Source: Pedobacter sp.
Lineage (GTDB): Bacteria > Bacteroidota > Bacteroidia > Sphingobacteriales > Sphingobacteriaceae
NCBI GenBank assembly: GCA_036388375.1
Contig: DASVRX010000188.1
Span: forward strand, 1 to 49,453
DNA: 49,453 nt
Direction of reading: 5' to 3'
The notes beneath the pieces were generated by a model. That model was not told the DNA's origin. It worked only from the letters and a program-made list of their open reading frames with translations, and searched no databases. Made by a program: the position numbers and the translations under genes. Positions 1-49,453 of this stretch are shown here, one piece after another. Each line of letters starts with the position of its first letter. Within the stretch, counting starts at the first letter, position 1.

Positions 1-3000
1 ATTATATATAATGGGATAGTCTTCCTCAGCTTTTATTCTAGGAATGCCCTTCGATTTTACGCCATTGTGAGTGTTTATTAGCCAAAGCCCATCCCATTCA
101 AAAGAGAAACGTTTGATGTTTTTACCTAAAAGAATTGGTCGTATAATTTTATCAGCTTCTGGACATTTTTCTATTAATTCGTTACGCTTTTCACCGCTAA
201 TTATAAAAGCTTCGTTAAACCCTGTTTTAATACCGTAATTAATTTGAATATCCCAGTCTTTTAGAGGCTTGCCGATGTTTTCTATTTTGCTCTTGATTCG
301 GCTCTCAAGCGAACTTAACACTATCCAGCTCCCGTTTTGAAAAGTTGTTTTGGTTAGTCGCTGACTAAGATAATCGCTGGTATTATTTATACTAAAATCT
401 TTATCCAAAACACAAGCACTTGTAGCACCTTCATAAGCAGCCTTTTCTGCAATTAAAATATTTGTGTCTACAGTGGCAGTATCAAAAACTTGAATTCCCC
501 CAAAGTCTATCAGAATTAGCGGATTTGTTTGATTTACGAAGAATTTACGAAGGCTCTCCCCGTACGCAGCCCGCATCCATTTATTTGAGGTGATATAACT
601 CAAAAATCCCTTAGGTTTGAGCAGCTTGAATGCTAACTCATAAAACAGACTATAAATGTCACCCGTTTTATTGAAGGTGGTATAATTCATTTTCTCAAGG
701 TCGGCACTCGACTGACCCATTTTCTGCAGCTGGATATATGGTGGATTACCAATTATAACATCAAAACCTTTGTAGTTACCATTATTGTCGAGAACCTCTG
801 GAAATTCAAATCGCCACTCGAACGCGCTTTCAAACATTTTATTCGCACGAATTTCCTCAATTTCTTTTTCCAGCTTTGAAATTTCAAGTACTGTTGCTTT
901 AACATCTTTGCTCCACTGTGTTTCCTCTTTCTTCGTTTTTTCAAAAAGACCTGTTTGGGTTGTGAATTTAAGCAATTCTCCTTTGGCCTTTTCCAATTTA
1001 AGCTTCTTTGGATCCTTAGCAGATATCTCACTTCTGAAGTTACCCTTTATGGTATTAATCAGCCGTTCCATGTCCTGCTTCTGCTGTTTGCTTTCAGCCT
1101 CCCGATAAGTAGAAACCGCAATCTTATAGCTTTCCACATTCCATTTGCTTTCCTTTAATGCTTTTGTGAGATCAGCGTCTAAAGCGAACCTACTAATCAG
1201 GGAGTTACCACTTTTGATATTAATATCAATGTTTGGTAAGGTTTCTAATTCTTTAAAATCAGGTCCTTTATAATATGCATTTTTGAGCAATTCGATCCAC
1301 AAACGTAGTCGGCATATTTTGACAGAGTTCGAGTTAATATCAACACCAAAAAGACAATTTTCGATAATCGTTTGCTTCTCGATAAAAAGCGTTTCCTGCA
1401 CCCGCCTACTTTCGGGACTCAAAGGGTTGTATTGAAAGAAGCTTCCGTCGCGATCATCAAAAATCATCAATTCATCATTTTCAATAATGATCTGGTAATG
1501 CTTTAAAAGCCGACCGTCTTTGTCACATAAAATTTCCAGTTTACTTTTTATAGATATAATTTCGTTTAGCGCAGATACCAAAAAATGTCCCGAGCCAACA
1601 GCCGGATCACAGACCTTCAAACTATTTATAATTGCATTTGCTTCGGCTATTTCATACTTTTTGTTTTGTAAATCGACGAAAGTTTTGCAGTCCCACCCCT
1701 TTACCTCATTAAATTTCTGAACAACCGATTTGCGAATTGCCTCGCGACACATATACATTGTTATAAAGCCAGGAGTAAAAAAGGAACCGTCTTTATATCC
1801 ATTAATCTTTTCGAAGATGAGTCCCAGGACCGAAGCGTTAATCAACGTTTTATTATCTTCCTGTATTTCTTCAGACCCTTCACTGGCAAAATCATAAGCA
1901 TCTAGAAAACTAAAAAAATAATGAAGTGCGTTCATTTGCCCAATTACCTTCTTTCCGTTCACATCTTTAATGACAGTAGTTGGAAGCAGTGGAAGTGTTT
2001 TGTTATCCTCGAGCTGCGAAATGGGAAACATATTGTGCTCCAAATCAGTCATCTCAAATAAGGAACTGTTTAAATATGGAACCTTTTCAAACGCACGCTG
2101 AACATCCGGATTTCGTTCGTCACTTTTTTTAGCAAGTACTTGAAAGAACAATGTGTTTAAATTGTCATAGTCTCTGATTCGACCAGCATTTAGGAACGAA
2201 TATTCACTATTTCCTTTTTGGTATGAGATCAGCTGGCCTTCAAGTAACTTTAGAAAAAGTATCCTGTTAACCCATGTAATTGTTAGTTCAAGGGCAATTG
2301 CGAAAAGCCGCTCATCATAACTTTTCCCATACTGCGAAGGATTCTCTAACCTATTGAGCTTGTCCATACTGTCAAGCTGAATGATTGCATTTTCGAGTAT
2401 TGAACCAGACAACCGATGCCCCTCTTTGTTGCGCTTAATGAGCTTTTTACCTGCCTCCTTTGTTTCAGTCAATCCGATAATATGCAGCAGCTCGGTGTAA
2501 AAGTTTTTATCTAGGCTATTGCTATCGTTTGTGAAAGAAAGCTTTAATAGATGCTCGGGGGATAACAATTTATATAATGCTATTAATTGCTTATCATCCT
2601 CCTTATCCGAATTACGGATTATCTTGTCATAATTCTTAATATTGAAATGTGTATATTCTATGGTAGCTGGTAAGGAAGCAATGAATGGCTCCGCGATCTC
2701 TTTGTAGTATGCTCTTGTCGAACTATCAGCCGCTTTGTTCTCTTCACATTCTTTAAATCTTCGAACGAAATCCTTATCATGAGCAAACAATTTATCAAAT
2801 ACCTGCGCATCAAATATGAACCATTCGTAGACATTGGTAATGACAAGATACCTTATATCAAGATTTTTGTGCGTTATTCGCTCGCGCATGTAATAAAGAA
2901 CTAATTCATGCAATGCCTTCTTGTTAAGATTTCCTACCGTAATCATTTCCGCTGCATTTTTCGGACTTTTAGTTTCAATGATTACACCAACAGAACTTTT

Positions 3001-3252
3001 GCTGTCTTTTCCATTGTGGATTACCCAATCAGTTTTCCCTTTTGTATTTATATAATAAGAAGGATCGTAGTAGGTCTTCTTGAAGAAGTCCATCATAATG
3101 TTTTTATGATGTTCTTCTGATTCCAAATGATTTATATTATCAAGAACAGTAATCAGGTTTGTTTTGAACTTTTCAATAAACCCTCTGCTAGGTTTTATTT
3201 TAAGGAAAGCTTTATTGAGCGCTTTTCGCGGCTCCAGAAGAGTGGTGTTCAT
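1..3252 (-). CDS. Type IIG restriction-modification enzyme (fused REase + N6-adenine methyltransferase, Eco57I-like), 3' end beyond window
   Basis: Manual translation from ATG at 3252: MNTTLLEPRKALNKAFLKIKP...IIETKSP...LVITNVYEWFIFDA; SAM-binding motif I VCDPAVGSGHF (~1585-1615) and motif IV GFDVIIGNPPY (~736-768, frame checked against the ATG). Absent from the ORF track, presumably because no stop codon lies in the window. Confidence 0.9.
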   Translation of the reverse strand, partial: MNTTLLEPRKALNKAFLKIKPSRGFIEKFKTNLITVLDNINHLESEEHHKNIMMDFFKKTYYDPSYYINTKGKTDWVIHNGKDSKSSVGVIIETKSPKNAAEMITVGNLNKKALHELVLYYMRERITHKNLDIRYLVITNVYEWFIFDAQVFDKLFAHDKDFVRRFKECEENKAADSSTRAYYKEIAEPFIASLPATIEYTHFNIKNYDKIIRNSDKEDDKQLIALYKLLSPEHLLKLSFTNDSNSLDKNFYTELLHIIGLTETKEAGKKLIKRNKEGHRLSGSILENAIIQLDSMDKLNRLENPSQYGKSYDERLFAIALELTITWVNRILFLKLLEGQLISYQKGNSEYSFLNAGRIRDYDNLNTLFFQVLAKKSDERNPDVQRAFEKVPYLNSSLFEMTDLEHNMFPISQLEDNKTLPLLPTTVIKDVNGKKVIGQMNALHYFFSFLDAYDFASEGSEEIQEDNKTLINASVLGLIFEKINGYKDGSFFTPGFITMYMCREAIRKSVVQKFNEVKGWDCKTFVDLQNKKYEIAEANAIINSLKVCDPAVGSGHFLVSALNEIISIKSKLEILCDKDGRLLKHYQIIIENDELMIFDDRDGSFFQYNPLSPESRRVQETLFIEKQTIIENCLFGVDINSNSVKICRLRLWIELLKNAYYKGPDFKELETLPNIDINIKSGNSLISRFALDADLTKALKESKWNVESYKIAVSTYREAESKQQKQDMERLINTIKGNFRSEISAKDPKKLKLEKAKGELLKFTTQTGLFEKTKKEETQWSKDVKATVLEISKLEKEIEEIRANKMFESAFEWRFEFPEVLDNNGNYKGFDVIIGNPPYIQLQKMGQSSADLEKMNYTTFNKTGDIYSLFYELAFKLLKPKGFLSYITSNKWMRAAYGESLRKFFVNQTNPLILIDFGGIQVFDTATVDTNILIAEKAAYEGATSACVLDKDFSINNTSDYLSQRLTKTTFQNGSWIVLSSLESRIKSKIENIGKPLKDWDIQINYGIKTGFNEAFIISGEKRNELIEKCPEADKIIRPILLGKNIKRFSFEWDGLWLINTHNGVKSKGIPRIKAEEDYPIIYN

Positions 3253-3279
3253 GATGGATGGTGTGGTAGTCTTAAGCGT

Positions 3280-3287
3280 CAAACATA
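3280..3287 (-). promoter_or_regulatory. Possible Bacteroidetes -7 promoter box (TATGTTTG) for the RM gene
   Basis: Matches TAnnTTTG about 28 nt upstream of the ATG; no clean -33 TTTG found. Confidence 0.3.
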
Positions 3288-3371
3288 CGAAATATACTTG
3301 CATCATTGCAGCACTAAAACTAGGATAATATTTCAGATCAAATTCTAAAAAAACTTGATCTTTTTAGTCGT

Positions 3372-5735
3372 TTAACAGATGGGCCATTCACCATCGGTCG
3401 TTAAAAATTCCGAAATAAGCACTGATGCTCGTTCCGACAACTCGACATTGACGGAATTAGTCAATGGTACTAACGCTTGAAAGATTCTCCATAATAAAAA
3501 CCTGTTTTTATCACTTTTCGCGTCTTCGAATATTTGCTCAATATGTTGAGGAAGGCTAATAAAGCATGTTTGAATAGATTGGACAATAGTTTCAACAATG
3601 CCTTCACGGTGGCAGACTACTTCACCGCCCTCTATATCGTGTGTAGATATATTTTGTAAGTTTCTTATAGACTGTCCATCTACACGTAAAATAATGTGAG
3701 GTTGTGAACCAATCTTCCAAATTAAAAATCTATGCGAATTCAATGACCGTTCACTGATTTCGTCATTGCCTACTAGAAATATTCTTTTCGCTAGTTGCGA
3801 TAAAATTGGGTATGGAAGGTAGTTGCCGATACTCTTTACAGAGTCAGAATCATTAGAAGATGACGTGGGGTCCTCAATATTCCATTCGCTGTTCTCTAAA
3901 TCACCCGAGACCTTGACTGTCGTAGTAATTTTAATATGACCAACATCTTCAAAATATGCTAAGGCTGTCATTTCACCGTCTACTACTTGCACATCGGGCG
4001 GCATATCTAGAAGCTCCTTGGTCATGTTTAAAAATAAGTCAACATGCCCTTGTTCTATTAATTTAAGTAGAACTGCTGATCCAATTATGTCTGGACATGG
4101 AAATGATGTTAACAAGTCTATAAATTTACTAACTATGTCTTTGACAGATTTATTTTTAGACATAATCAATAAAATTTGAAGCAATGGGTCAATGGAATGA
4201 TATGCTACTAATTCTGGAACTTTGGGATAAATAACTGGTGTCCCGTTCGAAAGATACCTTATAACTACAAAGCCGCTTCTAATAATTTTCTTCGTTTCTT
4301 TCTTATACAAGGCCTCGTATGACTTTACAGTCACAGCCCCGGAGAGCAATGCCATCGTCGCTAACTCGGAGCTTTTCTTTCGTTGATAAAACTCTCTAAT
4401 AAAACATTTACTCAAATTTTTATAAAATATATGTAGTTGTCTAGGATAGGCAGGGTTGTTACAAATCAGCTCAAGCACTTCCTGATTTGGAACTGCATCA
4501 ATACTAATAGCACGATCAGTTTGCCGATCATGTTTGTTGGCGGCAAGTAAATGGCGAAGAATTCGAGGCTGTCGGTACTCTGTTGCCATGTGTCCACCTT
4601 GTGCTATAAAAACTTGATGGTTTGTGAGCATTATTTCCGATGCTTCCTCATATTCGGTCCTGTCGAGATCTTGCAAAGTTAAAATTGTACTCATTTCGCC
4701 AATAGTAGTTAAATAATTCCTGTCCCGAGCGGTCACTAACTTTTCCATATTGTATTCGTCTATAGTAAAAAGCACTTTATGATTTGACGTTTTAAACATT
4801 TGCATCAATTCTAAAATGTCTTCCATAACGGTAGCTGCAACAGTACTATTAAAGTTATCAACCAACAGGTAAAATTTAATATCGTCAGTAAGTGAATTGC
4901 TGAAGAACTCCCTGATTTTATCTTTACTAATAAAAATTTTTGAATTACTTGAAATGTCTGTCGCAAGTTGCTGCAATATCGAGACATTAAAGTCGTTACA
5001 ATCGATATAAAAAGTAAATCCTTTTGAGCTATCGATGGATTTGTAAAACTGATAAAGCAAATCTGTTTTCCCACTAAAAGCCGGTCCAACAACTCCTACA
5101 TGAGTGTTCTCATCGAAAAACACTTTCTCAATATTTTTTTGAATCTCTCGGTAGATTTGAAATTCGTCACAAATCACCTTATCGAACTGCTCTATACTCC
5201 CTGCCTTTTTTCGGAATCTTTCTCGGCTGTTACTATTTATTACATTTGAAAAAAAAGAGTAGTCTTTATTTAAAAGCGTCCGAACAGCTTCTTGAAAGTC
5301 GTTCAAAGCTATAGCAAAAGAATTGTCGATAATACTTTGCAGTAGATGCAGGTCAATTATATCGGTGTCAATCATTCCTTTCGTATAAGTATTATATACG
5401 ACGTTTTTATGACCATTTGAGAGAACTGTTAATGGAGGCATTGGGTCGATCAGTCGCGCGTACGAAAGACCTTGACTCAAATCTTTATCTGTCAACTCTA
5501 ACCCCTCTTTTTTTAGTTCCAAGAGTATCATGGGTTTTTCATCAATCGTTAGTAGAATATCAAAGATAGCTCTAGAAGGATATATAGATGGGTCTTTCAA
5601 ATCCACCGTAACCATGCGGTGGCCAAATTTTATTGAAAAGGATCGCTGATGTTTGATTCCTACCTCCGAAAAAGTTGGAAAAACCCCTTTTAAAACTTGT
5701 GACAGCGCACTTTCTAGTTCAGCTTCATTTAACAT
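3372..5735 (-). CDS. HsdR-N-like PD-(D/E)xK nuclease fused to a P-loop NTPase and a long helical C-terminus; candidate defence protein
   Basis: N-terminal IFDILL...ILLELKK...SQGLSYA...LSNG resembles the type I REase R-subunit N domain; Walker A GPAFSGKT; Walker B-like YLLVDNFN. Confidence 0.65.
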   Translation of the reverse strand: MLNEAELESALSQVLKGVFPTFSEVGIKHQRSFSIKFGHRMVTVDLKDPSIYPSRAIFDILLTIDEKPMILLELKKEGLELTDKDLSQGLSYARLIDPMPPLTVLSNGHKNVVYNTYTKGMIDTDIIDLHLLQSIIDNSFAIALNDFQEAVRTLLNKDYSFFSNVINSNSRERFRKKAGSIEQFDKVICDEFQIYREIQKNIEKVFFDENTHVGVVGPAFSGKTDLLYQFYKSIDSSKGFTFYIDCNDFNVSILQQLATDISSNSKIFISKDKIREFFSNSLTDDIKFYLLVDNFNSTVAATVMEDILELMQMFKTSNHKVLFTIDEYNMEKLVTARDRNYLTTIGEMSTILTLQDLDRTEYEEASEIMLTNHQVFIAQGGHMATEYRQPRILRHLLAANKHDRQTDRAISIDAVPNQEVLELICNNPAYPRQLHIFYKNLSKCFIREFYQRKKSSELATMALLSGAVTVKSYEALYKKETKKIIRSGFVVIRYLSNGTPVIYPKVPELVAYHSIDPLLQILLIMSKNKSVKDIVSKFIDLLTSFPCPDIIGSAVLLKLIEQGHVDLFLNMTKELLDMPPDVQVVDGEMTALAYFEDVGHIKITTTVKVSGDLENSEWNIEDPTSSSNDSDSVKSIGNYLPYPILSQLAKRIFLVGNDEISERSLNSHRFLIWKIGSQPHIILRVDGQSIRNLQNISTHDIEGGEVVCHREGIVETIVQSIQTCFISLPQHIEQIFEDAKSDKNRFLLWRIFQALVPLTNSVNVELSERASVLISEFLTTDGEWPIC

Positions 5736-6180
5736 GCGGAAAATTTATTGTAAATATACTGCTATCAGCGACCTGTAACTAATCTGAATTAAGAGCCAAA
5801 GATATTTAATCGACAAATCATTGCACTGAACACAATTGTCTATGCATTGTAATCAAATGTTTACGAATATTTCAACTATATTCATAATAAATAAATTTTA
5901 ATTATTTTGTTTAACATCAAAATTGTATAGTAATAACTATTATATTAGCATCCAAGGCAAATACCACTTCAGGCCTTGTTATTAGCATTCGTTTTTGATT
6001 GTCTGTAGTTCAGACTGTATTTACTGTACAAATACCATTGTACGGCATGTTCAAACACGATATAATATTATTACTAAATAGTGATTCGATACATCGTATT
6101 ATTTATCTAGAAAGTCAGAACAGAATCATCGATCCTAATAGTAATGTTATTTTGAAATTAAAACCTAAAATAATCAATAA

Positions 6181-9100
6181 ATGAAAAATGAAATTTCGAG
6201 CACTTTGTTCAGATTCGTCAGCCTCAGGAGCCCAGACCTGGTTCAGCCGAATACCCGCAATGACTCTTTTGTGTCTCTGCCAGCAAACTTACACACCGGA
6301 GTATTTTTTGACGCGGTCAACAATAGGCCTGTAGGAACTTCGAAAGCACAGGCCTTAATTACGGCTGCTAAAAACTTCACAGCGTTTAAGTCGGAGGCTG
6401 AAGTTCGAAGCCTGGGTCCTGCTCTGCATGACTTTGCGACTTGGATTGCCCGAAATCGCACTTCTTATACTGAGCAACAGCTTCAGGCCGAAGCTCTCGG
6501 TAAAACATACCTGTCAGATATTGCAAATGGGCCGCTGTCGCGCGTTTGGAATAATTTATATTACCAGATAATCACCAATGAATCGTTTTATGTGAAAGAG
6601 GCGCTGATGCAAATGCTTATCGCGGATCATTTACTGCGACTTTTGAAACAAGGTTCTGGGGCAGAGGAATATAACAAGAAACTGATGCTTGCTAGGGTGA
6701 TTATTCCCAAAACTCTTTTTGGAGATTACACATTAGTTCAAAATGCAAGTATTCCAGATCCAGCAAAGCTGCTTCCTATATTGCCGGACAACAAAATGAG
6801 CCAGGAACTTACTGTTACAAAAGCAGAGACTGCAATCAGTATGTATCGAGCTTTGAAAAGTGAATTGGAAAGACTGGAGAATCGATATTCTAAAGAAACT
6901 TACGCAGATTACAACAAAGAATATGCTGATTTTGAAAGAACTAATGCGGCAAATTTTCGAAAGTACGGCGACGAAATGGAGGATGCAAGAAAAGCATTTT
7001 GTGCACTTCCTCGCCCTGAAAGACCATATGACCCTAAAGATCCATGTGAACAACCTGATCTGGTGCACACTCCTGAAATTCCTGCCTTCGACTATACCTT
7101 TCCAAAGGAAATAGATGCCACAACGCTCCAAACAGACCTTTCAACACAGAGTTACATTGCCCTACTGGACGTCTTAGGGTATAAATTTGTGACACCGTCC
7201 ATTCCACAGCCTCAGCCAGCCCCAGACGAATTGATTAACCAGCACGATACTTATGAAAGTTTAATAAATGTTATAAATACTGAAATCAGTTTAAACGAAA
7301 CTGAAATAATTTCGAATACAGTTTTGACAACTCCCCAAGTAAGCATCGGCGGAATCGTAACTCCTGTCTTTGAATCCACCCCTATGCAAATTGACAATTT
7401 TGTCTTATGCGGTACACGTTCCGGTTTAACTGTAGTTTTTACGCTCAGGGTGGCACTGTCAGAATTGGTGCAGGTCCTTGATATTGTTGTAACACAAAAT
7501 AACAAAGACCAAACTATCCAAACTTATACCTTATTTTCACCTAATGCGGTTAGGACAGGGAACGTTGTGCAGTTAACCAGCTTTCTTTCTTATACATTCC
7601 CGACATTCCCGGCTGCAAATGGTCCTACATTCGACTTCAGCCTTCAGCTTACCAATGGCTCATCCAAAACCATTAGTGGGATCGACTCAATGACGCTTTT
7701 GAACCGTTGTACAAGCGGCACCTTACAACAATCAGGCCCGCCTCCGGTAGCTATCCCGGAACCGATTTTTATACCATCTGGCTTTGGCCTGAAGCAAGTT
7801 GGGGTTGCAGATTATCTTAAAGTGGAACAGTCCGTTCATTGCTATGTTGAGGGCGAAGTGTCGCATATAGAAAATGTAATGGCGCGCGAATACAAAGAAA
7901 AATCAACTAGGCGATTAGTTCGCCGTGAAGAGACTACGACAACCTCAAGTGAAACAGAGCGGGAACAACTTACTGATACGACAACTGCAAACAGGTTTGA
8001 GATGCAGAATGAGACCGATAAATAATTCAGCAAAGCAATGACCTTGCAGGACACGTAAATGCAAGATATACTGGTAAGAAGTTTGTTTTGGATGCGGGAT
8101 TATCTTTTGCAAGTAATACCTCACAGGAAGACAGCGTTCGTCAGGCCCAGACCGTGGCACAGGATATTACTGAAAGGGCTCTAGAGCGCGTTGTATCTAA
8201 AGTCAAGGAAGAGCGGGTAGTTACAATGATAGAAGAGTTTGAAGAGAACAACAAACATGGTTTTGACAACCGCCGGGGTGACAATCATGTTGTGGGCGTT
8301 TACAGATGGATTGATAAGTTGTACAAAAATCAGATTTATCGCTACGATAAAAGAATGATTTTCGAATTTATGATACCTGATCCCGCAAAACTTCACACAC
8401 TAGGAATGGAAGTAGTCGGGACAGATCTGACAGAACCACTAGATCCGCGCAGTGTAGCGGGAACTATGAAGATGGCGACCTACAGCTCGGTTACTGAATT
8501 GAGTGCGGCCTATTGGGCGGGTTACTATAACGTAGAGATAACGCCTGCTCTGGAAGATGAAATTTATATTTCAGATGCTTTTGCCGATAATGGTTTAGGT
8601 GGGAACTATATGACTACAAACTACCATGTTGGAGGGAAAAATTTCTCGATGGAAATCCCTGAAGGTTACAATGCTGTAAGTGTTGCCGGTAAATTTGCCT
8701 TTGGTTTTGTTCCAAAAGATTTTGAGTGGACAAGAGGTGTTGTCACAATCGGGGATTACGAGGTGGCAATCTTAGATGTGGCTACCCAAACGAAAATAAT
8801 TAACACGACATTTCCCGGTGCCGGAATCCAGAAGAAAATAGGAATAGGATTTTTTGGTATGGATGTAGGTGGAATCTCAATATCACTTAGAGTGAAATGC
8901 AAGCGTAATGCGGAATATTTCAGGCAATGGAAGCAGGAAACATTTAAATCAATTATGGATGCCTACGAAGAAGCTTTGGCAGAACATAAGCGACGAAAAG
9001 CCGAGCAAGATAGCCTAGCGACAGAAACTAAGCGCACAAATCCAGGCTTTTACCGCCAGATCGAGAATATTATTTTGAAAAAAAATTGTATTTCTTACCT

Positions 9101-9764
9101 CATCAACCGGAACAATTCTGCGACTTACACGTATGGAAAAGATTTAGGCAACAGTGGCATTTTGTTTGGAAGTTATGAAGTTAACCTCAATAGCACACTC
9201 GACAAATACGCGTCTTTTGTCAAATTTATAGAACAAGCGTTTGAGTGGAATATTATGTCATATAACTTTTATCCATTTTATTGGGGTCCTAAAAATTCGT
9301 GGACCAGTAAGTATCAAACAGAGGAAAGCAATGACCCTATATTTCGTGCCTTCCTGCAATCAGGTATGGCAAGGGTAATTGTTACAGTACGCCCTGGTTT
9401 TGAAGAAGCAGTTCAGCTGTATCTTACTACTGGAATTCTTTGGAATGGAGGTCAAGTACCTTTAATGGGTGATTCAATGTACGTTGATCTTATGCATGAG
9501 CTTGCACTTCCAAACGGTGACAAAATTGGAAAACCTTGGATTAGCCGCGTACCGACCGCACTCACGATTTTACAAGGCAGAAGTATCGGACTTGAGGTTA
9601 CGCAAGCACTCCCATGCAATTGCGACGACACCTCCGACTTTGAAAATCCTGAAGATGTTCCTTGCAGTGATAAATTTACATTGGAAGATTTTAAGATTGG
9701 CGGCAATGATGGCCCGGAGGAACCTGTGGAACCCGCAGCACCTGTAGAACCGATTCAGCCCTAG
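6181..9764 (+). pseudogene. Large conserved protein (paralog of 45247-49005) split by a 1-nt frameshift into ORFs 6181-8025 and 8088-9764
   Basis: Both halves align collinearly with the 1252-aa ORF (TLFRFVSxRxP, GFGLKQxGxADYxKVEQ, EGEVxHIENxMARE, HGFDNRxGDxHVVGVYRW, FIEQAFEW, AFxQSGMARVIVTVRPGFEEAV). One extra A at 8020-8022 restores a ~1194-aa frame. Confidence 0.85.
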
Positions 9765-9781
9765 TAACCTAAATCATTAAT

Positions 9782-9809
9782 TCCTATGTCGTGCTTGCGC
9801 GGCATAGGA
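9782..9809 (+). terminator. Stem-loop between large gene and toxin gene (attenuator or mRNA stabiliser)
   Basis: TCCTATGTCGTG-CTTG-CGCGGCATAGGA, 12-bp stem with G-U pairs; no long U tract. Confidence 0.55.
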
Positions 9810-9821
9810 TTATAATAATAT

Positions 9822-11939
9822 ATGAGCGATAACCTATTTCCCGATAATTGGGGTTTGCAGGACGTAGCGGATGCTTCGCCGCTGTCTCCCAGTTTTCCAT
9901 CATTTCCTTTTTCTGCTAATGACGGTACTTCTACCCTTGCTTACGTCGATCAATATGTGCACCAAAATAATGCAGATTACGAGTTTACCGCAATACAATC
10001 AAACACTATTGCAGGGAGCTTCTTTGTAGGAATACCTCCAATTAAGGTAACCAGAAGTATTGTAGTGATACGCGAGCCCGCGTGTGAGACCGATATAATT
10101 CCAACCCAAATAGGTCTATATCAAGAAAGTAATGGCATTGCTGGCAACCAACCAAATGAACTTCTCGCAACAATTTACATTTACATATCTAAGAACTCAC
10201 TTAAGTTAGATTATCTATATAAGTGTAGTGAAAGCAATCTTAATGAGAATGAAATTCTGTTGTTTCTAGAAGATAACTCTGATGATTATGGTACTCAAAA
10301 GCTTTTGATTCGATTTGGTTCAGAAAAGTTGAAGCCACTGTTTTTAAATTTAAAACCAAACGGTGAAACTTTAAAAATTATAACCGAGTTGACACCTGAT
10401 TTTAACTACACTTTACTTAAAAACTTGTGTGACGACGGCATTCTTGAATTAAAATCCGAAAAATTACAGGCAATAGTGCAAGGAATGTTATGGATTTCGA
10501 CATTTTTTGAAGTACCTAAAGCAGTTGGGAACTTAGTTACACAGGTGGGGGATCTAATATCTAATAATCTAAGAATCACGGAATCATTTTGGGATTCCAA
10601 AAATAAAGAGTACTTTGAAAATAAGGAAGTTCTTCTAAAAGCTTTACAGATTGATCGTGGATTTCTGAGTAATTTCGCCACACAAGTATCCAATTTTCAA
10701 CATGTATTAGTTCTTGTAACGCCTGCTGGGAAAGAATTCGTATCCTCACAAGTTACCTTTGTAGATCTGATACTCACAACCTATAACCAATTTATTGAAG
10801 ATGTCTTTGATTTTGCGTTTGATGAAAAGGGAGGCCCATTTGACGGCATGCTAACCTTTTCGGAACGGGTGGCCTTCTTCAGTGGAATATGGAATGGCAT
10901 CATTGATTTTGTCGCAGACATTTTCAAGTTCATTGGATTTATTTTTGGAGCGTCATTTGATATTACTAAAAATTTTGACGATCTTCTTAATGCACGAGAT
11001 CTGATAAGGGAGGCTATCGAGAATTTTTCTATTTTAGATTTTTTTATTACTTGTGTAAAACTTTACATAGATTCACTTATAGAAATAAAAAAAATCTTTT
11101 TTTCAGAAAATCTCCGTGAAGATTATAACCTTGACCGAGTTGCGTACACCGGCGGATACGGTATTGCCTTCTTAGCTTCATTAGTAATTGGGGGTGAGAT
11201 TACTTCAATCTCGTCAATTTCAAAATTTAGCAAATTTATTCCTGATGACTTTTTAAAAGCAATTAATCTCAAAGGTAAGTTGGACATTAAAGGTCCAAGA
11301 GCTATAATGGCCTTAATACGTGATATTGCAGAACTTCTTAGTAAAAAAGGCTCAGAATTATATAATGAGCTAAAAAAAATCTTCGATAAAATTATAGAGT
11401 GGTTCAAAGCGAATAGGAAAGTATTTGAAAGTAAATTAGATGATGTAAAAAAATATCTTAAAAAGGCAAGACGAATACGATATTCTACTACTAGTATGCT
11501 TAAAAAATACTCTGGAGAGGCAACTGGAAGTGGATGGTGCGCCCCCAGCGCAGTTCGATATTTGGACGAATTGGAGAGGGCTCAATTCGAATTAGCAATT
11601 GTGGATGGAAAATTTTATAGTGCTGAAGGTATGCTGTTTGACACCACAATTACCAAAACTATTTTTAGCAATCAGAGGGCTATTTTTGTAATGTCTAAAG
11701 AGGGAAGAATTTACGCATCCACATCACATATTCCTAAGAAGTTTCACCACTCCAGTTTTTTGGCAGGTGAAGCAGTCGCTAGTGCAGGCGAATTAAAAGT
11801 CATTAATGGAGTACTTGTAGAAGTTACACGTAAAAGTGGTCATTATCGCCCTACGCCAGCACTTAACAATCAATTTGTTAAGCACCTAGAAACCCTTGGA
11901 ATAGATATTAAAAGCATTAAAATAAGTGATGGATTATAA
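9822..11939 (+). CDS. Polymorphic toxin with C-terminal HHSSFLAG...SGHY (IQM-like) domain
   Basis: Trunk homologous to 42579-45083 (NEIxLFxE, GIxNGxIx, DxxAYxxGY); unrelated C-terminus IFVMSKEGRIY...FHHSSFLAGEAVASAGEL...SGHYRP; small overlapping gene immediately downstream. Confidence 0.75.
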   Translation: MSDNLFPDNWGLQDVADASPLSPSFPSFPFSANDGTSTLAYVDQYVHQNNADYEFTAIQSNTIAGSFFVGIPPIKVTRSIVVIREPACETDIIPTQIGLYQESNGIAGNQPNELLATIYIYISKNSLKLDYLYKCSESNLNENEILLFLEDNSDDYGTQKLLIRFGSEKLKPLFLNLKPNGETLKIITELTPDFNYTLLKNLCDDGILELKSEKLQAIVQGMLWISTFFEVPKAVGNLVTQVGDLISNNLRITESFWDSKNKEYFENKEVLLKALQIDRGFLSNFATQVSNFQHVLVLVTPAGKEFVSSQVTFVDLILTTYNQFIEDVFDFAFDEKGGPFDGMLTFSERVAFFSGIWNGIIDFVADIFKFIGFIFGASFDITKNFDDLLNARDLIREAIENFSILDFFITCVKLYIDSLIEIKKIFFSENLREDYNLDRVAYTGGYGIAFLASLVIGGEITSISSISKFSKFIPDDFLKAINLKGKLDIKGPRAIMALIRDIAELLSKKGSELYNELKKIFDKIIEWFKANRKVFESKLDDVKKYLKKARRIRYSTTSMLKKYSGEATGSGWCAPSAVRYLDELERAQFELAIVDGKFYSAEGMLFDTTITKTIFSNQRAIFVMSKEGRIYASTSHIPKKFHHSSFLAGEAVASAGELKVINGVLVEVTRKSGHYRPTPALNNQFVKHLETLGIDIKSIKISDGL

Positions 11940-12252
11940 TATAAAACAAATGGATAAAAAAGAATTACAGATACCAATTTTCGCTCTTTACAACTTTCAA
12001 TCTCTGGAAGACATACTTCTAACAATTGATGATGCAGACTTTTTGAAAAAATCGTACTCTTTACAAGAACGGATGAATCTTTATGACGCGCTAAAGTGGG
12101 CGAAGGATAATCCAAAATATGATTTTAAGAGCATTATGGCGGATGCTCCAATTCCGCACAAGCTAAAGGTATCCAATGCAGATATTTACAAATACCTATT
12201 GAATTTTAAAATATTTATGGAATCTGAAGAATATAAGATTCTATCTGAATAA
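11926..12252 (+). CDS. Candidate cognate immunity protein
   Basis: 108 aa, overlaps the toxin stop codon; assignment is positional. Confidence 0.6.
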   Translation: MMDYNIKQMDKKELQIPIFALYNFQSLEDILLTIDDADFLKKSYSLQERMNLYDALKWAKDNPKYDFKSIMADAPIPHKLKVSNADIYKYLLNFKIFMESEEYKILSE

Positions 12253-12280
12253 GGCCGTAATAGTTGAAAAATTTACTAGG

Positions 12281-12976
12281 ATGTTAAAAAAGGATTTAAA
12301 CGAGTACATAATTTCTGGCTTAAAAAATTTTTTTGAAGTCAATGGTTATAAACTCAAAAAAACGAGCGAGTTAATTATGTTTGTAAAAAATGTTAATGAC
12401 GGTTTTCAAGACATAGCCATATCGTCTACTAATTACTACGACACGCACTTTTTAAGCTTCGGCTATTCAAAGAGGGTTAACATGATTGAAAATGTGCTGC
12501 TAGATCTCGAAAAAGAATTTATACCTAATATGTTTCATCTTTCCAAAAGCAATTCCACTTATTATTTAAATGTAAGCTATAATCAGGCGTTACCAAGCTG
12601 GTTGAAACAAGAGATAAAAACAGAACATGATGTTGATAAATATATAAATTGGATTATACAGTATACGGACAAACATGCATTTGATAGATTTGAATATCTG
12701 GATGACGTAAAAACTGTTGATAGCGAGATTAATGGGGATAATTTTTGGCTAGATGAGATAAACAAACCCTTTGGACTGCATAGATTTGATGTTTATCGAA
12801 TAGTTATTGCAAAATTAGCAAAAAGTCCTGATGAATTCGAAAACTTTAAAAATGATTTACTGGCTATCGAAGAAAAACGTCTTGAGCAGATAAGACAATC
12901 TGATGAGAAATATAAAGATTTAGAAAACTGGTTTGTTCCCAAAATTCTTACTCATTTAGAGAAAATTGTAAACTAA
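12281..12976 (+). CDS. Hypothetical protein, possible orphan immunity protein
   Basis: 231 aa, co-oriented 28 nt after the immunity candidate; no catalytic motif recognised. Confidence 0.5.
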   Translation: MLKKDLNEYIISGLKNFFEVNGYKLKKTSELIMFVKNVNDGFQDIAISSTNYYDTHFLSFGYSKRVNMIENVLLDLEKEFIPNMFHLSKSNSTYYLNVSYNQALPSWLKQEIKTEHDVDKYINWIIQYTDKHAFDRFEYLDDVKTVDSEINGDNFWLDEINKPFGLHRFDVYRIVIAKLAKSPDEFENFKNDLLAIEEKRLEQIRQSDEKYKDLENWFVPKILTHLEKIVN

Positions 12977-13081
12977 GCAGGACCTTCTTCATACTATGAC
13001 ATCAACGAAGTGATTTTCATTTAGCCACTGACACGTCACGACCAGATATTAAACTTTAATTGCTTTATAGATACCCATTTT

Positions 13082-14980
13082 ATGAAAGAAACCAAAGATG
13101 ATACATTTCGAGCAGGCATTTGCATGGCCGGAGCCGTATCTGCGGGAGCTTATACCGCAGGCGTAATGGACTATCTGCTTGAAGCACTTGAACATTGGGA
13201 ACGTGCAAAAAAATTGCAGCAAGAAGGAAAATTATCAGGAATCCCAAAACATAATTTTATGATTGAAGTGTTAGGCGGGGCCTCGGCAGGCGGTATGACT
13301 GCGGCTATTACTGCGGCAGCGGTCCAGGAAAACTTTGCTCCGGTTACGCAGGCTGCTGCCAAGGATAATTCAGTAACAGCAGCAAACCCCATTTACAATT
13401 CCTGGGTGAATCTAAAAGAAAAAAGTGACGGCGATGGCAAGCTTGACATGATGGATTTCATGCTTGCGACTGATGACATTGAAAACGACAGCGAACATAA
13501 TTCATGTCGTGAAGTCCGCGCTGGGTTCAACTCAGTTTTCGTCGAGGAACTTGCGTCAGCAGTACTTGACAAAAAATATTCCAGCCGGTACAAAAGGCCG
13601 TACATAGCGAAAGATGCTGATATATTTACTACGATCACCAATTTACGTGGATTCTCCTATAAAGTGACCTTCCAAACCTCATCAGGAAGCAGGGAACACA
13701 GAATGAAAATGCATCGCGACTTTGCTTTTTTTAAATTGAATCATAATGAAAACGACCTGTCAGAGGATACTTCTTCAGAAGCCAGTACTGCCACAACTTC
13801 GGAAGAGCTGCCAAATGATGGAAGGATCCCGGTCAATTTCTCAACCGGACTTAACACTGATGTCCTGAAACAAGCTGCCATGGCGACCGGTGCTTTTCCT
13901 GTTGGACTTGAAAGCAGGGATCTGAAAAGGCAACGTGAATACATTGAACGTAACAAATACCTCAACCTGATCCTTGCAGGCGGAAGTGCTGAAGGTGTCG
14001 AATATGAGTTTCTGCCCAAGGGCGATTTTCTATCGTTGAACGTTGATGGCGGTGTTATCAATAATGAACCTTACGAACTCACGCAGCAATTGCTCGACGA
14101 CAGGCGAAAATCAACAGAACCTTCGTACGAAACAAAGACAAGCGCGTCCGAGTTTGATTCAATGGTGCTTATGATAGATCCGTTTCCGAATGATGAAGAT
14201 GTTGCGGAACCTGAAGATTTCATTCCAAAAAAAGCATGGAAAAATGTTGTGCCTGCAATTCTTTCGGCCATGCGCGGAGAGCTGATGATGAAAGATGAGC
14301 AGGTTCGGCGGGCTTACCTTAGTAACGATTATACAAGGTTCCTGTTAATGCCCGTTCGCGAAAAAGAGAAATTCACTATCGCATGTGGCTCTTTGGGCGG
14401 CTTTGGCGGATTCTTCTCAAAAGATTTCAGGAAGCACGATTTCTTTCTTGGACGACGAAATTGCCAGCGCTTTCTGCAGCATCATTTCACCGTTCCGGAG
14501 AATGCTGGCAATCCCATTTTAAAATTTGGCTACAGCGACTCCACCTTTGGAAAGCAAAATTCAAATGGTGAAATGTATTTACCTATTTTACCAGACCTAC
14601 GGGTTGAGGGAGATGATACTGTAGGCTATCGCATTGCAGTGCCTAATGAGGAGTCCATATATCCCTATCCAAAAATTAAACTATCTTATATTCTTGGACT
14701 TGAGAAGAAATTTAAGAAAAGGATAAAGTGCGTGTTTGACAATATAGGCAACCCCAAGACAGACGCAGCAGCCAGTGAAGCAGAAAAAAGCCCAATTGTG
14801 CGACGGCTTCGAAAAAAATCTTGGCTAAATAAGCTAACCAGTCCAATCAAAGGCAAATTTACCGACCTCTATCTTTCGATTGGAAAAAGCTTTGGCAAAG
14901 ATATGGCCGCCGAGTTTTTTATTGATGCAATCATTACCGATATGGAGAAACGGGGACTGCTCGAAGATGACAAAAAGTAA
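13082..14980 (+). CDS. Patatin-like phospholipase
   Basis: Gly-rich MAGAVSAGAY, nucleophile elbow GASAG, catalytic DGG (VDGGVINNEP), MATGAFP motif. Confidence 0.85.
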   Translation: MKETKDDTFRAGICMAGAVSAGAYTAGVMDYLLEALEHWERAKKLQQEGKLSGIPKHNFMIEVLGGASAGGMTAAITAAAVQENFAPVTQAAAKDNSVTAANPIYNSWVNLKEKSDGDGKLDMMDFMLATDDIENDSEHNSCREVRAGFNSVFVEELASAVLDKKYSSRYKRPYIAKDADIFTTITNLRGFSYKVTFQTSSGSREHRMKMHRDFAFFKLNHNENDLSEDTSSEASTATTSEELPNDGRIPVNFSTGLNTDVLKQAAMATGAFPVGLESRDLKRQREYIERNKYLNLILAGGSAEGVEYEFLPKGDFLSLNVDGGVINNEPYELTQQLLDDRRKSTEPSYETKTSASEFDSMVLMIDPFPNDEDVAEPEDFIPKKAWKNVVPAILSAMRGELMMKDEQVRRAYLSNDYTRFLLMPVREKEKFTIACGSLGGFGGFFSKDFRKHDFFLGRRNCQRFLQHHFTVPENAGNPILKFGYSDSTFGKQNSNGEMYLPILPDLRVEGDDTVGYRIAVPNEESIYPYPKIKLSYILGLEKKFKKRIKCVFDNIGNPKTDAAASEAEKSPIVRRLRKKSWLNKLTSPIKGKFTDLYLSIGKSFGKDMAAEFFIDAIITDMEKRGLLEDDKK

Positions 14981-14992
14981 TATTAATCTACA

Positions 14993-15775
14993 ATGGCAAG
15001 TTTAAAGGTTCTAAAAACAGGCAGCTCAGGCGCAGAAGTAAAAAAGTGGCAGTACTTTTTAATTGGCCAGGAATTCTATGCAGGAAAAGCAGATGGCGAT
15101 TTTGGGCCTCGCACTATGGAGGCAACGATCAAATTTCAAAGGAAACATCGGCTTACAGCAGACGGAATTGTAGGAAATCAATCCTATGCCACTGCAATGC
15201 TGCTTGGCTTTGGATTAATTGAGGATAACAGTAGCGAAAAATTCAGCGCAGGCTGGCCACCAAAACCAGATTTTAAACCTTTGCTTACAGACGATGAAAA
15301 ACGAAAGCTTTTTGGAAAATTCTCGTTCGTTCACTCCCCTATTCCGTCTTGTGCAGAACATATTAAAGTCACCGACGGTTGGCAGGCAGCTAATATTATA
15401 GGAATCAATATTCCGCAGATATCGAAAATAGCAGGAATCAGCAAAACTTACTTCCATAAGAAAGCCGCTTTACAGTTACAGAAACTATGGGTTGAGTGGG
15501 AAGAAGCTGGTTTGTTACATCTAGTCTTAACCTGGGGCGGAACTTACAATCCGCGGTTTATTCGCGGCAGCAGGAAAACATTAAGCAATCACGCCTTTGG
15601 AACTGCTTTCGATATAAATATAGCGTGGAACAGGTTAGGAACTGTTCCTGCCTTAGCAAACAAAATAGGATCAGTAAGGGAACTTGTCACTATTGCCAAC
15701 AATAATGGATTTTATTGGGGCGGACATTTCACAAGGCAAGATGGGATGCACTTTGAGGTGGCGAAATTAATCTAG
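14993..15775 (+). CDS. Peptidoglycan-binding domain + M15 family metallopeptidase (endolysin-like)
   Basis: PG_binding_1 pattern (GSSGAEVKKWQ...ADGDFGPRT...FQ...LTADGIVG); M15 motifs SNHAFGTAFD and DGMHFE; no signal peptide. Confidence 0.85.
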   Translation: MASLKVLKTGSSGAEVKKWQYFLIGQEFYAGKADGDFGPRTMEATIKFQRKHRLTADGIVGNQSYATAMLLGFGLIEDNSSEKFSAGWPPKPDFKPLLTDDEKRKLFGKFSFVHSPIPSCAEHIKVTDGWQAANIIGINIPQISKIAGISKTYFHKKAALQLQKLWVEWEEAGLLHLVLTWGGTYNPRFIRGSRKTLSNHAFGTAFDINIAWNRLGTVPALANKIGSVRELVTIANNNGFYWGGHFTRQDGMHFEVAKLI

Positions 15776-15893
15776 TTAGTTTGGGTAGAATTTGTAAGTA
15801 GCAAATTATTACCTTCTCTAAACAAAAATAATTATATACTTGGAAAACTTCTCGAAATAAGCACAGCCAAGCTACAATTTTAAAATTGATTTA

Positions 15894-17126
15894 ATGAAGA
15901 TTCTACATACCTCCGACTGGCATATTGGACAACTATTCCATGAGTATGATCGTACTCTCGAGCACCAAAAATTTTTAAGCTGGTTAGTGGGCGTTCTACA
16001 GAACGAGAAGATTGATGTATTACTTATCAGCGGAGATGTCTTTGATCTTTCTAATCCGGGAGCAGCGTCAGTAACAATGTTCTATTCTTTTCTCAACCAC
16101 GCAGTAAAATCTAACCCTGATATACAAATAATCATTACAGCGGGGAATCACGATTCAGCATCACGATTAGAAGCACCTAAACCACTATTAGAATCATCAA
16201 ACATACACATTGTTGGATTCATTGAGAAAGATGCTGACGGACTTATAAACTACAACAAACTTACCATTCCTATTCGGGATGCTTTCGGAGAAATTAAAGC
16301 ATGGTGTCTCGCTATACCATTTTTGCGTACAGGCGACTACCCACTTATACCGAATTGTACAAATCAATATACTGAGGGAGTAGCAGCGTTATATAAAGAA
16401 GCGTTCGAGTATGCTGAGCATAAAAAGCAGCAGGGACAAGTTATCATTGCGATGGGTCATCTTCATACTCATCAAGCTGAAATAACAGATCTTGATAAAA
16501 CTGAAAGGCTAATCATGGGAGGCGTTGAATGCGTTCCGGCGTCTGCGTTTCATCAGGATATCAAATATGTGGCTTTGGGCCACATCCATAAATCGCAACG
16601 TATTGGGGGCAAGGAGCATATTCGATATTGCGGCAGCCCCTTGCCTATGTCATTTTCAGAACTTAATTATATTCATCAAATCATCGTATTTGAACTTGAT
16701 GAAGAGGTTAGCAACTTGAGATTATTAGAAATTCCGCTATTTGTCTCTCTCTTACGAATTTCACTGACTGCGAAACCCTTACACGAAGTACTAAACCTCC
16801 TAGAACAGTTGCCGTTGATGGACAACACTCCTGAAAACGCTCCTTACCTCGAAGTGAGAGTGTTATTGGATGGGCCAGAACCTGCATTACGACATAAAAT
16901 AGAAACCGCGATAGCAGGAAAGCGGGTGAGACTTGCGAAAATCGACGTAAAGTATCCTACAGCAGACCAACATAATAATGAATTTGTTACACAAGATAAA
17001 CTGAATGATCTACAGCCAGTAGATGTGTTTACAAAAGTATTTCAGTCGAAATACAACACGGAAGTGCCATCTGACATCTTACAGCTCTTTCAGCAAGTAG
17101 CACAAGAACAAAATCAAGTAGAATAG
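15894..17126 (+). CDS. sbcD: Exonuclease SbcCD subunit D
   Basis: Phosphoesterase motifs HTSDWHIG, SGDVFD, AGNHDS, GHIH, RYCGSPLPMSFSE; directly upstream of sbcC. Confidence 0.93.
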   Translation: MKILHTSDWHIGQLFHEYDRTLEHQKFLSWLVGVLQNEKIDVLLISGDVFDLSNPGAASVTMFYSFLNHAVKSNPDIQIIITAGNHDSASRLEAPKPLLESSNIHIVGFIEKDADGLINYNKLTIPIRDAFGEIKAWCLAIPFLRTGDYPLIPNCTNQYTEGVAALYKEAFEYAEHKKQQGQVIIAMGHLHTHQAEITDLDKTERLIMGGVECVPASAFHQDIKYVALGHIHKSQRIGGKEHIRYCGSPLPMSFSELNYIHQIIVFELDEEVSNLRLLEIPLFVSLLRISLTAKPLHEVLNLLEQLPLMDNTPENAPYLEVRVLLDGPEPALRHKIETAIAGKRVRLAKIDVKYPTADQHNNEFVTQDKLNDLQPVDVFTKVFQSKYNTEVPSDILQLFQQVAQEQNQVE

Positions 17127-17129
17127 AAA

Positions 17130-20100
17130 ATGAAGATTTTAGCGATACGTATTAAAAACTTAGCCTCTTTAGAAGGAATAACGGAAATTGATTTTACGGC
17201 AGAGCCCTTGTGTTCTGCGGGTATTTTCGCAATTACAGGAGCTACTGGCGCTGGCAAATCTACTATTCTTGACGCACTTTGCCTTGCATTGTATGGCAAA
17301 ACACCCCGATACATCCAAGCTAAGGAAGCTGGCATTGAAGTGCAGGATGTACAAGGAAGCACTCTTGGTCAGGGAGATGTTCGAGGTATTCTACGGGATG
17401 GATGTGCAGAGGGTTTCGCGGAGGCGGATTTCAGGGGTACCGATGGACAAAACTATCGTGCAACATGGAGCGTCAGGCGGGCAAGAAATAAAGCCGAAGG
17501 AAGTCTACAGTCCGATTCTGTTTGCCTAAAGAATATCACCTCGAATTTAGATGTTCCTGGCAGAAAACAAGAAACCTTAAATGAAATAGCGCGTTTGGTA
17601 GGCCTAAGCTTCGATCAATTTACACGATCTGTTTTATTAGCACAGGGAGACTTTTCGGCATTTATGAAAGCCAGTAAAGATGAAAAATCCTCACTGTTAG
17701 AACGGCTTACAGGAACAGAGATTTACTCTGAAATTTCTAAAAAAATCTTTGAAAATTACAGATCCGAAGAGCAGCAACTTCGGGAGCTTAATCTTCGAAA
17801 GGATGGTATCGCGATACTCAATGACGAAGAATTAAAAGCAATATCAGAAGATCAAGATACTTTAAACCTTCAGATAAAAATTCTAGAGAAGGTAATTGTT
17901 GAATTGACTGACGAAATCAACTGGCATGAACAATTGTCGAACTTTCAAACCAGTTATGACGAAAGCCAGAAAGCCTTTCTACTTGCAGTCGAGGCTAAAG
18001 CTACTGCCCTACCACGCAAACTAAAACTCACTCTGGTTGATCAGGCGCAGCAATGCAGAAGTGCGGCAGACGCTTTACAACGCGCACTACAGCAACATGG
18101 AGATAAAGCAAAAGCCCTAACAGAACTACATGATAGGTTCGTTTTATTAGACGAACAAAAAGAAGATATCAAAACAAAGTTCGCGCTTGCTGATAATGAA
18201 TTCGCACAAAAGAATAGTAACCTTGTCGAGGCGCTGCCACAATTGGAAGAGGCCAAAAAACTCGACGTACTGCTGTCGGAGAAGAGTGAACAAGTTGTTA
18301 ACCTCAAGGGGGAAGTACAGACCTCTTCTGAAGCAAAAACACAGCATCAGACCTTACTGGTAAGCAAGAAAGAAGAAGTTACTACTCTTTGTGATCAGAT
18401 AAGAAGCATCGCCGACTGGAAGTCCGAAAATTCGGATCGTGAAGCCATAGCGCAAAATAAAGACCTGATTCTCTCGAAATTACAGGATGCACAAAAAATC
18501 TTGGAAATCGTACAGGATGCAAGCGAAAAATTGAATCATTTACAAAACAAAATCGAAGCCGAACAAGCAGAAAAATCGGAAGTCGAAGCCACGTGGGGCC
18601 ATCAGTCACAAAACCTGGAGCAACTAAATAAAAATTTTGACGTCCTTGCCAAAGAGCTGTTACTGATCCCAATCGAAGCCCTCACCCTTAACAAATCTGA
18701 GACTGATTTTCAGATAGAAAATATTTTAAGAGCACAGGCTAAATGGCAAGTATATTACGTTGCGCTGGAGGAATTAAACAGTCTAAACCAAAAACAGGTA
18801 CAAGATAAGGCAGATCATAAAATCAAGCAGGAAGCATTGTCACAACTTATCGAACGCCTACCTGTTGAAAAGGCTCAAAAAGATATTTGTCAAGAGCTCT
18901 TACAGCAAGCACGATTGGCATCTGCAGAAAGTGTAGAGACACTGCGAGCCACATTGGTTGACAATATGCCATGTCCGGTCTGCGGTAGCATTAATCATCC
19001 CTACGCCCTTCACAATCCACAATTGGAAAAGGTGCTCATACAATTAGAAAAATCGTTTGAAGAAACGGAACAGGTATACCTTGCCAGTTACAGGCGGTAT
19101 AGTGCCTTGCAACAAGAATGCGACACCTTGAACCAAACCATCGAACGGCAAAATGAGAACGCAGTCCTGAAACAGGAATCGCTCCAAGCTAAAAAGCAGG
19201 ACTGGGAGCAATTCGATACCGTTATAGAAAACGATGAAGTAACCGACGAAAAAAAAGCAGCATGGTTTAACATCAAATTGCAATCTCTTAAGGATAAACA
19301 GGCTGCGTTGGTGGCAGAGATTGAAGTCTATGCAGGAAAAAAAAATCAACTGGAATCCGACAAAGCTCGAATATCCCAACTGAAAGACAGTACAAATATT
19401 CTTGCTAGCCAAATTAAAGATATTATTAGCCGCCTCGCCGTATACCAGGAACAACGAACCAATAAAACCAATGAACAAGACAAGGCTAACGCGGACCTTG
19501 TTGAGTTAGAAAGAATGCTCTCCCCTTATTTTGTCGCGTCGGATTGGATGGAAAACCGGGAATCTAACCCTATTGGGTTCGTTGAACGCATTGAAGCATT
19601 TGCCCAAAAATGGACAGACCATAACGAAAAACTGGAGCAGTACATCGGACAGAAGGTAGCCTTGGAGGCAACGCTAAAAGAATTGGAAAATCAGGGCATT
19701 AGGTTTTCATCAGAAGCTAGTAAAAAAATGGAGTCGTACCTTACACAACACAGCATACTACTCGGGTTGTCTGAAGAGCGCCAATCAATATTTGAAGGAC
19801 ACCCTGCTGATGAAATCGAAACACTTTTAAAAACAGCGGTCTCTGCAGCGCAGCAGCACGTGCAGCAACTAAAAGAAGATAGACAAAAACTGGACCTTGA
19901 GATTACAAAGGCCCAGACGCAAAAAGAAGAGTTGGTCGCGACAATAACCGCTTTGGAAACGGATGCCAAGGCTTCGTCCCAAGAAATTCAAGACTGGCTC
20001 ACCGCATACAATGAAAAGAACAATCAAACTATTACTAATGATGCGCTTCTTGAATTATTAGTCCTCGACGACGAATGGCGCAATATGGAACGAGCGGCGT

Positions 20101-20864
20101 TGCAAACTCTTGAAGAAGAAGTGACCAAAGCAAGCAGTATCCTCGCGGAACGAAATCAAACCCTCGATAGCCATAAACAAAAATGTTCATCTGAACAGTC
20201 GCTCGATGAACTTATCATCCTCAGCAACTCCGCAAAATCGGAGGCGGAACTAAAGAAAAACAAAAAAGGAGAAAATAGTTTTCGTCTGCAACAAGACGAT
20301 GCCAATAAGATAAGACTCGGGGATCTTTTACAATCGATCGCGGCACAGGTAGCGATTTCAGAAAACTGGAGCAAACTCAATGAAATAATTGGATCAGCGG
20401 ACGGGAAAAAATTTCGTCAGATTGCCCAGGAATATACACTTGATGTACTCTTAGGTTATGCCAATATACATCTTCAAATATTGACCAGGCGATATAAAAT
20501 TGAACGTATTCCCGGAACGCTTGGATTACAGGTCGTAGACCAGGATATGGGCAATGAGGTACGCACTGTATTTTCACTGTCAGGCGGAGAATCGTTTTTA
20601 GTCTCACTAGCCTTAGCATTAGGGCTCGCCTCTTTGTCCACTAGTCGAATGAAAGTTGAATCTTTGTTCATTGATGAAGGCTTCGGCTCTTTAGACCCTA
20701 ACACCCTTAATATCGCAATGGACGCTTTAGAACGATTACATAATCAGGGACGAAAAGTCGGCGTAATTTCGCATGTCCAGGAGATGACGGAAAGAATTCC
20801 GGTTCAAATTACAGTGAGTAAACAGCAGAGTGGGAAGAGTAAGGTGGAGGTGTGCGGTTTTTAA
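17130..20864 (+). CDS. sbcC: Exonuclease SbcCD subunit C (Rad50-like SMC ATPase)
   Basis: Walker A GATGAGKST, Q-loop LAQGDF, zinc hook CPVCGS, signature LSGGE, Walker B FIDEGFG, ISH; long coiled coils. Confidence 0.93.
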   Translation: MKILAIRIKNLASLEGITEIDFTAEPLCSAGIFAITGATGAGKSTILDALCLALYGKTPRYIQAKEAGIEVQDVQGSTLGQGDVRGILRDGCAEGFAEADFRGTDGQNYRATWSVRRARNKAEGSLQSDSVCLKNITSNLDVPGRKQETLNEIARLVGLSFDQFTRSVLLAQGDFSAFMKASKDEKSSLLERLTGTEIYSEISKKIFENYRSEEQQLRELNLRKDGIAILNDEELKAISEDQDTLNLQIKILEKVIVELTDEINWHEQLSNFQTSYDESQKAFLLAVEAKATALPRKLKLTLVDQAQQCRSAADALQRALQQHGDKAKALTELHDRFVLLDEQKEDIKTKFALADNEFAQKNSNLVEALPQLEEAKKLDVLLSEKSEQVVNLKGEVQTSSEAKTQHQTLLVSKKEEVTTLCDQIRSIADWKSENSDREAIAQNKDLILSKLQDAQKILEIVQDASEKLNHLQNKIEAEQAEKSEVEATWGHQSQNLEQLNKNFDVLAKELLLIPIEALTLNKSETDFQIENILRAQAKWQVYYVALEELNSLNQKQVQDKADHKIKQEALSQLIERLPVEKAQKDICQELLQQARLASAESVETLRATLVDNMPCPVCGSINHPYALHNPQLEKVLIQLEKSFEETEQVYLASYRRYSALQQECDTLNQTIERQNENAVLKQESLQAKKQDWEQFDTVIENDEVTDEKKAAWFNIKLQSLKDKQAALVAEIEVYAGKKNQLESDKARISQLKDSTNILASQIKDIISRLAVYQEQRTNKTNEQDKANADLVELERMLSPYFVASDWMENRESNPIGFVERIEAFAQKWTDHNEKLEQYIGQKVALEATLKELENQGIRFSSEASKKMESYLTQHSILLGLSEERQSIFEGHPADEIETLLKTAVSAAQQHVQQLKEDRQKLDLEITKAQTQKEELVATITALETDAKASSQEIQDWLTAYNEKNNQTITNDALLELLVLDDEWRNMERAALQTLEEEVTKASSILAERNQTLDSHKQKCSSEQSLDELIILSNSAKSEAELKKNKKGENSFRLQQDDANKIRLGDLLQSIAAQVAISENWSKLNEIIGSADGKKFRQIAQEYTLDVLLGYANIHLQILTRRYKIERIPGTLGLQVVDQDMGNEVRTVFSLSGGESFLVSLALALGLASLSTSRMKVESLFIDEGFGSLDPNTLNIAMDALERLHNQGRKVGVISHVQEMTERIPVQITVSKQQSGKSKVEVCGF

Positions 20865-20880
20865 TTATAAAAATTATAAG

Positions 20881-21933
20881 ATGAAAATAAAATTTCTAAA
20901 AGCATTTAATGGCGATTCTATTTGGCTTTCATTTCTCGAAAAGGATATACCACGCAATATATTGATTGATGGAGGTACTGGTAATACTTACAAAACCACT
21001 TCAACTATAAAAGGTGAGCTTTTTAAAGCAATACAGGAAATTAAGGAAAGTGGACAATTCATAGATCTTCTTATTTTAACCCATTTTGATGATGACCATA
21101 TTGGAGGAGTTTTAAGATGGCTAAATAAAGATAAAGAGGCCCCAAAACTTATTAAAAAAGTTTGGTTTAATTCAGGAAAGGAAATAGCGAAAAAATTTAA
21201 AACCAAAGAAAACAAAGAGTTAGATATTAAAATAGTTGAAGGAGTAGATGATTTTTATACAAGCCCAAAGCAAGGAATTAAATTCGAAAAATATCTTCGA
21301 GACAACAATTTATGGGAAGGAACAATTATTGAGCAAAATATAGAACATCAGTTATTTGGTTTAAAATTTAAAATTTTATCTCCAAATAAAGAGAAACTAA
21401 AAAATCTTTTGACATTATATGAAAAACAAAAGGATTATTTCACAAGTGGTAATAAATTTGATTTCCAAACTCCCTTGAAAGATTTTATTGAAGAAGAAAA
21501 TCAGCCTAGTTTTAAATTCGAGGAAGATTCAAGTGTAGCAAATGGAAGCTCTATAGCTTTTATAATGGAATATGACGACAAAAATTTTCTTTTTTTAGCT
21601 GATGCTCATCCATCAGTAATCATAGAAGGCTTGGTCAAATTCGGCTATAATAATGACAATCCTCTTAATGTGTTTTTTATAAAAGTGTCACATCATGGAA
21701 GCATGTATAATACCAACAAAGAACTTTTAGAAATTGTAAGAACGGATAACTATTTAATAAGTTCAAATGCCACCAAACATGGATTGCCAAATAAAAGGAC
21801 TATAGCTAGAATTATAAATTGTAATCCTAATGCTTTTATTTACTTCAACTATGATTTAAAAGACAGAGTCTTTTCACAACAGGATTGGAAAGATTACTTA
21901 GATTTTAAATCTAAAAAGCAAAATGAATTTTGA
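20881..21933 (+). CDS. MBL-fold metallo-hydrolase (ComEC/Rec2-like), accessory effector of the Lamassu locus
   Basis: GDS, LIDGG, THFDDDHIGG (HxDxDH), NGSSI, LADA, KVSHHGS; ATG 20881 (MKIKFLKA) preferred to the ORF-track start 20830. Confidence 0.85.
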   Translation: MKIKFLKAFNGDSIWLSFLEKDIPRNILIDGGTGNTYKTTSTIKGELFKAIQEIKESGQFIDLLILTHFDDDHIGGVLRWLNKDKEAPKLIKKVWFNSGKEIAKKFKTKENKELDIKIVEGVDDFYTSPKQGIKFEKYLRDNNLWEGTIIEQNIEHQLFGLKFKILSPNKEKLKNLLTLYEKQKDYFTSGNKFDFQTPLKDFIEEENQPSFKFEEDSSVANGSSIAFIMEYDDKNFLFLADAHPSVIIEGLVKFGYNNDNPLNVFFIKVSHHGSMYNTNKELLEIVRTDNYLISSNATKHGLPNKRTIARIINCNPNAFIYFNYDLKDRVFSQQDWKDYLDFKSKKQNEF

Positions 21934-23300
21934 TAGACTTAAAAAGATACACAGTTATTTTAGGAGGAGGTAGTGGGGTTTTATTTCAACCATTGGATGA
22001 AACAAAGACTTATATTCTCTCAGCGAAACATGTGTTTTATAAAAATAAACCTACTAATAGAGGGGCAGACAAGGAAGTATTGGTATCTAATATAGATTAT
22101 TTTTTCTCTGATCAACAGGAAGATTCAAATTCTTGTGAAATAAAAAAGGGAGAAAATTATTTTGAACATGCTGCTGCTGATGCGGCGATTTTGGTTCTGG
22201 AAAAGAATTTAGGTTTTGATCAAATTTTTATTGATGAAAATTGTGAAGCTTTTAATGAATGCTTACTATGTGGTTACCCTAGTAAAACAGATGACAACAA
22301 AAATGACAGGTATAGTAATCATCAAATTAATCGTAAAATCGACACGACTAATAACGGGTACTTTAGATTAGAGACAAACTTCGGAAATTTAAACCACGAC
22401 GATATTAAAGGTTTTTCTGGGGGCGGTGTTTTAAGATTAAATAATGGAGTCATTAATATTATTGGAATTCAATCATCCACAATTACTGATTATGCAAATG
22501 GTCAAATAGATATTGTCCCAATTAACAAGTTTATAGAGATACTGCAGCAAAATGATTTATCAGAAATGATACCTTCATTTTTGACAAGTTTTAATTTCTT
22601 AAAGGACAAAGCTTTCGATATTTCTGCGGGGATTTTAGATGAAAATATTTCTTACACAAGAAAGTTTCTTAAAGAAAAAACACTTGGAGTTATTAATAGT
22701 GATATCACTCCAATATTTATAAAAAACCTTTTTAAAGAGAGGTTAATAATTAATGAAAAAGGTGGTGTTAAACTCAATGAAGAACTAATCTATATTACTT
22801 GGTTAGAGTTCTTAACCTTAATAAATATCGCTAAAGAAGTTGCTTGCAATCAAAATGATCTTGAAGGTGTTTTCTCAATGACAAGATTATTGTATAAAAA
22901 CACACATGAAGATTGGCAAAGCGATGATTTTCTGGGAGATTGTTTGGCATCCAACTATTTAGGATTAAAAGAAAATGGAACTGTCTTTATAAAAACAAAA
23001 AGTAACCCAATTGCTGGAAATATAGCCTATTATAAATTGGAGAGAGGGAGTTTAGTCCCACGGATTGACGCATTTAGAAATAACTATGAAAATGGAACCT
23101 TAGCAGTTAGAAATATTGGAAGCGCAGTTTCTGATGTTGATGAGTTTGCTTTTGATAAGTTCAATTTTGTTCATTTTGAATACTTGAAAAAATATATGCT
23201 CATTGAAAATAGCGAAAATTTTAAAACATATAAGAAAGCTAATGAAAATGAGCTACTAATTAAACTAAAAGAAGAATATGGAAAAGTATTTGGGATATAG
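21930..23300 (+). CDS. Trypsin-like protease fused to ABC-three-component C-terminal domain (LmuA-like)
   Basis: Triad motifs SAKHV, DAAIL, GFSGGG; 4-nt overlap with the MBL gene; precedes middle component and ATPase. Confidence 0.75.
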   Translation: MIDLKRYTVILGGGSGVLFQPLDETKTYILSAKHVFYKNKPTNRGADKEVLVSNIDYFFSDQQEDSNSCEIKKGENYFEHAAADAAILVLEKNLGFDQIFIDENCEAFNECLLCGYPSKTDDNKNDRYSNHQINRKIDTTNNGYFRLETNFGNLNHDDIKGFSGGGVLRLNNGVINIIGIQSSTITDYANGQIDIVPINKFIEILQQNDLSEMIPSFLTSFNFLKDKAFDISAGILDENISYTRKFLKEKTLGVINSDITPIFIKNLFKERLIINEKGGVKLNEELIYITWLEFLTLINIAKEVACNQNDLEGVFSMTRLLYKNTHEDWQSDDFLGDCLASNYLGLKENGTVFIKTKSNPIAGNIAYYKLERGSLVPRIDAFRNNYENGTLAVRNIGSAVSDVDEFAFDKFNFVHFEYLKKYMLIENSENFKTYKKANENELLIKLKEEYGKVFGI

Positions 23301-23823
23301 TGTTGATGTAATAAATCAATTAAAAGAGAAGTACAAGACTTGTGATTTTCAGTTTTGTTTAACCTATACAAATGTAAACATATCGGTGTTTTTTGTTTTG
23401 GCAGATAGCTCTACCCTCTCTGAAGAAAACTTATGGGGAAATATTTCAAAAGAAATAGCATTGAAATATCAATCTAAATTGGAATCTGTATATGAAAAGT
23501 GGAATCTCTATATCATATATATTACAACCGATATAGCATCCAAAGAGCTCAAAAATAGAATCGAGAATGATAAATTTTCAAGCAGAAAAATTGTTGAAGA
23601 TTCATACAGCGGAGAATTTAATGACAATGAGGCAAACCGCTTAACTATAAAGCACATTACGAATTCAGATTTAAAAGAAATTGTAGATACTACTCAAGAA
23701 GTAACTATTTCGGCGTACCCTCCTAAAAATGAAAAATTTTGGGAACTTTTATTAGCTGAAGAAAAACTTATTGGCGACAGAAAGGCTCAGGAAGAATTCG
23801 TAAAAAAAATAAGTGCATTATGA
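23278..23823 (+). CDS. ABC-three-component middle component (LmuC-like)
   Basis: EKWNLYIIY...IENDKFSSRKIV motif; overlaps both neighbours. Confidence 0.7.
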   Translation: MEKYLGYSVDVINQLKEKYKTCDFQFCLTYTNVNISVFFVLADSSTLSEENLWGNISKEIALKYQSKLESVYEKWNLYIIYITTDIASKELKNRIENDKFSSRKIVEDSYSGEFNDNEANRLTIKHITNSDLKEIVDTTQEVTISAYPPKNEKFWELLLAEEKLIGDRKAQEEFVKKISAL

Positions 23824-26800
23824 AAATCAAAACTGTAAAGATTACAGGTTTCCGAGCATTTGAAAAAGAGGAAGATTCTACTTTCGACTTTACAACGAAC
23901 GGTGAAATAATGAATTTTGCTTCAATATATGCTCCAAATGGCTTTGGGAAAACCTCTTTTTATGATGCTGTTGAATGGGGAATTACTCATAAGATTCAAC
24001 GCTTCGATAGAATGGTTGATTTTGAAAAAGTGAGAAAAGACAACGATGCGCCATTGTTATTAAACAAGGCTTCAATGTCAGGAAAGGTAATAATCGAGAC
24101 TAGTTCGCAAAAATTCGAGAATGTTATCAATAAAAAGAAAGTTTATAAATACAATGAGAAGCCAGCAAACGAGTACTTTCAAAATCAAATTTTAACTCAA
24201 GATTTAATAGATGCTTTTCTGAAAGAAGAGAAAGCTGATAAACGTTATGAAAATTTCTTGGAAATTGATGAGAACTTAAAAAAATACGATTCAGCGTATA
24301 AGAAGATTATTCGCCTATTAGAATATATAAAAGATGAAAGGAAGGATTTAACAGATAGAAAAAAACGAGAGGAAAATAAACTTCAAGGTGAAATTGACTT
24401 TGAACAAGAATTTAAAAAGTTTGATGAAATCAACGAAGTAATCCGCGGTCTTAATAAAGATAATGAGAACTTAAACTTTATTGACCAAATCGCATTCAAT
24501 CAGACTGCTTACGATAATTTATCCAGAAATATCGATGTTCGATTGTCATCACTGGAAGAAGAATTAATAAAGGCTAAGTTCCGTATTGATACAATAATAT
24601 TAGCGCGAGACGGAAAAGAATCCGAAGATGGTAAATTGGAGGGCGGGATACTATCTTACCTTGATAACAAAAGTAAAACTCTAAAGTTTGATGAGCAAAT
24701 TCTAGAACTGAATCAGATAGTCAAATGGTTTGAAGAGCAAGAAAGAATTTCTAACGAATCGCGTGTCAATGAGGAAAATTTAAAGAATCAACAAAGTAAA
24801 TTGCAACGAGCTCTCAATATTGAGAAGCAGTTCGAAACATTCCTTAATATTCAAAAAGAGATAGCTAATTTGCAGAAAAATATTGCAGATTACAAAGAGA
24901 TATTACTTACGACTGAACATGAGAAGTTTGATATTGAAAAGGAGAAAAATGATATAGCGATAAAACTTAATGAATTAAAGAACTCTCTTGAGATTAACCA
25001 GTCTAAACTAAATAATTTACCGGCTCAACACAAACAGTTGGAATTAACTTCTAAGACTATTGTTGATTCAAGAAAAATTATTGATGATTTATCAAAAATA
25101 ATAACAGCCGAGGAAAAGAAACTGAATGACCTAAAGGTTATTTTAGATGAGTTTGAATATTATGAAAATAAAATCAACGATGATGTTGAACTCTTACTAG
25201 AGTTCAAATTATTTGACGAGCATAAAAAGTTAGTTACTCAGTACGTCTCTGGTCAAGTAAAATTGGAACAATTAAAAGGAAATATTCAGGAAAAGCAATT
25301 TAAAATTGATAATCAACACCAGTTTAATATCGAGCTTAATGATTTTATCAATACAGGATTGGAATTGGTAAATAAGTCGAAAAGTTCAGAATGCCCTTTG
25401 TGTAACCAAAGCTATAATTCGTTTGAAATACTATCAGAAAACATTTTATCTAATAAGCTATTGGATCGTCAGTTGAAAATCCTCTTAGAAGAAAAGATTG
25501 ACTTAGAATCAAAAATGAACGACCAAGCATTAAAGCTATCTACTGATAAAGAAAAAATTGAGAAGTGCTTTTCAGCAATCAAACAACCATATTTATTGAG
25601 CCACAGGAATATTAAAAATGCGATTGATAAATTCGATTTTGAGAAGACCGCTAATTTAGAGAAACTAAATAGTAGTCAATCTGTATGGAATGACATCAAT
25701 GTATTATTAGGAGATTCAAATACGTTTAACGAATTATCGACCAAATTTCAAAATGATCAATCACAATTAGATGATCAGATACTGAAACTATCTGATCGAA
25801 TAAAGAAATTAGATGAAACTCTATTACTGAATGAAGTATTAGCTACATCAACGAAAGAAAAATTAGATCTTTCGGAACCGAACCTCTTACAATATCAATC
25901 TTCAACTGAATACACAGAAATTAGAATGTATTTTTTCGAGGAGTGGAACTCTAATGAGGTTGAGAAAGTCATATTGTTTAAAGGGATAACTAATATTCAG
26001 GAAAAAATAAGTGATTTAACAGCTAAAAAAGAACGTATAGTCAAGGCTTTAGATGAGTTAAAGGAAAAGTTGTCAAATTATACTTTATCTAAAAATGAAT
26101 ACGTTAAAAGAACTCAACAAGCAAATGATGCGAAGAATCTGATACAGAGAGTTCATGATAGCTATGAAAATTTTATTAACTCGGAATTTGGCATAATTAT
26201 AAGTAACAAAGACAAATTTCAAATTGAAAAGGCATTTATAGATTTGATTGAGACACAAAAGGAATTGGAAAGGCAAGTTGAATCTAAAATTAGAAAATAT
26301 AAAATCGTCAAAATTTTAAATAATGCGTGCATAAAAGTAGCTGAATCTAAAAAGGTAGAAGATAGAATTAAAGAGATTGCCAAGACTCTAAAAGATTTGG
26401 GCAACTCTGAAAAGATTTTGAATGCAGAAAAAGAGAGTTTAAAAACATTTTTAAAAAGCACAATAGAGTCATATTTTTATACTCCGTTAATTAATGCCAT
26501 ATACAAAAAAATAGACCCACATCCGGACTATAGGTCTATTGAATTTGAATGTGACTTTGCCGAAAATAAGCCTCGTTTACAAATTTATACGTTATCGATT
26601 AATAGTAAAGGTGAAGAAGTTTGGTCTGTACCTTCATTATATTTTAGTACGGCTCAAATCAATATTTTAAGTTTGAGTATCTTTTTGGCTCGTGCCTTAA
26701 AAACCAGAGATAATCAAAAGAACCCTGTTGACTGTATTTTTATTGACGATCCAATTCAATCAATGGATAGCATTAATATACTTTCGTTTATAGATTTATT

Positions 26801-26951
26801 CAGAGGCATTACATTGTCGTTGGATAAACAATTGATTGTCTCTACTCACGAGGAAAACTTTCATCTTTTATTGAAAAAGAAAATTCCATCAGAGTTATTT
26901 AAATCTAAATTTCTGGAGTTTGAAACTTTTGGAAAAGTTAAATCCAATTAG
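23820..26951 (+). CDS. SMC/Rad50-like ABC ATPase of a Lamassu/ABC-3C system (LmuB-like)
   Basis: Walker A APNGFGKTS, zinc hook CPLC, degenerate signature FSTAQ, Walker B FIDDPIQSMD, STH; KIDPHP motif. Confidence 0.82.
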   Translation: MKIKTVKITGFRAFEKEEDSTFDFTTNGEIMNFASIYAPNGFGKTSFYDAVEWGITHKIQRFDRMVDFEKVRKDNDAPLLLNKASMSGKVIIETSSQKFENVINKKKVYKYNEKPANEYFQNQILTQDLIDAFLKEEKADKRYENFLEIDENLKKYDSAYKKIIRLLEYIKDERKDLTDRKKREENKLQGEIDFEQEFKKFDEINEVIRGLNKDNENLNFIDQIAFNQTAYDNLSRNIDVRLSSLEEELIKAKFRIDTIILARDGKESEDGKLEGGILSYLDNKSKTLKFDEQILELNQIVKWFEEQERISNESRVNEENLKNQQSKLQRALNIEKQFETFLNIQKEIANLQKNIADYKEILLTTEHEKFDIEKEKNDIAIKLNELKNSLEINQSKLNNLPAQHKQLELTSKTIVDSRKIIDDLSKIITAEEKKLNDLKVILDEFEYYENKINDDVELLLEFKLFDEHKKLVTQYVSGQVKLEQLKGNIQEKQFKIDNQHQFNIELNDFINTGLELVNKSKSSECPLCNQSYNSFEILSENILSNKLLDRQLKILLEEKIDLESKMNDQALKLSTDKEKIEKCFSAIKQPYLLSHRNIKNAIDKFDFEKTANLEKLNSSQSVWNDINVLLGDSNTFNELSTKFQNDQSQLDDQILKLSDRIKKLDETLLLNEVLATSTKEKLDLSEPNLLQYQSSTEYTEIRMYFFEEWNSNEVEKVILFKGITNIQEKISDLTAKKERIVKALDELKEKLSNYTLSKNEYVKRTQQANDAKNLIQRVHDSYENFINSEFGIIISNKDKFQIEKAFIDLIETQKELERQVESKIRKYKIVKILNNACIKVAESKKVEDRIKEIAKTLKDLGNSEKILNAEKESLKTFLKSTIESYFYTPLINAIYKKIDPHPDYRSIEFECDFAENKPRLQIYTLSINSKGEEVWSVPSLYFSTAQINILSLSIFLARALKTRDNQKNPVDCIFIDDPIQSMDSINILSFIDLFRGITLSLDKQLIVSTHEENFHLLLKKKIPSELFKSKFLEFETFGKVKSN

Positions 26952-26977
26952 ATTGACAGCCTTCTAATCCTCTAAAG

Positions 26978-28219
26978 ATGAAAGAGATCGATCTCTATAC
27001 CGAAGCAAAGCCACGCTACTATCAGCTCATTCCCAACAAAAAAGATGGGCTGATCCTTCTTGCGTTATATCAAAAATATCAAAAACAAGAATTTACGGAA
27101 GAGCAGATCATACAAGTCATCACCAAAGTATTCAGCGATTTGGATGGACCAAACCAACGGGACGAAAACAACCGAAACAACAATATCATTCTGCGATTAC
27201 AAGAATTCTTTCTATGGCGCGATAGGAAAAGAAAAATATACGGCTTTAAAAACTACGGAGAAGAATTCTGTCAAAAAGTATTTAAACGCCTGTCGGAAAG
27301 CTATCATCCAGCCAAAATAGAAAGGCTCTTCAAATACTTATTAGAAACCCTAACAACAAGCCTGGAAAAAAATCCGTCGGAATTGCTGATCTGGATGGAC
27401 GACCATTTCAACGTTAGAAGCACGGAACTGGCACAACAAATCGAAATTCTTGACCAGCAGGTAAGCGAATCGGTTGATGATTTCCGTTTTCAGATTAAAC
27501 AACCCCAAGCCAACATCCTACAAGTAATTGAAACCATTAGCACAGGATTAGACCACATCAAAAAGCACGCATACGAGCTGACCACTGGTTTTCAGATTAC
27601 TTATGACATAGATGACATACTACAGGACATGCTAAAAGATAACGCTAATTATAATCTTCTTGACAGCATCAACCTTGTACTGCAATACAACCAAAATGTT
27701 CGTAACCATTTAGACCAGGTAAGCGCACGTATCGACAAAATAAAGCCCCGCATTCGGGAATTTATCTTCGAATTTAATCAACAGGAACTGGACCGCAAAA
27801 CTGATAAATTTCTCCATTATCTACTGAACAATGCCTCCTATACCCGAGATAGCAACCAACCAAAAAGATTGATTTTTCCTGAAGAAATTGAATCCTTTAG
27901 CTTCAGGGTTCCAAAGTCGATACCCCGTTTCTATATCCTGATCGAAAAAGACTTTGCCAGAAAAGCTCCCCTCCCTCCTGCCATAAGGTCAGTCGATGCA
28001 GAACAAACAAAGAAGATGATGGCCAAAAACATAGAAAAGCTCGAAGTAAAAAAAAGAATACACTTTTGGGCAAAGGCAGCAATAGACCAGATAGACCGAG
28101 AAGGAAGACTTGATTTTTCGCCTTTCTTTTTCAACATTCTCAGTCAAGAACAGCATAACCTTAACATAGCCGTACGAACTGCTCAAAGGTTAGTAAAACA
28201 GTGTAACAGCTGGCAATAG
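26978..28219 (+). CDS. Wadjet JetA/MksF-like kleisin (possibly truncated by a premature TAG)
   Basis: First gene of the four-gene block ending in SMC ATPase + Toprim; N-terminal winged-helix-like region followed by helical bundle. Confidence 0.65.
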   Translation: MKEIDLYTEAKPRYYQLIPNKKDGLILLALYQKYQKQEFTEEQIIQVITKVFSDLDGPNQRDENNRNNNIILRLQEFFLWRDRKRKIYGFKNYGEEFCQKVFKRLSESYHPAKIERLFKYLLETLTTSLEKNPSELLIWMDDHFNVRSTELAQQIEILDQQVSESVDDFRFQIKQPQANILQVIETISTGLDHIKKHAYELTTGFQITYDIDDILQDMLKDNANYNLLDSINLVLQYNQNVRNHLDQVSARIDKIKPRIREFIFEFNQQELDRKTDKFLHYLLNNASYTRDSNQPKRLIFPEEIESFSFRVPKSIPRFYILIEKDFARKAPLPPAIRSVDAEQTKKMMAKNIEKLEVKKRIHFWAKAAIDQIDREGRLDFSPFFFNILSQEQHNLNIAVRTAQRLVKQCNSWQ

Positions 28220-28275
28220 GAAATCACGGTAGACCAAAAAGAATATCACGATCCACACTATATAAATCTTTCACT

Positions 28276-28956
28276 ATGGAGTATGACGATAATGAAAAAG
28301 ACCTAAACGCACGTTATGCTTTTATGCTAGACAAAACGGCTAAAAACACATTCGCTAGGTTAGACTACCTCCTAAAATCAGGAATGCACATACAGCGAGA
28401 CTTTCCAAAACCCATTTCCCTTTATGCGTTTCTGAATAAACATTACCGAAGTTTACAAGCTTATTATGACGATTTCTTTGAAATGCTGCTCAAAAAAGAA
28501 GGCGAAGGATGGAACACCTATTTCTATATCGATTTTCATGAAGGCTCACGAGGCAAAATTCCCACTGACAACCAATACAGAGGGTACCTCAAATCGGAAT
28601 ACATTCTTATTGGCCTCATCTTTTTCAAAATTTATAAACTTGACGGCAACATCGAACTCGCTAAAATATCCGATTTCATCAACCTGCTCTATCAGGAATA
28701 TGACGAACTGCTCAACAAGATGCAGCGTGTCGTCTCATCTATTAAAATTGATGCAGGATCAGACCTGAACGAAGAAAAACTAAAAAATCTCGTCTATAAA
28801 GCCTTTGCTGAATTTGAACAACTGGGTTGGATAGCAAGAGACACAAGCGACAGCGATTACTTCACCTACCAACCCTCGTTTGAAAGGCTGCGAAGAATTT
28901 ATTATCCCCAGATAGAAACTATAGACGAAATCATAAAACGAAAAGAACATGGCTAA
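28276..28956 (+). CDS. Wadjet JetB/MksE-like KITE subunit
   Basis: 226 aa, position between kleisin and SMC genes; LxSGxHI...YYDDFFxxxL and LGWI...PSFERL patterns. Confidence 0.7.
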   Translation: MEYDDNEKDLNARYAFMLDKTAKNTFARLDYLLKSGMHIQRDFPKPISLYAFLNKHYRSLQAYYDDFFEMLLKKEGEGWNTYFYIDFHEGSRGKIPTDNQYRGYLKSEYILIGLIFFKIYKLDGNIELAKISDFINLLYQEYDELLNKMQRVVSSIKIDAGSDLNEEKLKNLVYKAFAEFEQLGWIARDTSDSDYFTYQPSFERLRRIYYPQIETIDEIIKRKEHG

Positions 28957-31900
28957 ATTTCAACCCAAGATCTATAGTTTATCGACTCTCAATATCAGAC
29001 AGCATTTTAACTGCGACTACCGTTTTAATGACTTCCGCACCGATTTTAGTGGCGAAAGTGGAAGCGGTAAAAGCCTTATTGCCGACTTTATTCAACTGCT
29101 TTTAGTAGGCTCCCGTGTGTTCAAATCGGGAACAGAAGGCGTAAGCAATAGAGATACAAGTGGTCTTGTTCTCAAAAATGGCGGCGGGAAATACGGACGT
29201 GGCTATATTTTCATCAACATCGAAATACAATCCCGCAAATACATCACTTTGGGAGGCTATCTCGACACGACCAGTACGCAAATGCAATTTTTCATCATAC
29301 AGGCTGGTTATGACTTTGATGAGACACTGCTGCCTATGAATGACCCTGTTTTTTACAGAGATTTGCTGCTGGATGGACAAATCGAAACACTGGAAAACCT
29401 TGAAAAAAGATTTTCGGAAAAAGGTTACCTTAAAGGAGTAAGCAATAAAAAATACCATCACTTACTTTTTAACAACGGTATACTCGCCGTAGATCTTAGC
29501 CAAAGTCAACAAAGTTTGAAAAGCTATGCGGCAATTATCCGCGCCTTCTCCAGAGGAAAAGGTTTTTTTACCGATTCAGATGTTCTCAAAACATTTCTTT
29601 TTGGAGATAACGACCACAAACAGCTTATTGACAAATACCGTGAAGAAGTACAAAACATTAATTTAGACCAGCTGCAACACTATCGCTTATTAGATGAAAT
29701 AGCCACCATTAGAAGCAAGGAGCAAAAAATAGAACATGTGTTGCATGATTTCAATACTTACAACCGACTTAAAAAACAATTCAGCCTGGAAAACGTCAGT
29801 TTCTGGTATCTGGAAACCGATCAAATTGCTAAAAAATTTGAGCAATTAACACAAGAATACCAAACCAACCAGATCAAAAGGCTCTTGACCAAAAAAAAAT
29901 TGGCCACTGTCAAACTAACTGACATTAAAGACCAACATAAAGCTCTCTCCGTATTAAAAAGCAACAGTGAAGATACAGAACAGAAAAAAGAAAAACTCGA
30001 AATTGAATGGCAACAAGCCAAAAAAATGCTCGACGAAAGCACCAAATACAAAGACATCATAGATAAAGTAACTAGTTGGCTTACAGAAGACCGACAAGAT
30101 GCAGATGCCATAAGACAATGGCATCAGGCAGAACGCTCTAAAGTAACAGACGAAGAAAATCAAAAAGCATTCGAAAGATTTCTTATAGAAACCAAACTGA
30201 AGCACGAGTTTGAACAATCGGACTGGTTTATTAATTATGCAGCAGCAGGAAAATTGACTTTGCAAAAAATGAAAGACTTTGAAGAAGCCATTACGAAGCT
30301 CGAAACACAGCTTGTATTTTCAGATTTAGACAATCCAGCGTCATTGGCCCATTGGGCAATAGAGCAGCTCGATTTGCCTCTCACCCTTGAACAAGAAAGC
30401 CTACTCATTCATTTCCAAGAATTATCGCGAATAGCTCCCAATCCACCAGGAAAGCGCTATCTCCCTTTTCCTGAGAAACTATTTAAAAAACCACTTACTT
30501 TTAAAGCAGGGGACAACGGATTTTGGTTGGAATTAAGCGGCATCCACGAATTTATCACGAACGTACCAAAGCAACATCTCAATGTACCTGCCAAGCAAAT
30601 CCAACTGGATCGGGATCCGCTCGACGCCTTGAAACAACAACTTAAAAATTTAAGGCATGAGCAACAAAGCTTCCAAAATCTAAAAGAAAAATTAGAAAGC
30701 TATCCTGCATTAGAAAAAGCAATATCCCTCTACAAAGCCAGTCAAGAGGAACTGTTTATCAAAATTGATGAAATTGCAGAACTCACATCGACAGAACTGG
30801 AAAGACAGCTATCAATTTTTCAAGACGCTGAGCAACATAAGGTAACTTACAGAAGCCGTAACGAAGTCCATGACACGGCCTTTGCCAGGCATAGCCATAG
30901 CCAGCAGCAGAACAAGGACAATCAGGAAAAAATCGTTCAGATTGAAAGCTATATGTCCAAACAATACGGTTCTATCGACTTTGAACAGTTGGCAAAAACA
31001 GAAGAAACTCTTCTTCTTAATTTTGATAAAGATTTACAAGATCTCATAAAAGCCGAAAATATATCACTTCCAATCATTCATAAAATGGAAAACGATTTAT
31101 TTAAAACTAATCTGCCTATCAACAAGCTTTACGAAATGCATAATGCAGTTGATACTAAACACACAGAGACTAGGGCAAGATTTGAACTGTACCAAAGCAG
31201 CCACAGTTCCAGTATGTTCAAACTCAATGAAGCAACTATAAAATTTGCAGGAGAACACCTTCGTGATTTTACAGCCGAGCAGGATTTGATTAAAATGGAA
31301 CAACAGCCGGCAGAAACCCAAATCACAGATGCATATAGCAAATTCAAAGCCACCTACGATTCAGCTTCTGAAGAAATTGAAGACAAAACCATCTTAAAAG
31401 ACTATTCAGTAGGTGTACTAGCGAACAAGTTATTGCCTACCGTTTTTCTTACGCAACAGATACAAGAAGAACTAATTGGCGAACAGATTGAAAAACGACT
31501 TACTGACCTAACTAATGATTTGCAGCGAATAGGATCAAGAAAAATTGATATTCTTCACAATATTTTTAAAGAGGTTGTAAACGCCTACAATGGATATTTG
31601 ACTAAGGTACAAGGAATAGACAACTACTTGTCAAAAAATAAAATTACTGGCGGCACTTATGCAACTTTGCAACATAAACCGGCTCTTGGTTACCCCGACG
31701 ATTGGATGAAAGTTTTCAGAAAACGCCTCACCAACGAAATGCAGGAAGTGGGCATATTTGCGCCAACCAATAAGCAGGACATCGACGATATTATGATTAG
31801 TGTATTCCGTGAAGCAAAGGGTACCCGAGAAGCCACGGTAAGCGACCTGCTAAACCCACGCTCCTACTTTGACCTCCTTTTTGAAATCAAACAAGGAGGT

Positions 31901-32257
31901 CATAAAAATTCTGGAAGTAATGGACAAACCTATACCGCCAATGCATTGCTCTGCCTTGCCAGATTATCTCTCATTGAAGCTGACGACCGCGCAGGAATAA
32001 GGATAATGCCGATAGACGAAGCGGAAGGTCTAGGAAGCAACTACGAAATGTTGCACAAATTAGCACGAAAGGAAAATTATCAAATCGTTACCATGTCAAT
32101 CGAAACGGCGGGTGACATTAATGAGGAAGGGCAATTTATCTATATCATGCATGATAATAAAGATGCAGATGACTTGACCTATGTGCCGCCCTTAGCTATC
32201 TTCCACAAAGGACAATTAACAGATAACATAGATGAAATTTTTGAAGAAACTACATAG
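28949..32257 (+). CDS. Wadjet JetC/MksB-like SMC ATPase
   Basis: Walker A GESGSGKS, long coiled coils, SGSNGQ signature, Walker B PIDEAEG. Confidence 0.8.
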   Translation: MAKFQPKIYSLSTLNIRQHFNCDYRFNDFRTDFSGESGSGKSLIADFIQLLLVGSRVFKSGTEGVSNRDTSGLVLKNGGGKYGRGYIFINIEIQSRKYITLGGYLDTTSTQMQFFIIQAGYDFDETLLPMNDPVFYRDLLLDGQIETLENLEKRFSEKGYLKGVSNKKYHHLLFNNGILAVDLSQSQQSLKSYAAIIRAFSRGKGFFTDSDVLKTFLFGDNDHKQLIDKYREEVQNINLDQLQHYRLLDEIATIRSKEQKIEHVLHDFNTYNRLKKQFSLENVSFWYLETDQIAKKFEQLTQEYQTNQIKRLLTKKKLATVKLTDIKDQHKALSVLKSNSEDTEQKKEKLEIEWQQAKKMLDESTKYKDIIDKVTSWLTEDRQDADAIRQWHQAERSKVTDEENQKAFERFLIETKLKHEFEQSDWFINYAAAGKLTLQKMKDFEEAITKLETQLVFSDLDNPASLAHWAIEQLDLPLTLEQESLLIHFQELSRIAPNPPGKRYLPFPEKLFKKPLTFKAGDNGFWLELSGIHEFITNVPKQHLNVPAKQIQLDRDPLDALKQQLKNLRHEQQSFQNLKEKLESYPALEKAISLYKASQEELFIKIDEIAELTSTELERQLSIFQDAEQHKVTYRSRNEVHDTAFARHSHSQQQNKDNQEKIVQIESYMSKQYGSIDFEQLAKTEETLLLNFDKDLQDLIKAENISLPIIHKMENDLFKTNLPINKLYEMHNAVDTKHTETRARFELYQSSHSSSMFKLNEATIKFAGEHLRDFTAEQDLIKMEQQPAETQITDAYSKFKATYDSASEEIEDKTILKDYSVGVLANKLLPTVFLTQQIQEELIGEQIEKRLTDLTNDLQRIGSRKIDILHNIFKEVVNAYNGYLTKVQGIDNYLSKNKITGGTYATLQHKPALGYPDDWMKVFRKRLTNEMQEVGIFAPTNKQDIDDIMISVFREAKGTREATVSDLLNPRSYFDLLFEIKQGGHKNSGSNGQTYTANALLCLARLSLIEADDRAGIRIMPIDEAEGLGSNYEMLHKLARKENYQIVTMSIETAGDINEEGQFIYIMHDNKDADDLTYVPPLAIFHKGQLTDNIDEIFEETT

Positions 32258-33197
32258 CAAAGACTTTACATGGCCAGTATTGAAAGCGCTGAACGATCTG
32301 TATGAAAAACAGAAAACAGCAGCGAAAATTCAGCAAGTCGACTATATCCGGTACTTAATGACGAAAACCGAGCTAATTGTTCAAAAAAAAGGCAATAGCA
32401 ATGTACTAGTACCAGGGGATGGTTATGAAGAATATTACGAAACCAATTTTCAATCTGCTTATCAATACTACTACAAATTTTTAAGTGAAATAGGCATCCG
32501 ACCGGATGGAGGAAAGAACTTTACTGAAGAGGATATCCGGACATTAATAGTAATCTATGAAAGCAGATACGAATTGAGAGGGAACCTTACAAATATTGAG
32601 GACTTCTCGGGAAAGATTTTTGATTACGCAGGTTCCAAATATTTAAAATACAGAAATAGCGTCCGAAAGGCAGTATTGAAAATTTTAGAAATAGATGAAT
32701 TTCCACAAACTTCTAAAGATTTGCAATACCGGTTAGTAGTAGATCATCCGAAGCCCCAAGCCATTATACTATGCGAAAACAAATCTTTCTTGAAACAACC
32801 TTGGAATGCGAAAGAACTTGCTGTTAAACTATGGCACGTTGGAGGCAACAACATATCAATATTAGATGACATTGATCATAAGGAGTTTGCGTACCCAATA
32901 TATTATAGTTGCGACTGGGATTTTCATGGCTTATTGATTTATCAGCGTATAAGCGACAAGCTAAAAAACCGGGGAGTAAAAGTTAAAATTCTCACACCAC
33001 CACCACCTCACTCCTATCTTCCAACTTCTTCATTTATGCATAAGAGCAACTGGAGCTATCAAGGCGAGTTTTCAGGATTGAATCGAACTATGTTCTCGCC
33101 TATGGAACAGGATCTGATTGTTAAATTAATTAAAAATGATGTTTGGATAGAAGAAGAAAGTAATGTACTTCATGATATGTACTTGTACAATATATAG
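32232..33197 (+). CDS. Wadjet JetD/MksG Toprim nuclease
   Basis: Toprim motifs ILCEN, VGGNN, YYSCDWDFHGLLIY, IEEE. Confidence 0.8.
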   Translation: MKFLKKLHSKDFTWPVLKALNDLYEKQKTAAKIQQVDYIRYLMTKTELIVQKKGNSNVLVPGDGYEEYYETNFQSAYQYYYKFLSEIGIRPDGGKNFTEEDIRTLIVIYESRYELRGNLTNIEDFSGKIFDYAGSKYLKYRNSVRKAVLKILEIDEFPQTSKDLQYRLVVDHPKPQAIILCENKSFLKQPWNAKELAVKLWHVGGNNISILDDIDHKEFAYPIYYSCDWDFHGLLIYQRISDKLKNRGVKVKILTPPPPHSYLPTSSFMHKSNWSYQGEFSGLNRTMFSPMEQDLIVKLIKNDVWIEEESNVLHDMYLYNI

Positions 33198-33379
33198 CTA
33201 ATATCCGCCCTGCGACTTGAGCACTTTACATACCATCGTTCTTTTTAATCGAATAGTCCCTTTTTTATTCCTTGTAATCGGTTGTCTCTCTATAACATAT
33301 AGAACAATAAATTATTAATTCCCAGAATTCGACATTTGTTACTTTAAAATTCTAGCTTTTCAGGGAATATGAAGAATTA

Positions 33380-33709
33380 ATGCCTAATATCTTGGAAGGT
33401 GAAAGTCTCCTTAATGATGCATCCTCGCTTATTATTTTTCGTTTTGCTCTAATACTAAACATTTTACCCGCCGAACAAGTTGAACAAAGTCCAATCCTGC
33501 AACAGATGAAACTTAAATGGGAGTCGGGCAACAATGACGACGGGAGAACAATGAACGATGAGATCAAGGTCATCTATAATTCAATACTTCAAAAGCAGCG
33601 GGAATATCTGATCAACGAGAAAAGGTCACACGAACGGCTGGATGAAAATATTATTCGAAAGTACCTGCACCGAATTGACATGGAAGAAGAAAAATTACAT
33701 TTAATGTAA
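33380..33709 (+). pseudogene. Internally deleted Na+/H+ antiporter (CPA1) remnant
   Basis: ILEGESLLNDASSLIIFRFAL (CPA1 signature) joined directly to a C-terminal tail IIRKYLHRIDMEEEKL. Confidence 0.7.
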
Positions 33710-34337
33710 TTATCTCCATCCGCCTCCCAATGCACGATACAATTCAACCACCGCCTGTAATTGTTGCAATCTGTCATTCACGCTGCCTAATTCAGCCGGC
33801 AGCAGGCTCTGTCGTGCAAGGATCGCTTCATTATAATTAGCAAATTCGTTTCGAAGTAGCTCTCGTGTATATTCTACCGATCTTGAGAGCGCATCAATTT
33901 GGTTCCTGCGTACCGCTATTTTATCCTGTGCCGTTTCATGTAGAGACAGTGCATCAGAGACTACCTGCCCGGCCTAAGCAGAGTATTTTGAAAAGACAAA
34001 ATTGCAGCTTGTAATTCTTCTCGCGTAACAGCAAGGTTTGCACGATTTAGTCCGCGGTTGAAAATGGGTTCGAATAGCCCTGCTCCTATGCTAGCAGCAA
34101 AAGATACAGGATCGAACAACCTGTTTAGGCCCTTTTCGATCAGGTTCTGCAGGATCGTATCGGTAAAAACTTCTTTAAAAAGCACGGCTCCAATTCCGCT
34201 TGTATCAGGTGCTACGAAATCTCGAAATAGATCTCCCGATGGCCTGCCAGGGGAATCATATTTTTTCGTTACTCCGCATGAACCGATATTATGAATATTA
34301 AGGTATAGAGCGAAGGGTATACTATAAGCTTTTTCAT
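33710..34337 (-). pseudogene. Efflux outer-membrane factor (NodT/TolC family lipoprotein) remnant
   Basis: Frameshifted signal peptide (MKKLIVY.../GSCGVTKKY), FTDTILQNLIEKGL, GLFEPIFNRG, terminal VELYRALGGGWR*; only ~630 bp, with an internal deletion. Confidence 0.75.
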
Positions 34338-34417
34338 TAGCTGACTTTAATAATTAAAATTCTAATAGGTTGAAACCGGTTGTTGACCTTCACCGTTCTG
34401 CTGGTTTGGCGGGCCAC

Positions 34418-34577
34418 TTATCCGCTCGTGTAGTGTTTGAGAACGACAAACAAAGCAGGAATCGCAAATACTCCTAATAATGTTCCTATCAACATTCCTC
34501 CTACCGCACCAGTTCCAATTAAACGGTTACCAACTGAACCGGCACCCGATGCAAACATCAGCGGCACCAATCCGAGG
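34418..34577 (-). pseudogene. C-terminal fragment of an RND efflux permease (AcrB family)
   Basis: LGLVPLMFASGAGSVGNRLIGTGAVGGMLIGTLLGVFAIPALFVV matches the last two TM helices of AcrB-type proteins. Confidence 0.75.
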
Positions 34578-35130
34578 TATAAGGAAGGAAATAAGAGCGC
34601 TTTCTCTCGCCGCAAAATGTCCGGCATCCAGCCCCGAAAATTCTGTGTCGGTCCAGCGGGTATTATGGTGGGCTGCATCTTCACGTATCCTTTTGTGGCT
34701 ACTATCGGGGTACAGTAGGCTAATTCCTTTACCACGAAGGGCAAGTTTATGCTTGATCCGAAGGTAGATCTGCAGCCCTGCCAAGTCCCAGTCGCAGATA
34801 TAGTACAATGTGCGCGCAAACTCCGACGCAATGTCATCAACAATTTTAATATTGTTGTCCCCCACATACCAAAGCTTTATCTGAAGTACCCTCGCGACCA
34901 ATGGCTGTTTTAAAAGGGATTTGTTTTCGCAGAATACGACTGCCACAGGATTGGGATGGTCGCCCACCAATCGCCACTGATGCTCCTTAGCTTCATGGCT
35001 AAAGCTACTGATGCCAAGAATTTAAAAGACTGCATCGCGCACGCTGCTTTTGCGTTTAAGGTATTTGGAGCTTCCGAAGATTTTACTTGGTGCGATTTCA
35101 GCTTTTACGGTCTGCAAAGTATTTAATATT
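34578..35130 (-). pseudogene. Degenerate second jetD/mksG copy, inverted
   Basis: SKYLKRKSSVRDAVF*ILG...DHPNPVAVVFCENKSLLKQP...KLWYVGDNN...YYICDWDLAGLQIY aligns with 32232-33197; in-frame TAA near 35022; both ends lost. Confidence 0.8.
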
Positions 35131-35215
35131 TTTTTGCTTCCTTTAATAATTTTTCTCACTGTTCTTGATAATCAACGACTTACATCATAAAAATTATTAG
35201 ATATATACGCTATAT

Positions 35216-35245
35216 ATGTTACAATTTTGTATATATTTGTAACAT
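35216..35245 (+). promoter_or_regulatory. Inverted-repeat operator overlapping a Bacteroidetes -7 promoter box
   Basis: ATGTTACAA-N12-TTGTAACAT (35216-35224 / 35237-35245) overlaps TATATTTG (35232-35239) and the ATG at 35244. Confidence 0.6.
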
Positions 35246-35852
35246 GTCGTCCACTCACAACCTTATTATTGAAAAAATTAAAAAGCGTAGCGGCGGGAGT
35301 ATATTTTTCCCCAATGATTTTCGTGGACTCGGCTCGGATGACGCTATCAAAATGAGTCTTAGTAGGCATGCAGAGAATGGGAGGCTTGAAAGGATAGCAC
35401 ACGGTATATATTATAAACCACATAAATATTCGAAGGATCGGTCGCCTTCTCTGGAATCCATAGCTGTGGCCATTGCAAAAAAAGAGCGGATCCTGATAAA
35501 ACCATCGGGTCTAAATGCCTTGTACAAGTTGAGCATGGTATCCACTGCGCCAGTCGATTTGGTTTACATAACAGATGGCGAACCCCGCAATATCCTTGTG
35601 GACGGAAAAAGATTAATATTTAAATCGACCACACCAAAAAAACTTAATCTTTCCACGGAAACGAGTGGATTGCTAATACAAGCTCTTGAAGAAATTGGAA
35701 GAAATGCTGTTGATGATTCCGTAGTTACAAAGGTTAAGGTCCATTTAAAAAAAATAGATCAGCACACCCTGGATGCCGACCTGAAATTGGCTCCTGCCTG
35801 GATCTATAATCTAATTTACAAGTTAAACGAACAAATAAAATTATCACTATGA
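35244..35852 (+). CDS. DUF6088 family protein (AbiEi-like winged-helix antitoxin/regulator)
   Basis: IFFPNDF..LGS.DAI...LSR....G.LERIAHGIYYKP, VYITDG.PR.I, LLIQAL, APAWI. Confidence 0.8.
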   Translation: MSSTHNLIIEKIKKRSGGSIFFPNDFRGLGSDDAIKMSLSRHAENGRLERIAHGIYYKPHKYSKDRSPSLESIAVAIAKKERILIKPSGLNALYKLSMVSTAPVDLVYITDGEPRNILVDGKRLIFKSTTPKKLNLSTETSGLLIQALEEIGRNAVDDSVVTKVKVHLKKIDQHTLDADLKLAPAWIYNLIYKLNEQIKLSL

Positions 35853-36628
35853 ATACGCTACTAGATACTAATGACCAGGTTTGGCATGAGCTGTGCTATT
35901 ATGCAACACAGCTTCCAAATGAACATGACGAGTTGCTGCCTGGATTAAAGTGGGGGGATTGTAGCCAGCTCTATACCCCTGCTTTCTGGAAAATGCAATA
36001 TATTTCCCATAAACAGGTTGACGATTCAAATACAATTTATAAACTCGGCACAACAATCCTTGAAGAAATTGTAGTATGCCTTCTGGGTGGGTTTGGAATG
36101 CCTTCCGAATTGGGCCTTGCAGCTTTTGAAAGGTTGAAGCAATATAATTTAATCAGGCCTAAAGTGGCATTTGAAGATTTATACCAAGCGCTTTATGAAC
36201 CCTTTACTTTTGAAGGCGGGCGCAGCGTCAGGTACCGGTTTTATAACCAAAAAGCGAGATATTTATCTAAATTATTAAACAGGGACGATTTAGAACAGAT
36301 ACCATTAGATAATGACATTCAGTTTAGGAATTGGCTGTTGACTGTGGATGGGATCGGGTTAAAGACTGCTTCCTGGATAACCAGAAACTGGCTCAATAGC
36401 GATAATGTTGCAATTTTAGATATTCATATTTTGCGCGCTGGTGTCTTAGCAGGGTTTTACCAGAACAATATTGAAAACCTGGATAAGCATTATTTATCCC
36501 TCGAAAAGAAATATTTGGAATTCTGCAATGCCCTGGATGTTTCTTCTTCAATAATGGATGCAATAATTTGGGACTTTATGAAAAAAAATAATAAATTAGC
36601 ACTCCATGCGTTAAAATACACTAATTAA
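35849..36628 (+). CDS. HhH-superfamily DNA glycosylase (8-oxoguanine glycosylase/OGG-like)
   Basis: EEIVVCLLGG, YRFYNQKA, HhH motif VDGIGLKTASW with catalytic Lys, ILDIHILR with catalytic Asp, DAIIW. Confidence 0.8.
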   Translation: MNTLLDTNDQVWHELCYYATQLPNEHDELLPGLKWGDCSQLYTPAFWKMQYISHKQVDDSNTIYKLGTTILEEIVVCLLGGFGMPSELGLAAFERLKQYNLIRPKVAFEDLYQALYEPFTFEGGRSVRYRFYNQKARYLSKLLNRDDLEQIPLDNDIQFRNWLLTVDGIGLKTASWITRNWLNSDNVAILDIHILRAGVLAGFYQNNIENLDKHYLSLEKKYLEFCNALDVSSSIMDAIIWDFMKKNNKLALHALKYTN

Positions 36629-36637
36629 AACATCTAC

Positions 36638-36973
36638 ATGTCAGGAAGCAACCCCTCGGATGACTCTCCCTTTGTGGGAGGATCATCTAATTTAACAGAT
36701 TGCATCAACTTGACCGGTCGTGGCACAATCATGTCACCAGATCCGGCAATCCTACATTTGTTGAGCATCGGCGATCTCGTAATGATTAGTTTACGTTCAG
36801 TCACTGGTCCTTTGCAGGCACTAACCCAAGCCGGACAACTGATCGGTAATATATTTTTATCCGGTAATCTTTCTGCTACATTTATTACATGCATAAATGA
36901 TGTGAACGAATACAAGGGGAAAATAACTTCCCTAGATGGTGGTCTATGCGAAATCTACATTTCACTAAGATGA
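36638..36973 (+). CDS. Small hypothetical protein, Ser/Gly-rich N-terminal tail + possible HIRAN-like beta domain
   Basis: 9 nt after the glycosylase stop; TGA overlaps the next ATG (ATGA 36970-36973). Confidence 0.65.
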   Translation: MSGSNPSDDSPFVGGSSNLTDCINLTGRGTIMSPDPAILHLLSIGDLVMISLRSVTGPLQALTQAGQLIGNIFLSGNLSATFITCINDVNEYKGKITSLDGGLCEIYISLR

Positions 36974-38184
36974 TAGTCGTTGGAGGGACCTACGATGAGT
37001 ACTGCTTTGAACCAAGGTGGGAAATGAAATTTGGTTCCGGACTTAGGGCATGCTGGGTTCTGGGACGCCTAAATCCTGATAGGGAAATTACATTCTATTC
37101 TTTCGGCGATAAAACAACAACCGAATTCCTGGCAATTGTTGCCGAAGAAATTAACTTAAAGCCCATGATTACGTCTATTCCGAAGACCGTTCAGTTTCGG
37201 TATGATTATCCCTTGGCAGATCCGGTAGTAATTCCACGCCCAGACACCTTGAACCCCCACAGTAACAGTATTGAAGTGATGGGAGAAAATATACTGTACT
37301 ATGGCATGATTGAGGGCAATGCTGTCGTTTCAGGCAATAAAGTTATCTACGACCCTCAGTCACCCTCAAATCCACTACCCTTCTCCGCTACGGGTTCAAG
37401 AGCGAAGCAATTGGCAGTGGTTGTCAATATTGTGGAAGCAAAAAAAATTGTAGGCATTAAAGAAGCGGATCTTAAAGCTATTGAAGATTTCTTTTTTATA
37501 GAAGAGAAAGCCGAAGTCCTTGTCCTTAAAATGGGCGCTAAAGGAGCATTAGTGAAAACGAATACTGGAAAGGAAGAAATTATACCTGTGTATGAAACTA
37601 GCTCAGTTTGGCCTATTGGATCCGGAGATGTCTTCGCAGCCTCATTCGCACATTATTGGATAGAATCAGAAGATCCAATACATGCAGCAAGATTGGCCTC
37701 TTGGAACACAGCAGTTTACTGCAACACCCGCAACTTTAACTTTACACCTTTCGAAAGTAACCCGGACATAAAACCGTTTAAGATATTTGACTATCCAATA
37801 GGCCAAATTTACCTTGCTGGACCTTTTTTTACATTCTCGGAACGTTGGCTTGTAGACCAGATTTTTAAATGTCTGCAGGCTATGAATCTCAGAGTTTTTT
37901 CCCCATGGCACCATGTTGGCCTTGGTGATGCCTCCACAGTTGTACCGCTGGATATAAAAGGGCTTAATGAATCCAAATTAGTGTTTGCGATTTTGGATGG
38001 CTTAGATTCGGGAACTTTATTTGAAATTGGTTTTGCTATTGCAAAGGGCAGTACTGTAATTGGCTATGTTGAGAACGAAAGTTCGGAAAGCATAAAAATG
38101 CTGGAAGGCACCGATTGTATCATCGAAAGAGATCTGACAACTGCAATATATAAGTCCTTATGGGCATTAGCAAAAAATGAGTAA
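36970..38184 (+). CDS. PfkB/ribokinase-family kinase fused to nucleoside 2-deoxyribosyltransferase-like domain
   Basis: PfkB: GSGLRA, LKMGAKGA, IGSGDVFAA; NDT: IYLAGPFF, FSP, DG.DSGTLFEIGFA. ATG 36970 preferred to 36946. Confidence 0.85.
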   Translation: MIVVGGTYDEYCFEPRWEMKFGSGLRACWVLGRLNPDREITFYSFGDKTTTEFLAIVAEEINLKPMITSIPKTVQFRYDYPLADPVVIPRPDTLNPHSNSIEVMGENILYYGMIEGNAVVSGNKVIYDPQSPSNPLPFSATGSRAKQLAVVVNIVEAKKIVGIKEADLKAIEDFFFIEEKAEVLVLKMGAKGALVKTNTGKEEIIPVYETSSVWPIGSGDVFAASFAHYWIESEDPIHAARLASWNTAVYCNTRNFNFTPFESNPDIKPFKIFDYPIGQIYLAGPFFTFSERWLVDQIFKCLQAMNLRVFSPWHHVGLGDASTVVPLDIKGLNESKLVFAILDGLDSGTLFEIGFAIAKGSTVIGYVENESSESIKMLEGTDCIIERDLTTAIYKSLWALAKNE

Positions 38185-38767
38185 GGGTATACTATTATCC
38201 GGTGGTATGGATTCAATATCACTTGCTTACTGGGTAAGACCGGAAATAGCTATAACTATTGATTACGGGCAGGCAGCGGCAGAAACCGAAATCAGGATGA
38301 GTTCCATCATCGCTGGAAATTTAGGCATCGAGCATCATACAATTAAGGTAGACTGCAGCAGCTTGGGGAGCGGAGACTTAATCAACAGCACAGCTATAAA
38401 TGAATCACCATCATCCGAGTGGTGGCCTTACCGAAACCAGTTGTTAATAACATTGGCCTGTATGAAAGGTATTAGTTTAGGACTAAAAGAACTGATTTTG
38501 GGCTCTGTTAAATCTGACGGGTTTCATAAAGATGGGACGTATGAATTTTACAATCGCATGAACTCCCTAATGGAGTATCAGGAGGAGGAAATTAAAATAT
38601 TAAGTCCCTGCATTGAAATGTCCACAGTTGAGCTAATAAAGGTTTCAGGAATCCCAAAATCATTACTGCATTGGGCTCATTCCTGCCATACTTCCAATAT
38701 ACCCTGCGGTAAATGCCGGGGATGCAACAAATACGGAAAAACCCTTAATGAATTGTACGCAGAGTAA
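38177..38767 (+). CDS. QueC-like (7-cyano-7-deazaguanine synthase family) PP-loop ATPase
   Basis: LLSGGMDS, IDYGQ, PYRNQ, zinc site CHTSNIPCGKCRGC. Confidence 0.85.
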   Translation: MSKGILLSGGMDSISLAYWVRPEIAITIDYGQAAAETEIRMSSIIAGNLGIEHHTIKVDCSSLGSGDLINSTAINESPSSEWWPYRNQLLITLACMKGISLGLKELILGSVKSDGFHKDGTYEFYNRMNSLMEYQEEEIKILSPCIEMSTVELIKVSGIPKSLLHWAHSCHTSNIPCGKCRGCNKYGKTLNELYAE

Positions 38768-39420
38768 TGAATAATCCCCAAATAAAATCGTTCGAAGATA
38801 TTGTCCCTGCTTTTAATTACTCAATAAAAGAAGTAATAAAACTCTCCAGAGATATAAAACCTCTCGATAGACGTTTTGATGCGGTTATAAGCGTGCGAAA
38901 GTCCACACGATTATTCAGGCAATTAAAATTAGCACAGATTGGAGATATTTTATCGTATGTGGCAAAAGTACAGGATACTTACCAACAGGACAATGGTTAT
39001 ATTCTCACACACCGGGCGACAGCATCTGCTGGCGCACGTCATCCTGTTGACATAATAATCAACACTCCTGTACTATCAAAAGGCGACTTTTACTACTATA
39101 ATCCGTTTGAGCACTCTTTAAATAATTTAAAAGAATTTGAAGGGAGCAACCTTACTAGGCATGTAAACAACATCGTTGACACCACAAATGCTACGATTAT
39201 TTGGTTTGTAGCACATAAATACCGTACACAAGCCAAATACTCAAATGCTGACTCGCTTGTATGGCGGGATGCCGGGGCATTAATTAATGGGATTCAAATG
39301 GTTTGTGGTGCGATGGGCTTGAATAGCTGTCCCATCGGAAGCTTGGGTGAGCCATTTATATCTGATTATTTTAACAATCAGGAAGGTATAGTTGGCGCAG
39401 GTGGACTGCTGATTGGCTGA
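38767..39420 (+). CDS. Nitroreductase / SagB-like FMN-dependent oxidoreductase
   Basis: RKS, SAGARHP, KY....SLVWRDAG, GLNSCPIG; TAATG coupling with the QueC-like gene. Confidence 0.78.
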   Translation: MNNPQIKSFEDIVPAFNYSIKEVIKLSRDIKPLDRRFDAVISVRKSTRLFRQLKLAQIGDILSYVAKVQDTYQQDNGYILTHRATASAGARHPVDIIINTPVLSKGDFYYYNPFEHSLNNLKEFEGSNLTRHVNNIVDTTNATIIWFVAHKYRTQAKYSNADSLVWRDAGALINGIQMVCGAMGLNSCPIGSLGEPFISDYFNNQEGIVGAGGLLIG

Positions 39421-40406
39421 AAAAATTTTTCAAATTCTAGATAAGCGTTCTCAAGGTTTGCCCTTGTTACATCAATGTCCTTTTCTTGTAGATTTTGATT
39501 TAAAAGATCTAAGTATAGCTGGTCAATAATTACGTTGTGGATTTTCTTAAAATAGACGAAAGAGTTGTTATTCGTGCATGCCCTTATTTTTAAGGTTTTA
39601 CTACCGATTCTTTTCATAACCTTTACCGCCTCAATCCTGATACTATATTGCTCTTCGGGAGAATCGCGATTGATCACAAGATCTTTACAAGCCTCTATTA
39701 ATTTCCATGTGTCTGCCATTAGACTCCTATAAAACTTTAGTTTGTTAGTCAGGTTGGCGTTATATTCATTTTCAACCTTCGCAATTTCTTTTTCAGCATC
39801 TTGGAAAATAGTTTCGCAACTCTCAATAAATTCCTCAACGTCACTTACCGTTGAATTAAAAAGACGGATTGGAAAACTGTTGCTCATTGCCTTAAATAAC
39901 TCTGTTCTTATAGTGAACAAATTTGGAAAAGAATTGTCAACTAACTGTAATGGGCGGATGTAGGAAAAGTCATTCCATGGAATAAAAGTATGATATCTGT
40001 CAGTAAGCAACTTTAAGCGATGCGAAATTGTTTTAAATCTGGTTTTGTACAATTCATCGTTAGCTATTTCCTTTAGTTCGTTTAACGATGATAACGTAAT
40101 ATTAGAGGATTGTGTACATCGGATGGCGCCTGCCTGAAAACCTGATTCCGACATTAATAGTCCCCTATCTGCTCCTATATCCTGTACAATTTGTTGTAGG
40201 GTTAAAACTTTATCCTTGGGGACTGCAGTTTTCCAAAGTTTACATTCAACAATCCAAATTACATTGATGCCAAAATGTGTTAATTTGACCAACACGTCAA
40301 CTTTATGAACTCCACGGACTCCCCTTACTGTTGCATCGGTTTCAGCTTGAGCACCTATTGAAATAAAAAAAGCAGCCACATTCTTTTGGTAGTCGTTCCA
40401 AGTCAT
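39378..40406 (-). CDS. Mrr-like restriction endonuclease with helical C-terminal extension
   Basis: G..GVHKVDV...IVECK.W...GLLMSESGFQAGA (Mrr_cat-type PD-(D/E)xK). Confidence 0.78.
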   Translation of the reverse strand: MTWNDYQKNVAAFFISIGAQAETDATVRGVRGVHKVDVLVKLTHFGINVIWIVECKLWKTAVPKDKVLTLQQIVQDIGADRGLLMSESGFQAGAIRCTQSSNITLSSLNELKEIANDELYKTRFKTISHRLKLLTDRYHTFIPWNDFSYIRPLQLVDNSFPNLFTIRTELFKAMSNSFPIRLFNSTVSDVEEFIESCETIFQDAEKEIAKVENEYNANLTNKLKFYRSLMADTWKLIEACKDLVINRDSPEEQYSIRIEAVKVMKRIGSKTLKIRACTNNNSFVYFKKIHNVIIDQLYLDLLNQNLQEKDIDVTRANLENAYLEFEKFFQPISSPPAPTIPS

Positions 40407-40700
40407 ATTCTATTTCTTTTTATTCCGCATAAAATTACCATATTATAAACTGACGAGGTGATTCAAAAGCTAAGAATCGTTCATAATCGGTACAAAGATG
40501 TGTCCAAGTTATACAGTGCTTTTTAGATGATGGCTTCCGTAAGCTTTAGAATAATTATAAAGTGACATATTCGCGAAGTGGTCAAACATCAATTGGGTAT
40601 CGGAGGATGAGTTCCAAACTTGTATAAAACTTTAATAGGAGCTAAAAAACTCCAAATCCTCATCCCGAAAGTTCGATAATTGTATATGACCCTCCACCAG

Positions 40701-40737
40701 GGGACAATTCGATTTTTTGATCGAATTGTCCCTTTTT
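40701..40737 (+). terminator. Intrinsic terminator-like hairpin
   Basis: Perfect 13-bp stem GGGACAATTCGAT / ATCGAATTGTCCC, 6-nt loop, followed by TTTTT on the + strand. Confidence 0.7.
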
Positions 40738-40765
40738 ATTTTGTATAACTTTAGCTTTCGGCCCT

Positions 40766-41147
40766 AGGTCTTTTGGTATCGCTCCTAATAAGACTCGCAG
40801 GAACTCAAGGATATAATCCAGAAGCGGCTTGAGATTTTTTGACTGTTGCTTCAGACTGGCTAATAAATCTAAGATTGTATCAAAAATCTCTGCTGATTTT
40901 GCGGCAGCTTTTCCGGTCAATTTAAATATGCTTTCAAAAATTTTTTTAAAACTCTTCAGCAGGACCGCAGCAGCTCTTTCCACAGTTGCCGCACCACCGG
41001 TAGCTAAAATCTCAATAATGATCTGGATGATCATTCCAATTATATAGCCCGTATAATAGGCTATTTCATCAATAGAAAATGATATGGAACTAGCGCTTTT
41101 GAAGAGGATTGACGGAATGTTTATAAGCAATGCCAGGTATTCTTCAA
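40766..41147 (-). repeat. Near-identical copy of toxin trunk segment 43264-43645 (truncated cassette; ORF 40660-41130)
   Basis: Constant 2498-bp offset alignment encoding IPSILFKSASSISFSIDEIAYYTGY...LLGAIPKDL. Confidence 0.9.
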
Positions 41148-41229
41148 AAAGTTATGGTATCTACTGGACTTTCTAAAAGTAGGGGACGATTATAAAAACT
41201 TAAAGTTCCCGATAGGAATCATGTTTTTT

Positions 41230-41487
41230 TTAATCGAGAGTTTGTTCTATGTATTCCAAACCTTTTTGCGTTATCGAATATTTCTTCTGATCATCTTGAG
41301 AAATCAGTTTTTCGTCTTTCATTTCCTGTAAGGAATTTAGCAACTCATGTGCCCAAAGTGGCTCATCATTTTCTGTATTAAAAAGACTCGTATTCAATAA
41401 TAGTTCTAGTCTTATTACTTCGATCTTTTTGGAGTTTGCTCTATTTATTGCCTCCAATACCTTCAATATTCTAAGTTTACTTTTCAT
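41230..41487 (-). CDS. Candidate immunity protein of the orphan toxin tip (winged-helix-like)
   Basis: 85 aa, 11 nt after the orphan tip; ends LQEMKDEKLI...YSITQKGLEYI. Confidence 0.55.
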   Translation of the reverse strand: MKSKLRILKVLEAINRANSKKIEVIRLELLLNTSLFNTENDEPLWAHELLNSLQEMKDEKLISQDDQKKYSITQKGLEYIEQTLD

Positions 41488-41498
41488 GTTTATTATTT

Positions 41499-42008
41499 TT
41501 ATCTTCCTAAAATCTCTCTGTCGCTTTGAGATAAATAATCAATTTCTTTTATGTCGGGATGATATAATGATCTTCCGCCGTTATCGAATTCGTGTAGTTT
41601 GTAATCTTCTAATGTCGCTGAATGTGCATTGTTATATACTTCCTCAGGAATTAAGTCATTCTTCGTGTTCTCAAATCCTATATTTTTATATCTTTCGTAT
41701 TCTCTCGTCTCGTGTGTAAAGAATTTTCTATCCCAGTCTGTGATTTCTACGTGGCCTTTCTGAATTTTTTCTAATCTTTCGATCATTTTTGTGTTCGCAG
41801 TAATTTCTTCAAATCGGCTCAAATGTTTGCGAATGATTTCAATACCTTTTTTAGTTATTTTAGCATCTTTCCATACTAAGTTCAAGATTTTTCCTCCGCA
41901 GTTATTAATATCAAAGCTACGTTTACAATATTTTCCGATAATTATTTTGCTAGCTCGTTTTGTTTTCGCCAAATCATCCAAATACTTCTTCGCCTCTTTA
42001 TTACTCAT
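41499..42008 (-). CDS. Orphan polymorphic toxin C-terminal cassette
   Basis: Begins inside the junction repeat shared with the full toxin; HLSRF...N..MIERL...D..FFTHETRE...NNAHSATLEDY resembles tips I recall from Rhs/PAAR/pyocin-like toxins. Confidence 0.72.
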   Translation of the reverse strand: MSNKEAKKYLDDLAKTKRASKIIIGKYCKRSFDINNCGGKILNLVWKDAKITKKGIEIIRKHLSRFEEITANTKMIERLEKIQKGHVEITDWDRKFFTHETREYERYKNIGFENTKNDLIPEEVYNNAHSATLEDYKLHEFDNGGRSLYHPDIKEIDYLSQSDREILGR

Positions 42009-42069
42009 TTTTTTGAGTCTTTCAGCGAGCTCTTCTACTTCCTTCTTTAGTCCCTCTAAATAGTTCTTT
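41990..42069 (-). repeat. Junction repeat matching 43067-43145
   Basis: Encodes KELFRGTKKEVEELAERLKKMSxKEA; the orphan copy carries one extra base. Confidence 0.9.
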
Positions 42070-42204
42070 ATTGTAGTTGTAACACCCGAAAGCAGCGAAC
42101 TACCCTTGCTAGGTCATCTATAATTTATTCATTAAGAGATATAGTAACACAAGAGCGAGACATTCGCTCCAGTGCAGGGTCTATGACTGTTTAGTATTTG
42201 AATT

Positions 42205-42226
42205 AAAACGCTACTTTGGGAGTAGC
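42205..42226 (-). terminator. Short terminator-like hairpin after the immunity gene
   Basis: Minus strand GCTACT-CCCAA-AGTAGC-GTTTT. Confidence 0.4.
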
Positions 42227-42240
42227 TTCAATTTTATACT

Positions 42241-42576
42241 TTAACTGTTTTCGGACACAAAATTTTCAAATTTTTCCATAAAATCTATAAACTCTGAAAA
42301 TGACCAAACAAAGTCAGCTTCTACACTTTTATGATGAGTATCAAAAAAGTAAACTTCATCTGGGTAGATACTTATGATAAAATCACTACCTTCTACTTGA
42401 TATTCAAATTTGCTATTTTCCGTTAATGCCTTTGATTTATCAATGATCATTCTGATCTCAGATGGGGTCCAGCCCCACCAGGCTATCTCTCTCAAAGCTT
42501 CTATTCTATTATCTAAAATTTCTACTCCATACATTCCTTGAATACCATAAGCATTCTTTGTGAATTTATATTTCAT
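42241..42576 (-). CDS. Candidate immunity protein for the EndoU toxin
   Basis: 111 aa, acidic/aromatic, starts 2 nt after the toxin stop. Confidence 0.65.
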   Translation of the reverse strand: MKYKFTKNAYGIQGMYGVEILDNRIEALREIAWWGWTPSEIRMIIDKSKALTENSKFEYQVEGSDFIISIYPDEVYFFDTHHKSVEADFVWSFSEFIDFMEKFENFVSENS

Positions 42577-42578
42577 AT

Positions 42579-45083
42579 TTACTGTATTATTCTAAATGGA
42601 TACGCATTAGTAATATTTCCTAAATTATCGACTTCTATTAGTATTTCAAATCTTCCAGAACTATCTGGGAAATTAAATTTATTATTTGCCCATTTTAATT
42701 GTTTTCCAGCACCTACTGTCTTTTCATACACCAAAGCAATTTCTTCCTTTACCCTTTGTATATTCCAATTTTTAGGAAACATCGATGATTTTGCCGTTTT
42801 TTCAATCCATTGCATTTGTTTATATCGCACGTCTATCAAAGCATCAAATGGTAAGTCATCAACTGGTTCTGTCAGTTCTCTTCTCACTCTAATATTGTCC
42901 CCAATAACAGAATGATTATGACCACCTGTACCTTTTAATTCTAATATTCCTTTCTCTGATTTTAATTTCAACTCCCCATCAAAATGCAAGTGAAATTTCT
43001 TTTCAAACTTACTTGACCACTTTGTCAAAGCGTTTCTTCTGCTTTTAATTTTATCAATATAGTTCCTCGCCTCTTTATCACTCATCTTTTTGAGTCTTTC
43101 AGCGAGCTCTTCTACTTCCTTCTTAGTTCCTCGGAACAGTTCTTTTCCTTCCTTAACTAATGCATAAATGTCATCGCCAACATGCACCGGCAGGCCGCCA
43201 TACAGAGGTTTTCCTTGAGGGACTTTTTTAATGACTACATCAAATTTATTAAAAAACGCAATAAGGTCTTTTGGTATCGCTCCTAATAAGACTCGTAGGG
43301 ACTCAAGGATATCGTCCAGAAGTGGCTTGAGATTTTTTGACTGTTGCTTCAGACTGGATAATATATCTAAAATCGCATCAAAAATCTTGGCTGATTTTGC
43401 GGCAGCTTTTCCGGCCAATTTAAATATGTTTTCAAAAATTTTCTTAAAACTCTGCAGCAGGACTGCAGCAGCTCTTTCCACAGTTGCCGCACCACCGGTA
43501 GCTAAAATTTCAATAATGATCTGGATGATCATTCCAATTATATAGCCCGTATAATAGGCTATTTCATCAATAGAAAATGATATGGAACTTGCGCTTTTGA
43601 AGAGGATTGACGGAATGCTGATTAGCAATGGAAGGCATTCTTCAATAAATTTAAAAAATGCTTTGATGTTTTCTTTGCTGAAGATGTTCAGTAATACTTC
43701 TATTTGGTTTTCTACAATTTCAATGAACAGAATTATATAACTCCCAATGTTCGCAGCTACATTTGCGGCTGCTTTTTGTATATCTAATATTGCATTACTA
43801 AGTATAGCAATTAAATCAAAGATACCTTTAATTGCCTCAATCAATCCATTTATAATACCAACTACCAAGGCATTGTACGCAACAAATCCAATCTCCAGTA
43901 AATTGACACCTTTTTTCAACGGGTTTTTGATGAATTCAATGAAATAGTCGATAGCATTGATTACCTGTCGGATAAGTTTTTCGAAGGTTTTTGATTTTAA
44001 AAAGAAACCGCCTTCCTGGCCTGTTTGTTCGTTTACTCTGGCCAGCAGTATTGCTTTTAAATTTTTCAATTTTTCAAGGGCACTGGCCGTAATATTATTT
44101 GCGGGAACCCCTTTAGAAACAACTTCACTGTTTTTTAATTTCTTAAACAACTCAATTCCCGGAAGCAACAGCTGCGGTTTTTCGACTGGAATACCTTCAT
44201 CATCATAATACCGCCATTTTTCGTCTGCCAGTACTAAGGCGCCCAAACCACCTGCAATGGTTTCAGCTACTACTTTAATACTTTCCATAGATAACTTAGA
44301 GGTATATATCACAACTTTGTCAAGAAGCCCTAATACTATTTTTTTTACTAAGTAAATTCTCTCCGAATCTTTATTTTTTACATAATCCGTAAGTATTTCC
44401 CGTAATGAGCTTTCATCTACATTTGATTTAAAAATGGAAGCAAGTTTGCTTATATTCCGATAGGGGAAAATACCGAGATTACTAATATTAGCACCTGTTC
44501 TAACCTTTACTACCGAGCCAAAATAATTGTTTTTGTCATTTACTTCAATGAAAAGGACAATTTCATTATAATATAATTCCGTAACTTCTTGGTAGGCTCT
44601 GGTAATTTTGGCGCCGTCTGTTGAGATGAACAGCACTACAGCCATCTGTTTCTCCTTCAAAACATCGTTAACTAACATTAAAGGGGTTTTAACAATAGCA
44701 GTTTTGGTATTTCTATCCATAACTTCTACGTCCTCCATTAAATCTAATGACTTTACGAAATACTTCGTACCTAATTTATATACTATGGTTTGTAAAGTAT
44801 TGGTTCCTACCTCAACTTGAGAATCTTGAAGTTCCGCGTATGTACCTACCTTTGTACTCTTAAGGTAGTCTACCTCGAAATAATCAAGTGTATTACCATT
44901 GTCTATCTTTCGATATATTTCTCCGTCCTTTTCAACTTCGTAGAAATGTTCCATAACAGCAGGAACAGTTGGATTCTCATCATCTTTAATGACCATGCTT
45001 TCATTAAAAACATATATATTCTCGGTCCTGTTAGAATAAGAACACCCTCCAAATACCTTAATGCCGTGCTCAATTGCTCTCAT
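42579..45083 (-). CDS. Polymorphic toxin with C-terminal bacterial EndoU RNase domain
   Basis: HFDGE...GTGGH...KSSMFPKNW...ITNAYP is the EndoU toxin pattern; trunk homologous to 9822-11939. Confidence 0.82.
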   Translation of the reverse strand: MRAIEHGIKVFGGCSYSNRTENIYVFNESMVIKDDENPTVPAVMEHFYEVEKDGEIYRKIDNGNTLDYFEVDYLKSTKVGTYAELQDSQVEVGTNTLQTIVYKLGTKYFVKSLDLMEDVEVMDRNTKTAIVKTPLMLVNDVLKEKQMAVVLFISTDGAKITRAYQEVTELYYNEIVLFIEVNDKNNYFGSVVKVRTGANISNLGIFPYRNISKLASIFKSNVDESSLREILTDYVKNKDSERIYLVKKIVLGLLDKVVIYTSKLSMESIKVVAETIAGGLGALVLADEKWRYYDDEGIPVEKPQLLLPGIELFKKLKNSEVVSKGVPANNITASALEKLKNLKAILLARVNEQTGQEGGFFLKSKTFEKLIRQVINAIDYFIEFIKNPLKKGVNLLEIGFVAYNALVVGIINGLIEAIKGIFDLIAILSNAILDIQKAAANVAANIGSYIILFIEIVENQIEVLLNIFSKENIKAFFKFIEECLPLLISIPSILFKSASSISFSIDEIAYYTGYIIGMIIQIIIEILATGGAATVERAAAVLLQSFKKIFENIFKLAGKAAAKSAKIFDAILDILSSLKQQSKNLKPLLDDILESLRVLLGAIPKDLIAFFNKFDVVIKKVPQGKPLYGGLPVHVGDDIYALVKEGKELFRGTKKEVEELAERLKKMSDKEARNYIDKIKSRRNALTKWSSKFEKKFHLHFDGELKLKSEKGILELKGTGGHNHSVIGDNIRVRRELTEPVDDLPFDALIDVRYKQMQWIEKTAKSSMFPKNWNIQRVKEEIALVYEKTVGAGKQLKWANNKFNFPDSSGRFEILIEVDNLGNITNAYPFRIIQ

Positions 45084-45202
45084 TTAATTTAATTTAATGT
45101 GGCTCTAATAACCAGAGCATCGTTGACCCGTAGTAATTTGCAACCATTGATTTGATCTCCAAAATCTAAATTTATTTTATTGGTACTCATTTTTCGTAGG
45201 AT

Positions 45203-45238
45203 AAAAAAACACCCACGACACGAAATGCCATGGGTGTT
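45203..45238 (-). terminator. Intrinsic terminator between large gene and toxin gene
   Basis: Minus strand AACACCCATGGCA-TTTCG-TGTCGTGGGTGTT followed by TTTTT. Confidence 0.75.
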
Positions 45239-45246
45239 ATTAATGA

Positions 45247-48200
45247 TTATGCCGGCCCGGTGGTTCCTTCTATTGCGTTCTTAAGTGCCTGTACCGAAAT
45301 TTGGGCTACTATCTGGCGAGGTGAATCATCAGTCGTCAGCTGCAGGTAACCATCATTGAGGTCGATGTTCTCAATGTGGCGGACTCCTTCTTCATTTGAA
45401 GTGCCAACCTGAGCCGTATTCTGCTCTATTTGTGACGACTGTGGTACCTGTTCCGGATGCTCAAAATCCTCCATATCTTCATTATTAAAAGGCAAAGCTT
45501 TAGTTACGTTAAGACCAATGCTTCCCGCCTGCAAAATAGTCATCGATGTCGGCACCCGTGTTGGCCATGCCTTACCTACCTTTTCGCCTTCAGTTGTACG
45601 CATCTCATCTACAATAGACATGAAAAGTTCATCACCGATGACCGGTACTTCGCCACCATTCCAGATCTGGCCTGTTTGCATGTAATACCTGACAGCTTCT
45701 TCAAAACCCGGCCTCACGGTTACAATGACCCGCGCCATACCGCTTTGCATAAAGGCCTTAAAGACGTGGTCATGAGTTTGGTCGTATTGGTACATCGTTG
45801 TCCAATTGTTCCGGTTAGCCCAATAGAACGGATAGAAATAATAGCTCATGATTTCCCACTCAAATGCCTGCTCGATGAATTTGACAAAAGCGGCATATTT
45901 GTCGAGATCCGCATTATTGTTGATCATCCCGTTTTCAAACGTTAATTTGGATTCGGTTGTATTATTCATTTTGTAAAAATCCTTTCCAAACGTTAGTTTC
46001 GCATTTGGGCTACTGGAAATAATATACGAGATACAGTTTTTTCGCAAAATAATATTTTCGATTTCCCTGTAAAAACCGGGATTAGATCCAAGGATGTGAA
46101 CACCGTTATTGGCTTCCATTGCCAAGTCTTCATTGTATTTTTGCAACGCCTCTTCATACGCTGACATAATTGCATTGAACGATTCCATTTGCCATTGTGC
46201 TTTTGCTTCGGCTGTCAATTTGCAACCAACACTTGCAGTTATGTCGCCGGCAACGTGGTTTCCTAAAGTATAAGAAACTGGAACTTCATTCACAAAACCA
46301 AAAATTGCAACCGAATTAAAAGATATCGACTGCGAATGCCAGCGCGAAGTATTCGACACCCTTACAGTTCCAACCGTCAACGATAATATGTTTCCCCCTG
46401 AATCATTATCACTGGAAGCGGTAAAAGTTCCCGAGGCATTAATCGCAGCATATCCTTCGGGAATCTTAATTTTACCATTTCCTGATATCGACTCGGTATT
46501 CATTAATTTCGCCGCAGCACCTCCGCCCATGATACTAAAAGAATCACCAACTGTAATGTATTCTGCTGGCATAGGTTTTACTTCAACATTGTAATAACCA
46601 CTCCAGTACTGCAATCTCGCATCATTTATCTGAGAATAATTTTCCAGTGTATGGGAGGCATCTGTTCTCGGATTTTTGGGCTCAGGCACTGCGCCCGCTT
46701 TCTTCTGATCAATTAAAGTGGTCATTGCCAGATTATGTAAACGGGCAGGTTCAGGAATCGAGAATTCAAACATTAAGCGTTTACCATAGTTCACGATCTG
46801 ATTCTTAAAAACTTTATCTACCCATCGGTACACGCCCACTACATGTTTGTCTCCTTTGCGGTTATCGAAACCATGGCTGTTGTTTTCTTCAAATTCTTCG
46901 AGGACCTTTTCAATACGCTCTTCCTTGACTTTGCTAACAATACGGTCTAATGCCCGTTCTGTTATTTCTTTCGCATTAGTTACAGCCTGCCGGGCACTTT
47001 CTTCTTTAGAATTATTTGTTGCGAAGTTTGCGCTTGCGCTCATGCTAAAAGTTTTAGGATCACCATACGTTGCAGTTACGCCTGCACTAAAATCCTTACT
47101 GCTCGCAATGACTTTTGCCACCTCGCTTTGCATCTCAAATCGGTCGACAGTAGAAGTATCGGTCAGTTGTTCCCTTTCCGTTTCAGATGATGATGTTTCT
47201 GTTACTTCTCTACGGCTCAATCTTCGGGTAGACTTTTCTTTAAACTCGCGGGCCATGATATTTTCAATGTGGGCCACTTCACCTTCAACATATCCTTGAA
47301 TTGTTTGCTCCACCTTGTTGTAATCAGCGATGCCAATTTGTTTCAGGCCAAAGCCGGTTGGTATAAAATGCTGCTCCGGATCTACAGTAGAACTTCCCGG
47401 TGTTCCCGGTGTTCCTTCTTCTTCAGATTCAGCAAGAACAGGGAACTTTATCATTCCTTTATAGATCGAAGTGAGTACAAAATTTGGAACTACTACAGTG
47501 GCCGTTTGCCCGTTTGTAAATTGAAAAGTGATGGAAAGCTCTTTAAGATTAGCACTGATTCCGCTCATTGACAGGTTCATCAAGGCATCATATCCCGTAT
47601 GATGAATAACTGTCGAGGAATTTTTGACCACAAAAGTGTCATCGTTTCGTGTCATCGTATACTGGACCGCAGTGATCTTCCATGAGGCATCGGGAATTCC
47701 GACCATAATCTGCAGCCTTCGTATAGCAGCTGACATGAACCCAGATCGCCTGCTTTTAATTTCATATTCAAAAGGCTGCAGCGGACTTGGAGTATTTGGT
47801 ACAGCTACGGTTGTTCCGCCAATAACCACGGTCGTCGTACCACTGTTCACAGTGTTTTGAGTATAATTATTCGTATTTTGATTTAGAAGTTGTGCTATTA
47901 ATGAACTTGTAGAAGAAAACGTTGACCCACCCGGCGAAAATGATCCAAATGTAAAACCGCGGTTTTGCAGCCCATTATCTTGGGTTTCTTCTTCATCTTC
48001 GGCTGGGTTGATGATACTTTCGTACGCGTCTAATGACTGACTGCTTAGGTAGTTCGATAAAAATTTAATATCCATCTCCTCTGTAAAACTAAATCCAAAT
48101 TCCGGCAAATCCGGTTGCGGAACTGAAGGGATTTGCTGGCAAGGGTCATTGGGATTATATACAGTATTTGGATCCTTAACATTGCACCATTGATTTTTAG

Positions 48201-49005
48201 CATCTTCAACTTGCTCGTTATACTTATCTAAAATTGGCTTGATCGTTTGTTGGTAAGCACTATACTCTTTGTCATAAGCTGCCTGATACTCTTTTCTAAA
48301 AGCTTGCTCTGCTATGGCCAATTCTTCCTGAAGTCGTGTAAGAACCTCAATATTTTGTTGGGCAACGGATTGGTTTTCTAAAGATTGCATAACAGGATTA
48401 GCAAAAACAGCCTCTGTTGCCGATCTGGCGGATAAAACTCGGGATGCACTAATATTTACCGAAGGATCCTCAACAAAAAGAACTTTTGGCAAAACTATTT
48501 TTGCCAATGCCCGATCTTTATATGTCCCAATTCCTGTCTCTTTTACGACGTGGTTGGCTAAAAGCAGCTGCATTATAAGTTCCTTCGCATAAAAATCTTT
48601 TTGTGTTACAACTTGATAGAACAGGTTATTCCACAAAGTGATCATGTGCGAATTAATATCGCCCACACCAATGGCCATACTTGCTATTTCTGCTTCAGTG
48701 GCTTTAAATCGGTTTTTGGAAAGCCATTGCGAGAACTCATACATTTTTATACTAAGAGCTTTTATCTTTTCAACATCCAAAACTTTTGATGGCGTATTTG
48801 GTACAATTTGCGCAAAAGTAACCGCCGCGTTTTGCAGCGCTTCCCTCTTGGTACTGTAGGTCTTATTGTTTACCGCATCCAGAAATGCACCTCTGCTATT
48901 TCCTTTGTCGGTTACAAAACCAGGGTTTTCTTCAAAATCACTTGAAAGTTCCGGTGCTCTCATGCTTACAAAGCGAAAGAGCGTGTTTTTAATTTCATTG
49001 CTCAT
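45247..49005 (-). CDS. Large conserved hypothetical protein (1252 aa), putative toxin carrier/translocase
   Basis: Intact paralog of 6181-9764; no signal peptide; Ser/Thr-rich core with an alternating amphipathic segment. Function is inferred from context only. Confidence 0.8.
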   Translation of the reverse strand: MSNEIKNTLFRFVSMRAPELSSDFEENPGFVTDKGNSRGAFLDAVNNKTYSTKREALQNAAVTFAQIVPNTPSKVLDVEKIKALSIKMYEFSQWLSKNRFKATEAEIASMAIGVGDINSHMITLWNNLFYQVVTQKDFYAKELIMQLLLANHVVKETGIGTYKDRALAKIVLPKVLFVEDPSVNISASRVLSARSATEAVFANPVMQSLENQSVAQQNIEVLTRLQEELAIAEQAFRKEYQAAYDKEYSAYQQTIKPILDKYNEQVEDAKNQWCNVKDPNTVYNPNDPCQQIPSVPQPDLPEFGFSFTEEMDIKFLSNYLSSQSLDAYESIINPAEDEEETQDNGLQNRGFTFGSFSPGGSTFSSTSSLIAQLLNQNTNNYTQNTVNSGTTTVVIGGTTVAVPNTPSPLQPFEYEIKSRRSGFMSAAIRRLQIMVGIPDASWKITAVQYTMTRNDDTFVVKNSSTVIHHTGYDALMNLSMSGISANLKELSITFQFTNGQTATVVVPNFVLTSIYKGMIKFPVLAESEEEGTPGTPGSSTVDPEQHFIPTGFGLKQIGIADYNKVEQTIQGYVEGEVAHIENIMAREFKEKSTRRLSRREVTETSSSETEREQLTDTSTVDRFEMQSEVAKVIASSKDFSAGVTATYGDPKTFSMSASANFATNNSKEESARQAVTNAKEITERALDRIVSKVKEERIEKVLEEFEENNSHGFDNRKGDKHVVGVYRWVDKVFKNQIVNYGKRLMFEFSIPEPARLHNLAMTTLIDQKKAGAVPEPKNPRTDASHTLENYSQINDARLQYWSGYYNVEVKPMPAEYITVGDSFSIMGGGAAAKLMNTESISGNGKIKIPEGYAAINASGTFTASSDNDSGGNILSLTVGTVRVSNTSRWHSQSISFNSVAIFGFVNEVPVSYTLGNHVAGDITASVGCKLTAEAKAQWQMESFNAIMSAYEEALQKYNEDLAMEANNGVHILGSNPGFYREIENIILRKNCISYIISSSPNAKLTFGKDFYKMNNTTESKLTFENGMINNNADLDKYAAFVKFIEQAFEWEIMSYYFYPFYWANRNNWTTMYQYDQTHDHVFKAFMQSGMARVIVTVRPGFEEAVRYYMQTGQIWNGGEVPVIGDELFMSIVDEMRTTEGEKVGKAWPTRVPTSMTILQAGSIGLNVTKALPFNNEDMEDFEHPEQVPQSSQIEQNTAQVGTSNEEGVRHIENIDLNDGYLQLTTDDSPRQIVAQISVQALKNAIEGTTGPA

Positions 49006-49453
49006 TTTTCTAAAAGATTTAATTAATATTTTCGTAAATCTATTTGATTAGGTTTAAGAGTTATTAAGTATAAATACTGATTTTAGTAAGGATGTCTTTA
49101 CAAATTCAGATTTTCAAAGTTTGGTGCCTCAAGACATGCCCAGAGACCTCTGATAACTGAATTTTTCACAATGACCAGGCATGTGGGGCTGAAACAGTAT
49201 CTGCCGATTACAAGCCTCTCTTGCTTGTAGTAAATACTTACTAAAGAGCTTAACATTAGTAGTAATCGATACCTAAAAAAATTATATAATAGCGGAAGGT
49301 CGTAACCTAAAAAGTGGAATTGCAGCTTAGCTATGATTTATAGTAGCCCGGATAGTGATGAAGAAGGGAAATAATAAGTATAATAACTTCCGAACAGGAA
49401 CTTTGCCCAAAGGACATTTCGAATAGTAATCTATACCGAAATAATTTCTTATA

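Follow-up and report, generated by a model that had tools for sequence, protein, structure and literature searches.

A candidate two-gene polymorphic toxin system in Bacteroidota with a predicted pore-forming delivery protein

What does a very large protein that matches no protein family do directly in front of a toxin gene, twice in one stretch of genome? Attack between bacteria is thought to proceed mainly via syringes, contact-dependent filaments and single-chain bacteriocins that hijack importers, and to our knowledge the binary toxins, i.e. those that combine a pore with an enzyme, all target animal cells. The window, i.e. the whole stretch of 49,453 nucleotides analysed here (Pedobacter sp., contig DASVRX010000188.1), contains two loci, A and B, for which a first-pass annotation had proposed a common order of large gene, hairpin, 700-830-aa protein and small coupled gene. 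This order is present at both loci, with proteins of 705 and 834 aa, and both hairpins lie directly 3' of the large gene and stand out against shuffled sequences. The large protein is called BIG below, and the protein encoded behind it the cargo.

Locus B lies on the reverse strand. BIG-B (45247..49005), the delivery candidate, is intact with 1252 aa and has no family match. It is followed by a terminator-like hairpin of 14 pairs (45208..45238, z -4.4 vs. shuffles), by cargo B (42579..45083, 834 aa) and by a gene for a 111-aa protein (42241..42576) that is likely the immunity protein of the cargo B tip, since its homologs are found directly behind homologs of this tip elsewhere. Cargo B consists of a leader, a conserved domain (149-293), a hydrophobic helical trunk (~372-595) and a tip (~734-829) that had been read as an EndoU nuclease; the PF14436 match (E 4e-5, just under the cut-off) agrees with this reading. 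Several orphan tips had been claimed for the locus, and one is real: a 169-aa toxin tip (41499..42008) that gave nothing significant in a PDB search and that terminates a full-length cargo in locus L026. Its likely immunity gene (41230..41487, 85 aa) accompanies it also in L020, and it carries a 94-bp homology arm (41976-42069, 88% identity) that matches the region before the tip of cargo B. The second cassette (40660..41153) is a tip-less duplicate of the trunk (388 bp, 93% identical to 43264-43651) that terminates at a 16-pair inverted repeat (40699-40734); the copy has no toxin domain at its end, and an orphan toxin at 40660-41130 was rejected.

Locus A lies on the forward strand, and here the claim of an approximately 1200-aa large protein has to be amended, i.e. 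BIG-A (6181..9764) is a paralog split by a frameshift, the pieces of which are 34% and 46% identical to BIG-B. The break is near 8015-8030, with the first piece at 6181-8025 and the second frame ending at 9764; it is present in a source-like sequencing run, and one contig piece (depth 2) from a second run lacks it. Behind it follow a 12-pair hairpin (9782..9809, z -5.3 vs. shuffles), cargo A (9822..11939, 705 aa), a candidate immunity gene (11926..12252, 108 aa) that is weakly similar to genes behind the same tip elsewhere (E 0.6), and a low-GC gene for 231 aa (12281..12976), possibly an orphan immunity gene, that has no homolog among the fetched loci. The locus extends past its earlier limits by two genes (13082-15775). 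One encodes a patatin-like phospholipase (13082..14980), a 591-aa homolog of which ends a cassette in genome G327, beside a 197-aa gene that, on visual inspection, looks like one for a cell-wall amidase. The other (14993..15775), with peptidoglycan-binding and M15 peptidase domains, is endolysin-like and a candidate release enzyme. Promoter scans gave a signal at chance level.

The two cargos have homologous trunks and unrelated tips, as had been proposed. The pairwise similarity of the trunks is weak (E 4.5e-5, 25% over 207 aa) and reaches E 2.8e-14 with one profile round; a second domain is also common to both (149-293 in cargo B, 118-259 in cargo A). The tip of cargo A, labelled "IQM-like" in the first-pass annotation, belongs to no curated family and has no Pfam or PDB match; it recurs as an orphan in L044, L053 and L056.

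In 60 Flavobacteriia loci, a cargo of 590-950 aa lies within 4.5 kb behind 54 of the 55 intact BIG genes. A conserved trunk with a variable C-terminal tip is evident from the 36 tip clusters in 59 trunk-bearing cargos; toxin-type Pfam domains of 12 kinds were detected in 23 of 60 scanned candidates, and most tips have no Pfam family. A small gene directly follows 49 of 53 cargos, the known immunity families downstream being SUKH-3, SMI1/KNR4, Imm35 and DUF2931, and tip-immunity pairs travel together between loci. Orphan tip/immunity cassettes with homology arms, such as the one at 41230-42069 of the window, form arrays in L013, L018, L019, L056 and other loci. Judging from these sequence patterns, the system is very probably an antibacterial polymorphic toxin system that requires BIG; a bacterial target is suggested because the cargos are polymorphic, come with immunity genes and include wall hydrolases.

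The two families also co-occur. In one genus, 14 of 151 genomes carry the window-type trunk, and each of these belongs to the 26 BIG-positive genomes; in a 400-genome sample of the phylum the trunk was found in 8 genomes, of which 7 were BIG-positive, and BIG itself in 11 (3 of these 11 carry neither trunk). A distant trunk copy is present in one genome without BIG. It could be argued that BIG acts by itself as a pore-forming toxin, perhaps directed against predators or eukaryotes, and resides in a conflict island together with toxins that are delivered otherwise. Some BIG genes indeed adjoin genes that do not look like toxins, and a homolog is found on a Bacillus thuringiensis plasmid; we nevertheless consider this improbable, as the trunk occurs without BIG in 0 of the 151 congeneric genomes and the place immediately after BIG stays reserved for a cargo while its contents change.

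What stays constant in the system is not the trunk: two unrelated trunks and trunk-less enzymes are all found behind the same large protein. Hydrophobic segments are present in 31 of 32 trunk-1 cargos and absent from the seven trunk-less cargos (Tle1 lipase, CHAP, lysozyme-like; KD19 maximum 0.5-1.55), six of which are followed by a gene with a signal-peptide-like N-terminus; this pattern speaks for delivery into the periplasm. Whole cargo classes are exchanged behind near-identical BIG proteins, and the class changes 15-20 times on the BIG tree, sister rows included; no region of BIG tracks the cargo class clearly better, a comparison that has 15-20 changes and no shuffle control. The cargos lack any one shared domain, and thus no common docking module was found. 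N-terminal leaders are shared across cargos with unrelated trunks, and one leader motif is common to only 16 cargos and absent from both window cargos. That BIG docks its cargo is a putative step, which we hold to be slightly less than an even chance. A logic like that of perforin and granzyme would do without docking, i.e. BIG would open a wide hole through which co-released enzymes diffuse without binding it. The frequent swaps between unrelated classes, the unrelated folded enzymes that are the partners beyond Flavobacteriia, and the solo cargos placed away from BIG in BIG-positive genomes would all fit; however, each protomer has a single clear amphipathic hairpin and no MACPF/CDC match, and the leaders common to unrelated trunks resemble loading signals. 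We regard this as unlikely, though the least unlikely of the alternatives.

Could a known machine deliver the cargos? Family searches confirmed that the window proteins lack Rhs, VgrG, PAAR, Hcp, TPS, LXG and MuF families, and the possibility that the trunk is a known T6SSiii, T9SS or CIS cargo found no backing: it matches no curated cargo marker. A search of the ESM Atlas with the trunk returned nothing at 0.9 or above. The window genome is only 71.6% complete, and the machines were followed across 61 BIG genomes. TssC was found in 32 and is missing in 29, and TssD is absent in 9 of 9 tested TssC-negative genomes (control positive), so T6SSiii as the only route was rejected. The tube family is also absent in 16 of the 17 genomes negative for TssC and sheath; on these grounds eCIS as the only route was likewise rejected. 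In total, 16 of 61 genomes have no TssC, sheath or tube match, with positive controls, and two of the loci with trunk-less cargos belong to such genomes. BIG might still be an adaptor or chaperone that places cargos on a T6SSiii, an eCIS, a T9SS or vesicles. The 32 genomes with TssC, the Tle1-type and PT-TG-type cargos known from T6SS/T7SS, and a trunk-like segment in a G094 effector whose neighbouring genes are eCIS-type (in our reading DUF4157/eCIS) speak for it, but it accounts poorly for the genomes without TssC, sheath and tube, for the absence of a signal peptide or T9SS tail and for the homologs in monoderms and archaea, and we give it little credence. T6SSiii/eCIS effector cassettes share Tle1/DUF2931 pairs, EndoU and deaminase tips and orphan cassettes with the BIG loci; unlike them, the BIG loci have no VgrG, PAAR or Hcp.

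The TANFOR toxins come from the same phylum and draw on the same tip/immunity gene pool, and their toxins are also encoded just downstream of a marker gene (PMC7073777). About 87% of TANFOR proteins have a Sec signal, and they sit with T9SS substrates (PMC7073777). The BIG loci, by contrast, have no TIGR02542 match or signal peptide and always contain a second large gene. Family and hydropathy scans detected no hydrophobic N-terminal segment and no T9SS tail in BIG or cargo, and a TANFOR assignment was rejected.

Since toxin genes are swapped behind BIG and many hosts have no injection machine, BIG itself likely forms the predicted delivery pore. The first-pass annotation had supposed that the large protein carries or translocates the toxin, and the structural models point to a beta-pore layout. 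In BIG-B, a helical domain and a long helix (1-330) are followed by an Ig-like domain (411-513), a beta-strand core (554-751) with an insert of ~131 aa, a jelly-roll (814-930) and a conserved C-terminal domain (930-1190). The core, like the C-terminal domain, is conserved (71% and 64%), in contrast to the jelly-roll (27%) and the Ig-like domain (25%). An initial model of the full-length protein did not resolve the core, and fold searches with it matched only the two beta-sandwiches. In the core model (pLDDT 79.7), four strands of 21-29 residues surround the insert, which is the low-confidence part in both models and is 131-138 residues long in 233 of 242 BIG sequences. Within it lies an amphipathic hairpin (639-663) between long S/T-rich strands: residues 641-661 show beta periodicity (48 vs. 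0.4 for helix), a pattern seen again in distant compact forms; 671-701, by contrast, have a strongly helical pattern. The signal is at the column level and weak per sequence: in only 76 of 242 sequences do the two best alternating windows lie in the middle of the insert. On these models we consider BIG a probable beta-pore protein.

The nearest analogues are the binary A-B toxins (anthrax PA, C. perfringens iota Ib, C. difficile CDTb), which likewise have separate genes for the predicted pore and the enzyme, and which are similar in long strands, an S/T-rich insert with an amphipathic tip and a separate beta-sandwich binding domain. Iota Ib and CDTb occupy Foldseek ranks 1-7, as weak matches (E about 5e-5, TM 0.10-0.12, rmsd 31-45 A); unrelated viral proteins score equally well, all at low TM. 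BIG has no sequence similarity to Binary_toxB or PA14, the modelled fold is not superimposable, and its insert is presumably longer than that of PA. Moreover, the BIG system has no signal peptide, its cargos are polymorphic and include wall hydrolases, and immunity genes are present. Among the VIA-align matches listed, only the jelly-roll appears and the long-strand scaffold has no match, which does not show a new fold. The core order strand-strand-insert-strand-strand fits the aerolysin/ETX-MTX2 type; BIG is far larger and coupled to a cargo gene, and has neither a Pfam match to this type nor one among the listed fold matches. The long strands and the TNF/tail-spike-like jelly-roll would also suit a carrier particle (a tube, shell or spike) that displays packaged cargo, the trunk of which crosses the membrane. 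Tail-fibre-like genes adjoin BIG in some loci and the trunks weakly resemble tape-measure proteins, a resemblance that is probably compositional. Trunk-less lipases and wall hydrolases, however, could not cross a membrane by themselves, and the conserved amphipathic hairpin would be left without explanation; this reading is unlikely, a little more so than free diffusion through a wide hole.

A hairpin was found behind BIG in 33 of 54 cases vs. 4 of 53 control positions. Lysis genes occur in 27 of 60 loci; holin PF05105 with CHAP is present in 8 loci and M15 peptidase with patatin in 16. The fetched flanks of the other 33 show no lysis module. The window has the hydrolase and the patatin and no recognised holin. 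A 345-aa patatin is present in 15 of the 151 genomes, all 15 BIG-positive. The hairpin and the neighbouring endolysin, holin and patatin genes suggest an excess of BIG, which a carrier particle would equally accommodate, and release through lysis; that the producer lyses seems to us somewhat favoured. The Tc toxins that T10SS lysis cassettes release (PMC10847048) are likewise large signal-less proteins encoded next to holin and endolysin genes; the BIG loci differ in having no Tc or Rhs domains, and their commoner module is M15 peptidase and patatin with no recognised holin.

We thus favour, at a probability of roughly 0.5, a mechanism in which copies of BIG would build a predicted beta-barrel pore, by which a swappable toxin would cross the outer membrane of the rival bacterium. 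The hairpin would keep BIG above cargo, as a ring requires, and both proteins, having no signal peptide, would exit when some producers are lysed by the endolysin, helped by holin or patatin. Binding to the target surface may fall to the variable jelly-roll together with the Ig-like domain, the ~131-residue insert may stretch into a long beta hairpin and penetrate the membrane with its amphipathic tip (639-663), and several copies would together make the channel. Cargo would then enter the periplasm. Lipases and wall hydrolases could act there immediately; nucleases and other cytoplasmic tips might cross the inner membrane by the hydrophobic trunk, and the downstream immunity gene would shield kin. 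If true, this would add a new class of delivery, in which a pore dedicated to the task lets unrelated enzymes into Gram-negative cells. It would account for many orphan toxin genes in Bacteroidota without a secretion system, and two purified proteins would be enough to put protein translocation across the outer membrane to the test; BIG would also serve as a marker for mining toxin and immunity domains. Our literature search, which covered openly available papers and few subscription ones, found no description of the BIG delivery route.

BIG is a large family, present in about one in six genomes (26 of 151) within a single large genus and across phyla, reaching Bacillota, Actinomycetota, Proteobacteria and one archaeon, with homologs in Bacillus, Tsukamurella, Streptomyces and Natronorubrum. 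It has no sequence match in Pfam, NCBIfam, PHROGs or PDB, its profile and 44 compact homologs have none in Pfam or PDB, and in the ESM Atlas it falls in unnamed clusters. Beyond Flavobacteriia, BIG is frequently followed by a gene for PAD, patatin or amine oxidase. One may tentatively see in BIG a general, syringe-free protein translocase of bacteria and archaea, i.e. a lysis-released beta-barrel with an unusually long stem and interchangeable enzymes. In Flavobacteriia it would be an antibacterial binary toxin that passes the Gram-negative outer membrane without cell contact, and in other phyla it would carry deiminases, lipases and oxidases into targets of another kind. No phage record matched BIG, and five viral contigs, examined up to the next gene, do. 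Broken genes are found for one of the two BIG copies of the window and for several of its relatives.

The cassettes formed by a gene for a large conserved protein (BIG) and, behind it, a gene for a cargo (a trunk with a C-terminal toxin tip) represent a real, apparently undescribed class of polymorphic toxin system, defined by the separate large protein. Sequence searches found no relative of BIG among curated families or in the PDB, and the literature searched, with six accession numbers or locus tags included, held no description of the system; the family could still be listed in supplements, patents or subscription papers. With the C-terminal half of BIG as query, 1869 of 7987 scored candidate proteins were retained, and at least 728 stretches were found in species-representative genomes. 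The distribution is patchy, i.e. 3 of 60 relatives, 11 of 400 genomes of the phylum and 26 of 151 of one genus. The core is also present on 13 plasmid records (Chryseobacterium, Bacillus, Tsukamurella, Streptomyces, Sinorhizobium/Ensifer, Cupriavidus and the archaeon Natronorubrum). Compact forms of about 610-660 aa consist of the core alone, and the N-terminal domain is encoded by its own upstream gene in at least three loci from metagenomes (L104, L105, L125).

In the window, locus B (minus strand) opens with BIG-B (1252 aa) and a 14-pair hairpin. Cargo B (834 aa, EndoU tip) and a gene for 111 aa come next, followed by an orphan tip paired with a gene for 85 aa and by a trunk duplicate that lacks a tip. 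Locus A (plus strand) contains BIG-A, a hairpin, cargo A (705 aa), a 108-aa gene, a 231-aa gene, a patatin and a PG-binding/M15 peptidase. The order of large gene, hairpin, cargo and small gene described in the first-pass annotation is thus found in both loci, but BIG-A is not intact, carrying a frameshift near 8015-8030. This frameshift is present in a possible source run and absent from a depth-2 contig piece of a second run; that piece may stem from a relative or reflect an error. Likewise, the plural orphan tips of locus B reduce to one, the other cassette being the trunk duplicate. The claimed homology of the two cargo trunks held: pairwise alignment is weak, yet profile alignment is clear over the hydrophobic trunk and the domain upstream. 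The GC content is 42% in the large genes, 35% in the cargos and 30-33% in the small genes, with 39.5% for the whole genome, which is 71.6% complete. We note that BIG-B clusters with Flavobacterium proteins; the window genome belongs to another family, in which 2 of 36 relatives match, so either horizontal transfer or mis-binning is at issue.

The cargos were surveyed in the best 60 loci of Flavobacteriia. A cargo of 590-950 aa lies within 4.5 kb of 54 of the 55 intact BIG genes, the remaining one being cut by a contig end. Toxin-type Pfam domains were detected on 23 of 60 scanned candidates: Tox-MPTase4 (7), EndoU (3), C39, Tle1 and Gln_amidase (2 each), as well as WHH, YwqJ deaminase, RelA/SpoT, CdiA_C, Ntox28, DUF3990 and CHAP. 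The 59 trunk-bearing cargos fall into 36 tip clusters, and one and the same tip is found on either trunk type. A small gene follows immediately 3' in 49 of 53 cases, with SUKH-3, SMI1/KNR4, Imm35 and DUF2931 among the representatives. Each of the seven homologs of the cargo B tip has a homolog of the cargo B small gene behind it, and L020 again shows the orphan tip pair of locus B. Given this tip diversity, the downstream immunity-type genes and the recurring pairs, the cassettes qualify by sequence as a polymorphic toxin system, as was originally proposed.

Several loci carry further genes. A 112-123-aa gene, nucleotidyltransferase-like by reading of its sequence and without a Pfam match, separates BIG from the cargo in 13 loci (L034, L035, L050, L053, L060 and eight more); in at least five its coding sequence includes the conserved hairpin that follows BIG. 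Large variable proteins come in three sets: 513-520 aa after BIG (L043, L045, L049, L051, L052, L057, L058, L069), BppL_N-bearing (L039, L059) and 850-1450 aa before BIG (L048, L062, L063, L071, L072). They resemble fibre or adhesin accessories, and the target range may depend on them.

The constant part of the system is BIG rather than the trunk. The cargos comprise trunk 1 (32; the class of the window's cargos), trunk 2 (28, without overlap with trunk 1) and others (8), and their class switches 15-20 times on FastTree trees of 54 labelled BIG rows (no shuffle control), even between sister rows (e.g. L034/L036, L061/L065, L071/L072). Among the eight others, seven are lipases or hydrolases of the cell wall; Pfam identifies Tle1 and CHAP, and motif reading points to lysozyme-like enzymes. 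Hydrophobic segments are absent from all seven, and for six the next gene has, as judged by eye, a signal-peptide-like N-terminus. Periplasm-acting enzymes thus lack the trunk and cytoplasm-acting ones have it, the pattern expected if delivery spans the outer membrane alone.

Trunk and BIG co-occur, as expected from the initial proposal. In the genus sample all 14 genomes with trunk 1 are BIG-positive (2.4 expected; the genomes are kin, not independent, which makes the P value look stronger than it is). In the phylum sample BIG is found in 7 of 8 genomes with trunk 1 (G055 contributed to the trunk 1 profile) and in 3 of 3 with trunk 2; neither trunk is present in 3 of the 11 BIG genomes. The one trunk 1 match in a genome without BIG (G094, E 2e-9) lies in an effector whose N-terminus differs and whose neighbours we take to be eCIS-type genes, so the hydrophobic module also belongs to other systems. 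Some cargos in BIG-positive genomes sit far from BIG. One BIG-less array (L205, G083:C1:144000-155500), about 20 kb from a BIG locus and adjoined by an IS-like gene, comprises one complete trunk-1 cargo together with several orphan cassettes. Another BIG-less operon of very large genes (L209, G055:C216; 1475, 659, 709, 947 and 2241 aa) includes a trunk-2-like protein and is possibly another undescribed delivery system.

A T6SSiii or contractile machine behind the cassettes agrees poorly with the 61 BIG genomes checked. TssC was found in 32 and a sheath match in 23; 17 had neither, and 16 of these also lacked the tube family (five listed as 99-100% complete, ten without a figure, one the incomplete window genome). 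TssD was absent from all nine TssC-negative genomes tested, with a positive control. That the system needs BIG and would target bacteria is well supported by the genomic data as a whole.

No hydrophobic N-terminal segment was seen in BIG or in the two window cargos, and wall- or membrane-lytic genes are present in 27 of 60 loci: M15 peptidase with patatin (16), CHAP with holin PF05105 (8), or one of a pair (3). According to passages of PMC10847048, signal-less Tc toxins are released by lysis via holin/endolysin/spanin cassettes; BIG and its cargos would leave by the same route, through lysis of the producer cell. The 345-aa patatin occurs in 15 of 151 genomes of the genus, all with BIG. Alternatively, it may itself serve as a second cargo, as other lineages have patatins immediately 3' of BIG. 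With odds of about one in two, BIG is best read as a predicted translocating beta-pore that producer lysis sets free. In 33 of 54 loci the 60 bases past the BIG stop contain a strong hairpin, as against 4 of 53 for cargo stops, which would favour a surplus of BIG over cargo; the hairpin sequences are unrelated among loci, and some even fall inside an interposed small gene.

Outside Flavobacteriia, a Pfam scan of 56 next-gene products behind BIG matched protein-arginine deiminase (5), patatin (6), PT-TG (3), amine oxidase (2), Tox-MPTase4 (2), PhoD, LysM and, weakly, Het-C; 35 had no match. A partner of about 385 aa, hydrophobic at its C-terminus and unmatched in Pfam, lies behind BIG on a Bacillus thuringiensis plasmid, with similar-sized partners in four other loci (the set is L090, L101, L138, L142, L146).

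Between the two window loci, a defence cluster (20830-33197) follows an SbcCD pair: MBL hydrolase, trypsin-CTD4, MComp1 and SMC-like ATPase (ABC-3C type), then MksE/MukE with neighbours (Wadjet-like). A degenerate inverted copy of part of the 32232-33197 gene (34418-34970; 71% over 153 bp) overlaps an AcrB C-terminal fragment. The operon at 35849-39420 (Ogg-HhH glycosylase, PfkB-nucleoside 2-deoxyribosyltransferase fusion, QueC-like and nitroreductase-like genes) is a possible base-modification or defence module. The toxin loci are flanked (1-5735 and 39378-40406) by an Eco57I-type restriction-modification gene, an HSDR_N-ATPase fusion and an Mrr-type nuclease.

What the first reader, a model, noticed from the sequence alone, without database searches (positions are those of the whole stretch)
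35849..39420. Glycosylase / small protein / PfkB-NDT / QueC / nitroreductase operon: candidate new base-modification defence system
Seen: tightly coupled genes inside a defence island, with no folE, queD, queE, queF or tgt in the window. Known: QueC paralogs act in QatABCD and type IV CBASS, the latter also with an OGG-like glycosylase. This locus has no cyclase, TatD or KAP ATPase, so it matches neither. Inference: a pathway that excises, salvages or re-routes modified guanines (for example phage 7-deazaguanines): the glycosylase and NDT release bases, PfkB phosphorylates, QueC activates a carboxyl group and the flavoenzyme does redox chemistry.
Basis: partly seen in the sequence, partly recalled or inferred. 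Interest (0 to 1): 0.82.

Follow-up and report, generated by a model that had tools for sequence, protein, structure and literature searches.

The report
Guanine-tagged HIRAN protein defence operon
A conserved five-gene cluster, often found beside anti-phage genes, pairs a QueC-like enzyme with a small protein of predicted HIRAN fold and a conserved Ser-Gly start, which the enzyme is predicted to bind and likely tags with a guanine-like base, making it a likely third kind of base-to-protein tagging defence system.

Summary
The operon is real and conserved from Bacteroidota to E. coli and haloarchaea. The 111-aa protein has a predicted HIRAN fold and a flexible tail starting M-S-G. M[S/G/T/C]G is present in 92 of 96 QueC-bearing loci and echoes the acceptor motif that Cap9 deazaguanylates in type IV CBASS. 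A complex model docks it on the QueC (0.82, best control 0.00). Where QueC is replaced by an adenylosuccinate-synthetase-like gene, the docking serine is lost in 4 of 4 loci and the tail motif in 3 of 4 (one clade). The 'nitroreductase' is closest to azoline oxidases. With it, residue 2 is Ser in 63 of 64 loci and never Gly; without it, Gly appears in 8 of 24. A sister variant uses Cap10-like TGT and a TIR protein starting MGGG, and its NDT domain has lost its catalytic motifs. Best reading: a third QueC protein-tagging defence system, in which NDT and PfkB likely build a nucleotide on the tag. The QueC/PfkB-NDT pair was noted before (Libby 2026, 'Cluster 4') as possible purine salvage. No activity or phage protection has been shown.

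The parts
35244..35852 (+). AbiEi-like (DUF6088) gene, probable regulator; overlaps the operon start but is lineage-specific
   Evidence: PF19570 E 7e-43, PADLOC AbiEi E 2e-50; directly upstream in close Bacteroidota loci only
35849..36628 (+). OGG2-type HhH glycosylase/AP lyase (Cap11-like accessory; inferred eraser or regulator)
   Evidence: PF22175; best PDB hits are 8-oxoG glycosylases; K172, D191, H193 in 55 of 55; present in 74 of 82 scorable QueC loci
36638..36973 (+). Predicted HIRAN-fold protein with a disordered Gly/Ser tail starting M-S-G; inferred substrate of the QueC
   Evidence: model pLDDT 82 with low confidence over about residues 1-20; 3k2y Z 11.0, HLTF HIRAN Z 8.0, Rad5 Z 7.4; motif counts; complex model 0.82 vs best control 0.00
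36638..36649 (+). N-terminal M-S-G-S: inferred acceptor amine (Ser2 after Met removal)
   Evidence: M[SGTC]G in 92 of 96 QueC loci; Ser2 in 63 of 64 oxidase-bearing loci
36970..38184 (+). PfkB kinase fused to a nucleoside 2'-deoxyribosyltransferase domain (likely start 36970 by ATGA overlap; longest ORF starts 36946)
   Evidence: PF00294 and PF05014; PfkB D228 in 75 of 76; NDT Y289 and E360 in 75 of 76, D354 in 76 of 76; PDB hits to NDTs and ribokinases
38177..38767 (+). QueC paralog, 196 aa, matching Libby 'Cluster 4'; inferred base-to-protein ligase
   Evidence: PP-loop S8 and S13 59 of 59, D12 58 of 59; four Zn cysteines and D119 59 of 59; H117 aromatic 59 of 59; below the canonical QueC cut-off, 76.7 vs 150.3 bits; profile hits Cap9 9NTO first
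38767..39420 (+). SagB/ThcOx-like FMN oxidase (azoline-oxidase branch of the nitroreductase fold)
   Evidence: TIGR03605 72.1 bits vs cut-off 78.4; best PDB hits CyaGox and BmdC, weak McbC; Y158 55 of 55, K157 36 of 55

Best explanation
This conserved operon is likely an anti-phage system in which the QueC paralog is predicted to dock on the small, predicted HIRAN-fold protein and likely uses ATP to join a guanine-like carboxylate (probably 7-carboxy-7-deazaguanine, CDG) to the protein's freed N-terminal serine. Shown here: gene linkage, motif conservation, intact catalytic residues, co-variation across loci and a controlled complex model. Inferred by analogy to Cap9: Met removal, adenylation of CDG supplied by host FolE/QueD/QueE, and amide formation (about 0.7). 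Inferred, weaker: the NDT domain stands in for the Cap10 transglycosylase and adds deoxyribose to the free N9 of the protein-bound base, and PfkB phosphorylates it, giving a protein-borne dGMP analogue that would jam or mark phage DNA synthesis (about 0.35). The oxidase would mature the Ser2 linkage (oxazoline to oxazole, about 0.3), and the glycosylase would remove the tag from host DNA, as proposed for Cap11.
For: Motif: M[SG]G in 74 of 79 distinct small proteins, against 4/85, 1/91, 0/64 and 5/61 for the other four genes and 19 of 1737 genome ORFs; 131 of the best 150 representatives start so. The CBASS acceptor motif is M(G/S)G(G/S)GG (bioRxiv 2025.04.06.647259). The motif stays at the extreme N-terminus despite an acidic linker of about 190 aa in Halorubrum. 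Complex model: score 0.82, best of 3 controls 0.00, runs share at least 96% of contacts, partner pLDDT at least 81. That mark was reached by 116 of 157 solved and 2 of 215 mismatched pairs, counts that hold only roughly here. The interface uses the conserved S33-P34, G70 and G101-G102. S33 is kept in 85 of 96 QueC loci and 0 of 4 PurA-type loci. QueC keeps the Asp that aligns to Cap9 D117, which reads the guanine edge, and an aromatic residue at the Y115 position. QueE-like genes are present in 20 of 20 host genomes, and PTPS/QueD-like genes in the own genome. A sister variant (L176, L177, L194) has QueC, a Cap10-like TGT, OGG, a ThsB-TIR starting MGGG and a PfkB whose NDT motifs are gone. Neighbours hit PADLOC in 39 of 101 cases against 6 of 87 control ORFs.
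Against: No biochemistry or phage phenotype. The tail is not among the confident contacts in the model, and Met1 was left on. Four of 96 QueC loci lack the motif (MSS twice, MPS, one without ATG), and one PurA-type locus keeps MGGGG. The motif profile was seeded on MSG proteins, which biases. His replaces the Tyr of Cap9/QueC in 53 of 59, so the base may not be CDG; QatC, with a similar tail logic, gave no reaction with CDG in vitro (PMC13279940, PMC13639016). No effector (nuclease, NADase, pore) lies in the core, so the step that stops the phage is a guess. The PurA swap and the TGT swap are each one clade. The neighbour control came from one genome.
Confidence: 0.58

Rival explanations
1. 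Protein tagging, but in reverse order and as a sensor. The glycosylase, NDT and PfkB first release a carboxylated base or nucleoside (from modified phage DNA or the dG pool), and QueC ligates that, not host CDG, to the small protein.
For: His for Tyr at the base-stacking site. QatC does not react with CDG in vitro. All three N-glycosidic or kinase enzymes keep catalytic residues. dGTPase is a recurring neighbour, 7 of 101.
Against: The glycosylase is missing in 8 of 82 scorable loci. All 20 hosts tested have a QueE-like gene. The guanine-reading Asp is invariant. NDT decays where a TGT is present, which fits a transfer step after ligation.
Confidence: 0.2
2. One reading: a small-molecule pathway that excises and re-routes modified guanines as free bases, with the small protein only structural.
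For: The enzyme set is compatible with it, and the defence context is real. The model shows docking through the folded domain, not the tail.
Against: It does not explain a tail fixed at residues 2-3, its loss with QueC, its presence on an unrelated TIR protein beside a related QueC, or the tie between Ser2 and the oxidase.
Confidence: 0.1
3. A RiPP-like route: the tail is a precursor peptide that is capped with a base, cyclised and oxidised, then cut off as a small nucleoside-peptide toxin, with the HIRAN domain as carrier.
For: Azoline-oxidase relative, Ser/Gly-rich tail, and tail length free to vary.
Against: No conserved protease or exporter among the conserved genes. The oxidase is absent in 24 of 88 scorable loci. 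Only residues 2-3 are fixed.
Confidence: 0.07
4. Housekeeping purine salvage or preQ0 supply (the suggestion in PMC13329287 for Cluster 4).
For: PfkB and NDT are salvage-type enzymes. 13 of the 18 hosts tested that carry this QueC have no canonical QueC above cut-off.
Against: Patchy: 13 of 301 genomes of the own order, 10 of 5426 E. coli for one version. It sits on plasmids and islands among defence genes. The YPDC motif is absent, and 5 hosts have canonical QueC as well.
Confidence: 0.05

Closest known systems
Type IV CBASS (CdnD, Cap9, Cap10, Cap11; Wassarman et al., bioRxiv 10.1101/2025.04.06.647259)
   Same: Minimal QueC of about 190 aa with PP-loop, zinc site and guanine-reading Asp; partner with an M(G/S)G(G/S)G tail; optional OGG-type glycosylase.
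   Different: No CD-NTase, TGT or effector. The acceptor has a predicted HIRAN fold with Ser2 dominant. PfkB-NDT is constant, and an azoline-oxidase relative is usual.
QatABCD (PMC13279940, PMC13639016)
   Same: QueC paralog in a 1:1 complex with a tail-bearing partner; the two-gene core can defend without a known effector.
   Different: QatC is about 400 aa with extensions and two Thr at the base site; QatB is all-helical and starts MGTS; QatA and QatD are absent here.
QueC family 'Cluster 4' (Libby et al. 2026, PMC13329287)
   Same: CH(x)5CxxCxGCxK motif, PfkB-NDT neighbour (89% in their table) and nitroreductase neighbour (22.6%). Almost certainly the same family.
   Different: In the parts I read they suggest purine salvage or regulation. 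They name no small partner, tail motif, glycosylase or defence role for this cluster.
Azoline oxidases of RiPP and NRPS pathways (McbC, ThcOx/CyaGox, BmdC; PMC6395948)
   Same: FMN-binding fold and a conserved Tyr, usually preceded by Lys, aligned to the KY of CyaGox.
   Different: No YcaO, E1-like scaffold or NRPS cyclase was detected in the window operon, so any azoline would have to come from QueC or another route.
HIRAN domains (HLTF, Rad5, lp_0118)
   Same: Same barrel fold by structure search.
   Different: No Pfam HIRAN match was seen. The DNA 3'-end pocket motif (recalled, NPYD-like) is not visible, and the conserved surface is the predicted QueC interface.

Membership tests
Type IV CBASS | CD-NTase cyclase | tested here: not met
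   No CD-NTase family among 33 window ORFs in Pfam or PADLOC
Type IV CBASS | Cap9-like minimal QueC | tested here: met
   196 aa; profile hits 9NTO Cap9 at E 1.8e-14, only slightly ahead of canonical QueC at 2.2e-13
Type IV CBASS | Cap10 TGT | tested here: not met
   No TGT in the window or the 72%-complete genome; the TGT profile hit only L176, L177 and L194, which lack the HIRAN gene
Type IV CBASS | M(G/S)G(G/S)GG acceptor tail on the QueC partner | tested here: met
   On a different protein: M[SGTC]G in 92 of 96; the window copy reads MSGSNP, matching positions 1-4 only
Type IV CBASS | Covalent NDG adduct on the partner | not testable with these tools
   Needs LC-MS
QatABCD | QatA KAP NTPase and QatD TatD nuclease | tested here: not met
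QatABCD | Extended QatC of about 400 aa with Thr-x-Thr site; helical QatB with MGTS | tested here: not met
   196 aa with H-x-D; partner is a beta barrel starting MSG
Canonical QueC (preQ0 synthase) | Equivalog score and YPDC motif | tested here: not met
   TIGR00364 76.7 vs 150.3 bits; HKDG in place of YPDC
Canonical QueC (preQ0 synthase) | Complements a queC deletion | not testable with these tools
   Bench test
QueC Cluster 4 (Libby 2026) | SGGxDS, YGQ..E and CH(x)5CxxCxGCxK motifs; PfkB-NDT neighbour | tested here: met
   the spacing reads YGQ(x)5E here, their text says (x)6
QueC Cluster 4 (Libby 2026) | Membership in their similarity-network cluster | not testable with these tools
   Their sequence list (Supplemental Data 1) is not in the one file held
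HIRAN domain | Fold | tested here: met
   3k2y Z 11.0, rmsd 2.3, 87 aligned; HLTF Z 8.0, rmsd 2.5, 85 aligned; next unrelated row Z 5.6; Foldseek agrees
HIRAN domain | Sequence match to PF08797 | tested here: inconclusive
   No Pfam hit for P0002; PF08797 is not among the 25 of 28 families shown for 59 members; Atlas lead to a HIRAN cluster at 0.86 only
HIRAN domain | Binds DNA 3' ends | not testable with these tools
   Bench test
SagB/ThcOx azoline oxidase | Family score and Lys-Tyr catalytic pair | tested here: inconclusive
   72.1 vs 78.4 bits; Y158 55 of 55, K157 36 of 55; aligned to the KY of CyaGox; equivalence to McbC K201/Y202 inferred, not aligned residue by residue
SagB/ThcOx azoline oxidase | Partner cyclodehydratase (YcaO or NRPS Cy) | tested here: not met
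   None among the window ORFs; not searched for by profile in the other loci
Anti-phage defence system | Enrichment beside defence genes | tested here: met
   39 of 101 neighbours vs 6 of 87 controls
Anti-phage defence system | Protection against phage | not testable with these tools
   Bench test

The most novel reading that the evidence does not exclude
A YcaO-free route to an azole and a protein-borne nucleotide. QueC spends its first ATP joining CDG to Ser2 of the HIRAN protein and its second (the step that dehydrates amide to nitrile in canonical QueC) closing Ser2 into an oxazoline. The SagB-like enzyme oxidises this to a deazaguanyl-oxazole cap. NDT adds deoxyribose and PfkB a phosphate, giving a dGMP analogue with a protein attached that is fed into phage DNA. 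The same tail is a portable tag also used on TIR proteins, and a PurA-like ligase can replace QueC.
Probability: 0.22. Interest if true: 0.93.

Novelty: new variant of a known kind. Interest (0 to 1): 0.82.

Why it matters
Only one base-to-protein conjugation (type IV CBASS) has been shown, and its downstream target is unknown; QatC's reaction is unsolved. This family offers a third, minimal and widespread case: 1,359 clusters at 50% identity for the small protein, with a ready copy in E. coli. Its partner enzymes point to what happens to the tag after ligation. If NDT and PfkB build a nucleotide on the tag, that makes the open question of what Cap10 transfers NDG to directly testable. If the oxidase acts on Ser2, it is new azole chemistry without YcaO. 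It would also reassign a whole QueC subfamily from salvage to immunity.

Tried and rejected
PADLOC, Pfam and NCBIfam gave no named system for the five genes. Nine literature searches found no description of the operon beyond Libby's Cluster 4; most subscription journals and bioRxiv supplements are not covered. Term searches in the TIR-systems preprint and PMC13376578 found no PfkB mention. The scan's earlier findings returned nothing. A phylogenetically independent-pairs test of Gly2 against oxidase loss gave 6 pairs, never in the opposite direction but not significant (median p 0.5); I do not rest on it. PMC5108345 gave no residue numbers to tie Y158 to ThcOx. The viral-contig scan returned only 2 full-length loci of 80 kept; the other 78 were NDT-region matches and were left out. 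No match for this QueC in 50,697 phage records at E 1e-15. A DNA 3'-end-binding role for the HIRAN protein was considered and not adopted, because the conserved surface maps to the QueC interface. Proteobacterial genomes could not be sampled by taxon, so their share rests on plasmid, E. coli and metagenome records.
Full report
1. Observation. The five genes are present and coupled as described. The window also holds Lamassu, AbiEi, Mrr and a Wadjet-like cluster. No Pfam, PADLOC or NCBIfam model names the operon.

2. Distribution and order. PfkB-NDT homologs were found in 6 of 401 genomes of the phylum, 13 of 301 of the own order, 3 of 283 and 1 of 277 of two other orders, 3 of 301 of another phylum and 37 of 72,556 plasmids including haloarchaeal ones. 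One version occurs in 10 of 5426 E. coli genomes. The metagenome scan confirmed 517 stretches and kept 80. After removing duplicates, 106 of 116 units remained; I left out 78 NDT-only viral loci and five re-fetched loci. The small gene sits directly upstream of PfkB-NDT in 106 of 109 cases with room to see it; the three misses are the TGT variant. Of 96 QueC units, the oxidase is present in 64, absent in 24 and cut off in 8. The glycosylase is upstream in 59, elsewhere in 15, absent in 8 and undetermined in 14. The core is therefore small protein, PfkB-NDT and QueC. Flanking ORFs hit PADLOC at E 1e-8 in 39 of 101 cases. I submitted 101 of the 147 extracted, dropping mostly second-downstream genes and repeated AbiEi copies. 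The control, ORFs from 20 evenly spaced stretches of one relative, hit in 6 of 87 (Fisher 1.6e-7; kin are not independent).

3. The small protein. Its model has a disordered start and a confident barrel. The barrel matches lp_0118 (Z 11.0, rmsd 2.3, 87 aligned; that this entry is a HIRAN domain is recalled), HLTF HIRAN (Z 8.0) and Rad5 (Z 7.4), above the next row at 5.6. The family has 1,359 clusters at 50% identity. Its N-terminus is M[SG]G in 74 of 79 distinct loci, against 4 of 85, 1 of 91, 0 of 64 and 5 of 61 for the other genes, and in 131 of the best 150 representatives; most others start MCG, MTG or MSS (the profile was seeded on MSG proteins). Where two Met codons were possible I preferred MSG; the upstream purine runs in L044 and L059 support that choice. 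Type IV CBASS cyclases start M(G/S)G(G/S)GG, and Cap9 joins CDG to that amine (bioRxiv 10.1101/2025.04.06.647259, parts 1-3 of 5 read). QatB starts MGTS and inserts into QatC (PMC13279940 parts 1-2 of 6; PMC13639016 passages).

4. Link to QueC. The complex model scored 0.82 against a best control of 0.00. Runs agreed in at least 96% of contacts and partner pLDDT was at least 81; the mark was reached by 116 of 157 solved and 2 of 215 mismatched pairs, roughly applicable because I used my own alignments and ligands. It supports binding and does not show it. The solved QueC partners (CdnD, QatB) have other folds, so a pass from memory of this pair is unlikely. Contacts fall on residues 30-36, 56-58, 68-76 and 100-104, which include the family's conserved S33-P34, G70 and G101-G102. 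The tail is not among the confident contacts. In four loci an adenylosuccinate-synthetase-like gene replaces QueC. There S33 is lost in 4 of 4 (kept in 85 of 96 QueC loci), G102 becomes L, V, M or S, and the tail starts MK in 3 of 4. These four form one clade, so this is one event. QueC keeps the PP-loop, zinc cysteines, R86-N87 and D119, with His, Tyr or Phe at 117, aligned to Cap9 Y115 and D117. All 20 hosts tested have a QueE-like gene, though below the Bacillus-specific cut-off; 5 have canonical QueC.

5. What the other enzymes may do. NDT keeps Y289, D354 and E360 (75, 76 and 75 of 76) and PfkB keeps its GSGD motif; that these are the catalytic residues is recalled from the families. In three rhizobial plasmid loci the NDT motifs are gone, a Cap10-like TGT is present (E 1.9e-8 to 9NTN), and the gene after QueC is a ThsB-type TIR starting MGGG. 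This suggests that NDT and TGT are alternative ways to use the free N9 of the tag. It rests on one small clade, and NDT is also decayed in L208 (contig cut) and in an extra copy in L093. The flavoprotein's best solved relatives are azoline oxidases, whose Lys-Tyr pair removes a proton from a Ser- or Cys-derived ring (PMC6395948 passages). With the oxidase, residue 2 is Ser in 63 and Pro (followed by Ser) in 1 of 64. Without it, residue 2 is Ser 13, Gly 8, Thr 1, Cys 1 and unreadable 1 of 24 (Fisher 9e-6, not corrected for kinship). Gly2 falls in 7 separate groups, all in oxidase-free branches, which make up 30% of tree length; for 6 independent origins that has a chance of about 7e-4 (FastTree, rough). 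Ser2 codons agree: TCN in 62 of 63 with the oxidase, AGY in 8 of 13 without, as if the site drifts only once the oxidase is gone. Against this: the independent-pairs test is not significant, Ser2 also occurs in CBASS without an oxidase, the Lys is kept in only 36 of 55, and L051 starts MPS.

6. Mechanism. Shown: linkage, motif, intact active sites, co-variation, predicted docking and defence neighbourhood. Inferred, about 0.7: QueC amidates the small protein's N-terminus with a guanine-like carboxylate, probably CDG. Inferred, about 0.35: NDT and PfkB turn the tag into a protein-borne nucleotide that interferes with phage DNA synthesis; dGTPase neighbours (7 of 101) could feed deoxyguanosine. 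Inferred, about 0.3: Ser2 is cyclised and oxidised. The glycosylase as eraser follows the proposal for Cap11. The step that stops the phage is unknown.

7. Comparison and novelty. It works like the Cap9-CdnD and QatC-QatB pairs but is a member of neither system, since cyclase, TGT, KAP NTPase and TatD are missing. The QueC fits Cluster 4 of PMC13329287 (parts 1-3 of 5 and supplement part 1 of 3 read, plus a term search). Nine searches found no account of the HIRAN partner, the tail or a defence role. Two further papers were term-searched only, and one gave nothing useful. Closed bioRxiv supplements and subscription papers could hold an earlier mention. Verdict: new variant of a known kind, interest 0.82.

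Noticed in passing
L176:6007-10369, L177:5953-10364, L194:5004-9404 (Rhizobium/Agrobacterium plasmids): A cyclase-free sister of type IV CBASS: PfkB with decayed NDT, a TIR fused to a Cap10-like TGT, OGG, QueC and a ThsB-type TIR starting MGGG, among TRAFs-binding, DUF4231 and further TIR genes. It looks like a Thoeris-type TIR under deazaguanylation control. Not found in my searches.
   Followed up: partly
L077:794-3540, L090:5609-8365, L200, L205: Variant in which an adenylosuccinate-synthetase-like gene (PF00709) replaces QueC behind HIRAN and PfkB-NDT. The tail starts MK in 3 of 4 and the docking Ser is lost in 4 of 4. In L090 a Ham1 and SIR2 pair lies on the opposite strand.
   Followed up: partly
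L173:7407-8917, L174, L178, L235 and others (11 of 96 loci): A short D12-class adenine methyltransferase-like gene (about 220 aa) is coupled to the glycosylase, mostly convergent to the core operon. Role unexplained.
   Followed up: no
L022, L056, L071, L084, L173, L185, L190: An anti-phage dGTPase recurs next to the operon, in three cases overlapping or abutting queC. Its product, deoxyguanosine, is a plausible deoxyribose donor for NDT.
   Followed up: partly
L175:3919-5007, L189, L191; P0020, P0049, P0069, P0097: Long forms carry two tandem HIRAN-like domains. The haloarchaeal ones have a long acidic linker yet keep MGG or MCG at the start; none of the three loci has the oxidase.
   Followed up: partly
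window:20830-26951: Lamassu/ABC-3C system with MBL and protease-CTD4 effectors (LmuA twice, LmuC, LmuB), in a stretch of about 30% GC.
   Followed up: no
window:26978-33197 and 34527-34970: Four-gene MksE/SMC (Wadjet-like) cluster that escapes PADLOC models. By eye, a partial second copy of its last gene lies on the minus strand.
   Followed up: no
window:39378-40406: Convergent Mrr-type nuclease gene overlapping the oxidase end by 43 nt; a similar gene follows the operon in L008 and L009.
   Followed up: no
window:42241-45083 and 41230-42008: EndoU-tipped 834-aa protein followed by small genes, resembling a polymorphic toxin with immunity cassettes.
   Followed up: no
G000 contigs C85, C308, C23: The host has PTPS/QueD-like and QueE-like genes, but no canonical queC was found, as in most Bacteroidota hosts tested (5 of 20 hosts have one). 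Such hosts could accumulate CDG.
   Followed up: partly
L053, L093, L188: Loci with two copies of HIRAN plus PfkB-NDT; the second copy in L093 has a decayed NDT and no adjoining QueC.
   Followed up: no
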